Shown here one piece after another: positions 1 to 64,000 of a DNA stretch of 64,000 nucleotides. Source of the stretch: Ignavibacteria bacterium (GTDB lineage: Bacteria; Bacteroidota; Ignavibacteria; Kapaibacteriales; Kapaibacteriaceae). How positions within the stretch are numbered: position 1 is the first letter of the stretch; the number at the start of each line of letters is the position of its first letter. The stretch lies in NCBI GenBank assembly GCA_016707005.1, contig JADJIQ010000005.1, positions 460,585 through 524,584 on the forward strand, written 5' to 3'. The notes under the pieces are model-generated. The model was given only the letters and a program-made list of their open reading frames with translations. It searched no databases and had not been told where the DNA came from. The position numbers and the translations under genes were made by a program.

Positions 1-455
1 GCCCTATCGATGAGTGCCTCGCGGATAGCCGGCGTCATCGTAAACGGAAGCCCTGACTTGTACGAGAGGGATGTCACCAATTCCAAGACATCCATGCTCA
101 CCGAACTCTCGACTGCATCCGTCATCCCTACCTTGTCAAAGACAAAGGGGGCAATACCAAACACCACAACACAGATAACGAGGAAGAGGCGAGACGGCAC
201 CGGACGAGACGCCCGTTTACCCTCCAAATAGTCCCTTGTGAGCCGTCCGGGATACACCATCAGATCTACAAAGGCCGTCCAGATCTTCCCGTCGATCGAG
301 AGGAAGTCGTAGGAGATGTCAACAAGATATTCCTTGAAGGTCTGGCCATGGATATCGCGCTCCTGTCCGCAGGAAGCGCAGAATGAACCCGATCCTGTAG
401 CTCCGCAATTGAGGCATTCTGCCACTTCGTCAGGTCCTAACCGCATTTCTGACAT
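1..455 (-). CDS. Partial CDS whose 3' end runs off the window. The N-terminus has a zinc-ribbon-like C-x2-C...C-x2-C motif (MSEMRLGPDEVAECLNCGATGSGSFCASCGQE...) followed by a hydrophobic segment, resembling DUF3667-type membrane proteins.
   Basis: I translated the minus strand by hand. ATG lies at 453-455, divergent from hsp20, and the frame stays open to position 1. The CxxC...CxxC motif is followed by LFLVICVVVFGIAPFVF. It is missing from the ORF track because no stop falls in the window. Confidence 0.45.
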   Translation of the reverse strand, partial: MSEMRLGPDEVAECLNCGATGSGSFCASCGQERDIHGQTFKEYLVDISYDFLSIDGKIWTAFVDLMVYPGRLTRDYLEGKRASRPVPSRLFLVICVVVFGIAPFVFDKVGMTDAVESSVSMDVLELVTSLSYKSGLPFTMTPAIREALIDR

Positions 456-593
456 ATGTTTAGTCCGATTTACCGCCGTTTTGACAGACCTACCGGTTTG
501 GCACAGTTTTCCATGGGGAACGGCAGCACAGATATGCCCCCTTTCAACAGGCACTTCACAATGTACTCAACCAAACGTTTCAGGAGACCAGCC

Positions 594-1034
594 ATGACAA
601 TGATCAAGGTTGACCCGTTTCGCAGCTTCGACACAGTTGTACGCAGAATGGGCGATGTATTCGACGATATCCAACGCGGCGGCATTCGATTTGAAGTTGG
701 GGAGTTCAGCCCGCGAGTTGATGTGTCCAACAACGCTGACGGCCTTACAATCCACGCCGAGCTTCCCGGAATGGAAAAGAACGACGTGAAGATCACGATC
801 ACCGACGGCAACGTTCTTACCATCCGCGGTGAGAAGAAGCGTGAAGAACATCACGAAGAGAAGAACTATATGCGCGTTGAACGCAGCTTTGGCACATTCG
901 CACGGTCATTCACCTTGCCTGATAGCATGCGAACGAACTCGGTGAATGCAAGCTTTGAGAACGGCGTTCTCACGATCACGATCCCGAAAGAAGAACCTCT
1001 TGCTCCGCAGGAGCAAGAGATCACCATTCAGTAA
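594..1034 (+). CDS. Small heat-shock protein of the Hsp20/alpha-crystallin family.
   Basis: The alpha-crystallin domain signature GVLTITIPK is present near the C-terminus. The internal ATG at 594 (MTMIKVDPF...) gives a typical ~146 aa sHSP. The upstream part of the 456..1034 ORF is probably leader. It sits immediately upstream of dnaK. Confidence 0.85.
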   Translation: MTMIKVDPFRSFDTVVRRMGDVFDDIQRGGIRFEVGEFSPRVDVSNNADGLTIHAELPGMEKNDVKITITDGNVLTIRGEKKREEHHEEKNYMRVERSFGTFARSFTLPDSMRTNSVNASFENGVLTITIPKEEPLAPQEQEITIQ

Positions 1035-1068
1035 TTGAACAACACACTAGACCACACAAGGAACCTCA

Positions 1069-2976
1069 ATGGGTAAGATCATTGGAATTGACCTCGGCAC
1101 AACGAACTCGTGCGTAGCCGTGATGGAAGGAACAACTCCGGTTGTGATCGCGAATGTCGAAGGCATGCGCACCACACCGTCAGTAGTTGCCTTCACAAAG
1201 AGCGGCGAACGCCTCGTTGGCCAGTCTGCCAAACGTCAAAGCGTTACGAATCCGAAGAACACCGTGTATTCGATCAAGCGCTTTATGGGACGTCAGATGT
1301 CCGAAGTGTCGGACGAAGCCAAGAGTGTTCCGTATGCAGTTGTAGCCGGAGACAACAACACGGCGCGCGTTGACATCGACGGACGACTCTATTCGCCCCC
1401 TGAGATCTCGGCGATGACGCTCCAGAAGATGAAGCAGACCGCCGAAGACTATTTGGGCGAGAAGATCACAGAAGCTGTGATCACTGTTCCCGCATACTTC
1501 AACGATGCACAACGTCAGGCAACCAAGGACGCCGGCGAGATCGCAGGCCTTACTGTCCGACGCATCATCAATGAACCAACAGCAGCTGCCCTTGCCTATG
1601 GCCTCGACAAAAAGGGTCAGAACCAAGTTGTAGCAGTTTACGACCTCGGCGGCGGCACGTTCGACATCTCCATCCTGGAGATCGGCGACGGTGTGTTTGA
1701 AGTGAAGTCAACCAATGGTGACACACACCTTGGCGGCGACAACTTCGACCAGCGCATCATCGACTTCCTTGCCGACGAATTCCAGAAGCAAGAAGGCATC
1801 GATCTTCGCAAGGATCCAATGGCACTCCAACGTCTGCGCGAAGCAGCAGAGAAGGCCAAGATCGAACTCTCGCAGATGCTGCAGACCGATGTGAACCTTC
1901 CGTTCATCACCGCAACAGCAGACGGTCCGAAGCACCTCAACATCAACATCACTCGTGCTCGTTTTGAGCAGATGTGTGTTGATCTCTTCGACCGTTCCCT
2001 CAAGCCATGCGAAGGCGCTTTGAAAGATGCCAAGCTCACCCCGTCACAGATCGATGAAGTGATCTTGGTAGGGGGCTCCACACGCATCCCAAAGATCCAA
2101 GAACTCGTGAAGAATTTCTTCGGCAAGGAACCAAACAAGGGTGTAAACCCCGATGAAGTGGTTGCCGTAGGTGCTGCCATCCAAGGTGGCGTACTCTCCG
2201 GTGATGTGAAGGATGTGCTTCTCCTCGATGTTACACCGCTTTCGCTCGGTATCGAGACAATGGGCGGCGTGATGACACCGATGATCCAAGCCAACACCAC
2301 CATCCCGCACCGCAAGACAGAGACCTTCTCCACGGCATCGGACAACCAGCCGTCGGTTGAGATCCACATCCTGCAGGGCGAGCGCTCCATGGCTGCGGAT
2401 AACAAGACACTTGGCAAGTTCCACCTCGACGGAATTCCGCCGGCTCCGCGCGGTATCCCGCAGGTTGAGGTAACATTCGATATCGACGCCAACGGCATCC
2501 TTAGCGTAACTGCGAAGGACAAGGCATCGAACAAGGAACAGAACATCCGCATCACCGGCTCAAGCGGTCTGGACAAGAACGAAGTTGAACAGATGAAGCG
2601 CGACGCTCAAGACCACGCTGCAGAAGACAAGAAGCGCAAGGAAGAGATCGAGATCCGCAACCAAGCCGATCAATTGGTCTACAGCACAGAGAAGCAGTTG
2701 AAGGAATTCGACGAGAAGCTCGATGCCGACACCAAGGATCGTATCAACAAAGCCAAGGATCGTCTCGCAGACGCCGCCAAGAACAATGCCGCCGACATCC
2801 GTCCGGCAATGGATGCCCTCAACCAGATCTGGAGCGAAGCCTCCACAAAGATGTACGAGCAAGCATCCCAAGCCACACCACCAGACGGCGATCAACCAAC
2901 TGACGGCGCAGCCCCTGGCGAACCAGACGGAAACAAGGTTGAGGATGCGGACTATACGATCGTTGACGAGAAGTGA
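1069..2976 (+). CDS. dnaK: Molecular chaperone DnaK (Hsp70).
   Basis: The canonical Hsp70 N-terminus [14 protein letters not shown] is present, along with the DLGGGTFD and [15 protein letters not shown] motifs. Length is 635 aa. Confidence 0.97.
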
Positions 2977-2979
2977 TTC

Positions 2980-3055
2980 GCGAATAGCGAATAGCGAATA
3001 GCGAATAGCGAATAGCGAATAGCGAATAGCGAATAGCGAATAGCGAATAGCGAAT
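2980..3055. repeat. Tandem heptamer array (GCGAATA) of about 11 copies, immediately after the dnaK stop.
   Basis: The sequence shows the perfect tandem run gcgaatagcgaatagcgaata.... The same heptamer appears in both orientations at 58595-58745. Confidence 0.9.
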
Positions 3056-3062
3056 TCTAAGG

Positions 3063-3098
3063 AGCCTGTGTTGGAGAGATCCGGCACAGGCTTTTTTT
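3063..3098 (+). terminator. Rho-independent terminator downstream of dnaK.
   Basis: A hairpin gcctgtg...cacaggc is followed by ttttttt. Confidence 0.6.
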
Positions 3099-3109
3099 AT
3101 GTAGAAGCA

Positions 3110-4063
3110 TCACTTTGTATGAACCCATCCGAATGCGCGTTGAATGGCGGCATCATATCGTTGCGGATCGGAATCCCTGAGACCTACGTGGCCTGCGTTA
3201 GGGAATACAACGAATTCTCGTTGATACGGCGATGGCGACATTGCCTGTGCAATGCGTTCACCATGAGCAAGTGGGACACGTTCATCCATGGATCCATGGA
3301 GAACGAGGAGGTGGCACTTCAGTTGATGAACAACATTCATTGGGGCTATTGAGACAGGCTCAATGCCTAAGATCTCGCAACTCCGGTCTAAAGCCCACGT
3401 GCCAACGAACGGGATACGATACCCTGTTTTCGATTTCACGAGGTCATCAGTAAGACTCCACACGTCTGAATATCCACTTTCCTCAATAACGAGATCCACG
3501 ATGCGATGATCGGATCGTCCATCTAGATCCGCAGCTAGGATCGCGGTTACAGCACCCATGGAATTCCCCCACAATATCACAGGACGATTCTCCGGAAGCG
3601 GCTTTAACGATCTCATGATCGTGAGAAGATCCATACTCTCTCGATATCCATAACTGCAGGTGCTTCCACTGGATCTGCCATGACCTCGTTGATCGAACAT
3701 TACTACCTCAAAGCCCTGCTCTAGAGACCAAGCCGCAGCACCAAGGCCCCCTTCCTTTTGACTGGCGATACCATGAACAACTATGACTCGCCCCACAGGC
3801 TCGCTTTCTATCGGTCTGAGCAATCGAATCTCAAGAATAGTGGAATCATCTGTCCGTAAAACAAATGTCGAATCGAATCTCGATTCAGGAAGTGCCGCTT
3901 CTGCTTGTGCTATCCATGTTGCCATCGCAACAGAGTCAGGCCTCATTGGGTGAACGATTCCCCATGGTAGTTCATTAACAGCATATGAATGGAGTTGAAA
4001 CACCCCATAACCAATGAAGGCAACAATGATCCCGGCTATAGTGATGGCAGTTTTGTGTTTCAT
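3110..4063 (-). CDS. Membrane-anchored alpha/beta-fold hydrolase.
   Basis: A GNSMGA nucleophile elbow (GxSxG) is present with HG and FDQRGHGRSSG motifs and an N-terminal TM helix. Start is placed at MKHKTAI (4063). The upstream extension of ORF 3110..4210 is a translation of the 8-mer repeat array. Confidence 0.8.
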   Translation of the reverse strand: MKHKTAITIAGIIVAFIGYGVFQLHSYAVNELPWGIVHPMRPDSVAMATWIAQAEAALPESRFDSTFVLRTDDSTILEIRLLRPIESEPVGRVIVVHGIASQKEGGLGAAAWSLEQGFEVVMFDQRGHGRSSGSTCSYGYRESMDLLTIMRSLKPLPENRPVILWGNSMGAVTAILAADLDGRSDHRIVDLVIEESGYSDVWSLTDDLVKSKTGYRIPFVGTWALDRSCEILGIEPVSIAPMNVVHQLKCHLLVLHGSMDERVPLAHGERIAQAMSPSPYQREFVVFPNAGHVGLRDSDPQRYDAAIQRAFGWVHTK

Positions 4064-4109
4064 AGAAGTCCAATATGCTACTAGAAATCCACGAAATCTG
4101 CCATGAACC

Positions 4110-4152
4110 CCGTAACTCTGTAACTCCGTATCTCCGTATCTCCGTATCTCTG
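4110..4152. repeat. Tandem octamer array of CCGTAACT/CCGTATCT-type units, about 5 copies.
   Basis: The sequence reads ccgtaactctgtaactccgtatctccgtatctccgtatctctg. It lies between the hydrolase start and the next gene. Confidence 0.8.
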
Positions 4153-4235
4153 TTAAGGTTTTGTCAAGGTGCACCTGAGTTCCCAACCCCCGATGTTCAT
4201 GTAGCAACATCTGTTCACACTCTCTTGGTAATGGT

Positions 4236-6266
4236 ATGAATCAGTCGGTACGGTTGGTGATTTGTGTTTGTGCATTCGTTCTTGGGATGATCTCTCTTGG
4301 CGCACAAACGAATGATACTTTGGTTTACTTAAATATGTACCGAGTTTTTGAGTATGATTTTCGAATTGAGAAGGTGCGGATGAACTTTGCATATGTCGAC
4401 AGTACGTTCATTTTTGGACTTTATGATGATGGGACCATCTTGTCCGGTCCGGCAGATGCTCGGGTTCAACGAACGTTACTCTCTCCAACTGCCTCGGTCT
4501 TCGTACCGGATACTGACACGCTCCTTGCCCTAGATTGTGGCGGTCTGTGGCTTCTGCCTATTGGATCCGATGAGCCCCGTACTCGCATCATGACCGTTTC
4601 AACAGACAGCAGGTTTGTGACGGCGATCGATCATGGTTTTGCATTGAGACGTGGGGGCAAGGTCTATGTCCACCACGGGTACGCTTCAGAACCGAGTGAT
4701 TCAATTGAACATCCGGAGACCGATGACTATTGGTCTGTTAGTGCAGACGGGAAGAGATCTGCATCATGGGGGTTGGGGCCTACACCGGCAACCGTGCAGT
4801 GGTCTGTAGGTGATGTAGAAACTGTTGATCTGTCTACCAATGGATACACGAGATGTGCTGTGCTGTCGGATTCCGTGATCGCAGCCTGGAATTCGAACCT
4901 GTTTATCTCCCGCGACCGCGGGCTTACATGGCACCACTACAGAGCACCGGAGATCGATCCATCATTGCCAGCCGAGGAGATTACCTATCGATCGTTCCGC
5001 AGCATTGAAGTGAGAGGCACGGATATCTATGTGGGGTTTGTGCCGGAAAAGCTAACCGAGATGTATCACTACTTCTCTTCTGATCTTGGCCTCACATGGC
5101 GGAGATACACTCCTGCAACAGCGCCCGTCCACAACAATGCCATTCCATACAGGGCCGGCATTGCCTCTCCTCGCAATGCTGCAGGCGTCCGATTAGTTAC
5201 CGATACAGATGGTACACGCATCGTAGAATCATTGTGTGAGATTCATGAAGCTGAAGGTGCCTGGAATGAGTACTCCATCGTGGAGCAGCGCGTGTCCGTA
5301 ACGGACACACTCTATACCTGGAGCCACACACTTGACTCCTGCATTGCCTTTGACCCGGGTGCAGACAGCACAACGTCATGGATTTGGTTCAACAATGGGA
5401 TACTCCTTACGAAACAACACTCTGAAACCATCTTCACTGAACGTGCCCTCCCAACTAGCCCCCTTCTCTCATGTTGGGTAGTTGATTCTGTAACAGCGAT
5501 CATCAAGGGTGAGGAAGGGGCGTATGTAACACATGACGCAGGAGCAACGTGGACGGCAGATTCCACCTATGATGGACTGCTTGCCTTTACGCCACTTATG
5601 AACGAAACACAACTCAGTCTCTGGCGCACGGCAACTGCCGGACTTGAGATCCGCTCATCGGATTCGATCTCACCGAATGGCACTCTTGTTGCCAGCCTTC
5701 CCAATACCGAAGCATCACAATTCATGATATCCAGGAATGGGGCTTCTGGTTGTGTGGTTCAGGCCGTAGGCGGTTCTGAATGGACCAGTCTTTCCATCGA
5801 GAACTTCACAGATCCAGGGTCGAACGAGCAGTTCTCAGACCACATGGTCCGATTCGCAGACAGCCTCACATCCAGATTGGCCACCGGACCGCAGCTCAAT
5901 GAAACAACCATCATCCCTCGGATCCACGAAGAACATGGATGGGTATTTGGAATCTCAAACGACGCCGAAGTCGGACTTCGGCAATACGCCATCCCCGTAG
6001 GAGTATCTGAATCAACTTCTATAGAGTCAGCATTGTCCATCTTCCCCAACCCAGCAAAAGACCTGTGTGTTATACGGTCCACGGACGGTACAGAGATCAC
6101 ATCGATACAGGTGTATTCTTCGATTGGCACCCTTGTGCTTTCTCAAACTCCTAACGGTTCGGAAGCACAACTTGACACCTCCACTCTTCCGGCTGGTGTA
6201 TACCACCTCTCCGTCATCGGTCCGGTCATCGGGCACACCTCCTCCCGAATCTGCGTAACCCCGTAA
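4236..6266 (+). CDS. Secreted protein with BNR/Asp-box repeats (glycosidase-like or Ycf48-like beta-propeller) and a T9SS C-terminal sorting domain.
   Basis: It has a signal peptide and Asp-box motifs (SRDRGLTW, SSDLGLTW, HDAGATW). The C-terminus (SIFPNPAKD...GVYHLSVI...) matches the Por-secretion tail pattern. Confidence 0.75.
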   Translation: MNQSVRLVICVCAFVLGMISLGAQTNDTLVYLNMYRVFEYDFRIEKVRMNFAYVDSTFIFGLYDDGTILSGPADARVQRTLLSPTASVFVPDTDTLLALDCGGLWLLPIGSDEPRTRIMTVSTDSRFVTAIDHGFALRRGGKVYVHHGYASEPSDSIEHPETDDYWSVSADGKRSASWGLGPTPATVQWSVGDVETVDLSTNGYTRCAVLSDSVIAAWNSNLFISRDRGLTWHHYRAPEIDPSLPAEEITYRSFRSIEVRGTDIYVGFVPEKLTEMYHYFSSDLGLTWRRYTPATAPVHNNAIPYRAGIASPRNAAGVRLVTDTDGTRIVESLCEIHEAEGAWNEYSIVEQRVSVTDTLYTWSHTLDSCIAFDPGADSTTSWIWFNNGILLTKQHSETIFTERALPTSPLLSCWVVDSVTAIIKGEEGAYVTHDAGATWTADSTYDGLLAFTPLMNETQLSLWRTATAGLEIRSSDSISPNGTLVASLPNTEASQFMISRNGASGCVVQAVGGSEWTSLSIENFTDPGSNEQFSDHMVRFADSLTSRLATGPQLNETTIIPRIHEEHGWVFGISNDAEVGLRQYAIPVGVSESTSIESALSIFPNPAKDLCVIRSTDGTEITSIQVYSSIGTLVLSQTPNGSEAQLDTSTLPAGVYHLSVIGPVIGHTSSRICVTP

Positions 6267-6423
6267 CCATGTAACCCCGTAACCATGTAACACCGTAACC
6301 ATGTAACACCGTAACCCCGCCACATCCCAACACCGGGCGAGGCGGGGCCTCGCCCCTACGCCGTAACCCCGTAACCATGTAACCCCGTATCTCCGTATCT
6401 CCGTATCTCGGTATCTTCCCGAT
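6267..6423. repeat. Octamer tandem repeat array (CCGTAACC/ATGTAACA/CCGTATCT units) with an embedded GC-rich hairpin.
   Basis: About 16 octamer units flank the perfect 9-bp palindrome gggcgaggc-ggg-gcctcgccc at 6339-6359, which is terminator-like for the upstream plus-strand gene. Confidence 0.85.
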
Positions 6424-7452
6424 ATGGCTACTACCCGTACGCGCGTTGTTGAACTCTCTGAGCACACACCTGCCCAGGTGATGCTTTTTGGACTGATGTC
6501 TATCACGTGTTCCGTCCTGCTGTTCACGCTTGTGGCGGCGCCGGCAATGGATGCATTCTTCGCTGCGTTTCTCCGAAGTGACGTGATCCGTGATGGGTCT
6601 CAGGTAACGTATCGGATAGCGGAGAACCGCGACGATGAGGTTGTCACAACCGGCACCTTCTCTACGTGGGCACTGGTCGATCCACGCGAACGTAAGACGA
6701 TCGATGCAGCACGCGCCACGGTACCTGCAGGCACATCAACAGCCCGGTATCATGCAGAATATGTCTTCACTCCGGCCGTTGCTCTAGCACCATTGGTGAT
6801 CGTAGGGGGCTTTGTGATCGCGGCCCTTCTCACAACGTTGTTCGGTGGCTTGGCCGGATTTGTCCGCCAGAAGATCGAACGCGAAGTGCTCAACGCCATG
6901 GATAGGCTTGCCATCAGCCAATACGGCGATCACACGCCGGAGGAGATCAAGTCCATCACACGCGACATCCTGAATGCTGATCTGCGAAGACTACATGATC
7001 TGGCGGACTCATATGAGATTCCGTTCTTCGATCTTGAGATGTTGCGTAATGCCCTTCGGTGGCGCGATTCAAAAGGTCTCACGCGGCTGATGCGCACACA
7101 TGACGCCATCAAGTTCTACATGCGCGAGTATTTTACCGACCGTTACAGTAATGCTGTTCTTGGTTTGGTCTACATCGGCGCAGCCATCCTCATCATCGTC
7201 ATCGGCATACGTGGTTTGAAGTTCCTCCCGGCAACGGATCCCTCGGTTGTCCTTGGTGCTCTTGGCCTTGAGTTCATGCTGCTCATCACATATGCGATGG
7301 TGCTCATGTATGGTCGGACGGAAGAAGATGTAGCAGATGCCCATCGCGAATCCCGTGGCCATGGAAGTGCAACGGATGCCGACGCGGAGCATCTGCTTCG
7401 CGCGTTCCTGGCCGTGCCTCGTGCGTCCAAAGACGAAGGGGAGCGTAAATGA
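6424..7452 (+). CDS. Hypothetical integral membrane protein with about 4 TM helices.
   Basis: Hydrophobic helices VMLFGLMSITCSVLLFTLVAAP, LAPLVIVGGFVIAALLTTLFGGLAGF, LGLVYIGAAILIIVIGI and VVLGALGLEFMLLITYAMVL are present. Its stop overlaps the next gene's start (ATGA). Confidence 0.6.
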   Translation: MATTRTRVVELSEHTPAQVMLFGLMSITCSVLLFTLVAAPAMDAFFAAFLRSDVIRDGSQVTYRIAENRDDEVVTTGTFSTWALVDPRERKTIDAARATVPAGTSTARYHAEYVFTPAVALAPLVIVGGFVIAALLTTLFGGLAGFVRQKIEREVLNAMDRLAISQYGDHTPEEIKSITRDILNADLRRLHDLADSYEIPFFDLEMLRNALRWRDSKGLTRLMRTHDAIKFYMREYFTDRYSNAVLGLVYIGAAILIIVIGIRGLKFLPATDPSVVLGALGLEFMLLITYAMVLMYGRTEEDVADAHRESRGHGSATDADAEHLLRAFLAVPRASKDEGERK

Positions 7453-9443
7453 TCGCGGTTCCTGCCGGACGTGAGAACGTATGTTCTGCTCTTACCAAAC
7501 GTATCGATGCATGGAGCACGGGCTCAGGCGGCGTAGTGGTGATCTCAGCTGAACCGGGCATGGGCAAGACAACCCTGCTCGATTGGATGGAATCAAAACT
7601 TGCCAGTGATCACCCTGGCGTTGTTGTCCGCGTTGATTGCCGTCCTCCTATTGGCGCTATCAATACAAGCGCCATACAGCCCCTTCAACCGTTCGGGGCA
7701 GCAATTGAGAAACTCTATCTTCAATCTGGTCAAGCAGCACGCAAACGTCTTGCCGTGAACATCGGCATGAGCGTTCTGGCTTCCATCCCTATCGCCGGCG
7801 ATCTGTTCTACGCGGTTAAGGCCATCTCGCAGGATGTGAACGAATACAAGCGCGAAACGGCTGCGATGCAGGAGAAGAAACGTTCTGCTGTAGCGGAATG
7901 TGTGACCACTCTTCGCACTATCGCCGAGAAGTCGCCGTTCATTCTTCTGGTCGACGAAGCCCAATGGTCGGATTCGCAAAGTGTAGAGGTTATCCGCCAG
8001 CTCGTGAACACCCTGGGCTCAACGCCGCTGTTGATCGTCTGGTGCGTGTCACCTTCCATGGCACAACGGTCCAATCTTCCGTTATCCATGTTGCTTCGCT
8101 CCGATGACATGCGTGCAGCAACGATCAACCTAGAGCCGATCGGGCAGGAACATGTGGCCGCTGTTGTTCAACAGATACTCCCGACTGCACAGATACCCGA
8201 CACTGTCCTCAAGACCATTTTCGATCGCTCGGGAGGCAACCCGGGTATCGTGACCGAATATGCTCGATTCCTGCAGGGGGCTGGCCATCTCCGCCCGGAT
8301 GGGACGATCGATGAGCATGTGTTTGACTCGATCAAGATCGACAGTACGGATCACCCTGCAACGGATGTGATCCTGCGCGACATCACAGAAGACGATGCCG
8401 TCCTCCTCTCTCTCTGTGCAGCAGAGGGTCAGGAATTCACGGCGTTTCTGCAAGCAGCACTCTCAAACACTGATGTGCTGTCGATGATCCGCTCGCTTCG
8501 GCGACTACAACGAACCACCGGACTCATCCGCAGTATTGGCACCCGCGCGCGCTATGGCGTTAAGACCACAGCGTACGAATTCGAACAGAGCTTCCCGTAT
8601 ACCTACTTCCTGCACCGTCCGGAATACGAAGAGCGCAAGAACATCCATCAGCGTATTGCCGAGATCTTGTCGCGAGAATATGCGTCAACACAGATCGATG
8701 AGTTACGCGGACAACTTGCTGCGCACATCGCAGCACATGGCGCAGAAGCAGAGGACAACGTCATGGTAGAGCGTATGCTCACCGTGATGGCTGATGAAGC
8801 TGAACGTTCTGGTTCGCACGACATCGCCTCATACATCCACTCAGAAGTCCTGCCACCATATGCTGGACTGATGAGCAGCGCCGCTGTAAAGGGTGTGGAC
8901 GTCAAAACAGGTGAAGATGATGCGGAAAGTGATGGATCTGCCTACTCAACCGGTCAGCCCCTTCCCGTTGTTGTTCGAGAGATCTCGGATGCCATCGTGC
9001 AAGGTAGGGCCAATGAGGCGCGAACGGCAGCCATCAGAACGTTGGAGACACACGGTGGACTCTCTCGTCACGAACGCGTATTGCTGACGTGTCTTGCTGC
9101 ACGTGCATGTGTGGATCTTGGGATGCTTGATGATGCCGATACCTTCATGCGATCTGTGGCTTCTCTTTCCGACGTCTCTCCGTCAGATCACTGCTACATG
9201 AAGAACGTAGAGGGGGCTATCGAGCTCGCTCGTGGTAATAGTGCCGCTGCCTCTACCTGTTTTCATGAAGCTGCACGCCTTGCCGAGAATCTCCCGGTCA
9301 ACGTGCGCGTGATGACGCTTGGCAATATCATTCTGCATCTGCGTGCAGCCAATGATCGATCCGTTGATCGATATGAACACACTGTGCGCCGTCTTGCATC
9401 CGTGCATGGCTGGCCCGGTGTTCGCGCAGATCTTGGTCTTTGA
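7449..9443 (+). CDS. P-loop NTPase of the AAA_16/STAND class with a C-terminal TPR-like helical region.
   Basis: It carries Walker A (GEPGMGKTTLL), Walker B-like (ILLVDEAQWSD) and a GGNPGIV motif analogous to GNPLF in AAA_16. It is translationally coupled to the upstream membrane protein. Confidence 0.7.
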   Translation: MIAVPAGRENVCSALTKRIDAWSTGSGGVVVISAEPGMGKTTLLDWMESKLASDHPGVVVRVDCRPPIGAINTSAIQPLQPFGAAIEKLYLQSGQAARKRLAVNIGMSVLASIPIAGDLFYAVKAISQDVNEYKRETAAMQEKKRSAVAECVTTLRTIAEKSPFILLVDEAQWSDSQSVEVIRQLVNTLGSTPLLIVWCVSPSMAQRSNLPLSMLLRSDDMRAATINLEPIGQEHVAAVVQQILPTAQIPDTVLKTIFDRSGGNPGIVTEYARFLQGAGHLRPDGTIDEHVFDSIKIDSTDHPATDVILRDITEDDAVLLSLCAAEGQEFTAFLQAALSNTDVLSMIRSLRRLQRTTGLIRSIGTRARYGVKTTAYEFEQSFPYTYFLHRPEYEERKNIHQRIAEILSREYASTQIDELRGQLAAHIAAHGAEAEDNVMVERMLTVMADEAERSGSHDIASYIHSEVLPPYAGLMSSAAVKGVDVKTGEDDAESDGSAYSTGQPLPVVVREISDAIVQGRANEARTAAIRTLETHGGLSRHERVLLTCLAARACVDLGMLDDADTFMRSVASLSDVSPSDHCYMKNVEGAIELARGNSAAASTCFHEAARLAENLPVNVRVMTLGNIILHLRAANDRSVDRYEHTVRRLASVHGWPGVRADLGL

Positions 9444-9464
9444 ACGATAATCTTTGAGTTCTCT

Positions 9465-12320
9465 ATGAATCGAACCCTGACGCTTCTTTGCGCCACCGTA
9501 TTCCTCGTTGTCTCTGCATTGTCACAGACTGACAATCCACATGCACGGCATATGGAGCGCGCTCATCCAACGCCGCTTCGCAACGTGAACTACGATGGTC
9601 TCACGTACATGGTGCCGATGCTCACGGAGAAGGTCTATCCAAGCCTCTTCCTCAACGTGAACATGATCGTTGAAGAGACAGATCCGCTTCCGGCACAGAA
9701 CGAATCGTCCATCGCCGTCAACCCACGCAACCCACGTCAGCTCATTGGTTCGGCTGTAGACTACCGGCTCAGCTCCTCTACATGGGCCTACTACTCAACT
9801 GACGCTGGTGCAACGTGGGAGAATATCACACTCGGCACTGCTCGTATCGGTTGGGCATCAAGCAATGACCCATCTGTGTGTTTTGATCATAACGGCAAGG
9901 GATACCTTGTCTACGGTGGTTTCAAACGCGAAGGCAATGTGCAGTTCGGCGAGAATGGCGTCTTCATCAGCTCCACTACGGATGGTGGAAAGACGTGGGG
10001 CATGAAACACACGGCCGTGATCATACACACCGGTCCACAGACGGCCGACTCAACATTCGAAGACAAGTACTACATCCACGCCGACACAGCTGCTACATCA
10101 CCGTATCGTGGTCACCTCTACATTCCGTGGAAACGTGTTGTCAACCGCGACTCTTCAACACAGATCGTGATCTCGAAAAGCACGGATGAAGGGGCTACAT
10201 GGTCCACCCCCACCTACGTTAGCGATCGGTTCCCGCGTACATCTGAAGACACTACTTTCGGACAAAGTTTTCCTCTTGCACGCACAGGTCCCGATGGTTC
10301 TGTGCACCTTGTTTGGAACAGTGGAACAGAAGACGCGCTTCGATACGCACGATCTGTAGATGGTGGTGCTACATGGTCAGCACCGCGGATCATTCACACC
10401 TACAAGCCCTTTGGTACAAAGAGCACGATCAACGGTCAAACCAACTCCCGTGTAAAAGGTGTTGTGCGAGCGGAGTGTTATCCAACACTAACCATTGACA
10501 ACACCGGCGGCGCTCGCAACGGATGGTTGTATCTGACGTGGGCAGCAGACAACTACCCCAACGTCTACTTCTCGCGTTCAACAGATAATGGTACTACGTG
10601 GTCACCTGCTCGGATCGTGCATAGCGACACCACGAACGACCAATTCTGGTCATGGATCTCTCTCGATCCAACCTCCGGAGAGATCGCCATCATGTATAGT
10701 GACAGTCGCGATGACGTAGACAACATCCTCGTCAACACCTACGTGAGTTGGTCATCAGATGGCGGTACCACCTGGCTTGATCGTCGCATCGGCGATGATG
10801 TGAATGACCTACGTCGCAACCCATTCCAAGGCAACACCTTTGCCGGTGACTATTCCGGCTGCGACTTCTACAACGGCGTTGTCTATCCATCGTGGGTGGA
10901 TATGCGCAATACGTATGTGAACCCTGCCGACAACGATGTCTTCACAGCCATTGTAGATACACGAGCACCAGGAGCCCCTTCCACTTTTGCTGCTACAACC
11001 ATTCCCAACCGTCCAACACAGATCGACCTCACGTGGTCTGCTGTAACATCACTTGCGTATGGTCAGCCCCTTCCCCCCGATGCACGGATCATCATCCGCA
11101 GAGACGGATCACCGATCGATACACTCGGCGTAACGGCTGTAGCAATGACCGATACGGGGCTCATCAAGTACCAACTCTACACCTATACACTTACTGTTGT
11201 TGCAGGGGGCAGATCAAGCACACCACGCGTTGCATCGGCATATGCAGGGGGCTCCAAGGAACTCCAGGCGCCACGATTGGTCTCTGCGGTAGGAAGCACA
11301 AGTCGAGAGACCGAGATCGTTGTTGACCTGCCGAAACTTCGTCTCGACAATGTGACACAGATCATCAACCTCGCTGGGCTTGAGTCTGCGCTGACCGAGC
11401 AAAAGTTCGCAAAAGCACTTGCCGTGACCGACACCGGTACTCGCACAACGCATCTCGTTACGCCGTCAGAGGACGGTTGGTATCGCGTGCAAGAACGAGT
11501 CCTTGATTCAGAAGGCAATACGAGTCCGCTCAGTGACTCACTTTGGATCTACACCGGATCGTTGCAGAGCGATGCGCAGAACTTCACCACAGAACCGCGG
11601 TACCACAAGATCCTCGGCAATTGGGGCAATGCAACCAACTTCTATCGGTCTGCTCCGGCATCGTATGCGCATAGTCCTAGTGGTGCATACCTTCCAAACA
11701 GACGGGACACCGTGCAGATATTTCCGTTTGCCGTTTCGTCGGCCGTGATCCCTGAATATCCAACTCCGGCGCTAACGGTTTCCGTTGCAGCCTTCATTGA
11801 TCCAAGCGACACGATGTTCCTTGAGGTATCAACCAATGGAGAGCGCGGTTCCTACTCAGTGCTTGAATGGTGGAACTCCTCGCGAGATGCGCGCTGGAGC
11901 GATACTACCAAGGGCGAAGACGCATGGCGGACATACACAATGGTTCTGCCATACGAGCAAAAAGACGACACACTTCACTTCCGCCTGCGCTTCCGAAGCA
12001 ACGCATCACGGCAATCAGATGGCTTCTACATGGATGATCTTGCTTTTGACTACATCAACAGCGTCGACGAAGAACAGTCAGCTATCTCCACCATCGCCCC
12101 CATTCCAACCTCGGCATTTGTGAACGTCACCTTGCAGAACGATGCACCCGTCACACGCTGCGTGGTTGTTGATGCCCAAGGCACAACCCACAACGTTTCG
12201 TGGTATCAGTCGGGCCTCTCCCTTATTGCTAACGTTCAGCACCTTCCCCAAGGTGTCTATACTATCGCTATCGATCGTACTTCGTCTACGTCCCACTCCC
12301 CATTCCTCATTCTCCGCTAA
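9465..12320 (+). CDS. Secreted BNR/Asp-box repeat protein (sialidase-like or glycosidase-like) with an FN3-like region and a T9SS CTD.
   Basis: It has a signal peptide and multiple Asp-boxes (STDGGKTW, STDEGATW, SVDGGATW, STDNGTTW, SSDGGTTW). The C-terminus has a CTD pattern (GVYTIAIDR...). Confidence 0.75.
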   Translation: MNRTLTLLCATVFLVVSALSQTDNPHARHMERAHPTPLRNVNYDGLTYMVPMLTEKVYPSLFLNVNMIVEETDPLPAQNESSIAVNPRNPRQLIGSAVDYRLSSSTWAYYSTDAGATWENITLGTARIGWASSNDPSVCFDHNGKGYLVYGGFKREGNVQFGENGVFISSTTDGGKTWGMKHTAVIIHTGPQTADSTFEDKYYIHADTAATSPYRGHLYIPWKRVVNRDSSTQIVISKSTDEGATWSTPTYVSDRFPRTSEDTTFGQSFPLARTGPDGSVHLVWNSGTEDALRYARSVDGGATWSAPRIIHTYKPFGTKSTINGQTNSRVKGVVRAECYPTLTIDNTGGARNGWLYLTWAADNYPNVYFSRSTDNGTTWSPARIVHSDTTNDQFWSWISLDPTSGEIAIMYSDSRDDVDNILVNTYVSWSSDGGTTWLDRRIGDDVNDLRRNPFQGNTFAGDYSGCDFYNGVVYPSWVDMRNTYVNPADNDVFTAIVDTRAPGAPSTFAATTIPNRPTQIDLTWSAVTSLAYGQPLPPDARIIIRRDGSPIDTLGVTAVAMTDTGLIKYQLYTYTLTVVAGGRSSTPRVASAYAGGSKELQAPRLVSAVGSTSRETEIVVDLPKLRLDNVTQIINLAGLESALTEQKFAKALAVTDTGTRTTHLVTPSEDGWYRVQERVLDSEGNTSPLSDSLWIYTGSLQSDAQNFTTEPRYHKILGNWGNATNFYRSAPASYAHSPSGAYLPNRRDTVQIFPFAVSSAVIPEYPTPALTVSVAAFIDPSDTMFLEVSTNGERGSYSVLEWWNSSRDARWSDTTKGEDAWRTYTMVLPYEQKDDTLHFRLRFRSNASRQSDGFYMDDLAFDYINSVDEEQSAISTIAPIPTSAFVNVTLQNDAPVTRCVVVDAQGTTHNVSWYQSGLSLIANVQHLPQGVYTIAIDRTSSTSHSPFLILR

Positions 12321-12366
12321 CCCTATCTAACATTCTAACACTCTAACCCTCTAGCACTCTAACGCA
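12318..12366. repeat. Short tandem octamer array of CTAACNNT units between convergent genes.
   Basis: The sequence reads ctaaccctatctaacattctaacactctaaccctctagcactctaacgc. Confidence 0.6.
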
Positions 12367-12676
12367 CCTTCACCGTCTTAATTGTGTTCGTTTGCTTCCC
12401 ATCAGACACAACAACGAGATACATTCCTTGTGCCCAATCTGCACAGTCGACCACATACTCCTGTCGCCCTTCAATAGGGCGGTATCGTGGAAGAAGGTCA
12501 ACAAGGCGAACACCGCTTGTAGATACAACTTCGAGCTGTTTAACATCTTGTTCTGAACCGCGCATTACTGAAACCGAAACAATGAGTGTTCCGTCAAACG
12601 TTCTAGGCTGTGCATCAACTGCGATACCCGATTGAAATACCGTCATTGCCACGAGTATTTGCGTAATGAACTGCAT
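12359..12676 (-). CDS. Small ORF encoding only a signal-peptide-like N-terminus plus a T9SS C-terminal sorting domain.
   Basis: The C-terminal 60 aa (GVRLVDLLP...AQGMYLVVVSDGKQTNTIKTVKVR) is a textbook CTD. Its ATG overlaps the stop of the upstream 830-aa gene (TAATG). Confidence 0.5.
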   Translation of the reverse strand: MQFITQILVAMTVFQSGIAVDAQPRTFDGTLIVSVSVMRGSEQDVKQLEVVSTSGVRLVDLLPRYRPIEGRQEYVVDCADWAQGMYLVVVSDGKQTNTIKTVKVR

Positions 12677-15129
12677 TATTCTGCTCCATGCACCGAGATG
12701 AACGTTTCTCCTGTTCGTGAATTCGTAAGTAGGTAGATCCCTTGCATAGATGATTCTGGCGACACAACACTTCTACCGAGAACATCGTACATGGCAATGA
12801 CGTTCTGATGCCACATTGAGAGGGCCTGATTCCACGGAATACAACGCAATACTACTTTGTTCAGCAACTCACTACTCTCGTTAACCGATGTTGAGTTTGA
12901 TGATCGGAAGCACCCAGTAGTTGTATTCAAATACAAGATATCATTAGAGCCATTGTAGGTCATGCTTATGACTTCTCCAAGTGGCTGGGCAGAAGTAGGC
13001 TGAAAGTCTCGCCATGTGCTACCTAGGTCGTCGGAAGCGATGATGCCGGTAGGCATGGCGAGTAAAACTGTAGAGTCTGACAATACAACTCCATCCCCTC
13101 CCGTGAATGTTAGTCCTCTCGACAAGGACTGTCGATGGGTTTCATTCCAGTCGTTCCCATCTATGTCGAACACAGTGACAGCTGCATCGTCAATAGTGTG
13201 ATTCACTGATTCAGGGTCAAGAGGGGTTGGTATGAAGGACGTATCACGAATAACACGAGAAGAAAGAGTCGCGATCTTTCCGTTCGGTAAGGCTACCGAA
13301 GTGACGAAGTAGGACAAGTCCCTAACTTCTTTGCGTAAACGCCATGTGCTTCCATTGTCTGAGCTTGCAAGAACGTATCCACTTAACACAATCTTGGCTT
13401 CAAGAGTCTCAGCATCGCGTACATTAAGTCCAGATACAAATGCTACCAGCCTTCCATTGCCCGCATTAATAAGAGACGAAACGTACCTCGATTCTGCCCG
13501 CTCATTGATTGGCAGAAGATCTCCAAGACTAAAGGATGAGGTTAGTGTCCGTCCTTCAATTCTCGATATGCCACCCTTTACACCAAAGACGATTGATCCG
13601 TCGTCACTAACAACCACTGACGACGTTGTGTCTTGGAAGAGAGTATCATACTGTAGCTCCATTGGCTCGATCATACGAAGTTTCGTTCCTGGAGTCAGAA
13701 TCTTGCTGCCGAACGCTACCATTTGCCTAAAGCCAAGCGCAGTGTAGTCATATGGGCCATTAGTAGTTTTATCACGAACAAACCCGCTGACAGATCGGTC
13801 CTCCAACAAGCCCACACCATTAACAGATCGAAGCAAACAATCTGTTACCAACTTACAATGCACAACTCCATCTTCAGTGACAACAGAATTCAGGATCTGT
13901 TCTGGACCGAGCACATCAACGTCGTTTAACAATGAAGCTACACTCACATATCCGAATGGGTTAGCTAATACCAGACACCTACTCATTATTAAAAGTATAT
14001 TCTGCGGAGCAAGCCTCCGCACATCGGTAACGTGCGGATACATAAGTTGAGAGGAATCCGCAATTCGAATCATTGGAGAGCTCGCTGGATCGATCTCTAC
14101 TATACTATTACCCCAACGGCTATTGGATGAGGGCTTCAAGACCTGAGATTCTGCCACGTCAGATGGAGTGTAAGTGATATCTGGTGCACTTCCATACTCC
14201 ATCGGTGTCATACTTGGTCCGAACTCACCCCCTGCAATCCATCGATGAAAACTAGCCGGGCTCGTAGTTGAGTTCCTCATAAAAACGATGCCATTGCCAG
14301 ATGAAATGATTCTCATGCGGGAACGATTAAACTCATGTTGAACACCATCAATAGCAACACTTGTCTTGCACGAAACAGATCCTTCTGCCAATGATCCGAA
14401 ACATAAGGTATCCGGTTCTTGCCCCTTTCCATTCTTCATCACTAATATGGATTCCATACCCAATAGTGCGATCGAATGAACACTGCCACTACCTGCATCT
14501 AGGTATGGGGCGTTGTAGACCTGTCCATTTCTGACGATCAGAAAGTCGCGCAATGCTTGGTTGCTCAATAGTATTGCACTTCGCAAGGATCGGTTACGAT
14601 CACCGTAACCGTTCATCTCTATCCAATTGTCACCACAGTCTGTTGATATAAAGCTAATGGGCATTGTTGTATCTGGCGCTTCTTTGTGACGGCCGTACGC
14701 ATACATAAGTCCCGCGCCATGCAGTACAACTTCAGTGATTACATACGGAGTATTCCGAATCTGTGTATGTACTGTGCCCGCTCCCGTACGTGGGATAATG
14801 ACGTATCGCCGCGCATCAAAGCCCTCTTGAACGACAACAACGGAACCATCTTGGCAATCGGACGGCTTGTTTTTTTCGAAAGCAGGATCATTTACAATGC
14901 CATTAACCATTGAAAGCCTGAGGTGTGTTGCGTCAAGCCTCATTGGGGCGAGACGTTGCACAATCAACGGTATGTTATCATCAAACTGCGATGGCATTAA
15001 CTCAACGGCTGTTCCCGTACCAACAATCATTCGTTGCTGGTAATGCACTTGAAAGTCAATTTGACTTACTACCGCCGTGTTGCCTATTGAGAGACAAGCA
15101 AGCACAGCGAGCGTCAGCCCGATGTTCAT
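12676..15129 (-). CDS. Secreted BNR/Asp-box beta-propeller protein with its own CTD-like C-terminus.
   Basis: It has a signal peptide (MNIGLTLAVLACLSIG) and Asp-boxes (SSDNGSTW, SDDLGSTW, STDCGDNW). The tail is CTD-like (NVIAMYDVLGRSVV...QGIYLL). Alternative starts lie at 15156, 15159 and 15168. Confidence 0.7.
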   Translation of the reverse strand: MNIGLTLAVLACLSIGNTAVVSQIDFQVHYQQRMIVGTGTAVELMPSQFDDNIPLIVQRLAPMRLDATHLRLSMVNGIVNDPAFEKNKPSDCQDGSVVVVQEGFDARRYVIIPRTGAGTVHTQIRNTPYVITEVVLHGAGLMYAYGRHKEAPDTTMPISFISTDCGDNWIEMNGYGDRNRSLRSAILLSNQALRDFLIVRNGQVYNAPYLDAGSGSVHSIALLGMESILVMKNGKGQEPDTLCFGSLAEGSVSCKTSVAIDGVQHEFNRSRMRIISSGNGIVFMRNSTTSPASFHRWIAGGEFGPSMTPMEYGSAPDITYTPSDVAESQVLKPSSNSRWGNSIVEIDPASSPMIRIADSSQLMYPHVTDVRRLAPQNILLIMSRCLVLANPFGYVSVASLLNDVDVLGPEQILNSVVTEDGVVHCKLVTDCLLRSVNGVGLLEDRSVSGFVRDKTTNGPYDYTALGFRQMVAFGSKILTPGTKLRMIEPMELQYDTLFQDTTSSVVVSDDGSIVFGVKGGISRIEGRTLTSSFSLGDLLPINERAESRYVSSLINAGNGRLVAFVSGLNVRDAETLEAKIVLSGYVLASSDNGSTWRLRKEVRDLSYFVTSVALPNGKIATLSSRVIRDTSFIPTPLDPESVNHTIDDAAVTVFDIDGNDWNETHRQSLSRGLTFTGGDGVVLSDSTVLLAMPTGIIASDDLGSTWRDFQPTSAQPLGEVISMTYNGSNDILYLNTTTGCFRSSNSTSVNESSELLNKVVLRCIPWNQALSMWHQNVIAMYDVLGRSVVSPESSMQGIYLLTNSRTGETFISVHGAE

Positions 15130-15155
15130 CGGGCTGACGCAAGCTTTTAGGCACA

Positions 15156-15875
15156 TCATGGTGCACAATCCGGATCTGTGTTACAACATTCAAGCCTCCT
15201 CGGGCAACTTTCAATAAGGAAGCATGGCTCGTAGCAGGATGAGTTAGAATAATCACATTCATTATAATCTGAAACAAAGCAACAGCCATTCGCAGCCCTC
15301 TCCCAGCCAGTCTCAATAATACAACAGCCATCGCCGCACCTCTCAATGCAATTGGTGGTGCTATTGAAACTCACACATTTGGGGAAGATCACACTCCAGC
15401 AGTAAATCGATCCCGTTGCCAATGGCACGTTTGCACCTAGGTAGCCAGGATTCTTACACGGATCAAACCTGCACAGAATTGCCTCAAACACTAGCTTGAC
15501 GTCCAAAGGGGAGGGAGGTGGATCTATAAAACACACCTTTGTGATGTGTGTGTATTGATTCATTTGCAGGTTGGAACAGAGACCAGGTAGCAATTGACCA
15601 ATTCCAGGCCTTGTTAGACAACCAAAAATCTCAATCTCATAATCACGGCCATCAATGCAGATCGTCAACTGACCCATTGAGGCAGGTTCATCACAATCAC
15701 AGGCACTTGTCATCGGAGATTCTACGGCAGATCTGATCCCTAGCCCAACTACACTTAATGCGCCTGGTTGGCTATGCCATGCGGCGGGGGGGGTAATAGA
15801 ATACGCCGTCATTATGCACGACGTAGCAATGAATACGGCCAGAGTAGCTCTGGCTATTACATGAAACCCTTTCAT
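15156..15875 (-). CDS. Cysteine-rich secreted hypothetical protein, about 240 aa with 30 or more Cys.
   Basis: It has a signal peptide (MKGFHVIARATLAVFIATSC) and dense CxC, CC and CxxC spacing. A GGAGG-like SD and a TAnnTTTG-type promoter lie upstream. Confidence 0.55.
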   Translation of the reverse strand: MKGFHVIARATLAVFIATSCIMTAYSITPPAAWHSQPGALSVVGLGIRSAVESPMTSACDCDEPASMGQLTICIDGRDYEIEIFGCLTRPGIGQLLPGLCSNLQMNQYTHITKVCFIDPPPSPLDVKLVFEAILCRFDPCKNPGYLGANVPLATGSIYCWSVIFPKCVSFNSTTNCIERCGDGCCIIETGWERAANGCCFVSDYNECDYSNSSCYEPCFLIESCPRRLECCNTDPDCAP

Positions 15876-15987
15876 GGGTCCCTCCTCAATAAAGTAGAAA
15901 ATGTATAAACCGCGTTCAGCGGCATCTATCAATAAATTTCTAGGGTAGGCAAATACAAAATAGAAAAAACTCGATTCCATCAAACAC

Positions 15988-17058
15988 CTAATTCTCCAAC
16001 ACAAACGATATCTCCGTCCCCCTGCCCACCCCGCTGTCTACTGCTATCGGCGCATGATGCGCTTCGAGAATATGCTTCACGATCGCTAGACCCAGACCGG
16101 TGCCGCCAACGGCTCGCGAGCGGTCTTTGTCAACGCGGTAGAACCGCTCAAAGATGCGTGGGAGTGACTCTTCGGGAATGCCGATGCCTGTGTCCCGAAC
16201 GCTTATCCGCAGGGTAGTGTCAACATGTTTTGTGCTCACGTAGACATCTCCACCATCAACATTGTATTTGATGGCATTCTCAAGGAGATTGGTCATCACC
16301 TGCGTGAGACGTTCTTTATCGCCGTACACCGTTGAGTTCTCTGCGATGTCACAGTGCACGGTAACGTTGCGCTGCGCAGCGCGGATCTCCGTAGTGTGAA
16401 CGATGTCGCGCAGGAGTTCTCCGATATCGAAATAGCGGAAGGAGAACTTGAGCTCACCGCTCTCGATCCGAGAGATATCGATAAGGTCGCTCAACAGAGC
16501 ATTGAGACGGAGAGCATTGTTGTAGGCTTTTTCGAGGAACTGCAGCGACACCTGCGGATCGTCCATTGCACCATCGAGCAACGTCTCCAGATATCCCTGC
16601 ACACTGAAGATCGGAGTGCGGAGTTCGTGAGAAACGTTGGCAACGAATTCCGAGCGGACGCGTTCGAGTCGACGCATTTCGTCGATGTCCTTCGCTGCCT
16701 TGTGTGCAAGTCTGTTGATCGCATCAGCAACACGGACAACATCAAGCAATGCGTTCTTGCCGAGTTCGATCCTACCGCTCACGGCACCGTCAGTGATGGC
16801 ATGTGTGATCTCGATGATCCGATCAAGGGGCTCAACGATCCTTGTACGTTGGGACCGCAGGAAGATCCAGACACATGCCGCGCCCCCTCCCGAAACAAGG
16901 AGAATGAAGAGGAGGATCCGAGGTGCACCGATGCCGGAAACGTCTGTTCCGGTAATTGCCAATACCACAAGAGCTGCGAGGTTCACGCCGACCAATGAAA
17001 GGGTCAGCCAGAACATCGAAAACCGAGTTATCGTGGGTCTAATTGACGTTGGCGCCAT
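15988..17058 (-). CDS. Sensor histidine kinase with 2 TM helices and HisKA/HATPase domains.
   Basis: The H-box SHELRTP, N-box NLLENAIKY, DTGIGIP and GGTGLGLAIVK motifs are present. Confidence 0.85.
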   Translation of the reverse strand: MAPTSIRPTITRFSMFWLTLSLVGVNLAALVVLAITGTDVSGIGAPRILLFILLVSGGGAACVWIFLRSQRTRIVEPLDRIIEITHAITDGAVSGRIELGKNALLDVVRVADAINRLAHKAAKDIDEMRRLERVRSEFVANVSHELRTPIFSVQGYLETLLDGAMDDPQVSLQFLEKAYNNALRLNALLSDLIDISRIESGELKFSFRYFDIGELLRDIVHTTEIRAAQRNVTVHCDIAENSTVYGDKERLTQVMTNLLENAIKYNVDGGDVYVSTKHVDTTLRISVRDTGIGIPEESLPRIFERFYRVDKDRSRAVGGTGLGLAIVKHILEAHHAPIAVDSGVGRGTEISFVLEN

Positions 17059-17067
17059 GAGCGCAAG

Positions 17068-17769
17068 TTAGACCTGTTCGGAGAAACGGTAGCCAACACC
17101 TTTTACCGTTTCTATCCAGGCACCGTAGGTCCCCAACTTCTCGCGCACCTTGCTGACGTGCACGTCCACGGTACGGTCGATCACATAGACGCTCTCGCCC
17201 CAGATGCGACGCAGGAGCGCCTCGCGGGAGAACACCTTACCACGGTTCGACGCAAGGAAGGCGAGCAGTTCGAATTCCTTCTTTGGGAAGAAGATCTCCT
17301 TGCCGTCCACTCGCACCGTGTAGTTCTGACGGTTCACTTCCAGAGCACCCAGACGCAGGATCTCAGGGGCAGCAATGGTTTCGGTCCGGATCTTCTCTTG
17401 GCCGCGACGGATGATCGTTTTTACTCGGGCAAGCAAGACGCGGGGAGAGATCGGTTTCTGAATGTAATCGTCGGCGCCAAGCTCAAGTCCGAGGATCTGA
17501 TCGATCTCACTTGACTTGGCGGTCAGAAACATGATAGCCGTTGTTGACAGCGAGGTATCCTGACGAAGGCTGCGGCAGACTTCAAAGCCGTCCATACCCG
17601 GCATCATGATGTCTAGGATGACCAGATCCGGACGTACGGTGGTAGCCACTTCAACTGCCTGGGTGCCATTGGAGGCCGTAAAGACCTTATAGCCCTCCTT
17701 GCTGAGGTTGTACGAGATCAGGTCCACGATGTCCTGCTCGTCGTCCACTACCAAGATCTTCTTTTCCAT
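17068..17769 (-). CDS. OmpR/PhoB-family response regulator.
   Basis: The receiver domain (VVDDEQDIVDL...D) is followed by a winged-helix C-terminus. It sits directly upstream of the kinase. Confidence 0.9.
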   Translation of the reverse strand: MEKKILVVDDEQDIVDLISYNLSKEGYKVFTASNGTQAVEVATTVRPDLVILDIMMPGMDGFEVCRSLRQDTSLSTTAIMFLTAKSSEIDQILGLELGADDYIQKPISPRVLLARVKTIIRRGQEKIRTETIAAPEILRLGALEVNRQNYTVRVDGKEIFFPKKEFELLAFLASNRGKVFSREALLRRIWGESVYVIDRTVDVHVSKVREKLGTYGAWIETVKGVGYRFSEQV

Positions 17770-17872
17770 GGAACAAACTTACCCCCTCAAAGCTTTACAG
17801 GAAGGTTAAAATCAGGTAACGTCACGGGGTAGTGCGAGGGCGAACCTTCACTATCTTTCACGTGGACCCTCT

Positions 17873-20800
17873 ATGTCCAAGCAACCACGATACGGCTCCG
17901 GGGGGAGATCGCGCGTCGGCAGCACCCTTGTGTACGCCGCGGTGGCATTGGTCTGTGTTCTTCTTCCGTCGATCACGGTAATTGCTCAGCCCCTTTCAAC
18001 GATGAATTGGTACTTCGGTCAAAGGGCCGGAGTCACGTTTCGCAATGGATCCATCGAGGCCGTTGCGGACGGTCAGCTCAACACGAGCGAAGGGTGCGCA
18101 ACATATTCCGACCCACTTACCGGTGAGCTTCTCTTCTACACAGACGGAGTGATGGTTTGGAATCGGATCCACGAGATCATGCCAAATGGTATGGGGCTTG
18201 CCGGCGATCCGTCAACCAGTCAAAGTGCATTGATCGTCCCGGCACCCGGACGTCCTAATATCTACTACGTCTTCAATGCTGCTCCGGTAACATCATCCAA
18301 TGTTGGAACGCGCTGTCTTTGCCTGTACTACAGCATCATCGACATGCGAGCCGATGCCGGGTTCGGAGATGTTGTGAAGAAGAACGAGGTCGCACTCAAC
18401 GATATCACAGAACATCTCACGGCAACGGCAGATTGTAATGGAGATGGATGGTGGATCGTTGTTCGAAGCAGATCAACGAGACATTTCTACAGTCTGCATC
18501 TCACAAGAGATCAACTCGCACCTACTCCTGTTGTTTCAGATGCAAGCAACCCAACGTTGATCGTACGAGAAGCGGGTCAGATGCACATCTCGCCCGACAG
18601 CCGACAGCTCGTGATCACATCCGCTACAGGCAACTCGCAGTTGTATGACTTTGATGCGCAGACAGGAAAGGTCACCAACGGCATCAATCTCTTCAAGACA
18701 GAGATCTTTGGCTCACACTACGGAGCAGCATTCTCTCCCGACAGCAAGAAGGTCTACATCTCTGTAGCGAATGAGGGTCCGATAACTCCCACGCGCGTCT
18801 ACCAGTTTTCGATCGGCGTGAAGGATGCCTCTACCATCACGGCTTCGAAGTTTCTTCTTGGCGAGATCTCCGGTACCTATACCTGGACGCCAATGCAGCT
18901 TGCCCTTGATGGACGTGTCTACATCGGCATATCCGGTAAGCCCTGGCTGGCACTGATCGATGCACCAAACTCAGACAGTTCGTTGGCAGCGCTTCAAGAC
19001 ACAGCGATACGGTTGTCCGGCGTATGCAGATCCGGGTTACCAAATATCATCGGTTCAACGTTGATCGACCCGGCACTTCGGCTAACGGCGTGTAGCCTTC
19101 CTCGTGCAAGCTTTGACTACCCTGCCGACATCTGTGAAAAAACGTGCATTTCGATCCGTGATGCCAGCACCGGTTCTATCGATTCGTGGCAATGGTACTT
19201 TGAAGGGGGCTCCCCTTCTTCATCCATCGAGCGCAATCCGCAACGGATCTGTTACGAGAGTTCAGGTGTGTATTCTATCCGGCTCATCGTATCAAACGGA
19301 TATGGCTCGGATACGGCCTACAGTTATGTGACTGTGATGCCTAGACCTAGCGTCAGCATCGATAGTGTTGCAGAGATCTGCCCCGGTACACCTATTCAGC
19401 TGCGGGCATACGGTGCCGATTCCTACGTATGGTCACCGGCCAATCAGGTCAGCGACCCGCTTCGTTCCGATCCCGTCGTTCGTCCGCGGTCAACGACACG
19501 ATACACCGTGATCGGCACAAACTCGTATGGATGTAAGGACACAACAACCATCCTTGTTCGCGTAACGGATATGTCTGCAGGATCCGATGTCTCCATCTGT
19601 GTTGGCGCATCGGCACAGCTCACCGCACAAGGAGCTGAGTCGTATTCATGGTCACCCATAGACGGCTTATCCGATCCGCTATCTGCCGAGCCGATTGCCT
19701 CGCCGGACCGCACAACCTCGTATGTGGTTACTATGCAACGCGGACAGTGCATCGTTCGCGATACCGTTGTTGTAACGGTCGTTGACTCCTTCAACGTCAA
19801 GATCGTTGGCCCGGACAGAACCTGTATCGGGGATACCTTGATACTCTCGCCCTCCGTTGGTACATCGCACGTTTGGTCGGGCAATGGCGTTATCGACCCT
19901 ACATCGACCGTTGCTCGTGTTGTAATGGGCAACTCTCCTACCATGATCCGTTTGATCGCACGAAGTGGAGATTGCCTTGCGTATGACTCACTTATGGTAC
20001 AACCGGTGTTCGGTCCACCGATCGAACTTGGACCGGACGTGCGTGTCTGTCAGGGTGAATCAACCGTTCTAACGGCACAAACGGCGGCCACAGATGTTGT
20101 CTGGTCTCCGTCGGACGGCCTCGACCGCACTCTTGGCAACACGGTGATCTGCCTGCCATCCGCTACAACACGGTACATCGCTTCGGCAAGGGGCGATTCC
20201 GGATGTGTGAACTTCGATACGATCACCGTGGTAGTACTGCCTCGTCCAGATGCCCACGCCGGTGCTGATACATCGATCTGTGCCGGAAGCTCTGTACAAC
20301 TCAACGCATCAGGTACTGCCGATCGATTTGAGTGGTCTCCTACCATTGGACTCGATGATCCTACAGCATTGCGGCCAATTGCCTCCCCAGTACAAACAAC
20401 AACGTATGTCCTTCGTGCGTTGACCGGCACCTGTGAAAGCTTCGATACCGTAACGGTCTTCGTCTCAACACTCAACGTTGGCATCTCTGCCGATACGGTG
20501 ATATGCAAGGGTGAAGCAACAATGCTTCGTGCGTCCGGTGCATCAACCTATCAATGGACTCCACCCGCCGGACTCAGCGATCCGAACAGTGATACGCCCC
20601 TTGCCAGCCCTCAAACAACAACCACCTACACCGTCCGCGGGATCGATCAGTTGGGATGTGAACAAACCCGTTCTGTTACGGTCAGGGTCCGGGACACGGC
20701 ATCCATCAGACTCATCGCCGGCAGTGTAACAGCAGCAGCCGGTTCTGAAGATGTTGGCATTCCTGTGTTCGTTGAGGTGCCGGCTTCGTTGTTGCCACTC

Positions 20801-21388
20801 ACGATCCGTGAGCTGCGCGCCACGCTTGTGAATAATGCCAGTGCATTCTTGCCGGATTCCACAGATCGCGGTGCGCTTCGCACGAGCCTACGTGGTGAGG
20901 ATCGACTCTCATACCTGTTCGTTGAGAATGTGCAGGTGATCTCCACCCGTCAAAAGATCACAGAGGTCAGGGGGCTGGTCTTGGCCGGTACCATCGAGAC
21001 AGTTCCTCTCACATGGGAAGATGTGTCGTGGCAAGGAGAGGCATGTCCTACTATTCGTTCGACGAACGGACTACTGTATATCTCGGGATGTAATCTCTCA
21101 GGGAGAGCATTGCGCAACTTCCTTGCGTCAACCGTTGGTGTCCGCGCCTTGCCGTCCGAAGATAGGATCGCCATTGATCTCCAGGCGAACATGCCGGGAC
21201 CATATCATTTGCAACTCGTTGGTCTTGATGGTCGCGTATTGTGGACGCACACGATCACTCGCACCGAGCGTGATCTCGGTGCTGCTCCACTGCAGATCGA
21301 TATGTCTGCAATGAGCACAGGAATGTATGTGCTGCATGTTGTACTTCCGGCGAACTCGGAGACCATTCCATTCGTATGGGTCCGATAA
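17873..21388 (+). CDS. Large T9SS-secreted surface protein: an N-terminal beta-propeller-like region, 6 tandem Ig-like repeats, then a CTD.
   Basis: It has a signal peptide and a repeated motif W-S-P-x2-G-L-S-D-P...P-x-A-S-P...T-T-Y-x-V. The C-terminus is CTD-like (GPYHLQLVGLDGRVL...GMYVLHVV). Confidence 0.8.
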   Translation: MSKQPRYGSGGRSRVGSTLVYAAVALVCVLLPSITVIAQPLSTMNWYFGQRAGVTFRNGSIEAVADGQLNTSEGCATYSDPLTGELLFYTDGVMVWNRIHEIMPNGMGLAGDPSTSQSALIVPAPGRPNIYYVFNAAPVTSSNVGTRCLCLYYSIIDMRADAGFGDVVKKNEVALNDITEHLTATADCNGDGWWIVVRSRSTRHFYSLHLTRDQLAPTPVVSDASNPTLIVREAGQMHISPDSRQLVITSATGNSQLYDFDAQTGKVTNGINLFKTEIFGSHYGAAFSPDSKKVYISVANEGPITPTRVYQFSIGVKDASTITASKFLLGEISGTYTWTPMQLALDGRVYIGISGKPWLALIDAPNSDSSLAALQDTAIRLSGVCRSGLPNIIGSTLIDPALRLTACSLPRASFDYPADICEKTCISIRDASTGSIDSWQWYFEGGSPSSSIERNPQRICYESSGVYSIRLIVSNGYGSDTAYSYVTVMPRPSVSIDSVAEICPGTPIQLRAYGADSYVWSPANQVSDPLRSDPVVRPRSTTRYTVIGTNSYGCKDTTTILVRVTDMSAGSDVSICVGASAQLTAQGAESYSWSPIDGLSDPLSAEPIASPDRTTSYVVTMQRGQCIVRDTVVVTVVDSFNVKIVGPDRTCIGDTLILSPSVGTSHVWSGNGVIDPTSTVARVVMGNSPTMIRLIARSGDCLAYDSLMVQPVFGPPIELGPDVRVCQGESTVLTAQTAATDVVWSPSDGLDRTLGNTVICLPSATTRYIASARGDSGCVNFDTITVVVLPRPDAHAGADTSICAGSSVQLNASGTADRFEWSPTIGLDDPTALRPIASPVQTTTYVLRALTGTCESFDTVTVFVSTLNVGISADTVICKGEATMLRASGASTYQWTPPAGLSDPNSDTPLASPQTTTTYTVRGIDQLGCEQTRSVTVRVRDTASIRLIAGSVTAAAGSEDVGIPVFVEVPASLLPLTIRELRATLVNNASAFLPDSTDRGALRTSLRGEDRLSYLFVENVQVISTRQKITEVRGLVLAGTIETVPLTWEDVSWQGEACPTIRSTNGLLYISGCNLSGRALRNFLASTVGVRALPSEDRIAIDLQANMPGPYHLQLVGLDGRVLWTHTITRTERDLGAAPLQIDMSAMSTGMYVLHVVLPANSETIPFVWVR

Positions 21389-21413
21389 TTCGAAGCACAA
21401 GCGGTACTTTTGT

Positions 21414-23531
21414 ATGATGGATCGACGATATGCCCACCTCTTGTGGGCTTTTTTCATTGCGACAACGATCGTTAGTGCGCAGACCCCGAAGCGCGATACG
21501 CTTCGAACACGCCACGTAACCGATAGTCTCCGTACGTATCTCAAGTCACAGGTTGTTGTGACCGGGACGCGCAATGAAGTGCGTCTCAAAGACTCACCCG
21601 TTCGTGTTGAGGTGATCGGCAAGGAACGGATCTCCACAACGGCAATGACGGACATCGGAGATCTCCTCCGTGAGCAAGCCGGTATTGTGATCACCGGTGC
21701 CGTACGAAACGGGATACAGATGAATGGCCTTGGCCCTGACTACACACTCATCCTGATCGATGGACAGCCCGTAGTAGGACGTGTGGCCGGTGTTGTAGAC
21801 CTCTCTCGTATCTCTGTTGGGAATGTAGAGCGCGTTGAGGTAGTGAAGGGGCCAATGAGCAGTATGTATGGAAGTGACGCCCTGGCCGGCGTTGTGAACA
21901 TCATCACCAAACGTCCGGCCAACGGATTCAATGGGACCGTCATGGTTCAGGGCGTTACAAGAGGCCCCCTCGAAACTCGTATTGAAGGTGGCTGGGGCAG
22001 TGATTCGATAGAAGTCTCGGGATTCCTTGATTACAAGAACCAACCGCAGTTCTCACTCCCGCTTGATACAATGTCCATTCCGTATGCGGGGTTTCAGGAT
22101 GGCACGCTGCACGGCAAGTTTCAATGGAAGTTTGCCAAGGGGTGGACCACTCGTGCTTGGCTCAGACTTTTTGGGTCGGAGACGCGCGGATCATTCATTG
22201 AAAGTGTTGCCGGACAGATCGCACAAAACACAGGATCGGTGCAACAGTGGGACGTTTCCAGTACGGTTGGCGTAGAGTACCAAAGCGGTCGCGCACGACT
22301 CACCATGAACGCCTACGGGTCTTCCTATAACGAACGATACAACTTCGATTCTTCTCAGGGGGCTGCTGGTTCAACTGATGATCTGTTGCGGCGCATTGGT
22401 CGACTCTATGCGCAATACGACGTGCAGCTTGGAGCTGCCAACAGACTCACGATGGGCGGAGAGTTCCTCTACGATGACATCGATGGATCTCGATACAGAG
22501 ACTCAACCGGCGCACATCCGTTCTATCGCACCTATGTGGCGTTCGCCCAATGGGAGGGAATGCCAACGGATTGGATCTCGTATGTGGTGAGTGGACGATT
22601 TGACGGCAACAGTGTCTTTGGTTCGGCGCTGAGTCCGCGCCTTTCGTTGTTATGGAAGCCAGGCGAGAACCTACGCGCGTCCGGATCCATCGGTACTGGA
22701 TTCAAAGCCCCCGACTTCCGTCAGCTCTACGTAACGTTCTCCAACCGGCTTGCCGGTGCAGGTTATGACCTGATCGGTGCCGAGCGCCTGGGCAATACGT
22801 TGGAACCCGAACGCAGCGTCTCGTATGACCTCAGTCTACGCTATGAAGATGGTCAGCGTCAGCTCACGGATGAGCTATCCCTTCTCTACAGTGCTGAGAT
22901 CCGCGCCTTCCGAAACGATCTGCGAAACCTGATTGAGTTTTACTTCGTGGAGTCTGTTGAGGGCAGAGATGTGTACTCGTATCGCAACATCTCGCAGGCC
23001 TATACACAAGGGATCGAGTGCAACCTCCGTCTCGCACTTGCCATCGACAACGTTGGCGTCTTCAGTGCACTCGGCGGATATCAATTCCTCGATGCAAAGG
23101 ATGTGCAGGTTCTTGAGGCGATCGACAATGGTGAAGCCGGCACCATCGATGGACTTCTCACGCGCGAAGACTACCATGGACTGTGGGGTCGGTCTCAGAA
23201 CAGCGGATCGCTCCGCATTCAGTACGACTCTCCCGACCATGCTTGGAGCACCAACGTTCGCTTTCAATTCATCGGACGGTACGGCGATGAATCTCTGGAC
23301 AAGAACGGTATCGTGATCTCTGATCCGCCGCGCAAGGTCCTCGACCGCGATGACGAATTCGTTCAAGGCTACGTTGTTGTCAACCTTGCTCTCACACGCT
23401 CATTCATGCTCAACGAACAACGTCTGCTCATCGGTACCGGCATCAATAACCTGCTCGATGAATTCCACCCAACACTCATTCCGGGATTGGTTGGGCGGCA
23501 GTTCTACGTGCAGGCAAGCATCAGCTTTTAG
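21414..23531 (+). CDS. TonB-dependent outer-membrane receptor.
   Basis: It has a signal peptide, a plug domain (VVVTGTR, GPMSSMYGSDALAGVVNIITK), a beta-barrel and a terminal aromatic residue (...ASISF). The start is placed at the MMDRRY methionine. Confidence 0.85.
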   Translation: MMDRRYAHLLWAFFIATTIVSAQTPKRDTLRTRHVTDSLRTYLKSQVVVTGTRNEVRLKDSPVRVEVIGKERISTTAMTDIGDLLREQAGIVITGAVRNGIQMNGLGPDYTLILIDGQPVVGRVAGVVDLSRISVGNVERVEVVKGPMSSMYGSDALAGVVNIITKRPANGFNGTVMVQGVTRGPLETRIEGGWGSDSIEVSGFLDYKNQPQFSLPLDTMSIPYAGFQDGTLHGKFQWKFAKGWTTRAWLRLFGSETRGSFIESVAGQIAQNTGSVQQWDVSSTVGVEYQSGRARLTMNAYGSSYNERYNFDSSQGAAGSTDDLLRRIGRLYAQYDVQLGAANRLTMGGEFLYDDIDGSRYRDSTGAHPFYRTYVAFAQWEGMPTDWISYVVSGRFDGNSVFGSALSPRLSLLWKPGENLRASGSIGTGFKAPDFRQLYVTFSNRLAGAGYDLIGAERLGNTLEPERSVSYDLSLRYEDGQRQLTDELSLLYSAEIRAFRNDLRNLIEFYFVESVEGRDVYSYRNISQAYTQGIECNLRLALAIDNVGVFSALGGYQFLDAKDVQVLEAIDNGEAGTIDGLLTREDYHGLWGRSQNSGSLRIQYDSPDHAWSTNVRFQFIGRYGDESLDKNGIVISDPPRKVLDRDDEFVQGYVVVNLALTRSFMLNEQRLLIGTGINNLLDEFHPTLIPGLVGRQFYVQASISF

Positions 23532-23622
23532 TTACGTAGTTACTCAGTTACATAGTTACTCAGTTACGTAGAAACTTTGATACTCTGTAACTCTGTAACT
23601 GCGTAACTGAGTAACTGCGAGT
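23530..23622. repeat. Inverted octamer-repeat blocks (GTTACNNA on the left, GTAACTNN on the right) forming a long imperfect hairpin that exactly fills the gap between two convergent stop codons.
   Basis: The left arm gttacgtagttactcagttacatagttactcagttacgtag is complementary to the right arm tctgtaactctgtaactgcgtaactgagtaactgcgag. It is a probable bidirectional terminator. Confidence 0.8.
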
Positions 23623-24104
23623 TAGACCGGCTTAAATCCTTCAAACGCCTGCAAGCACTTGTTGCAGTAGTGAAGGGAGCGGCAGAGAGTTGGTCCGAAC
23701 GGGCTCTTGAGCGTGGTGTCACGTGAACCGCAGAATGGGCAGGCCACGTTGTTCAGCACATCAAGCTTCAGTGTGAGCGTATCAAAGGGCTCTGGTGGAG
23801 CAAGGCCATGTTTTAGCAGAGCGGCTTTACCCGCTTCGGTGAGGCGATTGGTAGTCCATGGTTGATCAAAGGTGACACTTACCGTCACGTTCGAAACACC
23901 AAGCCCCCTAACAGCCGATTCAACGTCATTACGCATCACAGTGATCGCCGGACATCCAACGAATGTTGGCGTCATGGTAACGTGGACCTCGTCATCACTA
24001 CGCACATCAACGTTTGTGATGATCCCCATGTCCACGAGAGAGATCGTTGGGATCTCCGGATCGTGCACATTGAGAAGTGCATCATAAACATCTTGCTGCG
24101 TCAT
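23622..24104 (-). CDS. paaD: Phenylacetyl-CoA 1,2-epoxidase subunit PaaD (DUF59/MIP18-like, with a C-terminal Zn ribbon).
   Basis: It has VHDPEIP and IVDMGII-type motifs and a C-terminal CPFCGS...CNKC. Confidence 0.8.
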   Translation of the reverse strand: MTQQDVYDALLNVHDPEIPTISLVDMGIITNVDVRSDDEVHVTMTPTFVGCPAITVMRNDVESAVRGLGVSNVTVSVTFDQPWTTNRLTEAGKAALLKHGLAPPEPFDTLTLKLDVLNNVACPFCGSRDTTLKSPFGPTLCRSLHYCNKCLQAFEGFKPV

Positions 24105-24105
24105 C

Positions 24106-24861
24106 TCACCACTCCGCAGACGGATCGATGCGATAGACTTCCGTCATCTCATCAAGAAGCGGTTTGAGGTGTTCTGTATGGTGTCCCTTACGTCCACCAT
24201 ACACTGGAGTGACATTTGTCGGGATCACGAGTGTTGACGTTTGCAGGAGTTCCTCAACAAGTTCAACCCAGCGTTGCTGAGCGGCTACTTCTCCAATGAA
24301 GATCCCATCGGCTATCAATGCATCCTCATGTTCTCCGGGCTCGAACATTCCCAACGCATATGGCCATGCGACATTCAGGGCCGACTGCATTCGTGCATGG
24401 GACTCTTCGTTGCCATTGGCACCAAGTTGTACCATCCATGTTTGAGCATGATAGAGATGGTACTTCAGTTCGCCGTGGATCTTGCGGGCAAGGTTGGCAA
24501 GGGGCTCTACAGAGCTCTGAACCAATGCCGTCCAACGAACATACTCTGCCACGTCAAAGAGGAAGTGTCGTACGAGTGAGAAGTCATATTCACCATTCGG
24601 CAACTCGACGAAATGCGAGCAGCGCATCTTGAGTTCATCGCGCATGAAGGCTGCGGTGTCCGCATCCGGCCCTCCGCCAAGTTCGTGCATGATGGTGTAG
24701 AGAGCTTGAGCGTGACCGAGTTTGTCTTGCGCGATCGAAGAAAATGCAATGTCTTCTTCCAAGAGAGGACCAAGTCCGGTCCACTCCGAATGCCTGTGCG
24801 CAAGGATCAGTTCGTCATCCGCCATGCGGTAACAAAGGTCGTTCAGTGCGTTCGTATTCAT
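24106..24861 (-). CDS. paaC: Phenylacetyl-CoA 1,2-epoxidase structural subunit PaaC.
   Basis: The C-terminus GGRKGHHTEHLKPLLDEMTEVYR matches E. coli PaaC (GGKKGLHTEHLGPMLAEMQYLQR). Length is 251 aa. Confidence 0.85.
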   Translation of the reverse strand: MNTNALNDLCYRMADDELILAHRHSEWTGLGPLLEEDIAFSSIAQDKLGHAQALYTIMHELGGGPDADTAAFMRDELKMRCSHFVELPNGEYDFSLVRHFLFDVAEYVRWTALVQSSVEPLANLARKIHGELKYHLYHAQTWMVQLGANGNEESHARMQSALNVAWPYALGMFEPGEHEDALIADGIFIGEVAAQQRWVELVEELLQTSTLVIPTNVTPVYGGRKGHHTEHLKPLLDEMTEVYRIDPSAEW

Positions 24862-25253
24862 TCGGCAGAGCCTTCCGTATTCTGTTTCTTAAAGGCTTCC
24901 ACCTTGTTGCGGACCATGTAGGCCGACACTTCCCGGTATTTCTTCTCGGGAGTTGTGGCGAACACATCGGCATCTTCTGCAGACATCGTGAACACGTCTC
25001 TTGTGTTCACCACCCACAGATTCACCGTTTGGCCACGCCGAGCATACTGCTCCTTTGCCAAAAGGAGAGCTAGCTCGTGGTTGGGTGCGTGAACACATCC
25101 AACGTGCATGTGGTGTGCACCACTCTTGCCCTGGTGGAAGACCTCAAAGGTCTGAAACTGATCGAGCTCCGGTTTTGGTTCCAGCGGGTCTTTCCGCTCC
25201 GGATCGATCTGCATCCGCGTAACACGCGGGTCGAGGGATATGATCGTCGCCAT
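24858..25253 (-). CDS. paaB: Phenylacetyl-CoA 1,2-epoxidase subunit PaaB.
   Basis: The FEVFHQGKSGAHHMHVGCVHAPN...LWVV segment resembles E. coli PaaB (YEVFVRGKQGLSHRHVGSLHAPD...VWVV). It overlaps paaC by 4 nt. Confidence 0.85.
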   Translation of the reverse strand: MATIISLDPRVTRMQIDPERKDPLEPKPELDQFQTFEVFHQGKSGAHHMHVGCVHAPNHELALLLAKEQYARRGQTVNLWVVNTRDVFTMSAEDADVFATTPEKKYREVSAYMVRNKVEAFKKQNTEGSAE

Positions 25254-25331
25254 GAGGGCAAATTTACGAACTTTTCAGCCCCCATTGTCCTGATTAAGAC
25301 AGACGGTATGAGAGGTAGAGAGAGTAGACGG

Positions 25332-25537
25332 GACGTTGACGTTATGACGGTATGACGGTATGACGGTATGACGGTTATGACGTTATGACTGGTAACTAAG
25401 TAACTGCGTAACTGAGTAACTGAGTAACTGAGTAACTAAGTAACTGCGTAACTCTGTAACTGAGTAACTGCGTAACTGCGTAACTCTGTAACTGCGTAAC
25501 TAGTAACTGCGTAACTAGTAACTAGTAACTAGTAACT
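25332..25537. repeat. Largest tandem octamer array: 4 GACGGTAT units, then about 20 GTAACTNN units, degenerating into GTAACTA heptamers.
   Basis: It is read directly from the sequence. It occupies the position upstream of paaB where paaA would be expected. Its 3' part encodes the last 7 codons and stop of the gene at 25515..27818. Confidence 0.9.
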
Positions 25538-27818
25538 GACTTACCCCCACCATCTCCCCATTGGCCATTACCGTAAGCGAATAGGGTCCTGTTGGCAGAC
25601 CGTTCACGTTGAGGGTGATGTCTATTTCACCGTCCGGAACGCTGCGGGCAGACGAGTAGCCCATCACGCGTCCGGCAACATCATGCAGGGTGGCTGTTAG
25701 GTCCGCAGAGGGCCCCTGAACGTGTTTTACTGTGATGGTTAGAGAAGTAGAGGCCGGAACAGGAAAAGGGGCTGAGAGTCGCCACGAGGAGCCCGCACTG
25801 ATCACGAGTGCGGCCACACCTACATCGCAGCGAGATGAGCCGGTGAACGCGATGGGAAGCCCCTTACTTTGAATTGGGATCTTCCCAACAGAGCAGGTGT
25901 CGGGGAGGGCAAGAGTATCTTCTACAAGGCCTGTATCAATGGCCGAGGCACAGAGGGTGAGCTCGCCGATCTCACCGGGAGCGATGTTGATCGGGAATTG
26001 CGCTTGGGGCATCGAGAAGTAGACGTTGCCCACGAAGAACGGACGGGAGATCACCAGCGGTTCGTTGGTTGAGATGTTTCTGATGCGGACTGTGCGGCAA
26101 GCCAGGGTACCTACGTTGTGATCGTTGACGATGATCACGCCGCCGTCGCCGGGGCTGAATTGCACGTTCGCCTTGTTGCGGGTATCGAGCTTGACAACAC
26201 GCGTGGTGTCCGACGTGCCAATACAGCCATTGTCGTCCACCACCGTCACCACATAATCGCCACCCTGATCCGTTGTGATCGAGCTGCTTGTTTCGCCGGT
26301 ATTCCACTCATACTTGCGGAAACCGGGAGGTGCCGTTAGAGTGATCACGTCATCGAGACAGATCGTGAGTGACCGGTTTGCTTGGATTGTTGGTCTAGGA
26401 CGGGGGTTAACGGTTACGGTGATCTCCGACGTGGCGGTGCAGCCGGCGGAGTCGAGGGTTACACAGGTGTACTTCCCACTTGTCTTCACCACCGTGGACT
26501 GTGTTTGGTCACCATTGGACCACAACCAGGAGTTGATCGGCCCATCCACACTGAGGGTGATAGAATCTCCCTCACAGACAGTCTTCGGGATGGAGGTGAT
26601 ACGCGGTTCGAATGTGCTTTTCAAAGCAACTCGTATGGTATCCTTGGATTCGGCACATGTTGCTCTGTCATAGACGGAAACGATGTACCTGCCAGGTTCA
26701 GTCAGGTACCTGCCCGGGGACTTTACGCCATCGCTCCATGAATAATTGTCAACGGCAGAACGCGCTTCTACAAAGGCACTATCTCCCTTGCAGATCATGA
26801 TAACCTCATCAGCGGGGACGATGGCAACCTTTGGTCCGGCTGCATTGAAGTTACTTCTGTACACACCCTGACCAACGGCCCAGCCGAGCGTGTCGTTGAT
26901 GAAGAAGATATCGTCGATGTTTCCTCGGATACCACAATTACGGTTGGTCCAAGACTCCCCCGCATCGTCGGTATACAACACAGCCCTATCGTTGCCCACG
27001 CCCCATCCGCGACGTTCATCGAGGAGGAAACTGCCGAACATGTTTGCGCCGGTCTGATATTCTCGCCAAGATCGACCAGCATCGTTGCTATATCTAAGAG
27101 AACCGATTCCGCTGGCATTACCATCACACGTGTTACCGGCTGTTGGGATCAGCATGGCATTGCCGGAAATGGCGAGCTCCTCTGACCAGACCTTGCTGCC
27201 TGTTCGGGAGTAGATGCTCCATGACCGACCGAAGTCTGTTGTGCGCCACAGAACTCCGCTGCTCACAGCGAATCCACTTCCGTTACGGAAGATGATCCCG
27301 TCACTCAGTCCGCTCATCGGCTCGGTCCCATAGGACACCGTCCAGCTCTGTCCGGCATCGGTCGTCCGGTAGAATGCCTGTATACCTGATGCGCAGCCAC
27401 CAACGAAATACAGACCTTCGTTCTGATTGATCCAGTAGGAGCCCCATCCCTTTTCAAAATTGGGATCGAAGGGTGAGATGTCTCGCCAGGTTATCCCGCC
27501 GTCATCGCTGCGAAAGACGCCGGCATGACCTGACACGTAGCCGATCGAAGGCGTCAAGAACTGGACATATTCGAGAAATGCCCCTGGGATAGTAGAACCG
27601 CGCCACGTGGCACCGCCATCCGTGGTACGAATGATCTCACCATTCATCCCGCACACCCAGCCTAGATTCTGATTGCCGGGCAGGAAATAGACGTCGAGAT
27701 AATACCCTTGATCATAGGGAGGTGGCAACAATGCTTCCTTCCATTGCGCAGCAAGCGGTGCCGTTAGCGAACAGCAGAGCAAGACCAATGTTGCGATATG
27801 ACCAAAGGTTCTCTTCAT
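25515..27818 (-). CDS. T9SS-secreted BNR/Asp-box beta-propeller protein with Ig-like domains and a CTD.
   Basis: It has a signal peptide (LVLLCCSLTAPLAAQ), Asp-boxes (TTDGGATW, SDDGGITW, TTDAGQSW, TTDFGRSW, SNDAGRSW, TDDAGESW) and a CTD-like tail. Confidence 0.75.
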   Translation of the reverse strand: MKRTFGHIATLVLLCCSLTAPLAAQWKEALLPPPYDQGYYLDVYFLPGNQNLGWVCGMNGEIIRTTDGGATWRGSTIPGAFLEYVQFLTPSIGYVSGHAGVFRSDDGGITWRDISPFDPNFEKGWGSYWINQNEGLYFVGGCASGIQAFYRTTDAGQSWTVSYGTEPMSGLSDGIIFRNGSGFAVSSGVLWRTTDFGRSWSIYSRTGSKVWSEELAISGNAMLIPTAGNTCDGNASGIGSLRYSNDAGRSWREYQTGANMFGSFLLDERRGWGVGNDRAVLYTDDAGESWTNRNCGIRGNIDDIFFINDTLGWAVGQGVYRSNFNAAGPKVAIVPADEVIMICKGDSAFVEARSAVDNYSWSDGVKSPGRYLTEPGRYIVSVYDRATCAESKDTIRVALKSTFEPRITSIPKTVCEGDSITLSVDGPINSWLWSNGDQTQSTVVKTSGKYTCVTLDSAGCTATSEITVTVNPRPRPTIQANRSLTICLDDVITLTAPPGFRKYEWNTGETSSSITTDQGGDYVVTVVDDNGCIGTSDTTRVVKLDTRNKANVQFSPGDGGVIIVNDHNVGTLACRTVRIRNISTNEPLVISRPFFVGNVYFSMPQAQFPINIAPGEIGELTLCASAIDTGLVEDTLALPDTCSVGKIPIQSKGLPIAFTGSSRCDVGVAALVISAGSSWRLSAPFPVPASTSLTITVKHVQGPSADLTATLHDVAGRVMGYSSARSVPDGEIDITLNVNGLPTGPYSLTVMANGEMVGVSQLLVTSY

Positions 27819-28648
27819 CGGATGATGATCGCACGTCCCTTCATCAGTTTACGGTTGGAAGTGATCGCAACAACATACGCCCCTTGAGGCACTTGGGAAC
27901 CATCGTTGCCTCTGCCATTCCACGTATAGCGGAATGATTCGCCGGAAGCAATTGCATTGTCCGATGCTACAATAGCACCCAGATGGTCAAGGACGGTGAT
28001 CTGTAGTTGTTCGTTTGCCTGGGTAGGTACGGTCATTGACACCTGGTCGTGGGCAGGCACCGGTGAAACCACAACATCTACATCGGAGTACTCATCCACG
28101 GAATTGGGGAGTCCGACAACGACCTCCACCACAGGCATGCGATTCCATTGATCGATGGTGCCGGCACTGCCATCTCCGTTCACGGCATTGCCAATGGCCC
28201 GAAGATAATAGGTACCGGGTTGGGAGGGGGCTGTCCAGGTAAAGGTAAATGACGCCTCGTTGTCGACCAATGGTTTCGGCGTAGAATGAGTGAGTTCACC
28301 GGCAGAGAGTCTCAACCCCTGACCAGTCACGATCCCGAGGGTACCTGCGTTCGTGGTCCCTTGTTCGGTGGACTTTACGGCTATTCCAACTCCCGCAGCT
28401 TGTCGTGAAAGATGGGACACTACTACGGTGAGGGTAATGGTCTCCCCACTCACGGCAGAGAGCTTTCCGTCTACAGCTTGAACAACGCGCAATGTAGTGG
28501 CTGGGTTCGCTGAAGATGCGGCTCCATGACATCCCGAACCTGAACAACCGGGAGAGTTCAGGGCTGTGCGTCCTGCCTGACCAGAACCGCTGGCGAAAAG
28601 TCCAGTGGATGCAACGATCAAGATCACAAGAGTAGAGAAGATCCGCAT
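27815..28648 (-). CDS. Small T9SS-secreted protein with an N-terminal C-x4-CH motif and a CTD.
   Basis: It has a signal peptide and the motif GCSGSGCHG right after it. The C-terminus is CTD-like (GAYVVAITSNRKLMKGRAIIIR). It overlaps the upstream gene by 4 nt. Confidence 0.65.
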   Translation of the reverse strand: MRIFSTLVILIVASTGLFASGSGQAGRTALNSPGCSGSGCHGAASSANPATTLRVVQAVDGKLSAVSGETITLTVVVSHLSRQAAGVGIAVKSTEQGTTNAGTLGIVTGQGLRLSAGELTHSTPKPLVDNEASFTFTWTAPSQPGTYYLRAIGNAVNGDGSAGTIDQWNRMPVVEVVVGLPNSVDEYSDVDVVVSPVPAHDQVSMTVPTQANEQLQITVLDHLGAIVASDNAIASGESFRYTWNGRGNDGSQVPQGAYVVAITSNRKLMKGRAIIIR

Positions 28649-28724
28649 TCAAAAGTTCCGTTTAGAAATGAACATCGTGGTGAGTGAGTATGATAGCTCA
28701 AAGAGGTCAACTGTTACGGACTTG

Positions 28725-28766
28725 GCCAAAATAAAAAGCGGGGACGCACTGACGTGCGTCCCCGCT
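28725..28766 (-). terminator. Rho-independent terminator of the giant gene.
   Basis: A 13-bp perfect stem agcggggacgcac/gtgcgtccccgct with loop tgac is followed on the minus strand by a T-rich tract. Confidence 0.7.
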
Positions 28767-28790
28767 GAAATGTGAAGCTGGCTGGTCGAA

Positions 28791-31700
28791 TTAACGACGG
28801 ACCAGACGGACCACCCAACGTTCGCTACCCGTGGTGACGACCACGTTGTAGACACCGTTGGCGAGGATACCCATGTCGACCGACGTGCGGAATGCACCGC
28901 CGTTTGCGGCCTCATTGAGTGTCATCACCAGCTCGCCGACTGCATTGACAAGTTCAATGCGAACCGGACCAGCTTGTGTGATCGTTGTTTCGATAGAGAA
29001 CTGACCATTCGATGGATTCGGGAAGACGCGGAGTTCGGCTTGACGGCCGGCTACTACATCTTCATCGACATCCGTGAGGATAACATCGAATGCTTCAGAG
29101 ACCGAGGCGCAGGTGTTGTTATCTGCGATCTCAACACGGTACGAGCCTGGCAGAGCCACTGTGTACGTCTTGGCCGTAGCTCCAGCGATCATTGTTCCGT
29201 TGCGGAACCACTGCCACGACTGAGCAACTGCTGAGTTCGCGGTGAGAACATCACCCATGCGGGAGATCGTAGGAATAACAGGCAAGCTGTTCACCGTTAC
29301 CACTGTCTTAGTTGAGTTAGCAGGGCACGACGTGTTGTTCGTGACCGTAACCCAGAACTCGCCACCATTTTGCACCGTGATCGTGCGGCCAGTTGCGCCG
29401 TTCGACCAGATGTATGATGCGTAGCCAGCAGGTGCAGTAAGTGTTACAGCACCACCTTCGCAGAACGTGGTTGGGCCGTTTGCTGTGATGACAGGAGGAG
29501 CGACAGGAGCGACCGTGATACCAACGGTATCGGACGAACCAACGCAACCATTCACGTCAACAACTTGGCAATAGACCGTATCCGTTTGACGGATGATGAT
29601 CGAGCGAGCTGTGCCGTAATTCGTGCCTGAAGTAGATACCCATGTGTACGATACGAAGCCAGCCGGTGCGCGTACTTCAACGCTGTCACCTGAGCAGAGA
29701 TTCGCAGAACCAATGAGTGTAAGAACCGGTGCAGGTGTTGGATTCACAACTACGTCAACTTCCGTTGATGTGCCTGTGCAGCCATTGTTATCAGCAACAG
29801 TTACAGTGTACGAGCCAGATTGTGTGACCACGATCGATTGCGTTTGAGCGCCGTTCGACCAGAGGTACGCATTGAATCCGGAAGGAGCTGTAAGTGTTAC
29901 GCTACCACCTTCACAGAACGTTGTTGGAGCATTGATCGCGATGATCGGCAGCGTGCTTGGGAATACGTTCACTTGGATCGTATCCGAGCTATTAGAGCAA
30001 CCGTTTTCATCCGTCACTGTGCACCAGTACTTGCCCGTTGTGCGAACAACGATGCTACGTGCTGTTTCACCTGTGTTCCAGATGTACGAAGAGAAGCCGA
30101 TCGGTGCGCTGAGAGTCACATCTCCACCTTGGCAGAATGTCGTCTGGCCAGAAGCCGTCAGAACTGCGTTTGGAAGAGCGTTGACTGTAACGTTGATCGT
30201 ATTCAGAACCGTGCAAAGGAAGCCATTCACTTCTGTAACCGTCAGTGTAGCAGCACCCGGGAGTGTCCACTCAACTGTTACGTTCGGTGTGCCTTGACCA
30301 GCACGGATGATGTTGCCACCAGAAACTGCCCAGCTATAGGTGTTACCAGGGATACCCGGTGTGCTATAGTTCTGAAGCGAATTCTGGCAAGCAGACCTTG
30401 GACCAGAAATGACTGGGTTCGGAAGCGGATTGATCGTTACAGACAGCGATCCAGTTGCTGAGCAACCGAAGCTCGATGTATGTGTGACCGTGAGGTTACC
30501 CGTGATCGGTGTAAGACCAGAGTTAGCCCACTGAACACCGATCGTGAGTGTTCCTTGACCCGAGACGATAACACCGTTTGTTACAGTCCAGCTTGGCTGA
30601 AGGCTACCTGAGCCCGCTGTGATCACAGGGATGCTCGATGTATACGTTGCCGTGTTGATGGTTGCTGGCGAATCTGAAAGATCCGTTGCGCAGACCGGTG
30701 ATGGACCTGTGATCGATGGTGTTGGAGGAATTGGACGGATTGTGACGTTGAGCGTGTTCACACCGAAGCATGTGCCTGCAGGGAGAACATCAGCAACATC
30801 TTCACGAACGCTAACCGTAGCAGCTGTCGTGTTCGGCCAAACCGGAGCACTCCACGTTACACGGATCGTGTTCGGAGCAAGGTTCACATACGTGCCGCCA
30901 ACAACGGTCCATGTATATGCATTACCCGATACGAATGGTGTTGTGTAGTCTTGAACGCTGTTGCCACATGGATTGACTTGACCTGTAACGACCGGCGTTG
31001 GCGTCGGACGGATCAGGATCGTGTCAGTATCCGTTGTGATACAGTCAGAACCAGGAACAGTCTCGGTGCAAGCGATGGTACCGTTACCGGCAGCACCCCA
31101 AAGAACCGTGATCTGATTTGTGTTGCTACCAGCAGTGATCGTACCACCTGTTACAACCCACTGGAAGACATTTCCAGGTGTTGGTGTTACAGAGTAGACG
31201 TGTGTGCTGTTGTTGCAAACGATACCCGGACGGCGTGTGATCGGATTACCGTAGCCCGTTGCAGACTGGATGTCTGGCGTTGGGATCGGGTTAACGCGGA
31301 TGTTCACCGTTGTTGTTGTGAAGCAGAAGCCACCAAGAGCTGTTTCTGTCACACTCATTGTGTGAAGACCAGGCTGGATCCAGCGAACTGTGATCGTGTT
31401 GCTTGTTGGATATCCTGCGATCGTAGCGAAGGCGTTCGTTGGTGTGATCACCCAGTTATAGGTGCTACCTGGAACGGCTGGCGTAGAATACGTGTGTTCC
31501 TTGTTGATACAGACAACTGTCGAACCTGTGATGTTCGGTGTTGGCGTGTAGCTCACAGCAACATTCTGCGTAACAGTCTTGAAGCACGGCGTTCCCGTCG
31601 TGGTTTCTGTTACTGTCAGCGTGTTGTTGCCGATCGTCTGCCACGTTACCGAAACAGTGTTAGCTGTTGCTGTACCGTTGATAACACCACCTGTTGCAGT

Positions 31701-34700
31701 CCAGAGATACGAGCTCGTGCCAACGAATGGCGTTGAGTACGTGATCGTTTGACCTTGGCAAGCTTGGTTTACAGCACCACCCGGTGTTACGCGGGAGATG
31801 GCTGTTGCTGTTGGTGTTTGCTGAACAGTGACGTTCAGTGTTGCACTGCGGAAGCAGTTACCAGAGACGTTTGTCTGCGTGACGCCAACAGCATATGTAC
31901 CAGCGTTATTCCATGTGACGGTTACGCTCGAACCAGTGATGGAGGAGACGATCGTGCGATCGGCTGCCGTACCACCAATTGTCCAGTTGTACGTGTGACC
32001 AGGAACTGCTGTTACTGAATATGTCTGCGTTGTACCAGAGCAAACTGGTGTGCCACCAGAGATGACTGGGTTTGGCTGCTCTTCAACCGAAACGTTGAGC
32101 GATGTTGTGCCGACGCAACCGGTGTTAGCCGTTGCTGTCTCAACAACTGTCAGCGTTTGATTTCCGAGTGCTGTCCAGTTCACTGTCACTGCATTTGCAT
32201 TGTTGACACCAGTGATCGTACCGCCCGTTACTGTCCAGAGGTACGTTGTACCGCCAAGGTTCGGAGTGGAGTACGTGATCGTCTCATCCAAGCAAGCTTG
32301 GTTAAGAAGACCAGCTGGTGAAGTACGTGTAATGACCGGAGTTGGCTTAGCAGTTACTGTAACGTTCGCTGTAGTTGTGACGACACAAAGACCAGCTGTT
32401 TCCGTTACCGTAAGTGTGCGTGTACCGGCTGTGAGCCAGAGCACTGTGATCGTGTTGTTCGTTGTACCAGAAGCGATCGTACGATCCGTTGCTGTGCCCG
32501 AAACCGTCCAAGCATATGTGCTGCCAGCTTGTGCCGGTGTGCTATACACTTCTGTTGAGTTCGAACATGCATTGAGATTGCCGGAGATCGTTGGCGTTGG
32601 CATGCGTGTGACAGCAACATTCTGAGTCACAGTCTTGAAGCACGGCGTTCCCGTCGTGGTCTCCGTCACTGTGATCGTGTTGTTACCAACTGTCTGCCAT
32701 GTTACCGAGACAACGTTTCCTGTAGCCGAACCGTTGATCGATCCACCAACTACTGTCCAGAGATATGAGCTTGCGCCGTTCGCTGGTGTTGAGTAGGAGA
32801 TCGTTTCACCGTTACATGCTTGATTGAGCGGAGTACCAGAGACACGCGAGATCGCAGTGGCTGTTGGTGTCTGCTGAACCGTCACAACAAGATTTGCTGT
32901 GCGTGAGCAGTTACCGGAGTTGTTCGTTTGAAGGACCGACACCGTGTAGGAACCGGCGTTGTTCCACGTTACGGACATGCTGCTACCAGTTACACTCGTG
33001 GTGATCGTGCGATCTGCTGCCAGACCGGTGATCGACCAGTTATATGTGTGACCAGCGACGGCTGTTACCGAATACGTTTGTGTTGAACCGGAGCAAACAG
33101 GTGTTCCACCTGAGATAACCGGATTTGGCTGCTCTTCAACCGAAACGCTGAGCGAAGTTGTTCCGACGCAACCGGTGTTAACCGTTGATGTCTCTACAAC
33201 CGAAAGCGTTTGGTTTCCGATAGCTGTCCAGTTGATGGTTACAGCGTTCGCATTGTTTACACCAGTGATCGTTCCACCTGTTACCGTCCAGAGGTACGTT
33301 GTGCTACCACCGTTTGGTGTGGAATACGTGATCGTCTCATCCAAGCAAGCTTGGTTAAGAAGACCGAGCGGAGATACACGTGTGATGACCGGAGCTGGCT
33401 TAGCAGTTACTGTGACGTTCGCCGTGGCCGTTGCTGTGCAAAGACCAGCGGTTTCAATCACTGTAAGAGTGCGAGTGCCGGCTGTGAGCCATTGAACTGT
33501 GATCGAGTTGTTTGTCAAGCCCGAGGTCGTGCGATCTGCAACTGTACCCGACACAGTCCAAGCATACGTGCTACCGGCCACTGCTGGTGTGCTATATGTT
33601 TCGGCGCTATTCGAGCATGCGTTGAGATTGCCCGTGATCGATGGTGCAGGCATGTACGTTACAGCAACGTTGAGCGTAGAAGTAGCCGAGCAAAGACCCG
33701 TTGCTTCCTTCTCAACAACTGTAAGTGTCTGCGTGCCGATCGTTGTCCAGCGAACTTGAACTGCGTTCGTTGTTGCGCCAGAAACGATCGTTGCACCAGT
33801 TACCGTCCACTGATACGTTGCTCCAATGTTGTTAGCAACAGAGTAGGCAACGTTACCTGGGTTTGTGACCGCGTTGTATGCGCACACTTGTGTTGGACCA
33901 GTGATGGTCTGCACTTGTGGCTGATAACGGATCGTGACGAGCACTGTGGCCGAACCTGTGCAACCGCTCAGAGTATTCGTTTCTGTCACTGTAACGTTTG
34001 ACGACAGTGTAGAACCAACACCTGGATTGGTGAACTTGATCGTGAGGGCATTAGTACCCGAGCCACTTACGATCGATCCGTTAGAGAAGCTCCACGAATA
34101 CGTGTTGCCCACAACGTTCGGCGTGCTGTATGTAGCGATCTGCTCACCGCACACGTTTGTCGGACCAGTGATGGCCGGCGCAGGTGGGTTCGTGATCGTT
34201 ACGTTCTGTGATACAGTGGTTGTGCACTGTGATGATGTGTGCCACTTAGCAAGAGTGATCGTGCCTGTACCTACAGTGTTCCACTTGACATAGACAGTAG
34301 TGCCATTGTCCGGACCAGGATTGTTACCTGTTACATCCGAGATAATGCCGCTTGTAGCTGTCCACTTGTACGAGAACGTACCAGCAGTTGGATCTGTCTG
34401 ACCATACTGGATCACTTGGTTAAGGCATGAGCCACCTGTTGCACCACCTGGGGTGAGACGCGTGATCGTCGGAGCCGGTGTTGGAACGATCGTGATCGTG
34501 CGTGTTACCGTCTTCGAGCAAGTTGTAGCGTTTGTTGTTTCAACAAGCTGGAGCGTGAACGAGTTGCCACCGCCGATAGCGCCCGTAAGGACCGTTGCTG
34601 TTGCCTGATTGGCACCAGCTGTGATCGTTGCGTTACTACCGCCGAGCATTGTCCATGCATAGCTGTTAGCAGGAGCATTGTTTGCTGTGCTGTACGATGC

Positions 34701-37700
34701 AACGGCATTGTCGCACACTACGCCTGGGCCATTGATGACCGGGTTCGGCGTTGGGTTAACGTTGACGTTGAGAGTTGTACGGTTGAGGCAACCAACAACA
34801 CTTGTTTGTGTAAGCGTGATCGTAGCATTCGGGTTAGGAGTTGTACCCCATGTTACCGTGATGCTATTGCCATTCACTGCTGTGATCGTCGATGGGTTAC
34901 CAACAACACCTGTGCCTGTTGCACCACCTGGTGTTGTGATCGTTCCACCAACAACATCCCACTTATACGTGTCGCCCGTGAAGAGCGTGGCCGTGTAGAT
35001 CGAAGTCGACGTTGGTGAACCAGTTGAATTCTGGCAAACCTGCGTTGGACCTGTGATCACTGGCTGTGGTTGTGGGTACACCGTCACGTCATACGTGAGG
35101 TTCGTCACGCAACCACCGTGTGACGGTGGAAGTGTTACAGCAAGCTGGATCTGACCGATGTTCGTGCCGCCCGTAGCGTGCCACTCTGTAACGATCGATG
35201 TTGTGTTTTGACCGCTGCGGATCACACCGACAACAGGACCAGTTGGCATGTTCCAGAGATACGTTGTTCCGGCAGGGAACACGCAACCAGGTGCACGTGC
35301 TACTGTGTACGTTGTGAGGTGCTCTTCGAAGCCACCATAGATACATGCCGTTGTTGGACCGCTGATCGTAGCATCTGCAACAGTTGGGTTGATCGTCACC
35401 GTCACAACCGCTGTGTCAGGGCATCCGAAGACGTTCGTTTCGATCATGCGGACCTTCACAGGCAATGGATTGTATACACCATTGCATGAAAGAAGGTGGG
35501 TTCCCCATGTTGTGACGAACGGATTAAGCGTACCAAAGCCTGTGTTGTTTCCAACGAGTGGAGTTGTACCTGTTGGAGGATTTGTTGTTACCGGAATCTC
35601 TACGGTGTTGTCGACAACACCAAGGATCTTCCAATCATACGTTGCAGCCCATCCACCGAAGGAAGGAGTTGCAGCCGTATATGTACCAACCGATGGACCA
35701 CATGCTGGGTTTGAACCCGAGAATGAAGCAACCGGCTTAGGATTGACGGTAACGTCCGTACCCGGAGCATCTGATACAGGGCAAGCTGAAGCTGGGATCG
35801 GACGAGCATAAACTCCTGCACCGGTGCGCAGTTGAGCGCGCACTTCGAAGTTTACGATCGTTGGAACGGCTGGGTTTGTCGGAAGAACGCTGAGAGCTGG
35901 AATCGAGATCGGACCGATCGCGCCACCAGTACCATTGAAGGTAACAGCAGGAGCCATCGAAACACCGTTGCGGAGGATCTCATACGTTACACCGTCTTGT
36001 GAACCAGCCTGGGTGAAGATCACCGGCTGTTCCCAACAAACTGGGTTCGGTGTGTAGCTATTCGCTTGAACAAGCGGAAGAGCGAAGACCGTAGCTGTTG
36101 GATGCTGCGTGAGGATCACGAAGCAAGCAGGCGGATTCGTGTTCGACGTTGCAACTACTTCATACTCGTAGTTCGCAGCGGCAAGCAGTGGATAACCACC
36201 AACTGGGTTTGTGTTGTCGGCAAGGAGGAGTGCTCCACCTGTACCTACAGCGCTAATACCAGTTGACACGAATGCTGCCGGTGGCAATGCTGCACCGGTT
36301 GCATTGTCGCGGATCTGACGACGGAAGAGTTCATACGTTACCCAGTTCTCAGATCCAGCTACTGTAACGTTTACGAGGTCACCAAAGCACACAGGCGTTG
36401 GAGCGATCGTTACAGCAAGAGCTGCATTCGGGATCTGATGAACATTAACTGTGGCATCACCTGTCGAAACGATATACGGTCCGCATACCGGAGCAAGATT
36501 AGATGCTACAACACGGAACAGATACACCGTAGGTGCAGGAGCAACAGTTGTGAAGGCAAGATCTGCTGTAGGAACAACAAAGTTCAGAGCAGCACCAGTA
36601 CCATTTTGAGCAGCAACCGTTGCGTTAGCCCATGTACCACCACCGTTGGTTGAACGTTGGACTTGATACGAGTAACCAACTTGCGAGTTTGCAAGCGTGA
36701 GTGGTGCCGTTTGGGCACCCGTGTTGCAGATGTCTTGTGGTGTAACACCAAGAGCATACTGAGTTGGGATAACATTGAGTGTGACGTTGTAGTCAGGTGT
36801 CGTTGCACCGCAACCACCAGGGTGCACTTCCGTGACCTTGATCTTTGCAGGTGACGCACCATAGAATACAACACGCACGCGTGATGCATTCAATGTGCCC
36901 GGAAGAAGCTGGCTAGCAACCGGAGCTACGTTACCAGCGATCGTTGTGTATGCACCACCATTGTTCGTTGAGTACGCAACGATATAACCATTCGATATCT
37001 GCCACGAGTACGTGTTGCCAAGTACTTGTGGAGTAGCGAAGTCATATGTGTACGTGAACGGACCAGCGTGTGGCATGCCAACCGGATCTACCAAGTTCTG
37101 GCAGACAACGTTTGGATTCAAGCCAGCAGTAGGAACATTGATAACGATCGATGGAGTTGGAACCGGGTCAACTACGAAGTTTGTCACTGTTGACGTTCCG
37201 CAACCCGAAATAGCATCAACCCCTGTCACTGTAATTGACTTCGGACCTGCACCACCAAGATTTGTGATCTGACGTGTGAGGTCGGGAGCTGGTCCAGCCG
37301 CATTCAGAACTATGCCACCACCTGGAACCCAAACATAGTTAACTCCCGGTTGGCCTGCCCCACCGTTTGTTGCCACTGCAACATTGATCGGTACCGGTGT
37401 ATTGACGCAGAATGGAAGAACCGGAGCAAATGTGATCGGAGCCGGTGCAGGACGTGCATAAAAGGTTGTGTTGGTTGAACCAACCAAGCTGACGCAGCCT
37501 GCTGCCGATGTGAGTTGTGCATTGATCGTCACGACAACGCTCTGTGGTACAAGTGCCGCGTTTTGTGGCAATTGACCCCATGTGATCGTACGTGCGACGG
37601 CACCAACTGGCTGAGCAAAAGGACTGCCAGTTACAACTGTTCCAACCGGAGCGCCAGTTACGTTAACTGCAAGCGAACCAGCCTGAGCCGTTGTGATCGT

Positions 37701-40700
37701 GTAGTTCGTCGTAGAAACTGGGTTCTGCGGGGAAGCTGCACACGCTGTTGCCACCGGTGTGATGACCGGAGCTGAAGGCACCTGGTTGATCGTGAACGCC
37801 TGCGTCACAGTTGCTGCACAAGTGGTTGTTGTGTTTGTTACTGTAAGTGTAAGCGAGTACGAAGATGTAGCAGCCGGAGGATTCGTGAATGTCACGATCA
37901 TCGTTGGATTGTTATTCACGCCAAGCGTACCGATACCGTCTACGTCAAGGGCTTCTGCCCACAAGTAGGTAGGAGCACCACCACCATTGACAAGTGCCAA
38001 TGTTGAGAACGTATGCGCTTGATTACCGCAAAGCGTTGGAGCTGGTGCACCAATGCTGAACGTAGGATTTGGGTTGATCGTGATTGTGTAGGTCTTTACA
38101 GCCGCACAACCACCTTCTGTGTATTCATGAGAGATGGTACCGGTTCCGGCAGCACCCCACTGAACACTAAATCCACCAGGACCAACTCCAGTAACGCCCG
38201 GACCACCAAGAGCATAGCCACCAACGAATGGGGCTTGTGGTGTTCCACCTGAAATTGTAAACGAATGGGACCCAGCACCTGTTGCGGTATACGCGACTGG
38301 TGCTGCTGGTGACGCACACGTTGCAAGTGCTCCAGTGAGTACAAAGGCTCCTGTAGGAGGAGTCGCAATAACAGTCACATTAAGCGTCGAGCTAGCGTTA
38401 CAGCCAAGGGCAGTACGCTCATCAACGGTAACTGTGCCTGCACCTGGGGCTGACCACTGAACAGTGATAAGCGATACACCAAGATTGACGTTTCCAGGTG
38501 TTGTTGTAGATGTTGCAGGAAGAGCAGTTGTTGTTGCTGCATTCGCTGCGACGATCGTTCCACCACCACCAGTGACCGCCCAACGATAGCTGTTGCCAAC
38601 TGTGACCGTATTGAGCGTGTATGAATACTGAATTGGGTTTGGAGCCGATTGGTATGAAGGATTACCAAGTGTGGCAGGTACAAACTGACAAGGTGTGTTC
38701 GAACCAACGATCGATGGCGTTGGGAGCGGGTTAACCGTTGTTGTTGTGCTATACGTGCGTGTGCAACCACTAGCAGTTGTTTCAAGAACAGTCATTGTTC
38801 CTGTACCAGCTGCCGTCCAGTTAAGCTGACGCGACTGATTTGCAACAACGTTTGCCGCAAGTGGTGTTCCGTTTGGATATCCGGCTGAACCGCCAGTATA
38901 TACAAATGGAAGACCTGAGGCCGTGTATGTATATGTATTACCCGCAACACCAACAAGGCCAGTTCCGCCATTGTTCGTGATGGAGTACGTCATATTCGTA
39001 CCGGCACAAACACTCGCAACTGAACCGGCTACCGCATTTGTTGGCGGAAGTGGGTTAACAGTAAAGGATGTCTGCAACACCGGTCCTGGGCAGAGATTGC
39101 CCGGCCCGTTGAAAGCCTGCACTTGGACCGTTACTGTTGCAGCCGCGGCCGGTTGTACCGGTTGATTCGTTACGGTGACGACCTTTGTGTTCGTGCTACC
39201 TGCAGGGAATGTAGCTCCGATGGTGTTCGTTACGAACGCCCATGCATAGGAACCATAACCAGCAGGAGTCGAGTAAGTCACATTGTTCGAGCCTGTTGCC
39301 ACCGCACAGATAGCACCTGGTGCTACTGTAAGAGGTCCAACCGGAACCGAATAGATCGTTACACGATTAACGAACGTGCTGATCGCTGAGCAGTTCGTTG
39401 GTGCCGGACCAGTTTCTGTTACCTGGATGTTGTAGCTCGTACCGGCGTTCGATCCGCCAGCAGGATACTGGATATCCGCGATCTGGTTCTGAGCACCCGA
39501 AAGGATGATCGTGGCACCAGGTGCTGTTGTCGACCATGCCAGTGTTGATGTAGCAATAGATGGTACAGCTACATATTGAACAGTTGCACCTTGGCAAATG
39601 TTCTGAGTACCTGTGATCGAGCCAATTGCTACCGGTTGGGCATTCGCAACAACTGCATAATCCGCAGTTTGAACCGTTGTACAGTTATTGAGCGTTGTGA
39701 TACCATAATAGTACCACGTACGATCCACCGTTGCGGCAGGAAGGGCTGTAACGAGATCCCACGTAGGTCCAGCGCCGCCAATTGTTCCAAGTGCTGTTCC
39801 ACCTGCACCTACGCAAGGCACATTTGGAGTTGGGCAGCGGAAGAAGGCTGTTTGTGTGCCAGCGAGTGCCAGCGGACCAGGAACCCATGAGTATACTTCA
39901 TTGAGGAATGGACCGCCAGCGCCAGGACGTTGGTCTTGACCAATCGTTGCTTGCGGTGGCTGACAAAGCGAGAGAAGACCGATCGTGTGTTGGTCTTGAG
40001 CTGCTTGAACGTTCAGAGCGTTGTCGTCGATCTGCTCTACGAAGATGTCGATCTGACCAGCATCTGCGTCACCTTCAAGGTGAAGGACCAGCTGAACAGA
40101 GACTGTTGCAGGATTTGGAGCACCCGGTGGGATCGGTCCCGGTGGGTTTGGATAGAAGTACGGAACATCGTCAAACGTGACGATGAGCGTTGTACCTACG
40201 AGTTCATACCAGATCTGTCCGCCAACCTGTGGCGAAAGGTCCGTATTTGCCAGGTAGATAGCATCATATGTAGCACCTGCACCCGGAGCGGCCAGATTGC
40301 GCGGGGCGATCTGAACTGCGAGTGGGTCGTTGCGGAACGTGATGAAACCATTCGAGCCTACATAGAAGCCGTCAACCGCAAGGTCAATGAGGCGTCCATG
40401 AAAACGGAATTGGCCGGCAACGTTCTGCTCAGCAGAAACTTCGTCGTCGTCCAATGCCAGATTAACCTCGGCGCCGCCTGGTGCGGCGAATGCGTAGCCA
40501 GGTGCAGCACCGTTAACAGCATAACCGATATTGATACCGGGAGCTGTCAGGGTGGCCCGAAGTGTTGTGTTCTGTCCTGCACAGACCGGGTTCGGACCCG
40601 GACTGGCCAACAGATCAACGGTTTGCGCCTTCACCGAGATGCCTGTTAGCAACCCGGCGGTCGTAATGACCGTCAACAACAGAGCCTGGAGCCAACGCCC

Positions 40701-40745
40701 CACACTCCGTTGTCGCGAAGAGAACGCGGAATCGAATCGATTCAT
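28791..40745 (-). CDS. Giant T9SS-secreted adhesin-like protein of about 3984 aa, built from dozens of Ig-like/beta-sandwich domains.
   Basis: A continuous 12 kb ORF with a signal peptide (MNRFDSAFSSRQRSVGRWLQALLLTVITTAGLL; GGAGGA SD at -4). It has pervasive repeats of about 100 aa (YSTPA..GSTYAWTVSG...TLTV.ET) and a classical CTD (RVFPNPSNGQFSIE...GVYNVVVT...VVRLVRR). Alternative starts lie at 40799 and 41012. Confidence 0.85.
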   Translation of the reverse strand: MNRFDSAFSSRQRSVGRWLQALLLTVITTAGLLTGISVKAQTVDLLASPGPNPVCAGQNTTLRATLTAPGINIGYAVNGAAPGYAFAAPGGAEVNLALDDDEVSAEQNVAGQFRFHGRLIDLAVDGFYVGSNGFITFRNDPLAVQIAPRNLAAPGAGATYDAIYLANTDLSPQVGGQIWYELVGTTLIVTFDDVPYFYPNPPGPIPPGAPNPATVSVQLVLHLEGDADAGQIDIFVEQIDDNALNVQAAQDQHTIGLLSLCQPPQATIGQDQRPGAGGPFLNEVYSWVPGPLALAGTQTAFFRCPTPNVPCVGAGGTALGTIGGAGPTWDLVTALPAATVDRTWYYYGITTLNNCTTVQTADYAVVANAQPVAIGSITGTQNICQGATVQYVAVPSIATSTLAWSTTAPGATIILSGAQNQIADIQYPAGGSNAGTSYNIQVTETGPAPTNCSAISTFVNRVTIYSVPVGPLTVAPGAICAVATGSNNVTYSTPAGYGSYAWAFVTNTIGATFPAGSTNTKVVTVTNQPVQPAAAATVTVQVQAFNGPGNLCPGPVLQTSFTVNPLPPTNAVAGSVASVCAGTNMTYSITNNGGTGLVGVAGNTYTYTASGLPFVYTGGSAGYPNGTPLAANVVANQSRQLNWTAAGTGTMTVLETTASGCTRTYSTTTTVNPLPTPSIVGSNTPCQFVPATLGNPSYQSAPNPIQYSYTLNTVTVGNSYRWAVTGGGGTIVAANAATTTALPATSTTTPGNVNLGVSLITVQWSAPGAGTVTVDERTALGCNASSTLNVTVIATPPTGAFVLTGALATCASPAAPVAYTATGAGSHSFTISGGTPQAPFVGGYALGGPGVTGVGPGGFSVQWGAAGTGTISHEYTEGGCAAVKTYTITINPNPTFSIGAPAPTLCGNQAHTFSTLALVNGGGAPTYLWAEALDVDGIGTLGVNNNPTMIVTFTNPPAATSSYSLTLTVTNTTTTCAATVTQAFTINQVPSAPVITPVATACAASPQNPVSTTNYTITTAQAGSLAVNVTGAPVGTVVTGSPFAQPVGAVARTITWGQLPQNAALVPQSVVVTINAQLTSAAGCVSLVGSTNTTFYARPAPAPITFAPVLPFCVNTPVPINVAVATNGGAGQPGVNYVWVPGGGIVLNAAGPAPDLTRQITNLGGAGPKSITVTGVDAISGCGTSTVTNFVVDPVPTPSIVINVPTAGLNPNVVCQNLVDPVGMPHAGPFTYTYDFATPQVLGNTYSWQISNGYIVAYSTNNGGAYTTIAGNVAPVASQLLPGTLNASRVRVVFYGASPAKIKVTEVHPGGCGATTPDYNVTLNVIPTQYALGVTPQDICNTGAQTAPLTLANSQVGYSYQVQRSTNGGGTWANATVAAQNGTGAALNFVVPTADLAFTTVAPAPTVYLFRVVASNLAPVCGPYIVSTGDATVNVHQIPNAALAVTIAPTPVCFGDLVNVTVAGSENWVTYELFRRQIRDNATGAALPPAAFVSTGISAVGTGGALLLADNTNPVGGYPLLAAANYEYEVVATSNTNPPACFVILTQHPTATVFALPLVQANSYTPNPVCWEQPVIFTQAGSQDGVTYEILRNGVSMAPAVTFNGTGGAIGPISIPALSVLPTNPAVPTIVNFEVRAQLRTGAGVYARPIPASACPVSDAPGTDVTVNPKPVASFSGSNPACGPSVGTYTAATPSFGGWAATYDWKILGVVDNTVEIPVTTNPPTGTTPLVGNNTGFGTLNPFVTTWGTHLLSCNGVYNPLPVKVRMIETNVFGCPDTAVVTVTINPTVADATISGPTTACIYGGFEEHLTTYTVARAPGCVFPAGTTYLWNMPTGPVVGVIRSGQNTTSIVTEWHATGGTNIGQIQLAVTLPPSHGGCVTNLTYDVTVYPQPQPVITGPTQVCQNSTGSPTSTSIYTATLFTGDTYKWDVVGGTITTPGGATGTGVVGNPSTITAVNGNSITVTWGTTPNPNATITLTQTSVVGCLNRTTLNVNVNPTPNPVINGPGVVCDNAVASYSTANNAPANSYAWTMLGGSNATITAGANQATATVLTGAIGGGNSFTLQLVETTNATTCSKTVTRTITIVPTPAPTITRLTPGGATGGSCLNQVIQYGQTDPTAGTFSYKWTATSGIISDVTGNNPGPDNGTTVYVKWNTVGTGTITLAKWHTSSQCTTTVSQNVTITNPPAPAITGPTNVCGEQIATYSTPNVVGNTYSWSFSNGSIVSGSGTNALTIKFTNPGVGSTLSSNVTVTETNTLSGCTGSATVLVTIRYQPQVQTITGPTQVCAYNAVTNPGNVAYSVANNIGATYQWTVTGATIVSGATTNAVQVRWTTIGTQTLTVVEKEATGLCSATSTLNVAVTYMPAPSITGNLNACSNSAETYSTPAVAGSTYAWTVSGTVADRTTSGLTNNSITVQWLTAGTRTLTVIETAGLCTATATANVTVTAKPAPVITRVSPLGLLNQACLDETITYSTPNGGSTTYLWTVTGGTITGVNNANAVTINWTAIGNQTLSVVETSTVNTGCVGTTSLSVSVEEQPNPVISGGTPVCSGSTQTYSVTAVAGHTYNWSITGLAADRTITTSVTGSSMSVTWNNAGSYTVSVLQTNNSGNCSRTANLVVTVQQTPTATAISRVSGTPLNQACNGETISYSTPANGASSYLWTVVGGSINGSATGNVVSVTWQTVGNNTITVTETTTGTPCFKTVTQNVAVTRMPTPTISGNLNACSNSTEVYSTPAQAGSTYAWTVSGTATDRTIASGTTNNTITVLWLTAGTRTLTVTETAGLCVVTTTANVTVTAKPTPVITRTSPAGLLNQACLDETITYSTPNLGGTTYLWTVTGGTITGVNNANAVTVNWTALGNQTLTVVETATANTGCVGTTSLNVSVEEQPNPVISGGTPVCSGTTQTYSVTAVPGHTYNWTIGGTAADRTIVSSITGSSVTVTWNNAGTYAVGVTQTNVSGNCFRSATLNVTVQQTPTATAISRVTPGGAVNQACQGQTITYSTPFVGTSSYLWTATGGVINGTATANTVSVTWQTIGNNTLTVTETTTGTPCFKTVTQNVAVSYTPTPNITGSTVVCINKEHTYSTPAVPGSTYNWVITPTNAFATIAGYPTSNTITVRWIQPGLHTMSVTETALGGFCFTTTTVNIRVNPIPTPDIQSATGYGNPITRRPGIVCNNSTHVYSVTPTPGNVFQWVVTGGTITAGSNTNQITVLWGAAGNGTIACTETVPGSDCITTDTDTILIRPTPTPVVTGQVNPCGNSVQDYTTPFVSGNAYTWTVVGGTYVNLAPNTIRVTWSAPVWPNTTAATVSVREDVADVLPAGTCFGVNTLNVTIRPIPPTPSITGPSPVCATDLSDSPATINTATYTSSIPVITAGSGSLQPSWTVTNGVIVSGQGTLTIGVQWANSGLTPITGNLTVTHTSSFGCSATGSLSVTINPLPNPVISGPRSACQNSLQNYSTPGIPGNTYSWAVSGGNIIRAGQGTPNVTVEWTLPGAATLTVTEVNGFLCTVLNTINVTVNALPNAVLTASGQTTFCQGGDVTLSAPIGFSSYIWNTGETARSIVVRTTGKYWCTVTDENGCSNSSDTIQVNVFPSTLPIIAINAPTTFCEGGSVTLTAPSGFNAYLWSNGAQTQSIVVTQSGSYTVTVADNNGCTGTSTEVDVVVNPTPAPVLTLIGSANLCSGDSVEVRAPAGFVSYTWVSTSGTNYGTARSIIIRQTDTVYCQVVDVNGCVGSSDTVGITVAPVAPPVITANGPTTFCEGGAVTLTAPAGYASYIWSNGATGRTITVQNGGEFWVTVTNNTSCPANSTKTVVTVNSLPVIPTISRMGDVLTANSAVAQSWQWFRNGTMIAGATAKTYTVALPGSYRVEIADNNTCASVSEAFDVILTDVDEDVVAGRQAELRVFPNPSNGQFSIETTITQAGPVRIELVNAVGELVMTLNEAANGGAFRTSVDMGILANGVYNVVVTTGSERWVVRLVRR
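31500..33650. repeat. Intragenic tandem duplication inside the giant gene: two units of about 1.05 kb (about 350 aa) at roughly 85-90% nt identity.
   Basis: Hand alignment shows, for example, 32221 ccgcccgttactgtccagaggtacgttgta... against 33271 ccacctgttaccgtccagaggtacgttgtg..., an offset of about 1050 nt. Protein blocks RMPAPSITGNLNACSNS... and RMPTPTISGNLNACSNS... match. Boundaries are approximate. Confidence 0.7.
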
Positions 40746-41217
40746 ACGATCCTCCAAATGAGACTTTGAAATACTGTTACTCTTACTGTTATTCTTCATA
40801 GTTGACGTGGTCTGTTCCCCATTCACAAACACCAATTGGCGCCCGAGGCGCCTTGATTTTTCAGATTGTGCATTGTCGCGTAGAGTCATAATGTCCTTCC
40901 GAACCGTTGGATTGAAACGGCACGGCGCACAACACCCCCGTTGCCAGAGGCGTGTACATCGTCGCGAAAATAGGTCGACGGAGCGGTTCCACCAAACACG
41001 ACTTTGCCACAAAGCATCATATATGCCATGGGACTAGCGTTTTTCGCGAATATGTTCTGCGTCGTCTGAGTCATTGTCTTCGATCAGCGTTGTTTTTATG
41101 TGTTGCTACGTGGTTCTACGTAGACAAACCTGTGAAACAGATTCCACACCACCAAGGACATTGGACCAGATCACGGTGGGTCACCCCCCGAAATCCAGCC
41201 CACCTTGATGGCAGGAG

Positions 41218-42243
41218 CTATTCCACAAGCCCCGTGCCAAATTCCTGGGAGTTACGCATATCGTGCACGTATTTCCATAGGTCTTCGATGAGTTCGGTGA
41301 TGCCTTCTTGAGCAACGGCTGAGATGATCTTTGCCTTGTGCTTCTTTACAAACTTGCCTTTAGCCAGTTCTGCGAGCTCGTCAGGGGTGAGGGTGTCGGC
41401 CTTGGTGAGTCTCACAAGCCATGGTTTCTTGAGGAGCGACGCGGAATATTGGCCCAATTCATTACGAAGGGTCTTTAGGTCCTTTTCAGGATCCTCAGAC
41501 ATCACGTCGATCATAAAGAGGAGAACTGCGGTCCGTTCGATGTGACGAAGGAACTGGATCCCAAGCCCCTTGCCCTCATGAGCCCCCTCGATCAGTCCAG
41601 GGATGTCAGCAACGGTGAAGCTGCGATACTCACCTGCCCGCACAAGCCCAAGGTTGGGCACCAAGGTTGTGAACGGATAGTCTGCGATCTTGGGCCGCGC
41701 TGCCGAGATCGTGGCAATCAGCGTGCTCTTGCCGGCATTTGGGAACCCTACAAGACCAACATCTGCCAAGATCTTGAGTTCGAACTCAATGTCTCGCTCT
41801 TCCCCTGGCGTTCCGGGGTCTGACATACGGGGCGCCTGGTTGATCGATGTCACAAACTCGGAGTTGCCCCGACCGCCCATGCCGCCATGGGCAACAGTAA
41901 CTCGCTGACCCTGCTGGGTTAGGTCGGCGATCTGCTCCTTTGTCACCTTGTCGCGTATCACGGTCCCTACCGGAACACGGATGACCACGTCATCCCCACT
42001 CCTGCCTGTACAGTTGCTCTGTCCGCCTCGTGCCCCACTCACGGCCTTGTAGTGCCTGCGGTACGTAAAGTCAAGCAGCGTACCGAGTTGACGGTCGGCC
42101 TCGATGATGATGGAGCCACCTTTCCCGCCGTTTCCGCCGTCGGGACCACCCTTGGGGACGTATTTCTCGCGTCGGAATGAGATGTGGCCGGGACCACCAT
42201 CACCGGCCTTGACGTTGATCCAGGCGGTATCGATAAAGTTCAT
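41218..42243 (-). CDS. obg: GTPase Obg/CgtA.
   Basis: The Obg fold N-terminus (FIDTAWINVKAGDGGPGHISFRREKYVPKGGPDGGNGGKGG) is present, with G-motifs GFPNAGKST and DIPGLIEGA. Start is at MNFID (42243). Confidence 0.95.
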   Translation of the reverse strand: MNFIDTAWINVKAGDGGPGHISFRREKYVPKGGPDGGNGGKGGSIIIEADRQLGTLLDFTYRRHYKAVSGARGGQSNCTGRSGDDVVIRVPVGTVIRDKVTKEQIADLTQQGQRVTVAHGGMGGRGNSEFVTSINQAPRMSDPGTPGEERDIEFELKILADVGLVGFPNAGKSTLIATISAARPKIADYPFTTLVPNLGLVRAGEYRSFTVADIPGLIEGAHEGKGLGIQFLRHIERTAVLLFMIDVMSEDPEKDLKTLRNELGQYSASLLKKPWLVRLTKADTLTPDELAELAKGKFVKKHKAKIISAVAQEGITELIEDLWKYVHDMRNSQEFGTGLVE

Positions 42244-43421
42244 ACAAAGCTCCTGTGCAGGGCCTGGGCAAATTCCATGGCTGCCGTACTGTCCGGCGCC
42301 ACTCCCTGACGGGCAAAAAATCTGTCGACTACTCCGGCTGCTTCCTTCCACTCGGCACACCTGAGCACGTCGGAAACCACCCGTGAATACAACTCCGCGT
42401 CTTTATTGAAGACTTTCTTGATCACCCGTTCCTTTGAGCTGACATCGAGCATGGTTCTGAAACGCTCTTCCCTGCCGGCGTGTACATCCGGGATGTCTGG
42501 AACCTCGGGGATCTCGGCCGTTATCTCGGTTTCCACGAGTTCAGGAACCGGCTCTGGTAATGGTTCGGGTACAGGTTCGGGCACTGGTATCGGGTCAGAA
42601 GGCGCTGGTGTGATCGCTTCGGGAACGGTCTCTTCGATGTTGGCGATCACGGTATCGATCACGTCAAAGAACTTGAGGCGGGTAAGGGCGCGGAGCTCTT
42701 CCCGATACAGCAGGCGCTCCAGAGCTTGGGAGATCGGGACAGCCCCTTTATCATCGAGGAAGATGATCACGGCCTCGGTAGGGACGGATTCAGGTGGTAG
42801 GTCGGGGTCCGCCTCCGCAAAGAAGGCATAGATGCCATCGAGCAGGCGGACAAACTCGTCCTGAGACAGATCGAGGATGGCATCGTTGTCCACCTTCTCT
42901 ACGATCCGCTCGAACTCCACAACGCTGAGGATCTCGTTGGCCGAGGACTCTGCCGGACGTGCCTTGGCCCATTGGCGGATGCCTTCCAGCAGGTAGGTGT
43001 TATCTGTGAGGTAGTTGAGCCGGAGAAGGATCTCGTAAAGGGGCTTGGTGGGCTCCCCACGGAAAACGAACCACTTTAGGGTGGTACGCGGCCGTACGAG
43101 AAAATTCAGTCGGGTCTTAACAGCAGCATCGATCGTGGCGGTCAGTTCCTCATGATCGAACCTGGCGGACTTGATGTAGAGATCATCGAGTTTGGGGAAC
43201 ATGGCACGCAACGCCTCATTCCCGGTATCGAACCGCGGATTGGACGAACGGATTGCCCTCTCTTCATGGAGCCACCACTCGGCTTCCGCACGGAAATACG
43301 CGCGGTAGGCGGGATGAACGTTCTCATTGGCCAAGATGGCCGAGAGGGGGATGCTGGGCTGACGCGTGTCGAGCTGTTGTTTCAGCTGTTTGCGGACACG
43401 GTCAAGTTCCTTTTCAAACAT
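42240..43421 (-). CDS. Hypothetical protein with a Pro/Glu-rich linker (PEPVPEPLPEPVPE).
   Basis: A 393-aa ORF overlapping obg by 4 nt. No recognisable catalytic motifs were found. Confidence 0.55.
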   Translation of the reverse strand: MFEKELDRVRKQLKQQLDTRQPSIPLSAILANENVHPAYRAYFRAEAEWWLHEERAIRSSNPRFDTGNEALRAMFPKLDDLYIKSARFDHEELTATIDAAVKTRLNFLVRPRTTLKWFVFRGEPTKPLYEILLRLNYLTDNTYLLEGIRQWAKARPAESSANEILSVVEFERIVEKVDNDAILDLSQDEFVRLLDGIYAFFAEADPDLPPESVPTEAVIIFLDDKGAVPISQALERLLYREELRALTRLKFFDVIDTVIANIEETVPEAITPAPSDPIPVPEPVPEPLPEPVPELVETEITAEIPEVPDIPDVHAGREERFRTMLDVSSKERVIKKVFNKDAELYSRVVSDVLRCAEWKEAAGVVDRFFARQGVAPDSTAAMEFAQALHRSFV

Positions 43422-43469
43422 GGAATCTGTATCTCTGTGCTAGCACGCAAGATACGACATACCAAGCGC

Positions 43470-43844
43470 TCAATGCCCAGCTACGCCAAAGCGTGGCTCT
43501 TGGGTCTTCTTCTTTCGCAGTTTCTCGTAACGCTTGTCAACCTCCACCGGCACGGGCGGAAGATCATACAGATCCACGGTTGGGGACTCGATCTGGTTCA
43601 CCGCACGAACTACCGTGATGTTGGGCTGAGATGTCCACCACACCACGCCTCCAAGCAACCCAAGAACTGTTGTGGCAACGATCAGCAACCTATAGACGGC
43701 CCCGCCGCTGCGGGCCTTCTTTAACACCTTGTCCTCAAAGGAGACCGGTGTTTCGATCGGCGGCAGTGAAGACAACAACGAACGCAGATAGACAACGCGC
43801 TCAAAATCGTCGGGAGGTTGAACTGGGGATAGAGTAGACATCAC
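43470..43844 (-). CDS. Putative membrane-anchored anti-sigma factor.
   Basis: It lies immediately downstream of and coupled to the ECF sigma gene, with a single TM (LLIVATTVLGLLGGVVWW) and a short N-terminal cytoplasmic part. Confidence 0.5.
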   Translation of the reverse strand: MMSTLSPVQPPDDFERVVYLRSLLSSLPPIETPVSFEDKVLKKARSGGAVYRLLIVATTVLGLLGGVVWWTSQPNITVVRAVNQIESPTVDLYDLPPVPVEVDKRYEKLRKKKTQEPRFGVAGH

Positions 43845-44482
43845 TATTCCTGCGAGGGAAAGACCTCATTGTAGAGATCGCGTAAGAGTTCCTGAAGCTG
43901 TGCACGACCTCGGTTGATACGGCTCTTCACCGTTCCCATCTCCGTTTTCGTGATCTCGGCTATCTCCTCGTAGGTGAGCTGCTGAACATCCCGAAGGATC
44001 ACCATTTCACGATAGGTAGGAGACACACTCAATAAGGCACGTTGAACATCCTGAACGATCCGTGTTCTATCGACTTGATCATCAGGGCGATATGTTTCAT
44101 CAGGGATGTCCCAAACTGAATCATCTTCGCCCACACTGAATTCCTCGCTTAGGCTTGTACCGAATCTTCTGCGATATCGCTTCAGCTCCGTACGAGCAAG
44201 ATTGGATGCGATCGTATACAGCCACGTCGAAAACTTCACTTCGCCAACAAAGGTGTGGCCAAAACGATACAAGCGCACAAACGTCTCCTGCGCAACGTCG
44301 ACGGCGTCGTCGTAGTTACCCAAGAATCGGTAGGTGTACGTCGTGATAGGCTCCTTATACCGGCGCATGAGTGCAACGAAGGCCGCTTCGTCACCCTCGA
44401 GATACCGTTTCAGAAGATCTTCATCAGTGGCGTTATGTCGGACCGACTGCATTGATTCTGCAGTTATACCATTACCTGACAT
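43844..44482 (-). CDS. ECF-type RNA polymerase sigma-70 factor.
   Basis: Sigma-70 region 2 (FVALMRRYKEPITTYTYRFLGNYDDAVDVAQETFVRLYR) and region 4 (LTYEEIAEITKTEMGTVKSRINRGRAQL) are present. Confidence 0.85.
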   Translation of the reverse strand: MSGNGITAESMQSVRHNATDEDLLKRYLEGDEAAFVALMRRYKEPITTYTYRFLGNYDDAVDVAQETFVRLYRFGHTFVGEVKFSTWLYTIASNLARTELKRYRRRFGTSLSEEFSVGEDDSVWDIPDETYRPDDQVDRTRIVQDVQRALLSVSPTYREMVILRDVQQLTYEEIAEITKTEMGTVKSRINRGRAQLQELLRDLYNEVFPSQE

Positions 44483-44491
44483 GTTTGTTCC

Positions 44492-45856
44492 CTATCTGAA
44501 CAACGCACTGAGTACATGCGACAATCGCTCTACTGGTACGATGTTCTTTGAAGGGGCTTCTGCAGACGTTGGAGCATAGATCTGATCCAGTCCCAACCGC
44601 ACCGCTTCGCCCACTCTCTGATCAAGATAGGCAACCCTACGTACCTCACCCGTTAAACCTAGTTCCCCAACAAAGGCAACTCCCGAAGGAATAGGTCTAT
44701 CAGTTACGCTGCTCGCAATGGCTACCGCCACTCCGAGGTCGATCGCAGGGTCTTGCACGGCGATCCCACCAGCCACATTGACAAACACGTCACTCTGACG
44801 CACCTGCACGCCCCCTCGCTTCTCAAGAACGGCAAGGATCATCTGGAGTCTCTTCGTATCGTAGCCAGTGCTCACACGCTGCGGAACGCTATATCCGGTT
44901 GGGGAGACCAAGGCCTGTACTTCTACGAGGAGTGGACGTGTTCCCTCCATCACAGCTACAACAGCAGTGCCGGGTTCGTCCATACTCCTGTTGGAGAGCA
45001 ATACTTCACTTGGATTGTGCACCTCACGCAGACCGCTCGAGGTCATGTCGAAGACGCCGATCTCATTCGTTGACCCGTAGCGATTCTTCAATGCACGCAA
45101 CACGCGATACGAATAGGTGCCTTCACCTTCGAACTGCAACACGGCATCGACCATGTGTTCAAGTACCTTCGGTCCGGCAATGAGGCCATCCTTGGTAACG
45201 TGACCGATGATGATGATCGGAATACCACTGCGTTTTGCGATCCGCGTTAGAAGCGACGTACACTCGCGAACCTGAGCCACACTGCCGGCCGATGACTCCA
45301 TGAGATCGGTCGTGATGGTCTGCACGGAATCCACCACAACAAGCGATGGCGTTGTGTGTTCGATCAAGGCAACGATGCGTTCAACATTCGTTTCTGACGC
45401 TACAATGATGCCGTCACTCTTCACACCTAGTCGTTCAGCACGTTGCTTGATCTGATGCAGACTCTCTTCACCAGTCACATACAGACATGCACGGTCAGGT
45501 ACAAGAGCTCCCGCATGGGCTGCAAGCTGCAACATGAGCGTACTCTTCCCCATTCCCGGATCGCCCCCTACCAGCACGATACTCCCTGGTACGAGTCCGC
45601 CTCCTAACACTCGATCGAGCTCATCCATTCCGGTGTGGATGCGGGGCGCTTGATCTGCCATCACACTTGTAAGGGGCGTAGCAGCTCCCGCAACAACATC
45701 GATCGATGAACGATTGGATCGCCCCTTACCCTTGGAAGTCTGTGCATCAACTTCTTCGATCATGGATTCCCATGTTCCGCAAGCCGGACAACGGCCAAGC
45801 CATTTCGGAGCTACATGTCCGCAGGACGAACAGCGATAGACGGTGCGTATCTTCAT
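44492..45856 (-). CDS. radA: DNA repair protein RadA/Sms.
   Basis: It has an N-terminal C4 zinc finger (YRCSSCGHVAPKWLGRCPACGTW), Walker A (GDPGMGKSTLMLQ), a KNRFG motif and a Lon-like C-terminal domain. Start is at MKIRT. Confidence 0.93.
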   Translation of the reverse strand: MKIRTVYRCSSCGHVAPKWLGRCPACGTWESMIEEVDAQTSKGKGRSNRSSIDVVAGAATPLTSVMADQAPRIHTGMDELDRVLGGGLVPGSIVLVGGDPGMGKSTLMLQLAAHAGALVPDRACLYVTGEESLHQIKQRAERLGVKSDGIIVASETNVERIVALIEHTTPSLVVVDSVQTITTDLMESSAGSVAQVRECTSLLTRIAKRSGIPIIIIGHVTKDGLIAGPKVLEHMVDAVLQFEGEGTYSYRVLRALKNRYGSTNEIGVFDMTSSGLREVHNPSEVLLSNRSMDEPGTAVVAVMEGTRPLLVEVQALVSPTGYSVPQRVSTGYDTKRLQMILAVLEKRGGVQVRQSDVFVNVAGGIAVQDPAIDLGVAVAIASSVTDRPIPSGVAFVGELGLTGEVRRVAYLDQRVGEAVRLGLDQIYAPTSAEAPSKNIVPVERLSHVLSALFR

Positions 45857-45900
45857 TGGTGTTTCGTTTGTGAATCTCAAAGCTAGGGAATGTTCGTCGC

Positions 45901-46821
45901 GTGAACTCTTCAAACATCTCCATACACGATGCCTACGAAGTGTGTCGCAAGGTCACCTACATCCATGCAAAGACCTTCTACTTCGCATCGCGCTTCATCC
46001 CGCTCAATAAACGGAATGCCTGCTATGCGGTGTATGCATTCTGTCGGTACGTAGACGATCTCGTAGATGTGGCAATGGAGCAGGGAAACGTGACGCGGGA
46101 AGATGCCGTGCGTCTTGTTTCTCAGTGGAAGGCGGACTTGGACTCCGTCTACGCCCGCTCTCTAACCACTATACCGGACGCAACCGAGCGCAGCGCCATC
46201 CTTCTTGCATGGGATGACACACTTACTCGCTTCCACATACCGCGCGGCTTACCTGATGAGCTGATCGAAGGCGTCTTAATGGATACGTCCATCACACGTT
46301 TTGATTCCTTCGATGATCTATGGACGTACTGCTACAAGGTAGCATCTGTTGTTGGACTCATGACGTCGGAGATCTTTGGGTATTCGTGCAAAACGGCTCT
46401 TCCTCGAGCAGTGGACCTCGGCATCGCTATGCAACTCACGAATATCATCCGCGATGTTGGCGAAGACGCGCAACGGGGTAGGATCTATCTTCCGCAAGAA
46501 GACTTGGATCGATACGACGTGAGTGAGGATGACATTCTCAGCCAACGATTCACTCCGAACGTACGATCACTGATACGCAGCTACGTAGAGCGCGCGCATG
46601 AATACTACGAAGCGGCGGAACCTGGCATCGCAATGCTTTCCAGCGACAGTCGGATCACGGTGCTGCTGATGAGCAGAAACTATCGACGCATCCTGCGCGT
46701 GGTGGAGTCCATGGACTACAACGTGTTCCTACGCAGAGCAAGTACATCGATGTATGAGAAGATCCTCGCCATTCCATCTGCGTACTTAGAGTCGCGCAGA
46801 ATGCCACGTGTTCACTCGTAG
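45901..46821 (+). CDS. crtB: Phytoene/squalene synthase family enzyme (CrtB-like).
   Basis: Asp-rich motifs (YVDDLVDV, RDVGEDAQRGRIYLPQED) typical of the trans-isoprenyl diphosphate synthase head-to-head family are present. The apparent start is GTG at 45901, so the start is uncertain. Confidence 0.8.
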   Translation: MNSSNISIHDAYEVCRKVTYIHAKTFYFASRFIPLNKRNACYAVYAFCRYVDDLVDVAMEQGNVTREDAVRLVSQWKADLDSVYARSLTTIPDATERSAILLAWDDTLTRFHIPRGLPDELIEGVLMDTSITRFDSFDDLWTYCYKVASVVGLMTSEIFGYSCKTALPRAVDLGIAMQLTNIIRDVGEDAQRGRIYLPQEDLDRYDVSEDDILSQRFTPNVRSLIRSYVERAHEYYEAAEPGIAMLSSDSRITVLLMSRNYRRILRVVESMDYNVFLRRASTSMYEKILAIPSAYLESRRMPRVHS

Positions 46822-47654
46822 TAGAACACAACGTCCGTAACGTTGAACTGGCCGTATTCAAAGTCCCCCGAGTCAAGATTCCACACGAAGTCAACCTCCG
46901 TTGGTATCATCACACCATCGATCTCGCGGTAGTTCCTGCAATGCAGCGTAAACGTTGCTTGTTCGAATCCGCTCTTATGATCGCGATACTTATCACCGGT
47001 AACGATTCGGTCTACTTCACCAATATCGTTCACATGGAACGTTGCCTGAACCTGCGTCTCCCCATCCGTGATAACAGCACGAGCAGTTGACGCGTCGATC
47101 TCTTCCCAACGCAAGGTGTTGGTTGGCAAGAGTCCGGTTGGCAACCATACAAGTTCGCTCAGGAATCGGAACAGCATTGAGGTATCTGTCTCGGGGCCTT
47201 CATACTCTTGCAGCGTGAGCGCTCCAAAGAGCTTCAAATGTCCGTGACCTGTTCCGTGCATGTAGCTGAGTTTTGCCGTGCGCCACCATGCGGCATTGTG
47301 TTTCAGAGTGGCGTCCCACACGAATCCTGGTTCCATACCCGACAACACTTCCTTGGCCTTCACAGTGAACCACGGACTGCCCGGGCGATGTCGGAATCGT
47401 GCCGTCTGCTGTAACACTGCATACCGGATGTTCGCCTGTCCTTCCTTCAGTGCATAATGCAGATATCTCCGCACCGGCTCCGGAAGTTTACGCGCTAGTT
47501 CCGATGAGAAATGCGGAAGGGGCTCCTTCCCAACCGAGTTGATGAGCTTGCGGATCGCACTTGCAACGAAGATGCGTGATACAAGTGCACTGAGTGACAC
47601 CAAGACCACGATCGTACCGATGGAAGCAAGAAGGATGACGAGGATCTTAGGCAT
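46812..47654 (-). CDS. Hypothetical protein with an N-terminal TM anchor.
   Basis: A 280-aa ORF. Its 3' end overlaps the convergent crtB 3' end by 10 nt. No motif was recognised. Confidence 0.5.
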   Translation of the reverse strand: MPKILVILLASIGTIVVLVSLSALVSRIFVASAIRKLINSVGKEPLPHFSSELARKLPEPVRRYLHYALKEGQANIRYAVLQQTARFRHRPGSPWFTVKAKEVLSGMEPGFVWDATLKHNAAWWRTAKLSYMHGTGHGHLKLFGALTLQEYEGPETDTSMLFRFLSELVWLPTGLLPTNTLRWEEIDASTARAVITDGETQVQATFHVNDIGEVDRIVTGDKYRDHKSGFEQATFTLHCRNYREIDGVMIPTEVDFVWNLDSGDFEYGQFNVTDVVFYYE

Positions 47655-47660
47655 GATTCA

Positions 47661-49034
47661 TCAGGACGTGCGTCCTGCCTCCCACTGCATCAGACTGCGT
47701 GATGCACGCTGAAGTAATTCTGTCCCTGCAACATACACGAAGATGAGTGGTATCACCTTAAAGAGTCCGCGGCGCAACGTCTGCTCAACTATCGCCGCAC
47801 TGAATATCGTCCCCACAAACCAAAGTCCGAGGAAGACAACACCGATCCACATAAGTGGTAGCAATGGTCCTGTCTTGCGAGTTACAACCACATTGCCGAC
47901 AAAGACCACAGCAAGCAAGAGGAATGAACCCGCCCATAGCCCCTTATCGATAACGACATTTGAGAAGGTGCTTGTGACAACCTGTATGAACCGAGCTCCA
48001 TCAAAGCCGATAAGTTGTTCCGCCGTAGACGGGCGTACCGGGAGATAGGCATTGAAGAACAGAACATGCCAAATGGCAAAGACGCCAAGAGACGCAACAG
48101 CTGCCACCGCTGCATACGTTGCCGCCGAACGCCAAGAGAACGCGCGTGCCACGAATGGAAGAGAGGCAGCAACGCCGATCGCAACGAGCAGGATTGACTC
48201 CGTACGAGACCAGCATGCCCCGCAGAGCATGATCACTGACAACCACAACAGGGCTTGTTGATTCTTGGCGATGGCTTGCCAGATCAGAATGGCGCCAATA
48301 GCAAAGAATGCGGCGTTGATATGATCCGTCTGAACGAGATAGGAGTACCCCAGCATCTCAGGCGTGAGAATATAGAGGATCCAGAGAATGCCGGCGATGA
48401 ATGGATGCGCAAGTTCACGTAGCACCGACCATAGAAACCACGCCAGTGCACATGCGACTATTGGGACCCACAGCTGACCATAGGCGAATCCAACAAGGCG
48501 GAACATCACCTGCAGCAACATGGCGAATGGGGCGTAGAATGGCTGGTTGGACAGTTGGCCCGCAAGAGAAGGATCAGTGAAGACACGATTGACGATCGTG
48601 CCTTCTTCAACCGTCTGACGAGCAACGAGATCGATGCCTGCCATCGCATCGAACGGTGTAACCGGCCAATACCATGCAGCCCATGTAGCGATGAACGCAA
48701 CATAGAGGGCAACACCAAGCGGTATCATGTCATAGAGCGTGAGCGTCCAGGTCGGCTTCGAGAGGAGTCCGCTATAGAACGCTGAAACATTCTTCCACCA
48801 CACATGCGGCAGCAATGCAACAACAGCACCGGAGATCAATAGCGTTCCGGTGGACAACGGAATGTTCAGCAGCTCACAACCAAAGAATGCGACCGTATGT
48901 AAGAACATGCCCACAAGCAAGGCCAGCGGGATGGACATTGACCTCGGCATGGCAACGCGCAATGCTCCCAGTGTAGCAAGTCCTGCTATCCACTGAAGGC
49001 CGATCATCATGAAGAACGGGATGCCGACGTTCAT
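47661..49034 (-). CDS. Polytopic integral membrane protein with about 11-12 TM helices, possibly a GT-C-like glycosyltransferase.
   Basis: It is highly hydrophobic with periodic TM segments. There is a 1-nt overlap with the upstream gene. Confidence 0.55.
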   Translation of the reverse strand: MNVGIPFFMMIGLQWIAGLATLGALRVAMPRSMSIPLALLVGMFLHTVAFFGCELLNIPLSTGTLLISGAVVALLPHVWWKNVSAFYSGLLSKPTWTLTLYDMIPLGVALYVAFIATWAAWYWPVTPFDAMAGIDLVARQTVEEGTIVNRVFTDPSLAGQLSNQPFYAPFAMLLQVMFRLVGFAYGQLWVPIVACALAWFLWSVLRELAHPFIAGILWILYILTPEMLGYSYLVQTDHINAAFFAIGAILIWQAIAKNQQALLWLSVIMLCGACWSRTESILLVAIGVAASLPFVARAFSWRSAATYAAVAAVASLGVFAIWHVLFFNAYLPVRPSTAEQLIGFDGARFIQVVTSTFSNVVIDKGLWAGSFLLLAVVFVGNVVVTRKTGPLLPLMWIGVVFLGLWFVGTIFSAAIVEQTLRRGLFKVIPLIFVYVAGTELLQRASRSLMQWEAGRTS

Positions 49035-49537
49035 TATCGCCCCTTCCCGTATTCGATCAATAACGAATCGATGTTCGTTTGCCCACCGCGACGTGCGATC
49101 CAGATCTGGTTCTCATTGAGCACAACAAAAGCGTTCGCTGATGAACGACGTGTTGAATCCGCCCAGGTAACAATGTTCTGAAAACCAACCATCCAGGTGA
49201 AGATCCGCGCGTCGGTCCATATCGCGTTCGATGTCATATATCGTCCGGCATACGACATCGGAGGAAGAAGGACGACGTCCGTTGGACGCATGTGGTTGAC
49301 GATGTATGTAGGGATCTCCACGTTCGCTACATGTCTCATGAAGAGACGTTCCTTCCACGAACGGATCTTGTTCAGCGAGTCGAGCTTATCTCCATAGAGA
49401 CCGATACGAGCATCATACGCCGTAGCATACGTATTGAAGCCGTTGAATTCGGCTGATATCAATACTGTAATGATCACCACCATGATGATGGCGAGGATGA
49501 GACCACGCAGGGAGAAGATCGGCGGGCGCTCGTTCAT
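49034..49537 (-). CDS. Hypothetical membrane-anchored protein.
   Basis: A 167-aa ORF with an N-terminal TM (LILAIIMVVIITVLI), 14 nt downstream of atpG. Confidence 0.45.
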   Translation of the reverse strand: MNERPPIFSLRGLILAIIMVVIITVLISAEFNGFNTYATAYDARIGLYGDKLDSLNKIRSWKERLFMRHVANVEIPTYIVNHMRPTDVVLLPPMSYAGRYMTSNAIWTDARIFTWMVGFQNIVTWADSTRRSSANAFVVLNENQIWIARRGGQTNIDSLLIEYGKGR

Positions 49538-49550
49538 TGCAACCTATGGA

Positions 49551-50432
49551 TCAGTTGCCGGACAGTGCCTCGGCACCACCCACGATCTCCAACATTTCCT
49601 TGGTGATCGCTGCTTGACGTTCGCGGTTGTAGATGAGTTGCAGAGACTTGATAAGGTCGCGGGCGTTGGTAGTAGCATTCTCCATCGCCATACGACGAGC
49701 AGCATGTTCGGCTGCATTGGAATCAAGGAGGGAACGCCACACTTGAAGCTTCACATACATTGGGAGAAGCGTATCAAGGATCTCCGCACGTGTAGGTTCA
49801 AAGATGTACTCAACGTTGTGCTGGGACTTGTCAGGCTTCACATCAGGAATGATCGGAAGCAGCTGCATTCTCCGCACTTCTTGGCGCATCACAGTAACGA
49901 ACTCATTGGACATCAACTCTACCTGATCGAAACGCTGAGCCAGGAATGAATCGGAAACGAGTTCGGCGATATCTACGGCAGTACTGTAGTCGAGCTTCGT
50001 GAATACGTCGTTGAACTCACGGACCACGTCCTCCGAGCCCTTACGAGCAGAGTTCACGGCACGCTTTCCAACAGGGATCACGTGAATGGTTGCAGCAGGA
50101 TGCTCCTTATGCAACTCCGCCATGCGAAGTCCGGCGGCACGCAACAGGTTCGTATTGAACGCACCGCAGAGGCCACGGTCCGACGAGATCACGATGATCG
50201 CGATCGATGTAACGGTCTTGCGGGTCTCGAAGAACGGGTGCACGAACTCTGTATCTGCCGACGACAGATTACCAAGGATCTTCTGCACTTGTTTTGCAAA
50301 GGGGCGGGCAGCGATGATCGCATCTTGGGCACGACGAAGTTTCGCCGTTGCCACCATGCTCATTGCCTGGGTGATCTTCGACGTATTCTTGACCGAGGTT
50401 ATGCGGTCGCGTGTTTCACGTAGGGTTGCCAT
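49551..50432 (-). CDS. atpG: F0F1 ATP synthase gamma subunit.
   Basis: The N-terminus (MATLRETRDRITSVKNTSKITQAMSMVATAKLRRAQ) and C-terminal LIYNRERQAAITKEMLEIVGGAEAL are typical of gamma subunits. Confidence 0.92.
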   Translation of the reverse strand: MATLRETRDRITSVKNTSKITQAMSMVATAKLRRAQDAIIAARPFAKQVQKILGNLSSADTEFVHPFFETRKTVTSIAIIVISSDRGLCGAFNTNLLRAAGLRMAELHKEHPAATIHVIPVGKRAVNSARKGSEDVVREFNDVFTKLDYSTAVDIAELVSDSFLAQRFDQVELMSNEFVTVMRQEVRRMQLLPIIPDVKPDKSQHNVEYIFEPTRAEILDTLLPMYVKLQVWRSLLDSNAAEHAARRMAMENATTNARDLIKSLQLIYNRERQAAITKEMLEIVGGAEALSGN

Positions 50433-50462
50433 CCGTCTGTTTCCGTTCTAGTCAGTTGGTTT

Positions 50463-51422
50463 TCACAAATACGGCCAGTCCTTGAGCAAATGCTCTTGGA
50501 CGTAGTCGGCAACGGTTGATTCAAGGGGACCGAAGTGTACATCAGGCAACGCTCGTTGCATGGTGGACATATCGGCCAGCGTAAAGTTCTGGTACTGTTT
50601 CGCGAGACCTTCCGGCATATCCGTATACACGATGTTCGGTTCTCGACCCATGGCAGTGAACACTGCGGTCATGAGGTCATTCCATGTTCGTGCAACACCG
50701 GTCCCAAGATTCATGATCCCGTTCACATCAGGCCGTTCCAACAGCGTCATCATCACCTTGCAGACATCTTTCACGTAGACAAAGTCTCGCATCTGTCCGC
50801 CGTCTGTATAAGACGGATCGACACTCTTGAATAGGCTCACACTTCCCGATGCATGGATCTGAGATACGGCTTTGAATACCATGCTGGACATACTGCCCTT
50901 GTGATATTCATTTGGACCGAACACGTTGAAGAACTTCAAACCAACACAAGAATCTGTGAGGTTCTGTTCTCTGATCCAGCGATCGAACAGATGCTTCGAA
51001 TACCCATACATGTTCAACGGACGCAGATCCGTTGAGCCGTCTGTATAGCCTCGTGAGCCACTGCCATACGTTGCAGCACTGCTTGCGTAGATGAACCGTG
51101 CTCCGCGTTCGATCGCGAATTCCGCGACGTCGATGCTGTAGAGGTAGTTGTTGTCATAGAGGTAGTCCGCATCTGTCTCCGTTGTGGAGGAGCAGGCACC
51201 CATATGGACAACAGCCTCAACGTCTTCTACGTCGCCAACGGCCATCATATCCCTGAATTCTTCCTTGCCAACTATGCCAATGAACGTCCGATCAACAAGA
51301 TTCTTCCACTTGTTCCCGGTACCGAGAGAGTCCACGATCAGAACATCCTCACGTCCTGCGGCATTGAGCGAAGCAAGAAAGCAACTCCCAATGAAACCCG
51401 CGCCGCCAGTGAGGACGATCAT
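50463..51422 (-). CDS. hldD: ADP-L-glycero-D-manno-heptose 6-epimerase.
   Basis: It aligns strongly by eye with E. coli HldD (MIVLTGGAGFIGS...EGACSSTTE...YASSAATYG...NVFGP.E.HKGSMSS...NLGTG). The start is placed at MIVLTGG (approximately; about +/-1 nt of indexing uncertainty here). Confidence 0.9.
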   Translation of the reverse strand: MIVLTGGAGFIGSCFLASLNAAGREDVLIVDSLGTGNKWKNLVDRTFIGIVGKEEFRDMMAVGDVEDVEAVVHMGACSSTTETDADYLYDNNYLYSIDVAEFAIERGARFIYASSAATYGSGSRGYTDGSTDLRPLNMYGYSKHLFDRWIREQNLTDSCVGLKFFNVFGPNEYHKGSMSSMVFKAVSQIHASGSVSLFKSVDPSYTDGGQMRDFVYVKDVCKVMMTLLERPDVNGIMNLGTGVARTWNDLMTAVFTAMGREPNIVYTDMPEGLAKQYQNFTLADMSTMQRALPDVHFGPLESTVADYVQEHLLKDWPYL

Positions 51423-51432
51423 CGTTGGAACC

Positions 51433-52986
51433 TTAGACGAGTGCCGCTGCGAAGCGCTCAGTGAAGCTCTTGAGCGTTGCATTGAGATTCGCAACGATCT
51501 CGTCTGTAAGGGCCTTCTTCACGCGCAGACCTTCGATGATGTCAGCATGACCGGCATGGACGAACTCAAGGAGTTCCGTCTCATACTTTTTGATGCTCTC
51601 CACCGGAAGCTCGTCCATGAAGCCTGTGGAGGCTGCATAGATGACAACGATCTGGTCTTCAACGGGAACAGGCGAATACTGTGGCTGCTTCATCACTTCA
51701 AGGAGGCGTGCGCCTCGACGAAGTTGCTGGAGCGTTGTCTTGTCGAGATCGGATCCGAAACGTGCGAATGCTTCAAGAGCACGGAACTGAGCAAGATCCA
51801 GCTTCAACGGTCCGGCAACCTTCTTCATGGCCTTGATCTGAGCATTACCGCCCACACGAGACACCGAGATACCCACGTTAAGAGCAGGACGTACACCGGC
51901 ATTGAAGAGGTTCGGTTCGAGGTAGATCTGACCGTCCGTGATGGAGATCACGTTCGTAGGGATGTAGGCAGATACGTCACCGGCTTGTGTTTCGATCACC
52001 GGAAGTGCAGTAAGCGAGCCGCCACCTAGTGCGTCGCTGAGCTTAGCTGCGCGTTCCAGAAGACGTGAGTGGAGATAGAACACGTCACCCGGATACGCCT
52101 CGCGTCCTGGTGGACGACGAAGGAGCAGAGATACTTGGCGATACGAAGCAGCTTGCTTGGAGAGATCATCATACACCACGAGTGCGTGGCGACCTGAGTC
52201 GCGGAAAAACTCGCCCATCGAGCAACCGCTATACGGTGCGATGAACTGCAATGGTGCAGGGTCAGAAGCAGTGGCGCAGACCACTGTTGTGTACGCCATA
52301 GCGCCATATTTCTCGAGTGTGGCCACAACATTGGCTACCGTGGATCCCTTTTGGCCAATGGCTACATAGATGCAATACACAGGCTTGATGCCTTGATCGG
52401 CAGCTTCCTTTGTATGTGTGAAGCGCTGATTGATGATCGCATCAAGGGCAACAACCGTCTTTCCTGTTTGGCGGTCTCCGATGATCAACTCACGCTGACC
52501 GCGACCGATCGGGATGAGTGCATCGATGGCCTTGATACCCGTTTGAAGCGGTTCGGTCACCGGCTGGCGGTCGATCACACCAAGAGCCTTGCGCTCGATC
52601 GGATAGAAAGCGGATTCCTTGATCGGCCCCTTACCGTCGAGTGGTCTTCCCAGCGGGTCAACAACACGTCCGATAAGTCCTTCACCAACAGGCACAGATG
52701 CGATCCGGCCCGTACGGCGTGCTTGATCACCTTCCTTGATAAGGGAGTCCTCACCGAACAACACAACACCAACGTTGTCTTCTTCGAGGTTGAGAACCAT
52801 GCCCATCACACCATTCGGAAACTCAACGAGCTCCGAAGCCATCACGTTGGTGAGGCCGTAGATGCGAGCAACACCGTCGCCCACCTGGAGAACGGTTCCT
52901 ACTTCATAAATATCGGTCTCCTTTTCGAACCCCGTCAGCTGGCGACGGAGTATCGCAGAGATCTCATCGGGACGTACTTCAGACAT
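51433..52986 (-). CDS. atpA: F0F1 ATP synthase alpha subunit.
   Basis: Walker A (GDRQTGKT), DDLSKQA and the general F1-alpha architecture are present. Length is 517 aa. Confidence 0.97.
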
Positions 52987-53028
52987 CGTTGTGATTCCTT
53001 GAGAGTTTGTTCATGTTCGGGGAGAGGG

Positions 53029-53568
53029 TCACGCGCTGGCCAGTTTTTCCTTCAGCACACTCAATTGGTGCCGAAGAGAGCCGTCCAACACTTCATCGCC
53101 AACTCTCACAACAGCACCACCGAGAATGGTGGGATCTACGTCGTAGGTGGCGATAACGGTCTTGTTGAGTCGTTGGGCAATCGTCTTTTCGATTTGTACT
53201 CGTTCCGGGTCTGCAAGATCCACGGCCGACGTCACGCGGATGCGTTCGATGTTCTTCACATCATCGAGCATTGCTCCGTATTCCATGACGATCTCGCGCC
53301 AGAGATGCCCCCTACCCTTATCGAGGATCAGCATCATGAAATCGAGGGTCAGTGGGTTCAGTTTGGCGCTGAATATATCACGAACGACTTGCTTCTTGAC
53401 ACTCACATCGATAATGGGGCTTCTCAGCATTGCACGAAGATCCTTGGACGAGTCACCAACCTGACCAAAGTACTCCATGTCCTTTGCCACCTCATCTGCG
53501 ATCTTTCGTTCCACCGCAGTTTCGAGGATGGCCTTTGCATACCGGCGAGCGATTTTCAGTGTTGACAT
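53029..53568 (-). CDS. atpH: F0F1 ATP synthase delta (OSCP) subunit.
   Basis: It has a delta-subunit size of 179 aa and sits between atpF and atpA. MSTLKIARRYAKAIL is an OSCP-like N-terminus. Confidence 0.85.
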   Translation of the reverse strand: MSTLKIARRYAKAILETAVERKIADEVAKDMEYFGQVGDSSKDLRAMLRSPIIDVSVKKQVVRDIFSAKLNPLTLDFMMLILDKGRGHLWREIVMEYGAMLDDVKNIERIRVTSAVDLADPERVQIEKTIAQRLNKTVIATYDVDPTILGGAVVRVGDEVLDGSLRHQLSVLKEKLASA

Positions 53569-53575
53569 TGTAGGC

Positions 53576-54070
53576 TCAGTTCTTCGAGAGTTCGTTCACA
53601 TAACCATCAACGATCCGCTTGTGATCGTCGCCCTGAAGGTTGCGTCCAAGAAGCTTTTCCGTTGCATCAACAACAAGGGTTGATACTTCAGTACGAAGCG
53701 CCTTGATCGCATCGTCTTTCTGACGTTCGATCTCACGGGCAGACTCCGCAAGCTTCTGCTGCTTCACAAGTTCTGCCTCATCAGCAGCCTTGCGCACCAT
53801 AGCTTCTGCTTGCACCTTGCCTTCGCGAACGATGGCCATCATTTCCTGTTGGGCACCGGCGATCTTCTCCTTGCTCTCACGCAAGATGGAGAGTGCCTCG
53901 GTGTTTGCCTTGTCGGCATTCGAGATCGCTTCAGCGATAGAATTCTCGCGAGCTTCAAGCCCTTGGCGCATCGGCTTGTAGAAGAACTTCGCAATGATAA
54001 AAACGAAGAATCCGAAGTTGATGAGGGTCCAAATGATGAGACCCGGGTTCATCTCTAAGAATGATGGCAT
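53576..54070 (-). CDS. atpF: F0F1 ATP synthase subunit b.
   Basis: An N-terminal TM precedes a long charged coiled coil (AQQEMMAIVREGKVQAEAMVRKAADEAE...). Confidence 0.85.
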   Translation of the reverse strand: MPSFLEMNPGLIIWTLINFGFFVFIIAKFFYKPMRQGLEARENSIAEAISNADKANTEALSILRESKEKIAGAQQEMMAIVREGKVQAEAMVRKAADEAELVKQQKLAESAREIERQKDDAIKALRTEVSTLVVDATEKLLGRNLQGDDHKRIVDGYVNELSKN

Positions 54071-54235
54071 GGTTTTTCAGTTACGGAGTTTGAGAGATAC
54101 GGAGATACGGAGATACGGGGTTACGGGGTTCGTCATCTCGAGCGAAGTCGAGAGACGAAACTCATCGGTCGTAGTTCCCAAACATGTTGAGGACTACGAC
54201 CGGCCCCGACGTGCGGGGCCGTGTAGTGTCGTCGC
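54071..54235 (-). promoter_or_regulatory. Structured intercistronic region between atpE and atpF: an octamer array (GATACGGA/GTTACGGG) plus two stable hairpins.
   Basis: The repeat run gttacggagtttgagagatacggagatacggagatacggggttacgggg is followed by stems ggtcgtagt...actacgacc and ggccccg...cggggcc. This may be an mRNA processing or stability element that sets c-subunit stoichiometry. Confidence 0.5.
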
Positions 54236-54466
54236 TTAGCTCTTGACAGCCAGCAGGATGCAGATAACGCCTGCGAGAAGGGCAACGCCTTCGATCAGAG
54301 CCGCACCGATGATCATCGTTGTGCGGATGTCGCCTGCATTTTCAGGTTGACGGCTCGATGCTTCGAGAGCAGCAGCGGCCAAACGGCCGATACCGGTACC
54401 AACACCAAAAACCGTAACGCCCACGCCGAGACCGGCAGAGAGCCATGCGAATGCTACTGGATCCAT
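54236..54466 (-). CDS. atpE: F0F1 ATP synthase subunit c.
   Basis: It has the hairpin TM architecture with the conserved carboxylate (GAALIEGVALLAGVI) and a strong AAGGAGGT SD. Start is at MDPVAF. Confidence 0.9.
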   Translation of the reverse strand: MDPVAFAWLSAGLGVGVTVFGVGTGIGRLAAAALEASSRQPENAGDIRTTMIIGAALIEGVALLAGVICILLAVKS

Positions 54467-54515
54467 AGTCAAACCTCCTTGAATAGTGATGTGAATTGGT
54501 TTCGAAAGAATGACA

Positions 54516-55549
54516 TCAATGTGCGTGAGCGTCTGCATGGTGATGACCATCGTCTTTGACGTGATCACCAAGAGCAAGACCCACGAACACGGACGTCAGC
54601 ATAGCAAAGATGTATGCTTGAAGGAATGCAACAAGAAGTTCAAGGAGGTAGATGAAGACCGAGAAAGAAACACTTACCGGCGTCACCAACCATGACTTGA
54701 AGAAGAAAATGAGTCCTACGAGAGACATCAGCACGATGTGTCCGGCAGTCATGTTCGCGAACAAACGGATCATGAGTGCGAACGGCTTCGTGAACAGCGA
54801 GATGATCTCGATCGGCACCATAATCGGGAACATGTACCAAGGAGCGCCACCAAGAAGGTGATGCAGCCATGATTTGATACCGGCATCCTTGATGGCAACG
54901 TAGTTCACGAGAACGAACGTGGACAGAGCCAAGGCAGCTGTCACTCGAGTGCACCTGTTGCAGCGTGGCAACCCGGAAGTAGACCAACAAGGTTCAGCGT
55001 CAGAACAAAGAAGAAGATCCCAAGAACGAACGGCATGAGTCGATGCGTACGCTTGATCGTTCCAACATTCGGACGGACGATCTCATCACGAACGTAGAGA
55101 ACCACGGACTCGATCACGTTCTGAATACCCTTTGGCGCTTCGAGCGGCTGCTTGATATATCTGCCGCGAGCGATCGCAAGCAGAATGGTCACGATCGCCA
55201 TGGCGATCCACTCGTATGCCACGAAGTTCGTGACCGAGAGATCAAGCATTGGCGATCCACCATCAGACACGCGAACGGGATGGCCTGTGTGAAGCGAATA
55301 CACACCGGCTTCTTCCATCGCGTGTTCGTTGGCGTAGACGTGTAGCCCATTATCAACGAAGATCACCGGCAAGACCGGCAGATGATTGAAGAAGATGTTC
55401 AACTCGTGGTGATCACCAAGCGAACCGAGGAGGGTGGTAAAGACCTCACTGCCTTGTGGGCTGGCATGCGGATCTGCGGCGTGTGCCGTAGTGTCATGCG
55501 CCCCGTGGCTGGTGCTGTCGTGAAGCGTTTGTGTTGTGTCGTGACTCAT
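54516..55549 (-). pseudogene. atpB: F0F1 ATP synthase subunit a (atpB) split by a frameshift near 54940-54975 into two overlapping ORFs. This is either a sequencing/assembly error or a genuine disruption.
   Basis: Upstream ORF 54941..55549 ends ...LLPGCHAATGALE*. Downstream ORF 54516..54971 continues in another frame with RVTAALALSTFVLV... and contains the conserved MIRLFANMTAGH (essential Arg) motif. Confidence 0.75.
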
Positions 55550-55920
55550 GGAGTGCTTATTGCGAACGTCAGGTCAGAGGTTTTTTTTTTAAGTAGGTCT
55601 GTCACCGGACGCCTGGTTTGGCGCTTGGCGACCTCGTACGATCGATGAAAAAAAAGGATCTCTCCCAGCAAGAGTACAAAACATGCCACTGCAAATGTGA
55701 GAGCGAATCCCACTTGATGCATCTGCACGATGCTGAGAAAGTACCACGCCGCAGCCATCACGAAGATTGATCGGATACCAAGACTACCGAAGACAAGTGC
55801 GAGAAAGACGTTCAGGTCCTTGCCAAATGCGGCACGCGAAACAACGTACCCAATAGCTGTGTTCACCACACAGATACCGAGTGCCGTTAGCACACCAACA
55901 AGTGGCCCCTTCACATCCAC
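55546..55920 (-). CDS. atpI: ATP synthase protein I (AtpI)-like small membrane protein.
   Basis: A 124-aa protein with 4 TM helices, directly upstream of atpB with a 4-nt overlap. Confidence 0.6.
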   Translation of the reverse strand: MDVKGPLVGVLTALGICVVNTAIGYVVSRAAFGKDLNVFLALVFGSLGIRSIFVMAAAWYFLSIVQMHQVGFALTFAVACFVLLLGEILFFHRSYEVAKRQTRRPVTDLLKKKTSDLTFAISTP

Positions 55921-55926
55921 GCGTAC

Positions 55927-56178
55927 TTACTCCCGTTCGTTCTGATCAAGCTTTCGTTGTTTTTCTTCGTCGCCCAGTCGTTGAACCGAGCGTAAGAACT
56001 GAACAAGGCCAACAACACTCCCTACCGATGCACCGATGATGAGGATCACCGGTTCCGTTGAGGCAATGGAATCGATCCACCACCCTATTCCGCCAAGCAC
56101 TATCACCGTGGCCGCCATCTGGGTTCCCAGAAGGAGGTAGGGTGCAGCCTGTCGCATGGCAGAATCAGTAGACTGCAT
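55927..56178 (-). CDS. AtpZ-like putative F0F1-ATPase accessory subunit (ATPase_gene1 family).
   Basis: The pattern AAPYLLLGTQMAATVIVLGGIGWWIDS... matches the typical small two-TM protein found upstream of atpI in FCB-group atp operons. The alternative start MRQAAPY lies at 56157. Confidence 0.6.
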   Translation of the reverse strand: MQSTDSAMRQAAPYLLLGTQMAATVIVLGGIGWWIDSIASTEPVILIIGASVGSVVGLVQFLRSVQRLGDEEKQRKLDQNERE

Positions 56179-56224
56179 TATTGAGCCGAGTTGAAATGGC
56201 GCGCAAAAATAGGTCGATATGGGG

Positions 56225-57589
56225 CTAAAAACCCAATTCTCGCAGTGCATTTAGCACTGCATCCGTGTAGATGTTGGATGTTTCGCCATACCACTTCCCC
56301 TCGGGCACGAATCTGATGGCTCCGTAGGTTGAGGGATTAAGGGGCTGAATAGGACTTGTGGCTACGACAGTTGTCTCATCGATTCGGAATTCGTTGTCAA
56401 CGTCGTAGAGGGCGATCGTACACCCCAACTCGGTCAAACTGCGCTCGTCAATTGGAGCCTTTTCGTACCCAAGGAGTACAAAAGGAACTCGGACCTTGAC
56501 GACGTAACCGTCTACGCGGGGCGCAGTTACCACTCGAACGAGTTGCACGGCTTCTTCCTGGGCAGGGTCGAGTTCATCGGTGGTTTTGACCTTGATACTT
56601 GGTCTGCGATCGGCAAAATCACCGATGCGAACGGAGAAGGCGAACAGGCCAGAATCGCTGCTTGACCGAACAACAAGTTTGTTCCGATCGACCTTTGAGA
56701 TGTACCGATTGCCCCCTACTTCCTGGGCCGGGGTCACATCCAACCAAATATCAAGTTTATCTGCGGCGCAGGTGTCGCACCACCCGGTAATGATGCTGGA
56801 ATCTCGAACGGCGATGCGGAAATACAGAAAATCGTCATCGTATACCACTCGCGCACGGAATGATGCATCCTCCTCACCTTGCCACCAGAAGGCTCCATTC
56901 ACAACGTTTCGAACAGCTCCGATCCCTACTTCAGGGACGAAACCTGCAAAGACCTGCCGGCCTCTGCTGTAACAGGGAATGGTTAGGTACTCTGCCGCAA
57001 AGGCCGGATCACCCTCGGAGGTGAGGAATCTCTCGCGCGTCTCGAGGGTCTTATAGGATCGGAATGTTTCGTGACCGAACGATTCGATACGGTCGCTCAC
57101 AAACTCGTCAACGAGGATCACACTTCCCTCTGCAAACCGATATCCGCGGATGGTCCAATCCTCTGCCCTGCGCTTCTGGGTAACGTACGCCGTTACCTCC
57201 TTGATGACCACGCCGATCTCGAGCGGGAGATCGATGTACTGCAATGGCATCTTCGAGATGTTTACAAGGAAGCCCTCATTGTCAACGAAAAGATAGACCA
57301 CACACTCACGTTTTCGAGTGCCGAGGATATTCACGGACATGGCAAGATCGTAGAAGCCATCTCCGCTGAAATCACCAACGTCCCATCCCCAGATCCGGTA
57401 CTGGGAGCCTTGTGGCATTGATGACCGAACGTCCGCGATAAGGTCTTCAGCAAAGTATGGATCGATCTTACGGGCGAACTCATCAAACTCCATCCCAGAC
57501 TGCGCTGAGAGAGAGAGGGGGCTTGCCATGGTTATAGCAAACACACTGAGAACAGAGGCAAGAATGATCGGCAGAGATTTCACGTTCAA
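56225..57589 (-). CDS. Hypothetical secreted protein.
   Basis: It has a signal peptide (MNVKSLPIILASVLSVFAITMASPLSLSAQ). It overlaps the upstream kinase gene by 4 nt. Confidence 0.55.
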   Translation of the reverse strand: MNVKSLPIILASVLSVFAITMASPLSLSAQSGMEFDEFARKIDPYFAEDLIADVRSSMPQGSQYRIWGWDVGDFSGDGFYDLAMSVNILGTRKRECVVYLFVDNEGFLVNISKMPLQYIDLPLEIGVVIKEVTAYVTQKRRAEDWTIRGYRFAEGSVILVDEFVSDRIESFGHETFRSYKTLETRERFLTSEGDPAFAAEYLTIPCYSRGRQVFAGFVPEVGIGAVRNVVNGAFWWQGEEDASFRARVVYDDDFLYFRIAVRDSSIITGWCDTCAADKLDIWLDVTPAQEVGGNRYISKVDRNKLVVRSSSDSGLFAFSVRIGDFADRRPSIKVKTTDELDPAQEEAVQLVRVVTAPRVDGYVVKVRVPFVLLGYEKAPIDERSLTELGCTIALYDVDNEFRIDETTVVATSPIQPLNPSTYGAIRFVPEGKWYGETSNIYTDAVLNALRELGF

Positions 57590-58584
57590 ATGGTATCGGC
57601 TGAAGAGAGGACGATGTCCCTCACTTCGATATGGTCTGCCTTAAGCCGTGCACCATATTGAGCAACGACCTGTGCAGACGCATACGATGCCAACCTACCG
57701 GCATGTTCCGGATGATGGCGATGAAGCACACCATAGAGGAAGGCACCGGCATACATGTCTCCGGCACCGGTGGTATCAACGGAGGTAACCTTATAGGCCG
57801 GCACTTCAACATCGAGTCCATTCCACCGTACCCGAGATCCATGGGGTCCGGCCGTCAGAACAACATTCGGATACCGATCGATCAACTCGCGGTATGCTTC
57901 GTCCACAGTCTCTGTGCCGGCAAGAGAGGTCCCCTCGCGTTCATTGCAGAAGACGAGGTCCGCATTCTTGAGAACACTGCGCAGCCTATCTCCGAATACA
58001 TCAATGATGAATCCGTCAGAGCAGCTCACAGCAACGTTTGTACCGTGCTTACGCGCATAGAACATCGCAAGGTCCACTGCCTCAGCACCGTTGTCATCGG
58101 TGAGTTTGTAGCCTTCTACATAGATCCACTCGCTCGCCTTGATCAGGTCTTCGCTGATGTTATTGCGAGAGAACTCGGTATTCACTGCAAGAGTGGTATT
58201 CAAAGTCCGCTCACTGTCTGGCGTAATGAGAACCAGGCACGATCCCGTGCTTGCCCCCTTCACCTGTTCAGCAGCAAGAACGATTCCCAGGTCCTTGAAC
58301 TCCGAAGCGTAGAAGTCACCGAATCGATCTGCACCAAGTAAGGAGCTGTAGGCACCACTTCCGCCGAATTGGGCGAACGCAATGATGGTGTTTGCGGCCG
58401 ATCCACCACTGCAATGATGCGCTTCCCGGTCACCCAGGGCCGTGATCATCTCTTGCTGACGAGCGGTGTCTGTTAATGTCATCGCGCCCTTTGTCACTCC
58501 GAACTGTTGAAGCTCGGCATCGGTAACGCGGTATTCGAGGTCTACAAGGGCATTTCCAACCCCTGTGAGAAGGATGTTTTTCAC
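57586..58584 (-). CDS. PfkB-family carbohydrate/nucleoside kinase (adenosine kinase-like).
   Basis: The PfkB signature DTTGAGDMYAGAFLYG is present with an N-terminal ...NILLTGVGNALVDL. The probable GTG start is at 58584. The ATG-initiated extension to 58641 in the ORF track is a translation of the GCGAATA repeat array. Confidence 0.8.
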   Translation of the reverse strand: MKNILLTGVGNALVDLEYRVTDAELQQFGVTKGAMTLTDTARQQEMITALGDREAHHCSGGSAANTIIAFAQFGGSGAYSSLLGADRFGDFYASEFKDLGIVLAAEQVKGASTGSCLVLITPDSERTLNTTLAVNTEFSRNNISEDLIKASEWIYVEGYKLTDDNGAEAVDLAMFYARKHGTNVAVSCSDGFIIDVFGDRLRSVLKNADLVFCNEREGTSLAGTETVDEAYRELIDRYPNVVLTAGPHGSRVRWNGLDVEVPAYKVTSVDTTGAGDMYAGAFLYGVLHRHHPEHAGRLASYASAQVVAQYGARLKADHIEVRDIVLSSADTI

Positions 58585-58594
58585 AGTGCGAAAA

Positions 58595-58745
58595 TAGCTA
58601 TTCCTGAATAGCGAATTCAGAATAGCGAATAGCGAATTCAAGATTCGTTCTCTTGATGTTACCTCTCTGAACTCAGAACTCGCTATCCGCTATTCTGAAT
58701 TCGCTATTCGCTATTCGCTATTCGCTATTCGCTATTCGCCATTCG
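58595..58745. repeat. Inverted GCGAATA / TATTCGC heptamer arrays forming a long hairpin or cruciform between ddl and the kinase gene.
   Basis: The left arm gaatagcgaattcagaatagcgaatagcgaattc is complementary to the right arm gaattcgctattcgctattcgctattcgctattcgc. It is the same heptamer as the array after dnaK. Confidence 0.85.
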
Positions 58746-59759
58746 CTATTCCGAAAGGCGTATAATCTCCTCGCACAATTCCCCGAACTCAATTCCGGCG
58801 GCACGGGCGGCCATGGGGACTAGGCTTGTCTCGGTGAAGCCAGGGATGGTATTCACTTCCAGGCAGTAGGGGATGTTGTCTTCGGTCAGACGGAAGTCGA
58901 TGCGGCTGTAGGCGCGACACCCAAGGATGTGGTGGGCAGCTACTGCGAGATTCTGGACGTGATCCTGAACTTCCTCTGACAGGTCTGCGGGGCAATGGTA
59001 CTCTGTCTTGCCCTTGGTGTACTTGTTCGCGTAGTCGTAGTACCCTTCCTTCGGCTCGATCTCGATGATCGGCAAGGCTTCGTTCCCCAGTACGGCAACA
59101 GTCAGCTCTCGACCCGGGATATACCGCTCCACAAGGATCGATCGTGTGAACTGTCCGGCAAGCCGAATGGCAGCGGCCAGATCGTCCTCGGTCACGCGAT
59201 GGAGGATCGTCATCCCGACAGTAGATCCCTGGTCATTTGGCTTTACGACCATAGGGCCGTTGATCTCCTTGATCACCTCGCCGAGCAGATCGCTATCGTC
59301 AGCTTGCTCCGGCGTTACACTCACCCAATAGGGGGTTGGAATCCCCGCAACTTGGAACAACATCTTGGATAGCCCCTTATCCATAGCGGCTGCACTGGCA
59401 AGCATTGTGCTCCCGGTGTAGGGAATACCGCGCAGATCGAGGAGGGACTGTACATAGCCGTCTTCGCCGTATTGCCCGTGTAACAGGAGGAAGACGAGGT
59501 CGATGTTGTTGAACTGGTCAGAAGTAATACACTCCATCAATCGGATCGGACTGAAGGACGCTAACTCGTCGGATGTGACCTCGCGAGCGGTAGCTGCCTG
59601 AAGCTCATCATCGGTCACTATGCCGTTTGCACCGCGGGCAGGGTCGATCGCCACAACGGTATGACCACGGCCCCTCAACGCAGACACAGCTGCACGACCA
59701 CTGAGGAAGGAGATGTTTCGCTCGGGACTAAGCCCGCCAAGGAGAACGGCTATGTTCAT
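58746..59759 (-). CDS. ddl: D-alanine--D-alanine ligase.
   Basis: The ATP-grasp Ddl architecture is present (MNIAVLLGGLSPERNISFLSG, GQYGEDG, EVNTIPG). Confidence 0.93.
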   Translation of the reverse strand: MNIAVLLGGLSPERNISFLSGRAAVSALRGRGHTVVAIDPARGANGIVTDDELQAATAREVTSDELASFSPIRLMECITSDQFNNIDLVFLLLHGQYGEDGYVQSLLDLRGIPYTGSTMLASAAAMDKGLSKMLFQVAGIPTPYWVSVTPEQADDSDLLGEVIKEINGPMVVKPNDQGSTVGMTILHRVTEDDLAAAIRLAGQFTRSILVERYIPGRELTVAVLGNEALPIIEIEPKEGYYDYANKYTKGKTEYHCPADLSEEVQDHVQNLAVAAHHILGCRAYSRIDFRLTEDNIPYCLEVNTIPGFTETSLVPMAARAAGIEFGELCEEIIRLSE

Positions 59760-60532
59760 GGTGCATCATATAGGTTTCGAAGAAGCTTCACGTCTTCCCA
59801 TGCGAGCTTCTTCCATTCTGGATTTCTGAGAAGGGCTGCAGGATGATAGGTCACGAGCATGCGAATGCCTTGATAATCGTGGATCTTCCCGCGCAGGTTC
59901 GTCATTGATTCTTTGTTTTTCAACAAGGTGTTGGCTGCTGTAAGACCCAATGCAAGGATCAGCTTTGGTTTCACGAGCTCGATCTGTTTCCAGAGATACG
60001 GCTCGCACTGGTCCGTCTCCATTACAAGGGGCTTACGGTTATTGGGTGGACGGCACTTGAGGATGTTGCAAATGTAGACCTCATCCCGACCAAGTTCGAT
60101 GGCTTCGAGGATCTTTGTGAGCAGCTGTCCGGCCCGCCCAACGAATGGCAGCCCCTGCTCATCCTCATCTGCCCCAGGTGCCTCACCAACGATCATGATA
60201 TCAGCGTTCTCATTCCCACTGCCGAACACAAAGGAGTTTCGTGTGTGTCCAAGGGGGCACTCTAGACACGTGTGGATCTGGTCATGCAAGGATGCAAGCG
60301 AGCCCGCAGATCGCCAAGCTGAGGGATTTGATCGAATGGGCATTGGTTCAGCCTCTACGAATTGCGGTATTTCTTGACCTATGCGTTCCGTCATGACAGT
60401 TTCTGCAGGAACGACGTACATTTCGGTGCCGTACATCTGTATCTGTTGTTTGAGATACCGGACGAGTATTTCTTGTTGCGTAGACACAGCGCGAAGATAC
60501 CGGTTCATGGCGTTAGGTTGTCCACGATTCAC
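59756..60532 (-). CDS. Family-4 uracil-DNA glycosylase with an N-terminal extension.
   Basis: It has the GEAPGADED and HPAALLRNP motifs and the Cys cluster (CLECPL...CNILKCRPP) of 4Fe-4S UDGs. It overlaps ddl by 4 nt. Confidence 0.8.
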   Translation of the reverse strand: MNRGQPNAMNRYLRAVSTQQEILVRYLKQQIQMYGTEMYVVPAETVMTERIGQEIPQFVEAEPMPIRSNPSAWRSAGSLASLHDQIHTCLECPLGHTRNSFVFGSGNENADIMIVGEAPGADEDEQGLPFVGRAGQLLTKILEAIELGRDEVYICNILKCRPPNNRKPLVMETDQCEPYLWKQIELVKPKLILALGLTAANTLLKNKESMTNLRGKIHDYQGIRMLVTYHPAALLRNPEWKKLAWEDVKLLRNLYDAP

Positions 60533-60557
60533 TCATTCACCTTGAAGGGATATTCAC

Positions 60558-61073
60558 ATGAACATTGTTTCGCGCCTTCTTTCGATGGTATTGATCGCTG
60601 CATCCGTCATCGCGGTGTCCTGCTCCAGCAGCGACAGTCCAAGTGACCCGAACACCTCTTCAGGAGAAACGTTTACATTCACAAAGAGTGGCGGTCTCAC
60701 CGGCAACTCGAACTACTCGTCGTACACTCTTGCAAGCTTCAGCACAGAGAACAACGTCACATATGTCCTCGGGTCCGACGTAGCCGTTACAACGGGTCCA
60801 TCGGCCAATATGGTCGTTATCACCGTACCGGGGAAGACCACAGGCACGTACGCACTTGGCGATAGTGAGTGCACTCTCACGATGTTCGCAAACTCCGTCC
60901 CCTACCTCGCTACATCCGGTACTGTTGTGGTTTCCTCGTTCGGAGCCGTGGGTTCACAGATCAAGGGCACATTCTCCGGCACAATGGTCAGCGCAACGGG
61001 CGGAGCCGGTGTGACCATCACGAACGGCGTCTTCGACGTCAAACGTGATGCCGATGACCTATACACAGAGTAA
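60558..61073 (+). CDS. Hypothetical lipoprotein.
   Basis: It has a signal peptide with a lipobox (VIAVSCSS) and a Ser/Thr/Gly-rich mature part. Confidence 0.6.
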   Translation: MNIVSRLLSMVLIAASVIAVSCSSSDSPSDPNTSSGETFTFTKSGGLTGNSNYSSYTLASFSTENNVTYVLGSDVAVTTGPSANMVVITVPGKTTGTYALGDSECTLTMFANSVPYLATSGTVVVSSFGAVGSQIKGTFSGTMVSATGGAGVTITNGVFDVKRDADDLYTE

Positions 61074-61101
61074 ACTCTCTCTCCTTCGCTATTGAACCAT
61101 A

Positions 61102-61146
61102 AACGAAAAAGCCTCTCCCGTTCATTCGGGAGAGGCTTTGTTTCTT
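61102..61146. terminator. Bidirectional rho-independent terminator between convergent genes.
   Basis: A 10-bp perfect stem gcctctcccg/cgggagaggc with a 6-nt loop is flanked by an A-run and a T-run. Confidence 0.75.
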
Positions 61147-61163
61147 GTAGCGATGTTTGAGTC

Positions 61164-63677
61164 TCACTCCTCGTGAGCTTCGGCCTCTTCGGGTTCCTCT
61201 TGGGTGTCACCGCCCTTTGACTTGCCTGCGGTGAAGACAAGGAGCCCCGTTTTTTTATCGAGCTTGCCCTTGATTATAGCCCCATCCGTGAAGTGACCTC
61301 TGAGGAGTTCTTCTGCAACCGGATCTTCAACGAAACGCTGGATCGTTCGGCGAAGGGGGCGAGCACCATACTTCTCATCAAAACCCTTGTCTGCGAGATA
61401 CTCTTTAGCAGACTTCGCAAGTTCAATGGAAATGCTACGAGACTCGAGTCGCTTGAGAACACGTTTCAGCTGCAGATCGATGATCTTGTACATGTGCTCC
61501 TTCTTGAGGGAACGGAAGATCACATACTCATCGATACGGTTGATGAATTCAGGATTGAAGAGACGTTTCATCGTTTCTTCGACCGTGGACTTCATGTTTT
61601 CATAGTCATCCTCAACGGCGTCCGTGGTGAAACCGATCTTTCCACCGGCTTTCACGTCTCGCATACCAACGTTCGAGGTCATGATGATGATGGTGTTCTT
61701 GAAGTCAACGCGCCTGCCAAGACCATCGGTCAATTGGCCATCGTCAAAGACCTGCAGGAGGATATTGAAGACATCAGGGTGCGCCTTTTCGATCTCATCG
61801 AGCAGGATGATGGAGTATGGCTTGCGCCGCACTTTTTCCGTGAGTTGTCCGCCCTCTTCATACCCAACGTATCCCGGAGGAGCACCAACAAGTCTGGAGA
61901 CGGAGAACTTCTCCATGTACTCGGACATATCGATGCGGATGAGAGCATCTTCGCTGTCAAACATGTACCGAGAAAGTGCCTTGGCCAATTCCGTCTTTCC
62001 AACTCCTGTTGGTCCGAGGAACATAAATGAACCGATCGGACGATTTGGATCCTTAAGTCCGGCACGAGCTCTGCGGATGGCCTTTGCAAGGTGCTCCACA
62101 GCTTCGTCCTGACCGATCACCTGCGTCTTGAGTTCTTCGGCCATCTTCAAGAGTTTGGCGGTCTCCCCTTCTGCGATTCGGTTCACAGGGATCCCGGTGA
62201 TCATGGCAATCACGTCGGCAACATCATCTTCCGTTACATCAAAGACAACATCTCCAGCCTTATTCTCCCAATCTTCCTTTGCGAGCTCAAGATCAGCTTG
62301 ATGCTTCTTCTCGAGGTCGCGGAGACGAGCGGCTTCTTCAAAGTTCTGAGACTTCACAACGCTGTTCTTTAACACGCGTACTTCTTCGATCTTCTCTTCG
62401 AGTTCCAGTACCTCTTTCGGTACATGGATGTGCGCCAGGTGTACACGTGCGCCAGACTCGTCCATTACATCAAGAGCCTTATCCGGCAGGAAACGGTCTG
62501 TGATATACCGGTCTGCCATAAGTACACATGCCTTAACTGCCTCATCAGAGTACCGCACGCCATGATGCTTCTCGTACCGATCCTTCACATTTGTAAGGAT
62601 CTGTACAGCCTCATCTGGAGTAGGGGGCTCAACGATGATCTTCTGGAACCGCCGGTCAAGCGCTCCGTCCTTCTCGATGTACTGGCGGTACTCATCAAGC
62701 GTGGTGGCACCGATACATTGGATGTCACCTCTGGCCAGGGCCGGTTTGAACATGTTTGATGCGTCGAGAGAGCCACTGGCGCCCCCTGCCCCAACGATGG
62801 TATGCAACTCATCGATGAAGAGGATCACGTCCTTTGCTTTCTCGAGTTCGTTCATCACGGCTTTCATGCGCTCTTCGAACTGGCCGCGGTACTTCGTGCC
62901 TGCCACAAGAGCAGCAAGGTCAAGAGTGACGATACGCTTGTCAAAGAGAACCCGTGAGACCTTGCGGTCGATGATGCGTAAGGCAAGACCTTCAACGATA
63001 GCTGTCTTGCCAACACCCGGTTCACCGATGAGGACGGGGTTGTTCTTTTTTCGACGTGAAAGGACCTGAGCCACCCGCTGAATCTCCTTCTCACGGCCGA
63101 TGACCGGATCGAGTTTACCTTCGAGAGCTAGCTTTGTAAGATCCCGACCAAAGTTGTCTAACACGGGTGTTTTGGCCCGTTCCGGTGCGGATTTTGCGCG
63201 ACCGGCACCCTTTTCTGGGCGCTGAGGACCAGAGCTCGGCTTCCCGCTGAGGTAGGCATCGAGTTCCTTGCGCACTGCATCGTAATTCACTGAAAACTGG
63301 CCTAGGATCTGGGCGGCGATGTTATCCTCGTCTCGCAAAAGCGATAGTAGAAGATGCTCTGTGCCGATCACGTCAGATTTGTAGAGCTTGGCCTCGAGAT
63401 ACGTGATCTTGAGTACCTTTTCAGCCTGCTTGGTAAGCGGGATATTCCCGATCGTTAGAGGTCCACTCATGGACCGTACGGTATCTTCAACCGCACGTTT
63501 GAGCTTACTGAGGTCTACGCCAAGGTTGCGAAGGATCTTTACCCCAATACCTTCGCCTTCGCGAATGATACCGAGGAGCAAATGCTCCGTACCGATGTAG
63601 TCATGTCCGAGTCTCAACGCTTCTTCCCGGCTTAGCCGGATAACGTCTTGAACACGGTTGGAAAAGTTGCCTTCCAT
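61164..63677 (-). CDS. clpC: ATP-dependent Clp protease ATP-binding subunit ClpC/ClpB-type: two Clp_N repeats, two AAA+ modules and a UVR/coiled-coil region.
   Basis: Both Walker A motifs ([15 protein letters not shown] and [14 protein letters not shown]) are present, with Clp_N repeats and the sensor-2 region. Start is at [11 protein letters not shown] (63677). Confidence 0.93.
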
Positions 63678-63717
63678 GGCGGATGTCCTTGGAACGTGAT
63701 CTGTTCCTCTTAAAGAC

Positions 63718-63733
63718 GAACACCGCGGTGTTC
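63718..63733. promoter_or_regulatory. Perfect 16-bp palindrome GAACACCGCGGTGTTC in the clpC upstream/leader region.
   Basis: A perfect inverted repeat read from the sequence, followed by a T-rich tract. It is a candidate operator (heat-shock repressor site) or a terminator of the upstream gene. Confidence 0.3.
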
Positions 63734-63802
63734 TGTTACTTTTTGCCCGAGAAATATACTGCCGCTGACCCTCGCCCATGGGGAGAGGTTATTCACAGGC
63801 AC

Positions 63803-64000
63803 TCAATCGTAGAGCTTCTTCACCTTGCCGATCTTGACGGTCAGCGTAGGGATATGTGCCGCTGATGTGACTGGGATCTCCGCCGGCGTGGTTGCCTTGG
63901 AAGCCCCCTTCTTTGACTTCTTCGATTTCTTGTCGGTGGCTGCAACAGGTGCCGCAGCAACAGGTGTTGCTGAGATCGGCAGAGGAACGTAGACATACGA
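63803..64000 (-). CDS. Partial CDS whose 5' end lies outside the window, with a Lys/Ala/Pro-rich C-terminus (...ATDKKSKKSKKGASKATTPAEIPV...IGKVKKLYD*).
   Basis: Hand translation of the minus strand gives a 66-codon open frame ending at TGA 63803-63805. It is not in the ORF track because it contains no Met. Confidence 0.35.
   Translation of the reverse strand, partial: SYVYVPLPISATPVAAAPVAATDKKSKKSKKGASKATTPAEIPVTSAAHIPTLTVKIGKVKKLYD

Follow-up and report, generated by a model that had tools for sequence, protein, structure and literature searches.

Head-to-tail arrays of 7-8-nt units occupy eight intergenic loci in the 64-kb stretch of Ignavibacteria DNA analysed here (64,000 nucleotides, hereafter the window), where they exceed chance expectation, stay out of genes, differ between strains by whole units and have changed their units at fixed positions. 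The arrays are real, fast-evolving variable-number repeats, and they represent, in a new lineage, a known class of bacterial simple sequence repeat. We consider it likely that they are long simple sequence repeats (LSSR) with 7-8-nt units, forming a family specific to this lineage, born by slippage, kept out of genes by selection and mostly neutral.

Results

The arrays and their gene context

The eight loci, denoted A1 (2980), A2 (4110), A3 (6254-6416), A4 (12318), A5 (23529), A6 (25305), A7 (54071) and A8 (58595), had been proposed in an initial annotation, and Tandem Repeats Finder recovered period-7/8 head-to-tail arrays at every one of them (Table 1), a period of 16 representing the doubled unit. 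With a custom detector eight arrays were counted in the window and 0-1 in 20 third-order Markov simulations. The intergenic location was confirmed for all eight: none lies inside a gene and the overlap with gene ends is limited to 58 array nucleotides, in a window with a coding fraction of about 92%. Of the 17 spacers that are 30 nt or longer, 8 contain arrays, which make up 733 of the 1917 nt (38%) of this spacer DNA.

Table 1. Positions of the arrays and adjoining elements in the window (TRF, Tandem Repeats Finder)
Feature	Position	Strand	Composition	Basis	Gene context
A1	2980..3055	+	GCGAATA x10.9, direct	TRF, 100% matches	begins 4 nt past dnaK stop, 5' of dnaK terminator
dnaK terminator (context, separate from A1)	3058..3100	+	canonical intrinsic hairpin and T-run	fold, sequence
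A2	4110..4152	+	CCGTAACT-CTGTAACT-(CCGTATCT)3, composite direct	TRF (4110-4150, CCGTATCT type, x5.1)	85 nt 5' of ATG of BNR/T9SS gene at 4236
A3, first array	6254..6319	+	CCGTAACC/ATGTAACM, 16-nt higher-order unit x3.9, direct	TRF	TAA stop of gene 4236-6266 embedded
A3, hairpin	6335..6355	+	GC-rich GGGCGAGGCGGGGCCTCGCCC	fold -19.3 kcal/mol, z -2.5	separates the two direct arrays
A3, second array	6351..6416	+	(CCGTAACC)2-ATGTAACC-(CCGTATCT)3-CGGTATCT, composite direct	TRF (6361-6416, CCGTATCT)	stops 7 nt short of ATG at 6424
A4	12318..12366	+	TCTAACAC type	TRF (12326-12363, x4.8)	fills 38-nt spacer of convergent genes; TAA stop of 9465-12320 embedded
A5, left arm	23529..23571	+	AGTTACNN block of inverted pair	TRF	between convergent TonB-receptor and paaD genes; TonB-receptor TAG stop within
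A5, right arm	23582..23619	+	GTAACTNN block of inverted pair	TRF	as left arm
A6	25305..25539	+	triple: GGTAGAGA (weak), TGACGGTA x7, GTAACTNN x19.6	TRF	between BNR/T9SS gene stop (25515) and paaB promoter/start (25253)
A7	54071..54130	-	mRNA strand (CCGTAACC)2-(CCGTATCT)3-...CCGTAACTG	TRF (54082-54126, GAGATACG/GGTTACGG)	ATP synthase operon, between atpE and atpF
A8, first arm	58595..58637	+	GAATAGC block of inverted GCGAATA pair	TRF (58606-58637)	between ddl stop and pfkB start
A8, other arm	58680..58751	+	TCGCTAT x10.3 block	TRF	ddl TAG stop (58746) embedded

Octamer units outnumber heptamers. GTAAC/GTTAC occurs 54 times per kb within the arrays and 2.3 times per kb elsewhere, and units bearing it were found at six of the eight loci, the chance for a random octamer unit being 1.6%; the common core that had been noted stands for these six, but the core of the 12318 array is CTAAC. 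The locus at 25332 does contain a GTAAC-type array, next to which it also holds an TGACGGTA sub-array; its GTAACTNN sub-array ends in GTAACTA heptamers. The commonest unit of the window, GTAACTGA, is G followed by TAACTGA, and octamers of this sequence are found at 25408-25431. GCGAATA was correctly assigned to two loci (2980-3055 and 58606-58751), and the inverted blocks were likewise seen, at 23529-23619 and 58595-58751.

The contexts are mixed, including 3' UTRs, an operon interior, convergent gene ends and positions 5' of promoters, and this occurrence in every kind of context counts against one dedicated function. A2 contains the right breakpoint of a hydrolase-gene indel; 3' of it come a conserved non-coding element and a gene for a T9SS cargo protein. 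Between A6 and paaB there is an TAAATTTG box, 13 nt 5' of the paaB ATG. A7 extends almost to the atpF ATG, a few nt away, its last full repeat block ending about 12 nt short. T9SS sorting domains are encoded in the window.

Variation among strains

Orthologous loci were compared across no fewer than 10 assemblies of the same species, whose identity to the window is 94-99.7%. A1, A3, A5, A6, A7 and A8 are polymorphic, and the clean indels (-14, -16, -16, +32 and -14 nt) are multiples of 7 or 8 nt, as a slippage-type mechanism would produce. A1 has 10.9 copies in the window and about 8 in L137, and is interrupted in L138; A2 differs by one unit between strains (6.2 units in L001), and the first A3 array by +/-16 nt. 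At A5, L123 has four extra units (+32 nt) confined to one arm, L122 and L125 carry an inverted pair built from heptamers instead, and in L124 the array is missing altogether. The extracted spacer region containing A6 ranges from 171 to 318 nt (267 nt in the window), with higher-order block duplications and differing left-hand units. The units of A7 differ in L129 and L131, by unit substitution in the latter, and A8 is 14 nt shorter in L128. A4 is unchanged across six strains. Copy number thus differs within one species, which is what defines a variable-number tandem repeat. Other arrays are identical in independent assemblies, which argues against the assembly artefact that the initial annotation had allowed for; the same arrays recur there, and they are real. 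The host is an uncultured wastewater Ignavibacteria bacterium, and the MAGs are of activated-sludge type.

Relatives and loci beyond the window

The 3' spacer of dnaK offers a birth series: relatives have proto-repeats there, with 1.7 copies of GCGAATA in L144, two of ACAGCGA in L141 and five degenerate RRTAGCG units in L152, as against about 8-11 copies of GCGAATA in the window's own species. The spacer 5' of gene 6424 holds CCGTATCT octamers in the window and an ATTAGTC heptamer array in the relative L144, both units resembling the conserved native TATCTTCCCG that adjoins the ATG of 6424. Among 80 dnaK loci between 0 and 4.1 arrays per 10 kb were counted, with no trend by DnaK identity; array-rich and array-free relatives are intermixed, and every rich genome has its own units. 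In two of them, L152 and L191, each array has a different unit.

The suggested genome-wide spread may hold only in part. GCTAATGT and TCACTCCG arrays were found 5' of the window, and a non-homologous contig (L041) carries the window's unit families near eno and coaE, which brings GCGAATA to three loci; the 10 kb past the right end of the window, however, contain no arrays, so that density is patchy. The composite (CCGTAACC)n(CCGTATCT)3 was seen three times. Purely local slippage leaves this recurrence of a few units at unlinked loci unaccounted for.

Comparison with known repeat systems

LSSR have units of 5-11 nt and a sporadic distribution (Mrazek, Guo and Shah 2007, as summarised in PMC4679880); in the same summary heptamers are prominent, units whose length is not divisible by three are absent from genes, and polymerase slippage is proposed as their origin. 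The arrays share all three features of the class, being 7-8-nt tandem units longer than chance, sporadic among relatives and intergenic, although LSSR is a descriptive class and not a sequence family. They depart from it in the predominance of octamers over heptamers, in the reuse of a few related units at many loci and in a very high local density, with eight loci in 64 kb and 38% of the spacer DNA.

Direct TAACTGA repeats are known from Beggiatoaceae, Cyanobacteria and five Bacteroidetes, where they are intergenic and mixed with other heptamers (MacGregor 2015, PMC4679880). They often lie in forward orientation a few nt from the starts of genes without Shine-Dalgarno sequences, housekeeping genes included, an adjacency reported for Beggiatoaceae and Flexibacter; close strains differ by whole-unit indels, and just one indirect repeat was reported from the BOGUAY genome (PMC4679880). 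The window resembles this system in its unit GTAACTGA, which contains TAACTGA, in intergenic location and in whole-unit indels. As to orientation, the five start-proximal GTAAC-type arrays of the lineage are forward, but A6 is reversed and A1, A4, A5 and A8 are at gene 3' ends. In contrast to the published system, the period of the window's repeats is 8, inverted block pairs are prominent, and the host belongs to an Ignavibacteria lineage that the published list does not include. No tandem TAACTGA (two copies, any register, both strands) occurs in the window, which rules out strict membership.

The comparison with cyanobacterial STRR heptamers made in the initial annotation is apt, in so far as both are short-unit, intergenic and lineage-specific arrays with few unit families recurring at many loci, and A5 and A8 are capable of forming hairpins. 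The STRR consensus units, from Mazel et al. in 1990, are reportedly CCCCAGT, TTGGTCA and CAACAGT; none of these occurs in tandem in the window. Window units are mostly octamers and the host is not a (filamentous) cyanobacterium; strict STRR membership is ruled out by the missing consensus tandems together with the Ignavibacteria host. A full-text literature search found no paper on intergenic tandem repeats in Ignavibacteria, which supports the remark that the family is not a described one for this lineage, but the class itself has been described in others (PMC4679880).

Discussion

Origin and confinement of the arrays

Short native proto-repeats in intergenic DNA may have been the starting material, which slipped-strand mispairing in replication and unequal recombination would expand, contract and remodel. 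Neither 7 nor 8 is divisible by three, so an array within coding sequence would cause a frameshift, and selection would thus confine arrays to spacers, where they could grow until both flanking genes are abutted. Units with TAA, TAG or TGA would often provide the stop of the upstream gene, and such array-supplied stops are frequent in the window (TAA at 6264 and 12318, TAG at 23529 and 58746), so that annotated gene ends are altered. The precise placement at stop and start codons, taken earlier to suggest selection or a slippage-prone mechanism with a defined target, arises largely because arrays expand in very short spacers and supply stops. Most arrays are probably neutral spacer filler. We can only infer the slippage mechanism, and likewise any effect of the arrays on expression.

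Arrays close to start codons

It is conceivable, if rather unlikely, that the arrays are cis-regulatory elements of translation or mRNA stability, the direct arrays near starts being unstructured landing sites for ribosomes or RNA-binding proteins independent of Shine-Dalgarno pairing, and the units being alike across loci because one factor recognises them. Such a landing-site role was proposed for the TAACTGA repeats by MacGregor (PMC4679880), and the TAACTGA contained in GTAACTGA, together with the similar start adjacency in Beggiatoaceae and Flexibacter, speaks for it. Arrays finish 1-12 nt 5' of the ATG of eno, coaE, atpF and gene 6424, all GTAAC-forward; in the start-proximal set (about 25 nt) of GTAAC-type arrays of the lineage, which comprises 6424, atpF, eno and coaE (the latter two on L041) as well as 4236 at 85 nt, orientation is the same in 5/5, a sample of five cases. 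A loose Shine-Dalgarno-like 4-mer is present in just 15 of 42 genes, unit families are shared by unlinked loci, and direct arrays are predicted to be structure-poor: as RNA the first A3 array is less structured than 200 of 200 shuffles (z +2.5), and A4 and A7 are also predicted unstructured. Five of the eight sense-strand units wholly lack self-pairing, compared with 14-18% of composition-matched units, a bias that is suggestive at most. Against this role, many arrays lie far from starts, at gene 3' ends (A1 in the dnaK 3' UTR, A4 and A5 at convergent ends, A8) or, in the case of A6, reversed and 5' of the paaB promoter box. Furthermore, unrelated units occupy the same site in relatives, copy number drifts among strains, and in other taxa 120 GTAAC-array loci show no orientation bias (26 forward vs 20 reverse, p = 0.46).

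The recurrence of units, the shared orientation, the inversion kept at A5 and the unpaired units hint at selection or a sequence-specific process. We would give a slim chance to a sequence-specific system that accounts for both the recurrence of GTAAC-type units (including GTAACTGA) and GCGAATA and the forward placement at Shine-Dalgarno-less housekeeping starts; it might consist of a nucleic-acid-binding factor that uses the arrays to act on translation or mRNA stability, or of an activity that seeds and copies units between loci, and could be common to, or convergent with, the TAACTGA repeats.

Inverted blocks and termination

The initial annotation also suggested terminators or insulators, that is, inverted block pairs terminating or stabilising transcripts at gene ends, and this we find quite improbable. 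Very long hairpins are indeed predicted directly 3' of stop codons at A5 (-44.6 kcal/mol, z -6.6) and A8 (-67.5 kcal/mol, z -8.8), the two loci spanning -41 to -67 kcal/mol and z -5.5 to -8.8; the alternative A5 haplotype is predicted to fold too (-34.7 kcal/mol, z -5.1), its inverted layout kept despite other units, and the cyanobacterial STRR hairpins between genes have been suggested to act in transcript stability and translational coupling (PMC2670836). Nevertheless, no array combines the GC-rich stem-loop and U-tract of an intrinsic terminator. A5 has no U-tract on either strand, the A5 and A8 hairpins have loops of more than 8 nt and no T-run, and a terminator scan called none of the arrays, the canonical terminators of the window being elsewhere (28737-28766, 61108-61139 and the separate one after dnaK). 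Direct arrays without predicted structure make up six of the eight loci, the A5 pair is dispensable, being absent from L124, the extra units of L123 affect one arm only, and termination at A7, inside the ATP synthase operon, would do harm. By prediction, halves with opposite polarity give very long hairpins 3' of stops, and direct arrays give structure-poor RNA or DNA immediately 5' of some starts; in the slippage reading that we favour, these are side effects.

Contingency loci

In host-adapted pathogens the simple sequence repeats of contingency loci sit inside ORFs, or in the promoter or 5' UTR spacers that precede particular surface genes, whose expression they switch. That 7-8-nt steps similarly switch or tune adjacent surface proteins by phase variation is highly improbable: the window arrays are slippage-prone, differ in copy number between close strains and in several cases adjoin genes for secreted or outer-membrane proteins (the TonB receptor and the two BNR/T9SS genes, at 4236 and 25515), A2 with its one-unit strain difference even lying 5' of a T9SS cargo gene, yet no array is found in an ORF or between recognisable promoter elements, housekeeping genes (dnaK, atpF, ddl/pfkB, eno, coaE) are equally flanked, and the arrays, situated for the most part at gene 3' ends, are mostly 3', not 5', of the surface-protein genes.

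Significance

These arrays bear on the long-standing question of how STRR-like heptamer families arise and what they do. Across the many near-identical long-read assemblies of this population, orthologous sites display how arrays are born, grow, swap units, invert their polarity and disappear, and such series could give turnover rates and tests of slippage against a sequence-specific process. Should the start-adjacent arrays prove functional, they would constitute, in a bacterium of the FCB group, an initiation element that does not depend on Shine-Dalgarno pairing. The arrays can also be used as strain-resolving markers, and they probably cause contig breaks: the contigs L140 and L153 both terminate within arrays.

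Results

The eight array loci of the initial annotation were all recovered as period-7 or period-8 repeats by Tandem Repeats Finder, and their sequences agree with its description. With an independent detector the window yielded 8 arrays, compared with 0-1 in each of twenty third-order Markov simulations of it. The coding share of the window is about 92%, yet the arrays are all intergenic: of the 17 spacers that measure 30 nt or more, 8 hold them, and 733 of the 1917 nt in these 17 (38%) are array. GTAAC/GTTAC occurs at 54 per kb in arrays versus 2.3 per kb elsewhere (expected 1.95 per kb). The earlier statement that most units share this core holds for 6 of the 8 loci (chance per random octamer unit 1.6%) and fails for the array at 12318, where the core is CTAAC. 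Units such as CCGTATCT and GTAACTGA are found, and at the 25332 locus the array has three parts (GGTAGAGA, TGACGGTA, GTAACTNN), with GTAACTA heptamers at its end. This hypervariable family of intergenic 7-8 nt repeats, locally very dense in an uncultured Ignavibacteria species, is real.

Positions of the arrays (A1-A8) and of associated features (window coordinates unless a comparison contig, L-number, is given)
Feature	Position	Setting
A1	2980	dnaK stop on one side; canonical terminator hairpin, distinct from the array, on the other
A2	4110	85 nt 5' of a BNR/T9SS gene
A3	6254-6416	two direct arrays around a GC hairpin; fills co-directional spacer; ends 7 nt before ATG 6424
A4	12318	occupies all of the 38-nt spacer of convergent genes
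A5	23529-23619	inverted pair; TonB-receptor gene on one side, paaD on the other, convergent
A6	25305-25539	between BNR/T9SS gene stop and paaB promoter box TAAATTTG, the box 13 nt before ATG
A7	54071-54130	ATP synthase operon, atpE/atpF spacer; extends almost to the atpF ATG (a few nt away; last complete repeat block about 12 nt away)
A8	58595-58751	inverted GCGAATA pair, between ddl stop and pfkB start
alpha/beta-hydrolase gene	3110-4066 (minus)	1 kb
hydrolase indel	3105-4115	left breakpoint just past dnaK terminator, right within A2
non-coding stretch	4153-4235	about 80 nt, A2 to ATG 4236 (GTTAAGGTTTTGTCAAGGTGCA...GATGTTCATGTAGCAACATCTG)
105-aa ORF, 830-aa ORF	12359-12676, 12676-15168 (minus)	base 12676 common to both
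-7 promoter boxes	25259-25266, 17774-17781 (minus)	Bacteroidetes-type, TAAATTTG, TAAGTTTG; 12-13 nt before ATG of paaB and a response-regulator gene
4073-aa ORF	28791-41012 (minus)	PKD_6 and T9SS sorting domains
three stem-loops	54131-54235 (minus)	atpE-atpF spacer, besides A7: GGCCCCGCACGTCGGGGCC, GGTCGTAGT...ACTACGACC, TCGTCTCTCGA...TCGAGATGACGA
dnaK 3' array	L153 3674-3780	
dnaK 3' array	L177 4655-4700	
dnaK 3' array	L207 11926-11970	
dnaK 3' array	L191 11926-11985	
dnaK 3' array	L152 6311-6380	
contig ends within arrays	L140 11904-11959, L153 3702-3780	short-read metagenome contigs

The contexts of the arrays are heterogeneous; their first units often contain the stop codon of the upstream gene, and several neighbouring proteins carry type IX secretion sorting domains. 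The window's DnaK and AtpF are identical to proteins with the NCBI label 'Ignavibacteria bacterium' MAG. The 830-aa ORF is immediately followed by the 105-aa ORF, whose only content is a T9SS C-terminal sorting domain. Every strain shows this split in its gene calls, for which translational coupling, a split gene or a conserved frameshift are candidate explanations. Strains differ in the 4073-aa ORF by a block of about 2.1 kb within the gene (31530-33671 aligns twice), therefore the copy number of its own repeat domains varies; in other assemblies its called length ranges from 1556 aa (complete) to more than 4000 aa, several copies being truncated by the locus end.

The region was retrieved through exact-protein look-ups from at least 10 other assemblies, with 94-99.7% identity to the window. 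Several arrays have exactly the same sequence in independently assembled genomes and others differ, which refutes an assembly artefact. Single-base strain differences were left uncounted because they may be long-read errors. Between strains A1 has about 8 versus 10.9 copies, A3 is shortened by 16 nt and A8 by 14 nt, and A5 is extended by 32 nt in one arm only. Furthermore, A5 is built of octamers in four genomes and of heptamers in two, and in strain L124 it is wholly missing, the spacer being just 24 nt. The A6 region spans 171-318 nt through higher-order block duplication, and its unit set differs by strain (TATGACGG in some, AGTGACTA in others); an A7 unit substitution was seen in L131, and A4 is invariant among the compared strains. 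Array birth and turnover can be followed well in this natural strain series. L137 and L138 share the hydrolase gene with the window, and L001, L134, L135, L136 and L139 lack it; in some strains the adjoining BNR gene has a divergent allele of its 5' half (to about 5303).

Confinement of the arrays to the window was likewise refuted. In the same species a GCTAATGT array occupies a convergent-gene spacer outside the window, with 3.9-6.9 copies by strain, and a TCACTCCG array lies on a metagenome contig with 99% DnaK identity. All three unit families are present on L041, which comes from another Ignavibacteria MAG; this contig is 2.3 kb long, and its genes, for tRNA, coaE, thioredoxin, pterin dehydratase and enolase, are unrelated to those of the window. 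There the dehydratase-enolase spacer consists wholly of (GCGAATA)4 and (GTAACNNN)6; this array contains the upstream TAG stop and ends 1 nt before the enolase ATG. Upstream of coaE, a GTTAC/GTAAC inverted pair stops 8 nt short of the ATG. The density is patchy, since no array was found in the 10 kb past the right end of the window; the window itself holds none within 28.8-54 kb.

At the position of the dnaK 3' array, relatives possess proto-repeats: 1.7x GCGAATA (91% DnaK identity), 2x ACAGCGA (96%) and a degenerate RRTAGCG x5 (89%). In the relative L144 the A3-orthologous spacer contains an ATTAGTC heptamer array and the A2-orthologous site CTCGTCAT-type octamers. The unit adjoining the start at 6424 resembles the conserved native TATCTTCCCG in both lineages, which suggests local birth by duplication. 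The non-coding stretch following A2 is nearly unchanged in L144 (DnaK 91% identical) despite the differing adjacent arrays; it had no match in Rfam, and could represent a leader, a promoter or some small structured element.

Among 80 dnaK loci from metagenomes, used as a deeper comparison set, array density varied between 0 and 4.1 per 10 kb, unrelated to distance, and array-rich relatives have their own units in each genome. GTAAC was never found in arrays of the relatives' unbiased dnaK loci, therefore, within this set, the core is species-specific. In distant relatives (68-89% DnaK identity) short-unit arrays with unrelated units (CAGTAGT, TGTGCTGG/CCACAGA, TGAAACGTCAAAAG) lie between the dnaK stop and the dnaK terminator. 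A possible preference of arrays for the dnaK 3' end was considered; such arrays occur there in several unrelated lineages, counted as raw occurrences.

As RNA, the inverted pairs A5 and A8 are predicted to form very long hairpins: A5 folds at -44.6 kcal/mol on the plus strand (z -6.6) and -40.8 on the minus strand (z -5.5), its alternative haplotype at -34.7 kcal/mol (z -5.1), and A8 at -67.5 kcal/mol (z -8.8). The direct arrays are predicted to be structure-poor: the MFE of the first A3 array (A3a) is -2 kcal/mol, all 200 shuffles folding at least as well, and A4 and A7 have no base pair in their centroid structures. Sense-strand units without any self-pairing make up 5 of 8, against 14-18% of composition-matched units, which is suggestive of selection for non-self-pairing units and not significant. 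The Rfam search gave no match overlapping the arrays. The three stem-loops beside A7 are invariant in 6 of 6 strains compared.

Discussion

Slipped-strand expansion and contraction of local proto-repeats is the best-supported origin of the arrays. Strand slippage would turn proto-repeats into longer or shorter arrays, which would enlarge in the spacer until touching the genes on both sides; their confinement to spacers would be due to the frame shifts that 7- and 8-nt units cause in coding sequence. Such growth would also explain the placement at stop and start codons, which the initial annotation had called precise and read as a sign of selection or of a slippage-prone mechanism with a defined target. 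Polarity inversion would arise easily, since AGTAACT and its reverse complement AGTTACT differ at the central base only. Slippage alone does not explain why the same units, and the composite (CCGTAACC)n(CCGTATCT)3, return at unlinked loci whose flanks have nothing in common.

The function of the arrays is probably largely neutral. For those abutting start codons a translational role is possible, by analogy with that proposed for TAACTGA repeats (MacGregor 2015, PMC4679880), and the 5 start-abutting GTAAC-type arrays of this lineage are all forward. Nevertheless, many arrays of the window lie far from any start codon, and in other taxa orientation follows no general rule: among the matches listed (at least 120 GTAAC-octamer loci in species-representative genomes), a spacer of co-directional genes held a forward array in 26 cases and a reverse one in 20 (p = 0.46). 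A Shine-Dalgarno-like 4-mer, even a loose one, precedes only 15 of 42 genes, and the two -7 boxes lie so close to their ATG that the mRNAs would have no leader or almost none; strain L124 keeps the paaB box as TAATTTTG.

The suggested role as transcription terminators or insulators is weak. No array was called by a terminator scan which found canonical terminators elsewhere, the direct arrays are predicted to be unstructured, and the A5 and A8 hairpins have no U-tract; additionally, A1 already precedes a canonical terminator, A7 is operon-internal and A5 is dispensable. A dispersed mobile element is rejected because three composite arrays share no flank sequence, transposon target-duplication footprints were considered without support, and a G-quadruplex of GGGGTTAC would have just two GGGG runs per array.

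By their short tandem units, length above chance, sporadic occurrence in relatives and exclusion from genes, the arrays qualify as long simple sequence repeats of the 5-11 nt unit class, and they behave like variable-number tandem repeats. The proposed likeness to the cyanobacterial STRR heptamers is retained in architecture and context, as for the TAACTGA repeats, but not in the defining unit sequences, nor, for STRR, in host range, the present host being an Ignavibacteria species. The window has no tandem TAACTGA, CCCCAGT, TTGGTCA or CAACAGT, the last three being the STRR consensus units. A full-text literature search combining Ignavibacteria, tandem repeats and intergenic returned no matching paper; the lineage and the unit set are new, and the kind of repeat is already known. 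The array density is about 125 loci per Mb; bacterial satellites, surveyed for units of at least 10 nt (PMC6749651), reach about 23 per Mb at the most, a figure that permits just a loose comparison. Short-read metagenome contigs terminate within arrays, so these repeats probably break assemblies of this lineage.

Follow-up and report, generated by a model that had tools for sequence, protein, structure and literature searches.

The region between dnaK and obg in the 64,000-nucleotide stretch of DNA analysed here (the window) is probably a clade-conserved neighbourhood of independent surface-protein units, neither a polysaccharide utilisation locus (PUL) nor a mobile island. Its source is an uncultured, Kapabacteria-like organism from activated sludge (wastewater). 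We read the region as a patchwork whose core units would have been inherited vertically within one clade: the membrane protein mem342, an AAA_16 ATPase and BNR951; a histidine kinase and its regulator; PKD1171 and a TonB-dependent receptor; paaBCD; coaV277 and BNR767; and a giant protein. Two low-GC cassettes, one composed of a hydrolase and BNR676 and the other of cys239, BNR817 and ctd105, would have joined it later. Export of the cargo would begin with the Sec route and most probably continue with type IX secretion (T9SS). The cargo is predicted to be of the binding or adhesin type, with propeller heads borne on Ig-like stalks and with a giant filament of Ig repeats; one sialidase-fold propeller (BNR951) would also be part of it.

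Housekeeping genes bound the region on both sides, with dnaK on the left (1069..2976, + strand; HSP70, 899 bits) and obg on the right (41218..42246, - strand; Obg equivalog, 448-472 bits), the position of the latter being shared with the relative L087. The core order runs dnaK, BNR951, kinase and regulator, PKD1171 with the receptor, paaBCD, BNR767, giant adhesin, obg. It is kept in four relatives (L008, L087, L088 and L089), where DnaK is 87-94% identical and the PKD1171 orthologues show only 41-52% identity. An earlier note on this DNA had argued that these genes are not random cargo, and the retention of their order at such divergence agrees with it; the order of about 14 genes, held across inter-genus distances, could reflect selection for co-location and not mere inheritance. 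In the comparison with related genomes suggested in that note, the order holds in the four relatives, the core-order genes are scattered in more distant ones, and orthologues at 33-46% identity lie in unrelated gene contexts.

The genes lie on both strands and fall into about eight transcription units; 4-nt overlaps occur within units, and housekeeping genes are interspersed. All eight ORFs to which secretion tails had been ascribed are present at the coordinates given for them, and the ORF starts at 15129, 21414 and 40745 either match the gene calls of same-species MAGs or have a GGAGGA site with a signal peptide after it. The dense packing of cargo also stands: all seven supported cargo genes lie inside 17 consecutive genes, out of a window total of about 44, for which a rough combinatorial estimate gives p ~0.01. 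A sigma-70 promoter scan found fewer sites than in shuffled sequence and is uninformative for this phylum.

The description of the region as an island applies to two sub-segments that look acquired, and not to the core, which is syntenic and of typical GC (GC3 of 0.55-0.71 for most core genes). The segments at 3110-6266 and 12359-15875 have low GC (GC3 of 0.42-0.51), are missing from all four syntenic relatives, and contribute three of the eight listed ORFs (BNR676, BNR817 and ctd105). No long flanking repeats were found at their borders, only short tandem arrays that are present elsewhere in the window too. From composition and synteny, we conclude that both segments are insertions specific to this species. 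That two separate insertions each brought BNR-type secreted proteins here may not be a coincidence. The low GC3 of these segments, their absence from relatives and the near-orphan status of BNR817 would also fit a horizontally acquired genomic island of secreted proteins. We consider this extremely improbable for the region as a whole, given that the core is compositionally typical and syntenic across genera, and that integrase, transposase, tRNA and long flanking repeat are all absent. Pfam and NCBIfam searches recovered no mobility genes (integrase, transposase) among the window ORFs, and tRNA and Rfam scans of the whole window returned zero matches, which leaves no tRNA integration site and no riboswitch before the receptor.

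The first insertion consists of an alpha/beta hydrolase gene (3110..4210, - strand; Hydrolase_4 and Abhydrolase families, GC3 0.43) and of BNR676 (4236..6266, + strand), whose product has a signal peptide and 2-3 Asp-boxes and ends in a bona fide type-A CTD; neither gene is found in the four relatives. The second holds three genes on the - strand. The 105-aa product of ctd105 (12359..12676; GC3 0.42) is made of a signal peptide and a CTD only. We rejected its interpretation as the frameshifted tail of BNR817, since BNR817 is not truncated in comparison with homologues of about 800-850 aa; the identical two-ORF structure in six MAGs also contradicts it, the ctd105 call being 105 aa in all six same-species MAGs. 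BNR817 itself (12676..15129; GC 0.465) is a secreted near-orphan with 3 Asp-boxes and no Pfam or NCBIfam family match. A search of 5.8e9 proteins returned a self-match only, another of 1.84e9 proteins returned 33 distant representatives, and phmmer against PDB sequences gave no matches. The last gene, cys239 (15156..15875), is a weak gene call for a Cys-rich secreted ORF, made in one of the six same-species MAGs (L006), with no matches in Pfam, NCBIfam or PADLOC.

Por-type tails had been assigned to all eight ORFs. Domain searches support a type-A CTD in seven, partly through sub-threshold or orthologue matches, and leave the tail of BNR817 unsupported. The models used were Por_Secre_tail PF18962 (Pfam cut-off 27) and TIGR04183 (NCBIfam cut-off 23). 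Both cut-offs are cleared by BNR676 (4236-6266; 38.1 and 35.3 bits) and by the giant protein (28791-40745; 34.0 and 27.6 bits), and ctd105 (12359-12676) reaches 23.9 bits with TIGR04183 and 21.3 bits, below the cut-off, with Pfam. Two or three ORFs thus clear curated cut-offs, and the other calls, five of the seven, come from sub-threshold scores or from orthologues. The tail of coaV277 (27815-28648) matches FlgD_ig (35.7 bits, above 27) and scores 23.9 and 22.7 bits as a Por tail, just under cut-off; that of BNR767 (25515-27818) has a sub-cut-off Pfam score of 22.7 bits (E 1e-4). BNR951 (9465-12320) scores 17.4 bits from its own sequence; many of its orthologues carry PF18962, and its family profile matches the solved 75-aa CTD 8glk_D (E 5.5e-5). 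For PKD1171 (17873-21388) the sequence itself has no CTD match, PF18962 is present in three orthologues (P0044, P0046 and P0053), a tail HMM built within the window matches with E 0.0014, and the C-terminus of the AF2 model is a 7-strand sandwich. BNR817 (12676-15129) has no CTD match, and PF18962 occurs in 1 of 21 members of its family.

At the other end of these proteins, a hydrophobic N-terminal segment was read by eye in all eight ORFs. In seven of them this segment ends in a small residue (Ala or Ser) followed by Gln; the ASGSGQ of coaV277 is less clear. Gln in this place fits the Q-rule of Bacteroidetes, and the literature goes no further than to suggest a T9SS in Ignavibacteriae and Chlorobi (PMC5837995). 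No T9SS machinery (SprA, PorV, PorU, PorK-N) is encoded within the window. The ORFs resemble known T9SS cargo, such as the gingipains of P. gingivalis and ChiA of F. johnsoniae, in their SPase I signal peptide with Gln at +1, in a C-terminal beta-sandwich of about 75 aa matching PF18962/TIGR04183, and in being large modular surface proteins. They differ in that most tails are divergent and under curated cut-offs, and in that their host lineage is Kapabacteria-like, outside the groups with an experimentally studied T9SS. The multiple Asp-boxes described for four ORFs are there: the strict motif S.D.G..W occurs in 2, 5, 3 and 2 copies in the four BNR genes, against a chance expectation of about 0.01, and is absent from all other genes examined. 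The four BNR proteins gave no BLASTP matches to one another and are thus not paralogues of common origin.

The centre of the region holds the two-component system that the earlier note had recognised as a PhoB/OmpR-type regulator with its kinase, and its domains agree. The histidine kinase (15988..17058, - strand) has two TM helices separated by a loop of about 11 aa, followed by HisKA and HATPase_c, and the OmpR/PhoB-family response regulator (17068..17769, - strand) has Response_reg and Trans_reg_C domains. The regulator scores 252 bits against the Bacteroidetes PhoB model (cut-off 270) and 227 bits against a second equivalog model (cut-off 296). Two such models give the kinase 181 bits, against a cut-off of 500, and 275 bits, against one of 334, in matches limited to its catalytic core; with PnpS it reaches 315 bits (cut-off 400), so that no equivalog cut-off is reached. 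No pst or phoU genes occur in the window, and a PhoB/PhoR phosphate regulon was rejected on these sub-cut-off scores and the lack of adjoining pst/phoU.

Diverging from the regulator gene is PKD1171 (17873..21388, + strand), whose product has a signal peptide and a beta-propeller at its N-terminus, a PKD domain with an Ig-like stalk, and at its C-terminus a sandwich that is a probable CTD. Pfam detects PKD and Ig_7, the AF2 model has a pLDDT of 86, the N-terminal propeller is conserved, and the orthologue family has a length of about 1170 aa. The best Foldseek matches of the model are GhpA fragments, and 1l0q is also matched. Starting 25 nt past PKD1171, the predicted TonB-dependent receptor is confirmed by its plug and beta-barrel domains (21414..23531, + strand; about 700 aa). 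It most resembles BtuB/CirA and, at about 705 aa, falls in their size class, and its pairing with PKD1171 is kept in the four syntenic relatives. The divergent intergenic region contains a direct-repeat motif, GTTAAAATCAGGTAAC (17805..17820, + strand), a candidate operator for the regulator. The motif is conserved in the alignment of these intergenic regions and occurs once in the window, there only; a single, identically placed copy is likewise present in every one of L001-L008, L087 and L089, and in none of 81 other loci.

We infer that the two-component system most likely controls the divergent PKD1171-receptor operon only, through this motif. A broader view had been proposed, in which the whole region is one coordinated surface-remodelling locus; as a single regulon, the kinase would sense an envelope signal and the pair would jointly control all flanking T9SS cargo. 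The central position of the pair, the same in relatives, would suit such a regulon, as would the high density of cargo and the outer loop of only 11 aa, typical of envelope-sensing kinases. We nonetheless find it rather unlikely: the sole conserved operator-like motif is confined to the regulator/PKD1171 intergenic region, paaBCD and a strong terminator break the region, three cargo ORFs are recent insertions, and distant BNR951 and PKD1171 orthologues have no such two-component neighbour. The single-locus claim likewise finds no support: the genes are divided among about eight units on the two strands, housekeeping genes lie between these, and BNR676, BNR817 and ctd105 are inserted.

To the right of the receptor, paaD, paaC and paaB (23622..25253, - strand) are housekeeping genes for phenylacetyl-CoA epoxidase subunits amid the cargo genes, in a position conserved in relatives. 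PaaD (168.4 bits, cut-off 108.15) and PaaC (250 bits, cut-off 133.35) clear the NCBIfam equivalog cut-offs; PaaB scores 74.7 bits in NCBIfam, under 85.45, and 85 in Pfam, above 27. The next unit on the same strand joins coaV277 (27815..28648), with a choice-of-anchor V domain (NF041895, 96 bits) and a FlgD_ig/CTD tail, to BNR767 (25515..27818), which it overlaps by 4 nt. BNR767 combines a Ycf48-like BNR propeller with PKD_6-like Ig repeats, which resemble those of the giant protein, and a sub-threshold CTD. Its N-terminal 320 aa match PSII_BNR (49 bits) and solved Ycf48 structures (E 1e-11 to 1e-13). Unlike Ycf48/HCF136 propellers, BNR767 is secreted, bears Ig repeats and a CTD, and belongs to a non-photosynthetic host.

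BNR951 (9465..12320, + strand) starts with a signal peptide and ends in a weak type-A CTD; in between lie a 6-bladed sialidase-like propeller and domains of the Ig-like and jelly-roll types. It scores 49.6 bits for BNR_2 and has 5-6 Asp-boxes. Its AF2 model (pLDDT 86) displays the six-bladed Asp-box propeller expected of a GH33 exo-alpha-sialidase; the best Foldseek matches are the M. viridifaciens sialidase (E 4e-17) and other GH33 enzymes, and the matches include 2bzd, 1wcq, NEU1, NEU2 and NanH. As in M. viridifaciens and GH33 sialidases, the Asp-box propeller is followed by Ig-like and jelly-roll domains. BNR951 differs from them in lacking the FRIP motif, and sequence similarity is limited to the Asp-boxes. 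In canonical sialidases FRIP lies in the first blade and supplies the first Arg of the arginine triad. The pattern x-R-[IVL]-P was found in the first propeller blade of 0 of 42 BNR951 family members, and at scattered, non-conserved positions outside that blade in nine of the 42. The first strand is instead an invariant QNESSIAVNP, and invariant residues of the family include Y463, E337 and D135. The family profile aligned with PDB sequences at the Asp-boxes only, which gives no position for the catalytic Tyr/Glu nucleophile pair or the Asp acid/base.

These features bear on whether the region serves polysaccharide foraging, as had also been suggested; in a PUL-like locus, secreted BNR glycosidases would free sugars for uptake through the TonB-dependent receptor. 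The sialidase-like fold and jelly roll of BNR951, the name exo-alpha-sialidase given by NCBI to its orthologues, and weak matches to F510_1955 glycosylhydrolase and GH74 speak in favour of foraging, and the arrangement recalls SusC/SusD PULs in keeping a TonB-dependent receptor, a sensor/regulator and secreted propeller proteins close together. What sets it apart from such loci is the absence of a SusC-type receptor, SusD, CAZyme family match, HTCS or ECF/anti-sigma regulator, and the division of its genes among about eight units with housekeeping genes between. The receptor scores 23 bits against the SusC model TIGR04056 (cut-off 368), no ORF matches the SusD family, and the suggested CAZy-type search found no GH, PL, CE or CBM family above the Pfam/NCBIfam cut-offs in the region, the sialidase-like fold of BNR951 being the lone CAZyme candidate. 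FRIP is missing at its N-terminal blade position in all 42 family members, BNR767 belongs to a non-enzymatic, Ycf48-like family, and the partner of the receptor is PKD1171, not any BNR gene. Foraging of this kind is therefore very unlikely, and, judged by its gene content, the region is most probably not a PUL.

BNR951 also ends a conserved unit that starts with mem342 (6424..7452, + strand), a membrane protein with four hydrophobic segments and no match in Pfam, NCBIfam or PADLOC, which is 56-59% identical in L088 and L089 and overlaps the downstream gene by 4 nt. That gene encodes a STAND-like AAA_16 ATPase (7449..9443, + strand; AAA_16 65.9 bits) with a hydrophobic insert (residues 105-123) between Walker A and Walker B. 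It had no phmmer matches among PDB sequences and a single result in a metagenome scan, a same-species fragment. A PADLOC scan of mem342, the ATPase, cys282, BNR817 and a 393-aa ORF found no defence system. In the window the ATPase and BNR951 share a frame, with one TGA and seven codons between them; in L089 the two genes overlap as TAATG, and in L088 and at least 14 homologue clusters they form a single ORF of about 1600 aa. The junction of the fusion is an internal signal-peptide-like segment. In 10 of 13 of them a small residue precedes a Gln at the end of this segment, which makes an SPase I-type site, in most cases AxA and then Gln.

We tentatively propose that mem342, the ATPase and BNR951 make up one candidate device, either a polyprotein or a tightly coupled pair. 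As a polyprotein, it would co-produce a membrane-tethered STAND-like NTPase and a T9SS-exported sialidase-fold propeller, which signal peptidase would sever. Another possibility is that the fusion acts as a bitopic receptor whose propeller would be a sensor in the periplasm. A precedent for the polyprotein is Bradyrhizobium FbcH (cytochrome b-c1), which has an internal signal peptide. Like the fusion, FbcH-type polyproteins begin with a part that faces the cytoplasm or lies in the membrane, continue with an internal signal-peptide-like segment bearing an AxA site, and close with an exported part; in the fusion, by contrast, a STAND-like ATPase takes the first place and T9SS cargo the last, and cleavage is only predicted. 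To our knowledge, a cytoplasmic switch ATPase linked to type IX cargo has not been described.

The largest gene of the region encodes a giant 3984-aa protein (28791..40745, - strand) with a signal peptide, many PKD_6/Ig-like modules (PKD_6, 193 bits over 8 stretches) and a bona fide CTD. Past the gene lies a strong intrinsic-terminator-like hairpin (28737..28766, - strand), with a 13-bp stem containing 10 GC pairs followed by TTTTATTTT. Relatives have at the same genomic position a gene of 1058 aa (L087) or 3833 aa (L089), and we predict that the product is a filament or adhesin of variable length. Self-BLAST gave zero off-diagonal matches and is therefore uninformative on the repeats. Like GhpA and SprB-like giant Ig-repeat T9SS adhesins, the protein is giant and secreted, with tens of PKD-like Ig modules and a T9SS CTD. 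GhpA of Aureispira is a T9SS substrate. The phmmer match between the two (E 2e-79) is repeat-driven and covers the stalk only, GhpA residues 1139-4719 aligning with residues 2530-2922 and 3499-3812 of the giant protein; a further difference from GhpA is that length varies greatly among relatives.

This match, together with the GhpA fragments found as best Foldseek matches of PKD1171 and the fact that GhpA is a component of the Aureispira ixotrophy mechanism (bioRxiv 10.1101/2024.01.29.577165), raises the idea of a contact or capture apparatus: the giant Ig filament, together with PKD1171 and its propeller head, would serve as GhpA-like hooks for attachment to other cells or particles. We regard this as unlikely, as the matches to GhpA are limited to repeated Ig stalk modules, the giant gene is reduced to 1058 aa in L087, and the window holds no T6SS or other predation genes.

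A neighbourhood of independent surface-protein units would mean that small insertions bring new cargo genes into a chromosomal framework that is itself stable. Within it, the regulator motif and the PKD1171-receptor operon provide one concrete, testable regulatory link, and the recurrent fusion of ATPase and cargo, should it be functional, would couple a cytoplasmic NTPase to a secreted protein in a new way. The CTDs of Kapabacteria, a little-studied lineage, appear divergent and often missed by curated models. The locus offers a view of T9SS-type cargo in this lineage, which is predicted to comprise surface proteins with propeller heads and Ig stalks as well as a giant filament resembling GhpA.

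The eight ORFs that the earlier note had assigned to type IX secretion (T9SS) were all found, and each opens with a signal peptide, called by eye; in seven cases its last residue is small and Gln comes next, as at the Bacteroidetes Q-rule site (PMC5837995). C-terminal sorting domains (CTDs) were scored with Pfam PF18962 and NCBIfam TIGR04183 at curated cut-offs. The Asp-box (BNR) gene BNR676 (4236-6266; 38.1 and 35.3 bits, respectively) and the giant gene (28791-40745; 34.0 and 27.6 bits) exceeded both, and the 105-aa ctd105 (12359-12676) passed TIGR04183 only (23.9 bits vs 23). The choice-of-anchor V gene coaV277 (27815-28648) passed FlgD_ig at 35.7 bits and fell slightly under both Por-tail cut-offs, and BNR767 (25515-27818) was sub-threshold (22.7 bits, E 1e-4). 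On its own sequence BNR951 (9465-12320) reached only 17.4 bits, and these domain searches gave no CTD match for PKD1171 (17873-21388) or BNR817 (12676-15129). Seven of the eight aligned tails share a type-A pattern, in which a P-x-P strand is followed by G-x-hydrophobic and then G-x-Y-x-hydrophobic. An HMM of the five supported tails, run against 627 six-frame ORFs, placed the extreme C-termini of PKD1171 (E 0.0014) and BNR951 (E 0.03) at the top and missed BNR817. PF18962 is present in many BNR951 orthologues, whose family profile matches the solved 75-residue CTD 8glk_D (E 5.5e-5), and in three PKD1171 orthologues; the AlphaFold model of PKD1171 ends in a seven-strand sandwich. In the BNR817 family, only one of 21 members carries it. 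The graded scores, the tail HMM and the family evidence thus uphold seven of the eight proposed CTDs and not that of BNR817. The remaining window genes (DnaK, Obg, a sigma factor, RadA, phytoene synthase, the ATP synthase operon, Ddl, UDG and a Clp ATPase) are housekeeping genes in which no CTD was found, and no T9SS machinery gene was seen in the window. A rough within-window estimate puts the clustering of cargo genes at p ~0.01. The N-terminal region of coaV277 also has a Cys-x4-Cys-His string, GCSGSGCHG, reminiscent of a variant haem-binding motif.

The four BNR genes were likewise borne out, with strict Asp-box (S.D.G..W) counts of 2, 5, 3 and 2 and none in every other gene examined; their products have no mutual BLASTP matches. 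In the BNR951 model (pLDDT 86), a sialidase-like propeller of six blades precedes Ig-like and jelly-roll domains; the top structural match is the Micromonospora viridifaciens sialidase (E 4e-17), with other GH33, GH145 and GH93 enzymes next. Its N-terminal 500 residues are very highly conserved. All 42 family members lack the FRIP motif at the expected N-terminal position, the first strand having an invariant QNESSIAVNP in its place, and by this sequence criterion BNR951 is therefore not a canonical sialidase. The earlier note had suggested that the region is a coordinated surface-remodelling or polysaccharide-foraging locus. Unlike that of a PUL, the TonB-dependent receptor here (21414-23531, ~705 aa) does not score as SusC (23 bits vs a cut-off of 368) and is closest to BtuB/CirA-class receptors; domain searches found no SusD among the window ORFs and no GH family above threshold in the flagged region. 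A PUL is thereby excluded, and we consider glycan foraging very unlikely. The only carbohydrate-binding family match in the window lies outside the flagged region, in a 454-aa ORF (56225-57589) with a CBM9-like domain between ATP synthase genes and a PfkB kinase.

PKD1171 (pLDDT 86) has at its N-terminus a beta-propeller that is strongly conserved, with a PKD domain, an Ig-like stalk and the terminal sandwich after it. Its top structural matches are fragments of GhpA, the Aureispira grappling-hook protein (bioRxiv 10.1101/2024.01.29.577165), and the surface-layer fragment 1l0q (YVTN propeller + PKD). The giant protein (3984 aa) also matches GhpA (E 2e-79), through repeated stalk modules only; the corresponding position is occupied by a gene for 1058 aa in L087 and for 3833 aa in L089. 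PKD_6-type Ig repeats are common to it and the Ycf48-like BNR767. A GhpA-like capture apparatus, to which these matches point, is in our view unlikely.

At least six MAGs from activated sludge (GCA_0167xxxxx) carry the regulator at 100% identity, and the closest to it in the species collection are Candidatus Kapaibacterium/Kapabacteria MAGs. Gene order in the window is that of four relatives (L008, L087, L088 and L089): dnaK, (mem, AAA_16), BNR951, HK + RR, PKD1171 + receptor, paaDCB, BNR767, (coaV277), the giant PKD_6 protein and obg. Identity to the window is 87-94% for DnaK, 67-85% for RR and only 41-52% for PKD1171. Two segments are absent from all four: 3110-6266, with a hydrolase and BNR676, and 12359-15875, with ctd105, BNR817 and a Cys-rich ORF. 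These four genomes have dnaK immediately next to mem or BNR951, and 0-42 nt separate the end of BNR951 from the kinase gene. GC3 of the inserted genes is 0.42-0.51; most core genes lie at 0.55-0.71, with lower values in coaV277 and the giant gene. A word search of 5.8 billion proteins with BNR817 returned only itself, and full HMMER against 1.84 billion gave 33 distant representatives. At greater distance the grouping is lost: more distant orthologues of BNR951 (43-46% identity; L091, L093, L094) and a PKD1171 homologue (33%; L090) have unrelated surroundings. The syntenic core and the lack of any tRNA, integrase or transposase in the region argue for a chromosomal neighbourhood conserved within the clade, into which two small segments were recently inserted; the region is not a mobile island, and acquisition as an island is barely plausible.

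The second insertion is a low-GC, species-specific cassette placed where BNR951 and the kinase gene converge; its three genes encode a secreted Cys-rich protein without family (cys239, 15156-15875), the near-orphan BNR817 and a 105-aa product comprising only signal peptide and CTD. Many intergenic regions contain tandem arrays built from 7-8-nt units, the longest ~235 nt and several with a common GTAAC/GTATC core, at 2980-3055, 4110-4150, 6254-6416, 12326-12363, 23529-23619, 25305-25539, 54082-54126 and 58606-58751. They are present with different units and lengths in a same-species MAG (L003) and absent from the four relatives; eight other loci checked had few, unrelated short arrays. The window, L003, L005 and L006 have intact genes for BNR951, AAA16, the receptor and paaC, but in same-species MAGs L001 and L004 these are split into several short ORFs, most likely through assembly frameshift error. 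The paaB, paaC and paaD genes (23622-25253) lack an adjoining catalytic paaA or reductase paaE, a set kept in all four relatives.

Orientation, 4-nt overlaps (7449-7452 and 27815-27818), the 25-nt PKD1171-receptor gap and a terminator with a 13-bp stem downstream of the giant gene (28766-28737) divide the region into about eight transcription units: BNR676; mem342 (6424-7452), AAA16 and BNR951; BNR817 and ctd105 (tentatively with cys239); RR (17068-17769) and HK (15988-17058); PKD1171 and the receptor; paaBCD; coaV277 and BNR767; and the giant gene. A terminator-like hairpin with a T-run (21432-21448), 44 nt past the PKD1171 stop and within the receptor's signal-peptide codons, could attenuate read-through into the receptor.

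Domain searches confirmed the TonB-dependent receptor as well as the two-component pair, an OmpR/PhoB-family regulator with its kinase. RR and HK fall below every PhoB/PhoR equivalog cut-off, with no neighbouring pst or phoU gene, and the kinase has two TM helices joined by a loop of ~11 residues. Alignment of the RR/PKD1171 intergenic regions of relatives revealed one common element, GTTAAAAnnnGGTAAY. The element comprises two half-sites 10 nt apart, and a TAnnTTT box lies 31 nt downstream of it; the window copy (17805-17820) is a direct repeat, GTTAAAATCAGGTAAC, over the -33 position. The element occurs once, at the same place, in each syntenic locus except L088, the most divergent, and in none of 81 other loci. 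The element fits a predicted OmpR-family operator that would serve the RR-HK and PKD1171-receptor promoters only. No second copy exists within the window, which speaks against joint control of all flanking cargo genes by RR/HK; a regulon of that kind is unlikely.

AAA16, an AAA_16 ATPase (7449-9443), and BNR951 are in frame with each other, with one TGA and seven codons between them; six same-species MAGs have an identical junction. The two L089 genes (3375-8182) overlap as TAATG, and L088 (3261-8072) and 14 homologue clusters (P0154-P0189; 1584-1636 aa) have a single ORF without internal stop. In the fusions, the conserved ...DLGL that closes the ATPase runs straight into a hydrophobic segment of ~20 residues, which ends in a small residue and Gln in 10 of 13 cases and would thus be an internal signal peptide-like segment with an SPase I site. 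Between its Walker A and Walker B motifs, AAA16 has a hydrophobic insert (residues 105-123, NIGMSVLASIPIAGDLFYAV) that the fused homologues retain and that recalls membrane-inserted KAP-type NTPases. The gene overlapping AAA16 upstream by 4 nt encodes a four-TM protein. Since L008 and L087 keep BNR951 without mem and AAA16, this cargo is not strictly dependent on them. Candidate readings from sequence are a polyprotein that signal peptidase would cleave and a bitopic receptor. The flagged locus otherwise comprises known kinds of element, namely T9SS cargo, BNR propellers and Ig-repeat adhesins; this fusion might be its sole element new in kind.

We favor, as the probable reading, separate units of surface-protein genes kept together by inheritance within the clade and joined by new cargo genes that entered permissive intergenic sites. 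Each unit would yield a Sec-exported protein that a type IX system would export and probably anchor at the surface. The products would mostly be binding or adhesive structures, with one possible glycosidase, and PKD1171 may capture ligand for the adjoining receptor under two-component control.

Follow-up and report, generated by a model that had tools for sequence, protein, structure and literature searches.

The window, by which we mean the whole stretch of 64,000 nucleotides of Ignavibacteria bacterium DNA that was analyzed, carries on its minus strand a 105-codon ORF directly downstream of a gene encoding a protein of 830 amino acids (aa), which itself follows a gene for a Cys-rich secreted protein. 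The features of this three-gene cassette, listed in the direction of transcription, are the following:

12359..16004, minus strand: low-GC island with the three-gene cassette, recognized by GC and GC3
15156..15875, minus strand: first cassette gene, for a Cys-rich secreted protein of 239 aa when read from the ATG at 15875; its open frame extends upstream to 16004
12676..15168, minus strand: large gene for a secreted protein, 830 aa from a TTG (ORF list)
12676..15168, minus strand: same gene with the alternative start of the gene callers, the ATG at 15159, giving 827 aa
12679..12855, minus strand: residues 772–830 of the large protein, a short and putatively CTD-derived tail (W..H...W helix, lG, GxY, and I.V..E end; alignment with the homologue P0023 and AF2)
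12684..12687, minus strand: GGAG, Shine-Dalgarno-like, 7 nt upstream of the ATG of the mini-ORF and inside the 3' end of the large gene; conserved in the related locus L009
12674..12678, minus strand: TAATG stop/start overlap from the large gene to the mini gene, read in the sequence and identical in L009
12359..12676, minus strand: mini-ORF, 105 aa plus stop, ATG start (ORF list)
12626..12676, minus strand: leader of the mini-protein, residues 1–17 MQFITQILVAMTVFQSG, short, uncharged, and hydrophobic, a presumed Sec signal peptide (AF2, homologues)
12362..12625, minus strand: residues 18–105 of the mini-protein, a CTD-like seven-stranded beta-sandwich with the invariant motifs DAxPR, W..GMY, and, at the C-terminus, K..K

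The overlap of the 830-aa and 105-aa ORFs in TAATG, described in an earlier note on this DNA, is present in the minus-strand sequence. The junction reads ...GGAGCAGAATAATGCAG... / GCAGAATAATGCAG, with one base common to the TAA of the large ORF and the ATG of the mini-ORF, and this 1-nt overlap suggests that the two genes are translationally coupled. The mini-ORF lies in the −1 frame of the large gene, whose own frame is closed at the TAA. Upstream of its ATG the mini frame stays open for 32 codons, without an earlier start codon. The same note had both frames open for about 20 codons, such that a single indel would fuse them; both are indeed open, over a longer stretch than it counted. At a spacing similar to that of GGAG in the window, GAGG or AAGGAG precedes the mini start in five homologous loci (L014, L021, L022, L025, and L027). 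We gave this argument little weight, as such a motif occurs at about 9 of the 31 ORF starts of the window and is weak evidence. A scan for promoters and terminators gave only background levels. Downstream, the whole 38-nt gap between the mini-ORF and a convergent 951-aa gene consists of an 8-nt tandem repeat (TCTAACAC on the plus strand, 4.8 copies, window 12326..12363), which includes the stop codon of the mini-ORF; the array is shorter in L009.

The cassette differs in composition from its surroundings. The GC content of the island is 0.464 versus 0.532 ± 0.010 (minimum 0.504) in equal-sized stretches elsewhere, and its GC3 is 0.42–0.44 versus 0.55–0.62 in the neighboring genes. This compositional island suggests that the three genes were acquired horizontally as a unit. 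The TGA of the Cys-rich gene overlaps the ATG of the large gene as ATGA. The Cys-rich protein has more than 20 Cys in a conserved part of about 180 aa, and it matches no Pfam family and has no relative in the PDB. Neither a Pfam toxin domain nor a PADLOC match was found in the three proteins. Outside the cassette, canonical Por_Secre_tail domains were detected in the window in the products of 4236..6266 (BNR plus CTD, 38 bits) and 28791..41012 (34 bits), the latter a minus-strand gene for a giant protein of 4073 aa that also has seven PKD-like domains. These two genes show an abundance of T9SS-type cargo in the region and point to use of this sorting system by the organism.

At least 22 contigs encode an identical 105-aa protein. 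Across the eight of them that we fetched (seven NCBI MAGs and one ENA metagenome), the 3.1-kb region is 99.9–100% identical; the name given by NCBI to the identical large protein assigns them to "Ignavibacteria bacterium." The junction is invariant in all eight assemblies, despite the fragmentation of neighbor genes by indels in some of them. L009, which shows 93.9% nucleotide identity and comes from a different sequencing run, retains both ORFs and the TAATG. Between the window and L009, the mini-ORF shows 18 nucleotide differences, 14 synonymous and 4 nonsynonymous (dN/dS 0.08), and three of the four amino acid differences fall within leader residues 1–17. Over residues 26–105 there are 11 synonymous changes and a single nonsynonymous one (dN/dS 0.026). 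As a control, the same region read in the other two frames gives dN/dS values of 0.61 and 4.1; this contrast indicates that the mini-ORF frame is translated and strongly constrained. In another lineage, dN/dS of the mini gene is 0.14–0.25. For the large gene, dN/dS is 0.28 as a whole and 0.74 over the last 60 codons. The zone where the two open frames overlap has accumulated five changes in about 60 nt, all five nonsynonymous in the large frame and four in the mini frame. The tail of the large protein is the most relaxed part of its gene.

ORFs of a different nature were also encountered in these assemblies. The 951-aa BNR/CTD gene (window 9465..12320) is split into several short ORFs in L001 (8357..11208) and L004 (8357..11205), probably by assembly indels. 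Its breakage in two MAGs of the same species shows that CTD fragment ORFs do arise as artifacts in these genomes. In L001, a 77-aa Por_Secre_tail ORF (14405..14638) is found where other assemblies carry a 683-aa gene.

The mini-protein matches the TIGR04183 Por_Secre_tail model with 23.9 bits (E 3.1e-5), just above the curated cutoff of 23, and its mature part alone scores 24.7 bits. The match spans residues 41–103 of 105 and profile positions 16–71 of 72 and thus corresponds to the extreme C-terminus. With Pfam PF18962 the score is 21.3 bits, under the gathering score of 27. TIGR04183 is also matched by 10 of the 12 members of the mini family (E <= 0.01), and hhalign aligns the mini-protein with the canonical CTD of P0023, a distant homologue of the large protein, with an E value of 5e-5. 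The "textbook CTD" of the earlier note is therefore a real match, although a borderline one, and we place the domain in the type A CTD family of the T9SS, as a borderline but consistent member. AF2 predicts a seven-stranded, Ig-like sandwich resembling T9SS CTDs (pLDDT 85), for which a generic MG/Ig domain gave the best structural match. According to both the model and the alignment, the first strand begins at residue 18, leaving no passenger between leader and domain. Like the type A CTDs of RgpB, NucA, and mirolase (TIGR04183/PF18962), the domain stands at the extreme C-terminus and has the GxY strand and the terminal K..K, and like a T9SS cargo the mini-protein begins with a leader. It differs from type A CTD proteins in several respects: the domain is the whole mature protein, DAxPR replaces PNP, a W stands three residues before GMY, and the CTD has a gene of its own, tied to a single partner family.

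The leader of the window copy is 17–22 aa long, contains no basic residue, and is about 14 residues shorter than those of its homologues; that of L009 has one Lys. AF2 gives pLDDT values below 50 over residues 1–14. In the homologues, the signal peptide is of the classical kind (K/R in the n-region, then a hydrophobic core, and small residues at −3/−1) and is followed by PPVPGF.VDAQPR; the PPVPGF stretch is present in most of them and lost in the window copy. We presume that the window leader likewise acts as a Sec signal peptide. The likely signal-peptidase sites would expose an N-terminal Gln, both in the mini-protein (22/23, AVDA|QPR) and in the large protein (around 35/36, VVS|QID), and the consensus of the homologues of the latter is A|Q. 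An N-terminal Gln of this kind is reminiscent of the "Q-rule" reported for SPI substrates of Bacteroidetes.

Two further observations concern the relatives of the domain. In a profile search of the PDB, residues 46–81 of the mini family were matched to residues 2191–2226 of 9flp_A, the Aureispira grappling-hook protein GhpA, with a whole-sequence E value of 1.5e-7; the match is internal, covers 36 residues, and no single stretch passes by itself. A tblastn search of the window with the mini-protein and the tail of the large protein revealed no paralogous copy, and the mini gene is therefore not a recent local duplication of a neighboring CTD. The mini gene may possibly have originated by duplication or fission of an ancestral CTD.

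The large protein had been described as an 830-aa BNR protein. The BNR assignment rests on a weak match to BNR_2 (E 0.016). The predicted structure of the protein is all-beta (AF2, pLDDT 75). In a Foldseek search with this model, the best matches were two-propeller proteins, namely GH74 xyloglucanases, the BT4663 sensor domain, and PorZ, at TM-scores of 0.2–0.3. Word-indexed protein searches with the single 830-aa or 105-aa sequence returned only the query itself or a 96% variant; the families surfaced only with an exhaustive phmmer search for the large protein and a profile of the homologues for the mini-protein. The phmmer search gave 33 matches at E <= 0.001: about 30 remote relatives (23–31% identity) and two short near-identical fragments. 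The full-length relatives are 785–857 aa long, and the alignment mostly reaches to about 10–50 residues from the C-terminus. They share the end module A.TW..H...W......LT...G.........P.PG.Y..........I.V..E. No fusion with a CTD exists among these homologues, none of which is long enough.

The segment that the earlier note had quoted from the end of the large protein (NVIAMYDVLGRSVV...QGIYLL) is present. The note had inferred that the gene already has a CTD of its own, and this proved true only in part. The Por_Secre_tail search that it had proposed for both segments found the domain in the mini-protein, as given above, and not in the last 75 residues of the large protein, where nothing matched even at E <= 10. 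One of the 16 members of the large family matches TIGR04183, presumably P0023, which has a long canonical CTD where the other large proteins have a short tail. The short tails align to this CTD with two deletions, and G798, G810, and Y812 are invariant, so that the G...GxY signature is kept. The tail of the large protein is about 13–20 residues shorter than a canonical CTD. AF2 models it as a strand (775–778), a helix (779–788), and three strands (791–795, 810–816, and 822–827) with pLDDT 70–79, and not as a seven-stranded domain: the predicted helix takes the place of the first strands, and the end is acidic instead of K..K. By hhalign, the tails of the large family resemble the mini family with a probability of only 25% (E 8e-4). 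Position and signature, as read from P0023, thus agree with the earlier claim, and length, HMM result, and predicted topology do not. We interpret the tail as an apparently shortened and decayed CTD derivative that has become undetectable by HMM.

A large all-beta protein that best matches two-propeller structures and ends in a small, putatively CTD-derived module is reminiscent of PorZ (PG1604) of Porphyromonas gingivalis, which has two beta-propellers and a retained CTD and is matched by our all-beta model with a Foldseek E value of 6.5e-12 (5m11). However, the scores of GH74 enzymes and HTCS sensor domains are as good as this or higher, and the TM-scores are only 0.2–0.3. There is also no relationship at the sequence level, and no PorZ model was matched in the NCBIfam scan. 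Furthermore, the CTD of PorZ is fused to the propellers, whereas that of the cassette is a separate polypeptide.

Loci of the large family were retrieved with an alignment of the closer subset of its homologues, and in three of them (L013, L014, and L017) a homologous small ORF directly follows the large gene. The profile search with the mini family yielded 11 protein clusters of 103–118 aa, one of which (P0002) is the 96% variant of the window lineage. NCBI has automatically named one of the homologues (P0040) "T9SS type A sorting domain-containing protein." By locus, the mini homologues are 105–123 aa long and belong to six lineages: window/L009, L013, L014/22/25/27, L017, L020/28/29, and L021. 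A metagenome scan added four more loci, all from two lineages already found. Every mini gene with a readable context lies −4 to +11 nt downstream of a gene of the large family (about 770–830 aa). True spacers of 1–11 nt, which often contain GAGG or AAGGAG, lie between the two genes in three of the lineages (L020, L021, L022, and L025), so that the genes are as a rule translated separately. Thirteen residues are invariant in the mini family: D21, A22, P24, R25, L48, G55, Q72, W81, G84, M85, Y86, K100, and K103. Relative to the window pair, the mini homologues are 31–39% identical and their large partners 24–25%; between L022 and L025, the mini-proteins are 94% identical and the large proteins 60%.

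Conversely, no mini gene follows the large gene in L010, L012, L016, L019, and the second cassette of L027, although these large genes encode the same short tail. Either the tail works without a mini-protein or the mini-protein acts from elsewhere in the genome. L027 carries tandem cassettes (1319..8649) in the order Cys-rich, large, mini, Cys-rich, large, and no mini homologue was found in the approximately 600 nt downstream of the second large gene. In L018, a truncated 74-aa ORF follows the large gene (6466..6690) and has kept the signal peptide and the start "...PVPESTWIIDAY..."; it appears to be a decaying mini gene. A mosaic organization was observed in L014, L022, and L025, where the N-terminal two thirds of the large proteins are about 40–55% identical, and the last approximately 200 residues and the mini-protein 85–97% (88–97% at the nucleotide level). 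This points to recombination of the 3' end or to diversification of the N-terminal propeller. Cys-rich homologues lie directly upstream of the large gene in L010, L013–L015, L017–L020, L022, and L025–L028. The Cys-rich gene precedes the large gene in almost all loci, mini-less ones included, and is thus more constant than the mini gene. The Cys-rich and propeller proteins form the core of the cassette, with the mini-protein as a frequent third member.

The 105-codon ORF is, with little doubt, a genuine and separately translated gene. It comes third in a conserved cassette, probably acquired by horizontal transfer and found in Ignavibacteria and Kapaibacteria-type bacteria, that encodes a Cys-rich secreted protein, a predicted double beta-propeller of about 820 aa with an apparently decayed short CTD, and a protein of about 105–120 aa made of a presumed signal peptide and one complete T9SS type-A-like sorting domain. 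Of the two possibilities raised by the earlier note, that of a free-standing CTD peptide is borne out by the purifying selection, the conserved family, and the CTD-like seven-stranded sandwich.

Most likely, the mini-protein is exported via Sec and, as a CTD without cargo, works at the T9SS together with the partner with which it is co-translated. How it would do so is more tentative. The reading that we prefer, plausible although short of probable, is that it supplies a complete CTD in trans to the propeller protein. The three overlapping genes (ATGA, TAATG) would be translated together, and Sec would take all three products across the inner membrane. Once in the periplasm, the CTD without cargo would associate with its partner, the likely contact being an Ig-like beta-sheet pairing or a strand exchange with the partner's truncated tail. 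This tail would have kept the C-terminal hairpin strands of a CTD and lost the N-terminal strands and the terminal K..K. The mini-protein would then give a complete signal in trans for the propeller protein to be translocated by the T9SS and/or attached to the surface, either by itself or in a complex with the Cys-rich protein. We favor this model on account of the tight coupling, the decayed tail of the partner, and the published behavior of CTDs. The isolated CTD of RgpB dimerizes by swapping its C-terminal strand, heterodimers of CTDs with other Ig-like domains were deemed conceivable by the authors, and the last 22 residues of the CTD, which form two strands, are enough as an export signal and represent the primary one (PMC4804311). 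The mini-less cassettes, the lack of a T9SS precedent, and the weak and atypical leader of the window copy weaken the model. In the literature on stand-alone, trans, or hitchhiking CTDs, we found no report of piggy-back or trans-CTD export by the T9SS and no account of a conserved gene for a CTD without cargo or of such a partnership.

A conceptual analogue of CTD action in trans is the Tat "hitchhiker" co-export, in which a subunit that lacks a signal is carried along by the co-expressed partner that has one and to which it is bound, by a different machinery and across a different membrane. By this analogy, the cassette may encode a natural split T9SS cargo, in which the CTD pairs in trans with the decayed stub of the propeller protein, perhaps also with the Cys-rich product, and a folded hetero-complex is exported as a hitchhiker; we regard this specific form as rather doubtful. 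A dedicated accessory encoded immediately beside a T9SS-related protein is also found for type B CTD cargo with an adjacent PorP/SprF-like gene, as in SprB-SprF. In type B systems, however, an outer-membrane beta-barrel serves as partner and the cargo keeps its CTD, whereas the partner in the cassette is itself a soluble CTD-like domain.

Alternatively, the mini-protein could be of CTD origin and no longer a secretion signal, having been exapted as an Ig-like subunit, a periplasmic or surface accessory of the propeller or Cys-rich protein. We consider this a serious alternative but an unlikely one, and equally so the roles that it might entail (chaperone, inhibitor, immunity-like partner, or adaptor), in which the tight coupling would ensure stoichiometry. 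A small, overlapping gene immediately downstream is typical of obligate binding partners, and the borderline HMM match, with the Pfam score below gathering, and the generic MG/Ig domain as best structural match would suit such a subunit. So would the family-specific DAxPR and W..GMY, which differ from the usual PNP and L..GxY motifs of canonical CTDs, and the stronger conservation of the mini-protein than of its partner in both comparisons given above. The mini-protein nevertheless retains the terminal K..K, the GxY signature, and, as in type A CTDs, a placement strictly at the C-terminus. Moreover, the many mini-less cassettes are unexpected for an essential chaperone or immunity protein, and the absence of a PADLOC match for any of the three proteins also speaks against this reading.

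The mini-protein could also be an autonomous T9SS substrate without cargo, exported and processed alone and with no physical link to the propeller protein. It might serve as a decoy, as a regulator of translocon or PorV occupancy, or as the carrier of the short conserved PPVPGF peptide, through which it would attach to the surface. Foreign passengers are exported when provided with a signal peptide and a CTD, and a leader followed by a complete seven-strand CTD is what export needs. The conserved P-P-V-P-G-F between signal peptide and domain in most homologues would also fit. This reading, however, leaves unexplained the strict association with one protein family in all six lineages, and almost nothing would be left of the protein after removal of the CTD. 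The window copy, furthermore, has no PPVPGF and is under strong selection all the same. Both the autonomous export and the roles just named seem quite improbable to us, although we count this reading, too, as a serious rival.

The other possibility raised by the earlier note was that a frameshift had produced a tandem CTD, the second copy of which belongs to the real protein. It is refuted by the ends of the homologues, the spacers, and the lack of a slippery heptamer. A true chain of about 930 aa with a C-terminal CTD, split by an indel in the gene or in the assembly and with a fortuitous mini start, could be imagined from the 32 codons open in both frames and from the indel-fragmented neighbors in some long-read MAGs (the 951-aa gene, L001, L004). 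It is highly improbable given the identical junction in eight assemblies, kept at 94% identity in a different run, and given the 1–11 nt spacers and the own classical signal peptides of the mini-proteins in L020, L021, L022, and L025. The alignment of orthologs that the note had suggested revealed no continuous protein either: the remote homologues are all 785–857 aa long with the same tail. Just as improbable is a programmed −1 ribosomal frameshift near the end of the large gene, yielding a minority fusion with a full CTD. The mini frame is indeed the −1 frame and open upstream, but no X XXY YYZ heptamer occurs in the zero frame of the 32-codon zone, the overlap zone is the least conserved relative to L009, and spacers containing stop codons prevent a fusion in homologues. 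The frameshift, sequencing-error, and programmed-frameshift readings are thus effectively excluded by the spacers, the homologue lengths, the missing slippery site, and the poor conservation of the overlap zone.

The sorting domains of the T9SS are regarded as tags that act in cis and are removed from their cargo. A conserved and selected gene that encodes only the tag and is locked to a partner with a decayed tag represents a natural system to address open questions on the T9SS: whether a CTD can function in trans, whether the minimal recognized signal consists of the last two strands or of the whole sandwich, and whether hetero-complexes can pass through the translocon. The finding is also a warning for annotation, as short "T9SS sorting domain-containing" ORFs beside large genes are usually dismissed as frameshift fragments, and the mini-ORF is not one. 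Should the mini-protein prove to be just a subunit for binding, it would illustrate the exaptation of a secretion signal as an Ig-like partner domain. The action of a CTD in trans, if true, would be considerably more interesting.

Follow-up and report, generated by a model that had tools for sequence, protein, structure and literature searches.

Opposed runs of a hypervariable octamer repeat between two convergent stop codons, with a long hairpin as their probable by-product

What does a long inverted repeat do when it fills the gap between two convergent genes from one stop codon to the other? The question is raised by positions 23530-23622 of the window, the 64,000-nucleotide stretch of DNA analysed here, where the stop codon of a TonB-dependent receptor gene faces that of paaD across two opposed blocks of an octamer repeat. 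A preliminary description of the site had read these blocks as a built-in bidirectional terminator. Our analysis leads to a different reading, to which we assign a probability of roughly 0.7: the spacer consists of two adjoining runs, opposite in polarity, of a hypervariable intergenic 7-8-nt simple-sequence repeat with the core AGTTAC / GTAACT, this repeat is one member of a genome-wide family of intergenic tandem arrays, and the hairpin is a by-product.

Repeat units and folding of the spacer

The receptor gene (21327..23531, + strand) is present in the ORF list and matches the Pfam families Plug (1.7e-22) and TonB_dep_Rec_b-barrel (1e-33). Its TAG stop occupies 23529-23531, and the G of this codon is base 1 of the first GTTAC core. 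On the other side of the spacer, paaD (23622..24104, - strand), encoding phenylacetyl-CoA epoxidase subunit D (Pfam Zn_ribbon_PaaD, 1.2e-19; FeS_assembly_P, 1.2e-18), closes the - strand gene run paaB-paaC-paaD, and its neighbours match Pfam PaaA_PaaC and PaaB. The paaD stop, TAA on the - strand, reads TTA at 23622-23624 and lies inside a decayed repeat unit. When checked against the sequence and the ORF list, the two convergent stops were found where they had first been placed, with a 90-nt gap (23532-23621) between them.

The segment 23530-23625 divides in a single register into twelve 8-nt units, comprising five of the form AGTTACNN, two decayed units, four of the form NGTAACTN and one further decayed unit. 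From 23530 on the + strand, the first six units read AGTTACGT, AGTTACTC, AGTTACAT, AGTTACTC, AGTTACGT and AGAAACTT, and the remaining six read TGATACTC, TGTAACTC, TGTAACTG, CGTAACTG, AGTAACTG and CGAGTTAG. The left arm (23530..23569) holds the five AGTTACNN units with tails GT/TC/AT/TC/GT, and its exact GTTAC cores lie at 23531, 23539, 23547, 23555 and 23563. The right arm (23586..23617), opposite in polarity, holds the four NGTAACTN units from TGTAACTC to AGTAACTG, with exact GTAAC cores at 23587, 23595, 23603 and 23611 that keep the 8-nt phase of the GTTAC cores; the heptamer TAACTGA occurs within this arm at 23604-23610. Between the arms, AGAAACTT and TGATACTC (23570..23585) remain in register, are intermediate in sequence between the units of the two arms and provide the hairpin loop and weak inner pairs. 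The terminal decayed unit, CGAGTTAG (23618..23625), holds the paaD stop. TRF reports this segment as two arrays of period 8, at 23529-23571 and 23582-23616.

Two opposed runs do extend from stop to stop, as had been proposed in the form of about 5 units, a 12-nt spacer and about 5 units, but the right arm has four exact units and one decayed unit, and the supposed 12-nt spacer is the pair of decayed units, 16 nt long, and not unrelated sequence. The two arms are in a common 8-nt phase in the window and at loci L065 and L140 but not at L034 and L141, which amounts to 3 of 5 cases against 1/8 expected (binomial p about 0.016).

The inverted repeat has arms of 35 nt that are 83-85% complementary and form a stem of about 33 bp with internal loops, close to the imperfect stem of about 35 bp given in the preliminary description. 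RNA of the + strand folds at -48.3 kcal/mol (z -6.94) and that of the - strand at -41.0 kcal/mol (z -5.65), while the DNA fold of the spacer reaches -22.1 (z -5.1); in each case none of 200 shuffles was as good. Folding of both strands had been suggested as a check on the site, and on each strand the long hairpin folds far better than shuffled sequence. This control shows mainly that repeats are present, not that the hairpin has been selected. Compared with a single-orientation array of equal length, the inverted arrangement roughly doubles stability (-44/-39 versus -21/-17 kcal/mol). Two independent arrays, with 6 fixed core positions of 8 plus chance matches, are expected to be about 81% complementary, and the arms pair about as well as their shared cores alone dictate, with no extra complementarity. 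Variable positions of the left arm are Watson-Crick paired in only 3 of 10 cases in the MFE fold, and tail matching between the arms, which was sought as a sign of selection for pairing, reached only 2-3 of 8 in the two best registers, the level of chance.

Repeat arrays across the window and among strains

Copies of GTTACNNAGTTAC with at most one mismatch occur 33 times in the window, far above the 0.46 expected by chance. In the 64 kb, TRF identified about a dozen arrays with a 7- or 8-nt period, all of them in or edging intergenic spacers, and arrays fill most of the longer spacers regardless of gene orientation. Convergent spacers carry arrays at 2980, 12326 and 23530, a divergent spacer carries one at 4110, and co-directional spacers carry them at 6254, 25305-25539, 54082 and 58606. 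Directly after the dnaK stop lies a perfect single-orientation array of (GCGAATA) x10.9 (2980..3055, + strand), which is followed by a separate canonical terminator, GCCTGTG...CACAGGC then TTTTTTT (3059..3098, + strand). About 5 copies of CCGTAACT/CCGTATCT form the array at 4110..4150 (+ strand), whose spacer is probably divergent if the - strand ORF 3110-4210 starts at an ATG near 4105 and not at its listed start. The co-directional spacer at 6254..6416 (+ strand) contains GTAACCCC/GTAACCAT arrays with a 16-nt higher-order period together with an array of CCGTATCT, and its first unit supplies the TAA stop of the upstream gene.

Additional arrays differ in unit and in folding. At 12326..12363 (+ strand), TCTAACAC x4.8 in a single orientation fills a 38-nt convergent spacer and has essentially no fold (-1 kcal/mol). 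A single-orientation GAGATACG/GAGTTACG array (54082..54126, + strand) occupies the atpE-atpF spacer of the ATP synthase operon. A second inverted pair, built from the 7-nt unit GAATAGC followed by GCTATTC (58606..58751, + strand), lies between the co-directional ddl and pfkB-family kinase genes and folds at -57.5 and -68.3 kcal/mol on the two strands.

The AGTTAC core also forms a single-orientation array of 19 units with tails GC/TC/T/AG/TT (25388..25539, - strand), which lies between a BNR/T9SS gene stop and paaB and contains the last codons and the stop of that upstream gene. The core is intact in 19 of 19 units and the tails vary; an invariant core with variable tails is not predicted by plain slippage and hints at sequence-specific constraint. 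The same spacer holds an array of a different 8-nt unit, TGACGGTA x7 (25337..25394, + strand), which is also strain-variable, and the array region upstream of paaB ranges from 165 to 312 nt across strains. In the window, we found no constant rule for how arrays are oriented with respect to the gene before or after them. The array at 6254-6416 is in the GTAAC sense after its + strand gene, and the array at 25388-25539 and both arms of the paaD spacer are in the AGTTAC sense after their genes.

The junction was compared in 11 strains (the window and 10 loci) with an identical PaaD protein, all of one species that is probably Ca. Kapabacteria from activated sludge. Most of the strain genomes are long-read MAGs, in which repeat lengths are open to mis-assembly; two loci from other sources, L006 from ENA and L010 from Logan, are identical to the window allele. 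Six of the 11 strains (the window and five loci) have a spacer of 90 nt. At L002 it measures 122 nt, with a gain of 32 nt (4 units) in one arm only and no matching change in the other. L001 and L004 carry a 99-nt spacer with heptamer arms TAGTTAC/GTAACTA around an unrelated loop, and L003 and L007 have 7-13 nt and no arrays. The octamer and heptamer alleles differ in their loops and also in the receptor C-termini beside them. Across seven strains of the 90-nt haplotype there are zero SNPs over 23448-23687, yet L002 has gained four units; array copy number changes between strains faster than point mutations accumulate. In the sister species, with PaaD 79-84% identical (loci L131-L139), gene order is the same and the spacer is 12-22 nt without repeats. 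The closest PaaD homologues, at 83% identity, are named 'Candidatus Kapabacteria bacterium' or 'Bacteroidota bacterium'.

In the reading that we favour, replication slippage would lengthen and shorten the arrays until they reach selected sequence, here both stop codons, and growth halted at these two codons would explain why the arrays exactly bridge the gap. The unit is the near-palindrome AGT-W-ACT, in which a change of the central base would reverse the polarity of the unit. Through such reversals one in-register array could become two opposed arms, and a long hairpin would then follow automatically. As with REP elements, an incidental effect of the hairpin may be to hinder RNA polymerase or 3' exonucleases. 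On these terms the spacer offers a clean natural example of hypervariable simple-sequence arrays filling intergenic gaps up to stop codons, and of a near-palindromic unit turning a tandem array into a long hairpin, with structures that come and go between strains.

Terminator signals and alternative explanations

The spacer hairpin is neither a canonical nor a conserved terminator. A built-in bidirectional terminator is not supported, since the site has no U-tract, the polarity of its flanks is wrong and the consensus terminator scan is negative there. That scan, run over 21000-28000, gave no site at 23530-23622, and a separate terminator scan of the whole 64-kb window found canonical terminators only away from these positions. 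On the + strand, the stem is preceded on its 5' side by the T-run CTTTT (23525-23529), and its 3' flank, GCGAGTTAGACC, holds nothing T-rich; on the - strand, AAAAGC comes next after the stem, within the 3' flank CTAAAAGC. With CTTTT 5' of the stem and AAAAGC after the - strand stem, the layout is thus the reverse of the A-tract, stem and T-tract of a bidirectional terminator. Searching the entire window against Rfam at gathering thresholds gave no match, and a literature search brought up no relevant account of octamer or tandem-repeat hairpins that act as terminators.

The canonical terminators of the window have GC-rich stems of 10-17 bp with T-runs, and the GC content of the repeat spacer and stem is 38%. 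One of these canonical terminators is a bidirectional intrinsic terminator (61108..61139), in which an A-tract, a 12-bp GC-rich stem (GCCTCTCCCG...CGGGAGAGGC) and a T-tract follow one another; it occupies another 90-nt convergent spacer, adjoining clpB. Like bidirectional intrinsic terminators, the repeat spacer lies between convergent stops and allows a hairpin on both transcripts. Unlike them, it lacks a correctly polarised A-tract/T-tract pair, its stem is long, AT-rich and interrupted where theirs are short and GC-rich, and its hairpin is not conserved. Nor did we find the repeat family to be arranged for a terminator hairpin, as had been suggested, since it is polymorphic within the species, occurs in all spacer types and shows no extra complementarity. 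As a terminator the spacer would have little importance, and the evidence is against a dedicated role. For genome annotation, a strong fold z-score over a repeat-rich spacer should not be taken as evidence of a terminator.

REP, BIME and REPIN sequences of enterobacteria and pseudomonads are extragenic repeats that often follow stop codons and frequently occur as inverted pairs forming hairpins, and REP elements can stabilise upstream mRNA or attenuate transcription. It is possible, though in our judgement unlikely, that the spacer is a recently acquired bidirectional RNA 3'-end element of a comparable sort, a long hairpin that stops or pauses RNA polymerase without a U-tract or blocks 3'-5' exonucleases. 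By analogy with REP/BIME elements it might, with the same low likelihood, insulate the receptor and paaD transcripts, which converge here, from each other. A strong hairpin forms on both strands, exactly between the convergent stops, but the inverted layout is also seen in promoter and co-directional spacers, and hairpins without U-tracts are poor terminators of bacterial RNA polymerases in vitro; the flanks and the AT-rich stem weigh on the same side. Inverted arrays occur on two different haplotypes at this one junction, which could mean that a hairpin is favoured there, and the commonest allele has a hairpin (the window and 6 of 10 loci). Some strains and the sister species nevertheless manage without one, L002 has expanded one arm asymmetrically and the arms show no complementarity beyond their cores. 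The ancestral-type junction of the sister species (12-22 nt) has no obvious canonical terminator, so a hairpin could be useful; against this, the genome uses canonical terminators elsewhere, one of them bidirectional. The natural set of alleles (no hairpin, 90 nt, 122 nt and heptamer) could serve to test effects on read-through.

Evidence from beyond the window bears on whether the core itself is recognised. Scanning a genome collection for five tandem GTTACNNA units gave at least 120 matches with a broad taxonomic spread among the matches listed, which include Kapabacteria, Ignavibacteria, Bacteroidota, Balneolaceae, Verrucomicrobiota, Acidobacteriota and Proteobacteria; among these, some genomes carry many such arrays, and the species' own representative genome is not in the list. 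Inverted arrays of the AGTTAC/GTAACT family are also found in divergent and co-directional spacers and, in other genomes, in promoter spacers. In metagenomes, a scan for opposed octamer runs of 3 + 3 units separated by 8-38 nt yielded just 2 loci, a number that does not permit statistics on gene context.

The invariant 6-nt core with drifting tails, the in-register polarity flips and the recurrence across phyla would together fit a sequence-specific system, and we entertain as a rather improbable idea that 7-8-nt arrays with an AGTWAC(T) core form a cross-phylum repeat system kept or seeded by a putative GTWAC-recognising factor, and not by generic slippage. If so, inverted pairs would be newly born elements shaping RNA 3' ends or local DNA structure. 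Equally doubtful to us, if not slightly more so, is the proposal that the arrays are clustered sites for a putative DNA- or RNA-binding protein that recognises AGTTAC/GTAACT, with the hairpin secondary, a proposal that can be true together with our favoured reading. The GTWAC core is symmetric, like dimer binding sites, the core is the part that stays invariant in 19 of 19 units where 1-2-nt tails vary, GTTACNNA arrays recur in many phyla and are numerous in some genomes among the matches listed, and a similar hypothesis was raised in PMC4679880. Against it, AGTTAC/GTAACT has no known binding protein, and the arrays are freely gained, lost and resized between strains and are absent at the sister-species sites. 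Furthermore, the unrelated units GCGAATA, TGACGGTA and TCTAACAC behave alike in the window, which points to a general mutational process.

Very improbable is an origin by insertion of a small MITE- or REPIN-like mobile hairpin between the stops, possibly at a TA site, with its transposase encoded elsewhere: terminal inverted symmetry is present by construction, and the heptamer allele (L001/L004) differs from the array-less L003 by one block with a unique 33-nt centre and a short flanking direct repeat (GTA/TA), but such a flanking repeat fits microhomology-mediated deletion equally well, the octamer allele is one continuous 8-nt register with decayed units and not foreign sequence in its middle, the loops of both alleles (at most 3 mismatches; window and 141 loci) gave only allelic copies, and no transposase was found among the 26 of about 45 window ORFs scanned against Pfam. 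Moreover, a REP is a fixed imperfect palindrome of 20-40 nt that RAYT transposases spread; the arms of the spacer, by contrast, consist of 7-8-nt units in tandem whose number varies, and the window and 141 loci yielded no second copy of the complete element.

Relation to TAACTGA and other simple-sequence repeats

Judged by its units, the spacer repeat appears to be a related variant of the TAACTGA family and not the identical repeat. Direct TAACTGA heptamer repeats have been described in Beggiatoaceae, Cyanobacteria and some Bacteroidetes (MacGregor 2015, PMC4679880), where they are intergenic, vary between strains 'in 7 nt increments' and are missing from close relatives. The study also records long arrays from Bacteroidetes and a single 'indirect repeat' in BOGUAY (PMC4679880). 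The arrays of the window, too, are tandem, intergenic and directly adjacent to start or stop codons; they vary between strains by whole units, are lacking in close relatives whose gene neighbours are the same, and contain stops in all frames one way while remaining open the other. Many units here contain TAACTGA, and the octamer GTAACTGA is TAACTGA plus one base; GTAACTGA units are present, for example, in 25388-25539, but most tails differ.

Several features separate the two. The period here is mostly 8 and sometimes 7 (GTAACTA), each unit joining a constant AGTTAC core to a tail of 1-2 nt that varies freely, and the octamer and the AGTTACT heptamer are near-palindromic, whereas a pure TAACTGA tandem is not. 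The BOGUAY repeats follow a pattern of 'forward' orientation close upstream of start codons, with other placements reported in Cyanobacteria and Bacteroidetes (PMC4679880); unlike the BOGUAY repeats, the spacer arrays follow stops in 'reverse' (AGTTAC) orientation relative to both genes. The host belongs to a Kapabacteria-like lineage outside the coverage of that study, which raised the idea of a regulatory network for TAACTGA repeats and did not analyse inverted pairing into a long hairpin (PMC4679880). With the present arrays, these poorly understood repeats gain an octamer variant from a Kapabacteria-like lineage.

A broader comparison is offered by the prokaryotic long simple-sequence repeats with 5-11-nt units of Mrazek et al. 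2007, as summarised in PMC4679880, and by the cyanobacterial STRR heptamers. So far as that summary describes them, these repeats resemble ours as short-unit intergenic tandem arrays of particular genomes, with a scattered phylogenetic distribution and slippage as the proposed mechanism. Within the same limits, the repeats here differ in unit sequence and in their invariant core with a variable tail, their in-register switch of polarity and the hairpins that result. The arrays of the window share the defining properties of long simple-sequence repeats, having tandem units of 5-11 nt, many intergenic loci and copy-number polymorphism.

Opposed repeat units between two convergent stop codons

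The best explanation of the spacer between the convergent TonB-dependent receptor gene and paaD, to which we assign a probability of about 0.7, is two opposed simple-sequence arrays that are polymorphic, with the hairpin as a by-product. The receptor ORF (21327-23531, + strand; Plug and beta-barrel domains) ends in a TAG at 23529-23531, and the PaaD ORF (23622-24104, - strand; Zn_ribbon_PaaD and FeS_assembly_P domains) ends in a stop at 23622-23624 (TTA as written on the + strand), leaving a stop-to-stop gap of 90 nt. Read in 8-nt steps from 23530, this stretch contains five exact units of one polarity (AGTTACGT, AGTTACTC, AGTTACAT, AGTTACTC, AGTTACGT), two decayed central units (AGAAACTT, TGATACTC), four exact units of the opposite polarity (TGTAACTC, TGTAACTG, CGTAACTG, AGTAACTG) and one decayed last unit, CGAGTTAG, which includes the paaD stop. 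The first GTTAC core begins with the G of the receptor TAG, and all nine exact cores (9/9) have a single 8-nt phase in common. The stops, the gap length and this unit-by-unit reading bear out the layout given in the preliminary description, a gap filled by opposed repeat runs between convergent stops. The sequence GTTACNNAGTTAC occurs 33 times in the window versus 0.46 expected, far above chance.

According to the ORF list and Pfam annotation, paaD is preceded on the - strand by paaB and a PaaA_PaaC-family gene. The paaB gene, the PaaA_PaaC-family gene (251 aa) and paaD are mutually adjacent (23622-25253) and no other paa gene adjoins them, since the upstream neighbor encodes a BNR/T9SS protein and the downstream neighbor is the receptor, as is also the case in the sister species.

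The hairpin and the terminator question

The focal inverted repeat has arms of 35 nt that are 83% complementary, and the imperfect stem described previously is real on both strands. Predicted RNA folding energies are -48.3 kcal/mol (z -6.9) for the + strand and -41.0 kcal/mol (z -5.7) for the - strand, well below the shuffled controls that had been proposed as a check, and the + strand DNA fold is -22.1 kcal/mol (z -5.1). Two independent head-to-head arrays with a 6-nt core in an 8-nt unit are expected to be ~81% complementary (6/8 plus a quarter of 2/8), versus the 83-85% observed. Only 2-3 of 8 variable tail positions match between the arms in the two best registers, and in the MFE fold Watson-Crick pairing involves only 3 of 10 tail bases of the left arm; therefore, the stem pairs no better than expected from the identity of the cores. 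Neither tail matching nor MFE pairing gave any sign of compensatory tuning or a recent inverted duplication in the focal arms. Furthermore, the unit is near-palindromic (AGT-T-ACT self-pairs except at its center), so that a single-orientation array already folds weakly (-21/-17 kcal/mol for a 90-nt piece versus -44/-39 kcal/mol for the inverted spacer).

Canonical intrinsic termination depends on a U-tract located 3' of the stem, and a bidirectional terminator requires an A-tract and a T-tract on opposite sides. On the + strand the sole T-run at the focal site, CTTTT at 23525-23529, precedes the stem, such that the paaD transcript would have AAAAG after its stem. The flank polarity is thus the reverse of the bidirectional layout. 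Nothing T-rich was seen 3' of the stem when the + strand was read, a consensus terminator scan returned no site at the focal spacer, and spacer GC content is 38%.

The genome clearly uses canonical terminators. A bidirectional example at 61108-61139 scores on both strands, consists of an A-tract, a 12-bp GC-rich stem and a T-tract, and lies within another 90-nt convergent spacer (ORF 60558-61073/clpB), thus providing an internal standard for the terminators of this organism. Another is found at 28736-28767 (- strand; GC-rich stem with a T-run). A third, at ~3059-3098, has the GC-rich stem GCCTGTG...CACAGGC followed by TTTTTTT and comes directly after the dnaK array, indicating that the array at that locus is distinct from the terminator.

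The proposal that the focal hairpin is a built-in bidirectional terminator is therefore not supported by the sequence features of the site, by the genome's own terminators, and by the comparison of strains, species and contexts described below. This evidence argues against a dedicated or "arranged" terminator, although the 33-bp hairpin may slow polymerase or protect 3' ends. The spacer lacked two features that define a terminator, and because of this we do not class it as one.

Variation among strains and sister species

An exact PaaD sequence look-up identified ten other contigs of the species (L001-L010), mostly from activated-sludge MAGs, that are 95-99.5% identical to the window, none being identical. 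Four forms of the stop-to-stop spacer exist among these strains. The 90-nt form with octamer arms is found in the window, L005, L006, L008, L009 and L010, and L002 has a 122-nt octamer form in which only the arm on the paaD side is longer, by four units. L001 and L004 have a 99-nt spacer with heptamer arms, (TAGTTAC)n and (GTAACTA)n, an unrelated 33-nt center and a different receptor C-terminus, while L003 and L007 have essentially no spacer (7-13 nt by gene calls) and no array, as TRF confirms.

The 240 nt at 23448-23687, which run from the 3' end of the receptor gene across the spacer into the 3' end of paaD, contain no SNP in the seven octamer-form strains (the window, L002, L005, L006, L008, L009 and L010), yet the flanks are dense in synonymous differences and the adjacent receptor CDS differs at about one site in 6-10. 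The identity of the octamer form is therefore that of a recently shared haplotype and not independent conservation, which suggests that the block was recently shared and possibly recombined. L002 gained its 32 nt on this SNP-free background.

The closest PaaD homologues from other species (labelled Candidatus Kapabacteria or Bacteroidota where a source name is given) are 79-84% identical, and their contigs keep the gene order of BNR protein, paaB, paaC, paaD and converging receptor. The junction spacer there is 12-22 nt without repeats, and TRF found no arrays in these sister-species loci. Together, the array-less strains and sister species and the variable alleles indicate that the junction arrays are derived, species-specific, polymorphic and dispensable.

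The receptor gene was called in two pieces in four of the ten assemblies (L001, L004, L007 and L009). Near its 3' end L003 has a frame-shifting 13-nt tandem duplication (AGAACTGCCTGCC x2, ~10500-10530), and in L001 and L004 the usual C-terminal Phe is replaced by Ile because the repeat unit overlaps the last codon. These breaks and changes could be long-read assembly errors or real gene decay.

Related arrays and the origin of the opposed arms

TRF detected about 12 arrays of period 7-8 in the 64-kb window, occurring in convergent, divergent and co-directional spacers as assigned from a crude gene map and Pfam annotation. Convergent spacers contain a perfect (GCGAATA) x10.9 array (2980-3055), beginning 4 nt past the dnaK stop, and a TCTAACAC array (12326-12363); the spacer at 4110-4150 is probably divergent. 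Co-directional spacers include 6254-6416, those arrays upstream of paaB (25305-25539), and an octamer array, GAGATACG/GAGTTACG (54082-54126), between atpE and atpF inside the ATP synthase operon. An array supplies a stop codon at 6264-6266, and two GC-rich hairpins (~54167-54200 and 54202-54221) lie near the atpE-atpF array. An unrelated heptamer forms a second inverted pair (GAATAGC x4.6 then GCTATTC x10; 58606-58751), which is found in a co-directional spacer between ddl and a pfkB-family kinase gene and folds more strongly than the focal hairpin (-57.5 and -68.3 kcal/mol). Four spacers in the window hold two adjacent arrays; the pair is inverted in two of them and direct in the other two, the ratio expected from random orientation.

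The spacer upstream of paaB (25254-25539) contains three different arrays, AGTTACNN x19, TGACGGTA x7 and GGTAGAGA, and the final codons and stop of the 767-aa BNR/T9SS protein gene lie inside the 19-unit array (25515-25539). Depending on the strain, the arrays of this spacer measure 165 to 312 nt (L001-L009, around 8520-8850), and such variation in array length, in what is likely a promoter region, could affect the expression of paaBCD. In the largest array of the window (25388-25539) all 19 units share one orientation; the AGTTAC core is intact in 19/19, with tails in five forms (GC, TC, T, AG and TT), a pattern not obviously predicted by simple slippage and neutral mutation. Because cores are intact while tails vary, there is room for a sequence-specific constraint, such as a binding factor or an expansion mechanism needing the palindromic core. 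On this rests a reading that we consider unlikely, in which such arrays form a sequence-specific repeat system spanning phyla.

When one genome per species was scanned for GTTACNNA in five tandem copies, at least 120 loci were returned. The matches listed include Bacteroidota, Kapabacteria, Ignavibacteria, Balneolaceae, Verrucomicrobiota, Acidobacteriota, Proteobacteria, Chloroflexota, Cyanobacteria and others, with several loci per genome in Ca. Kapaibacterium, an Ignavibacteria MAG, two Chitinophaga MAGs, Ca. Didemnitutus and Balneolaceae. Inverted pairs are rare: 1/142 strictly defined arrays in 120 genome loci, among the matches listed, has an inverted neighbor within 80 nt, and a metagenome scan for inverted pairs gave two matches only. 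Elsewhere than in the present genome, inverted octamer pairs occur in divergent spacers of two MAGs, one from Ignavibacteria (L065) and one from Didemnitutus (L034), and in a co-directional (L141) and a probably convergent (L140) spacer from a metagenome.

The two arms are identical in phase in the window, L065 and L140 and not in L034 and L141 (3/5 versus 1/8 expected; binomial p ~0.016). This phase identity, the one continuous 8-nt register of the focal spacer and its two central units of intermediate sequence suggest that some inverted pairs at least arise within one tandem array by point change and slippage, not by inversion or insertion. Since the unit is near-palindromic, a central T to A change turns AGTTACTC into AGTAACTC, of opposite polarity and unchanged register. 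Such a change in a unit center would flip polarity in register, and slippage involving flipped units could then generate two opposed arms from a single array. Arrays whose expansion is halted only by selected sequence would be expected to produce the "exact bridging" of the two stops. The heptamer allele, with its unique center, may have another origin, possibly an insertion or an opposite-direction deletion between short GTA repeats; no second copy of either the octamer or the heptamer center was found in the window and the loci collected.

The closest published relatives of the focal arrays are the TAACTGA direct repeats of Beggiatoaceae, Cyanobacteria and five Bacteroidetes (MacGregor 2015, PMC4679880). 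These lie between genes, directly next to start or stop codons, differ among strains "in 7 nt increments", are missing in close relatives with the same neighbors, and form long arrays in some Bacteroidetes; they have no established function, with slippage, protein binding and rearrangement roles discussed (PMC4679880). As summarized there, Mrazek et al. (2007) treated long simple-sequence repeats with 5-11-nt units. According to a Nostoc preprint, which gives no mechanism, promoter activity is modestly affected by other heptamer repeats. Units in the present arrays often include TAACTGA (e.g. 23604-23610), but differ in their period of 8, fixed AGTTAC core, free tail and host lineage. We place the focal arrays among the known hypervariable intergenic simple-sequence arrays (TAACTGA-like).
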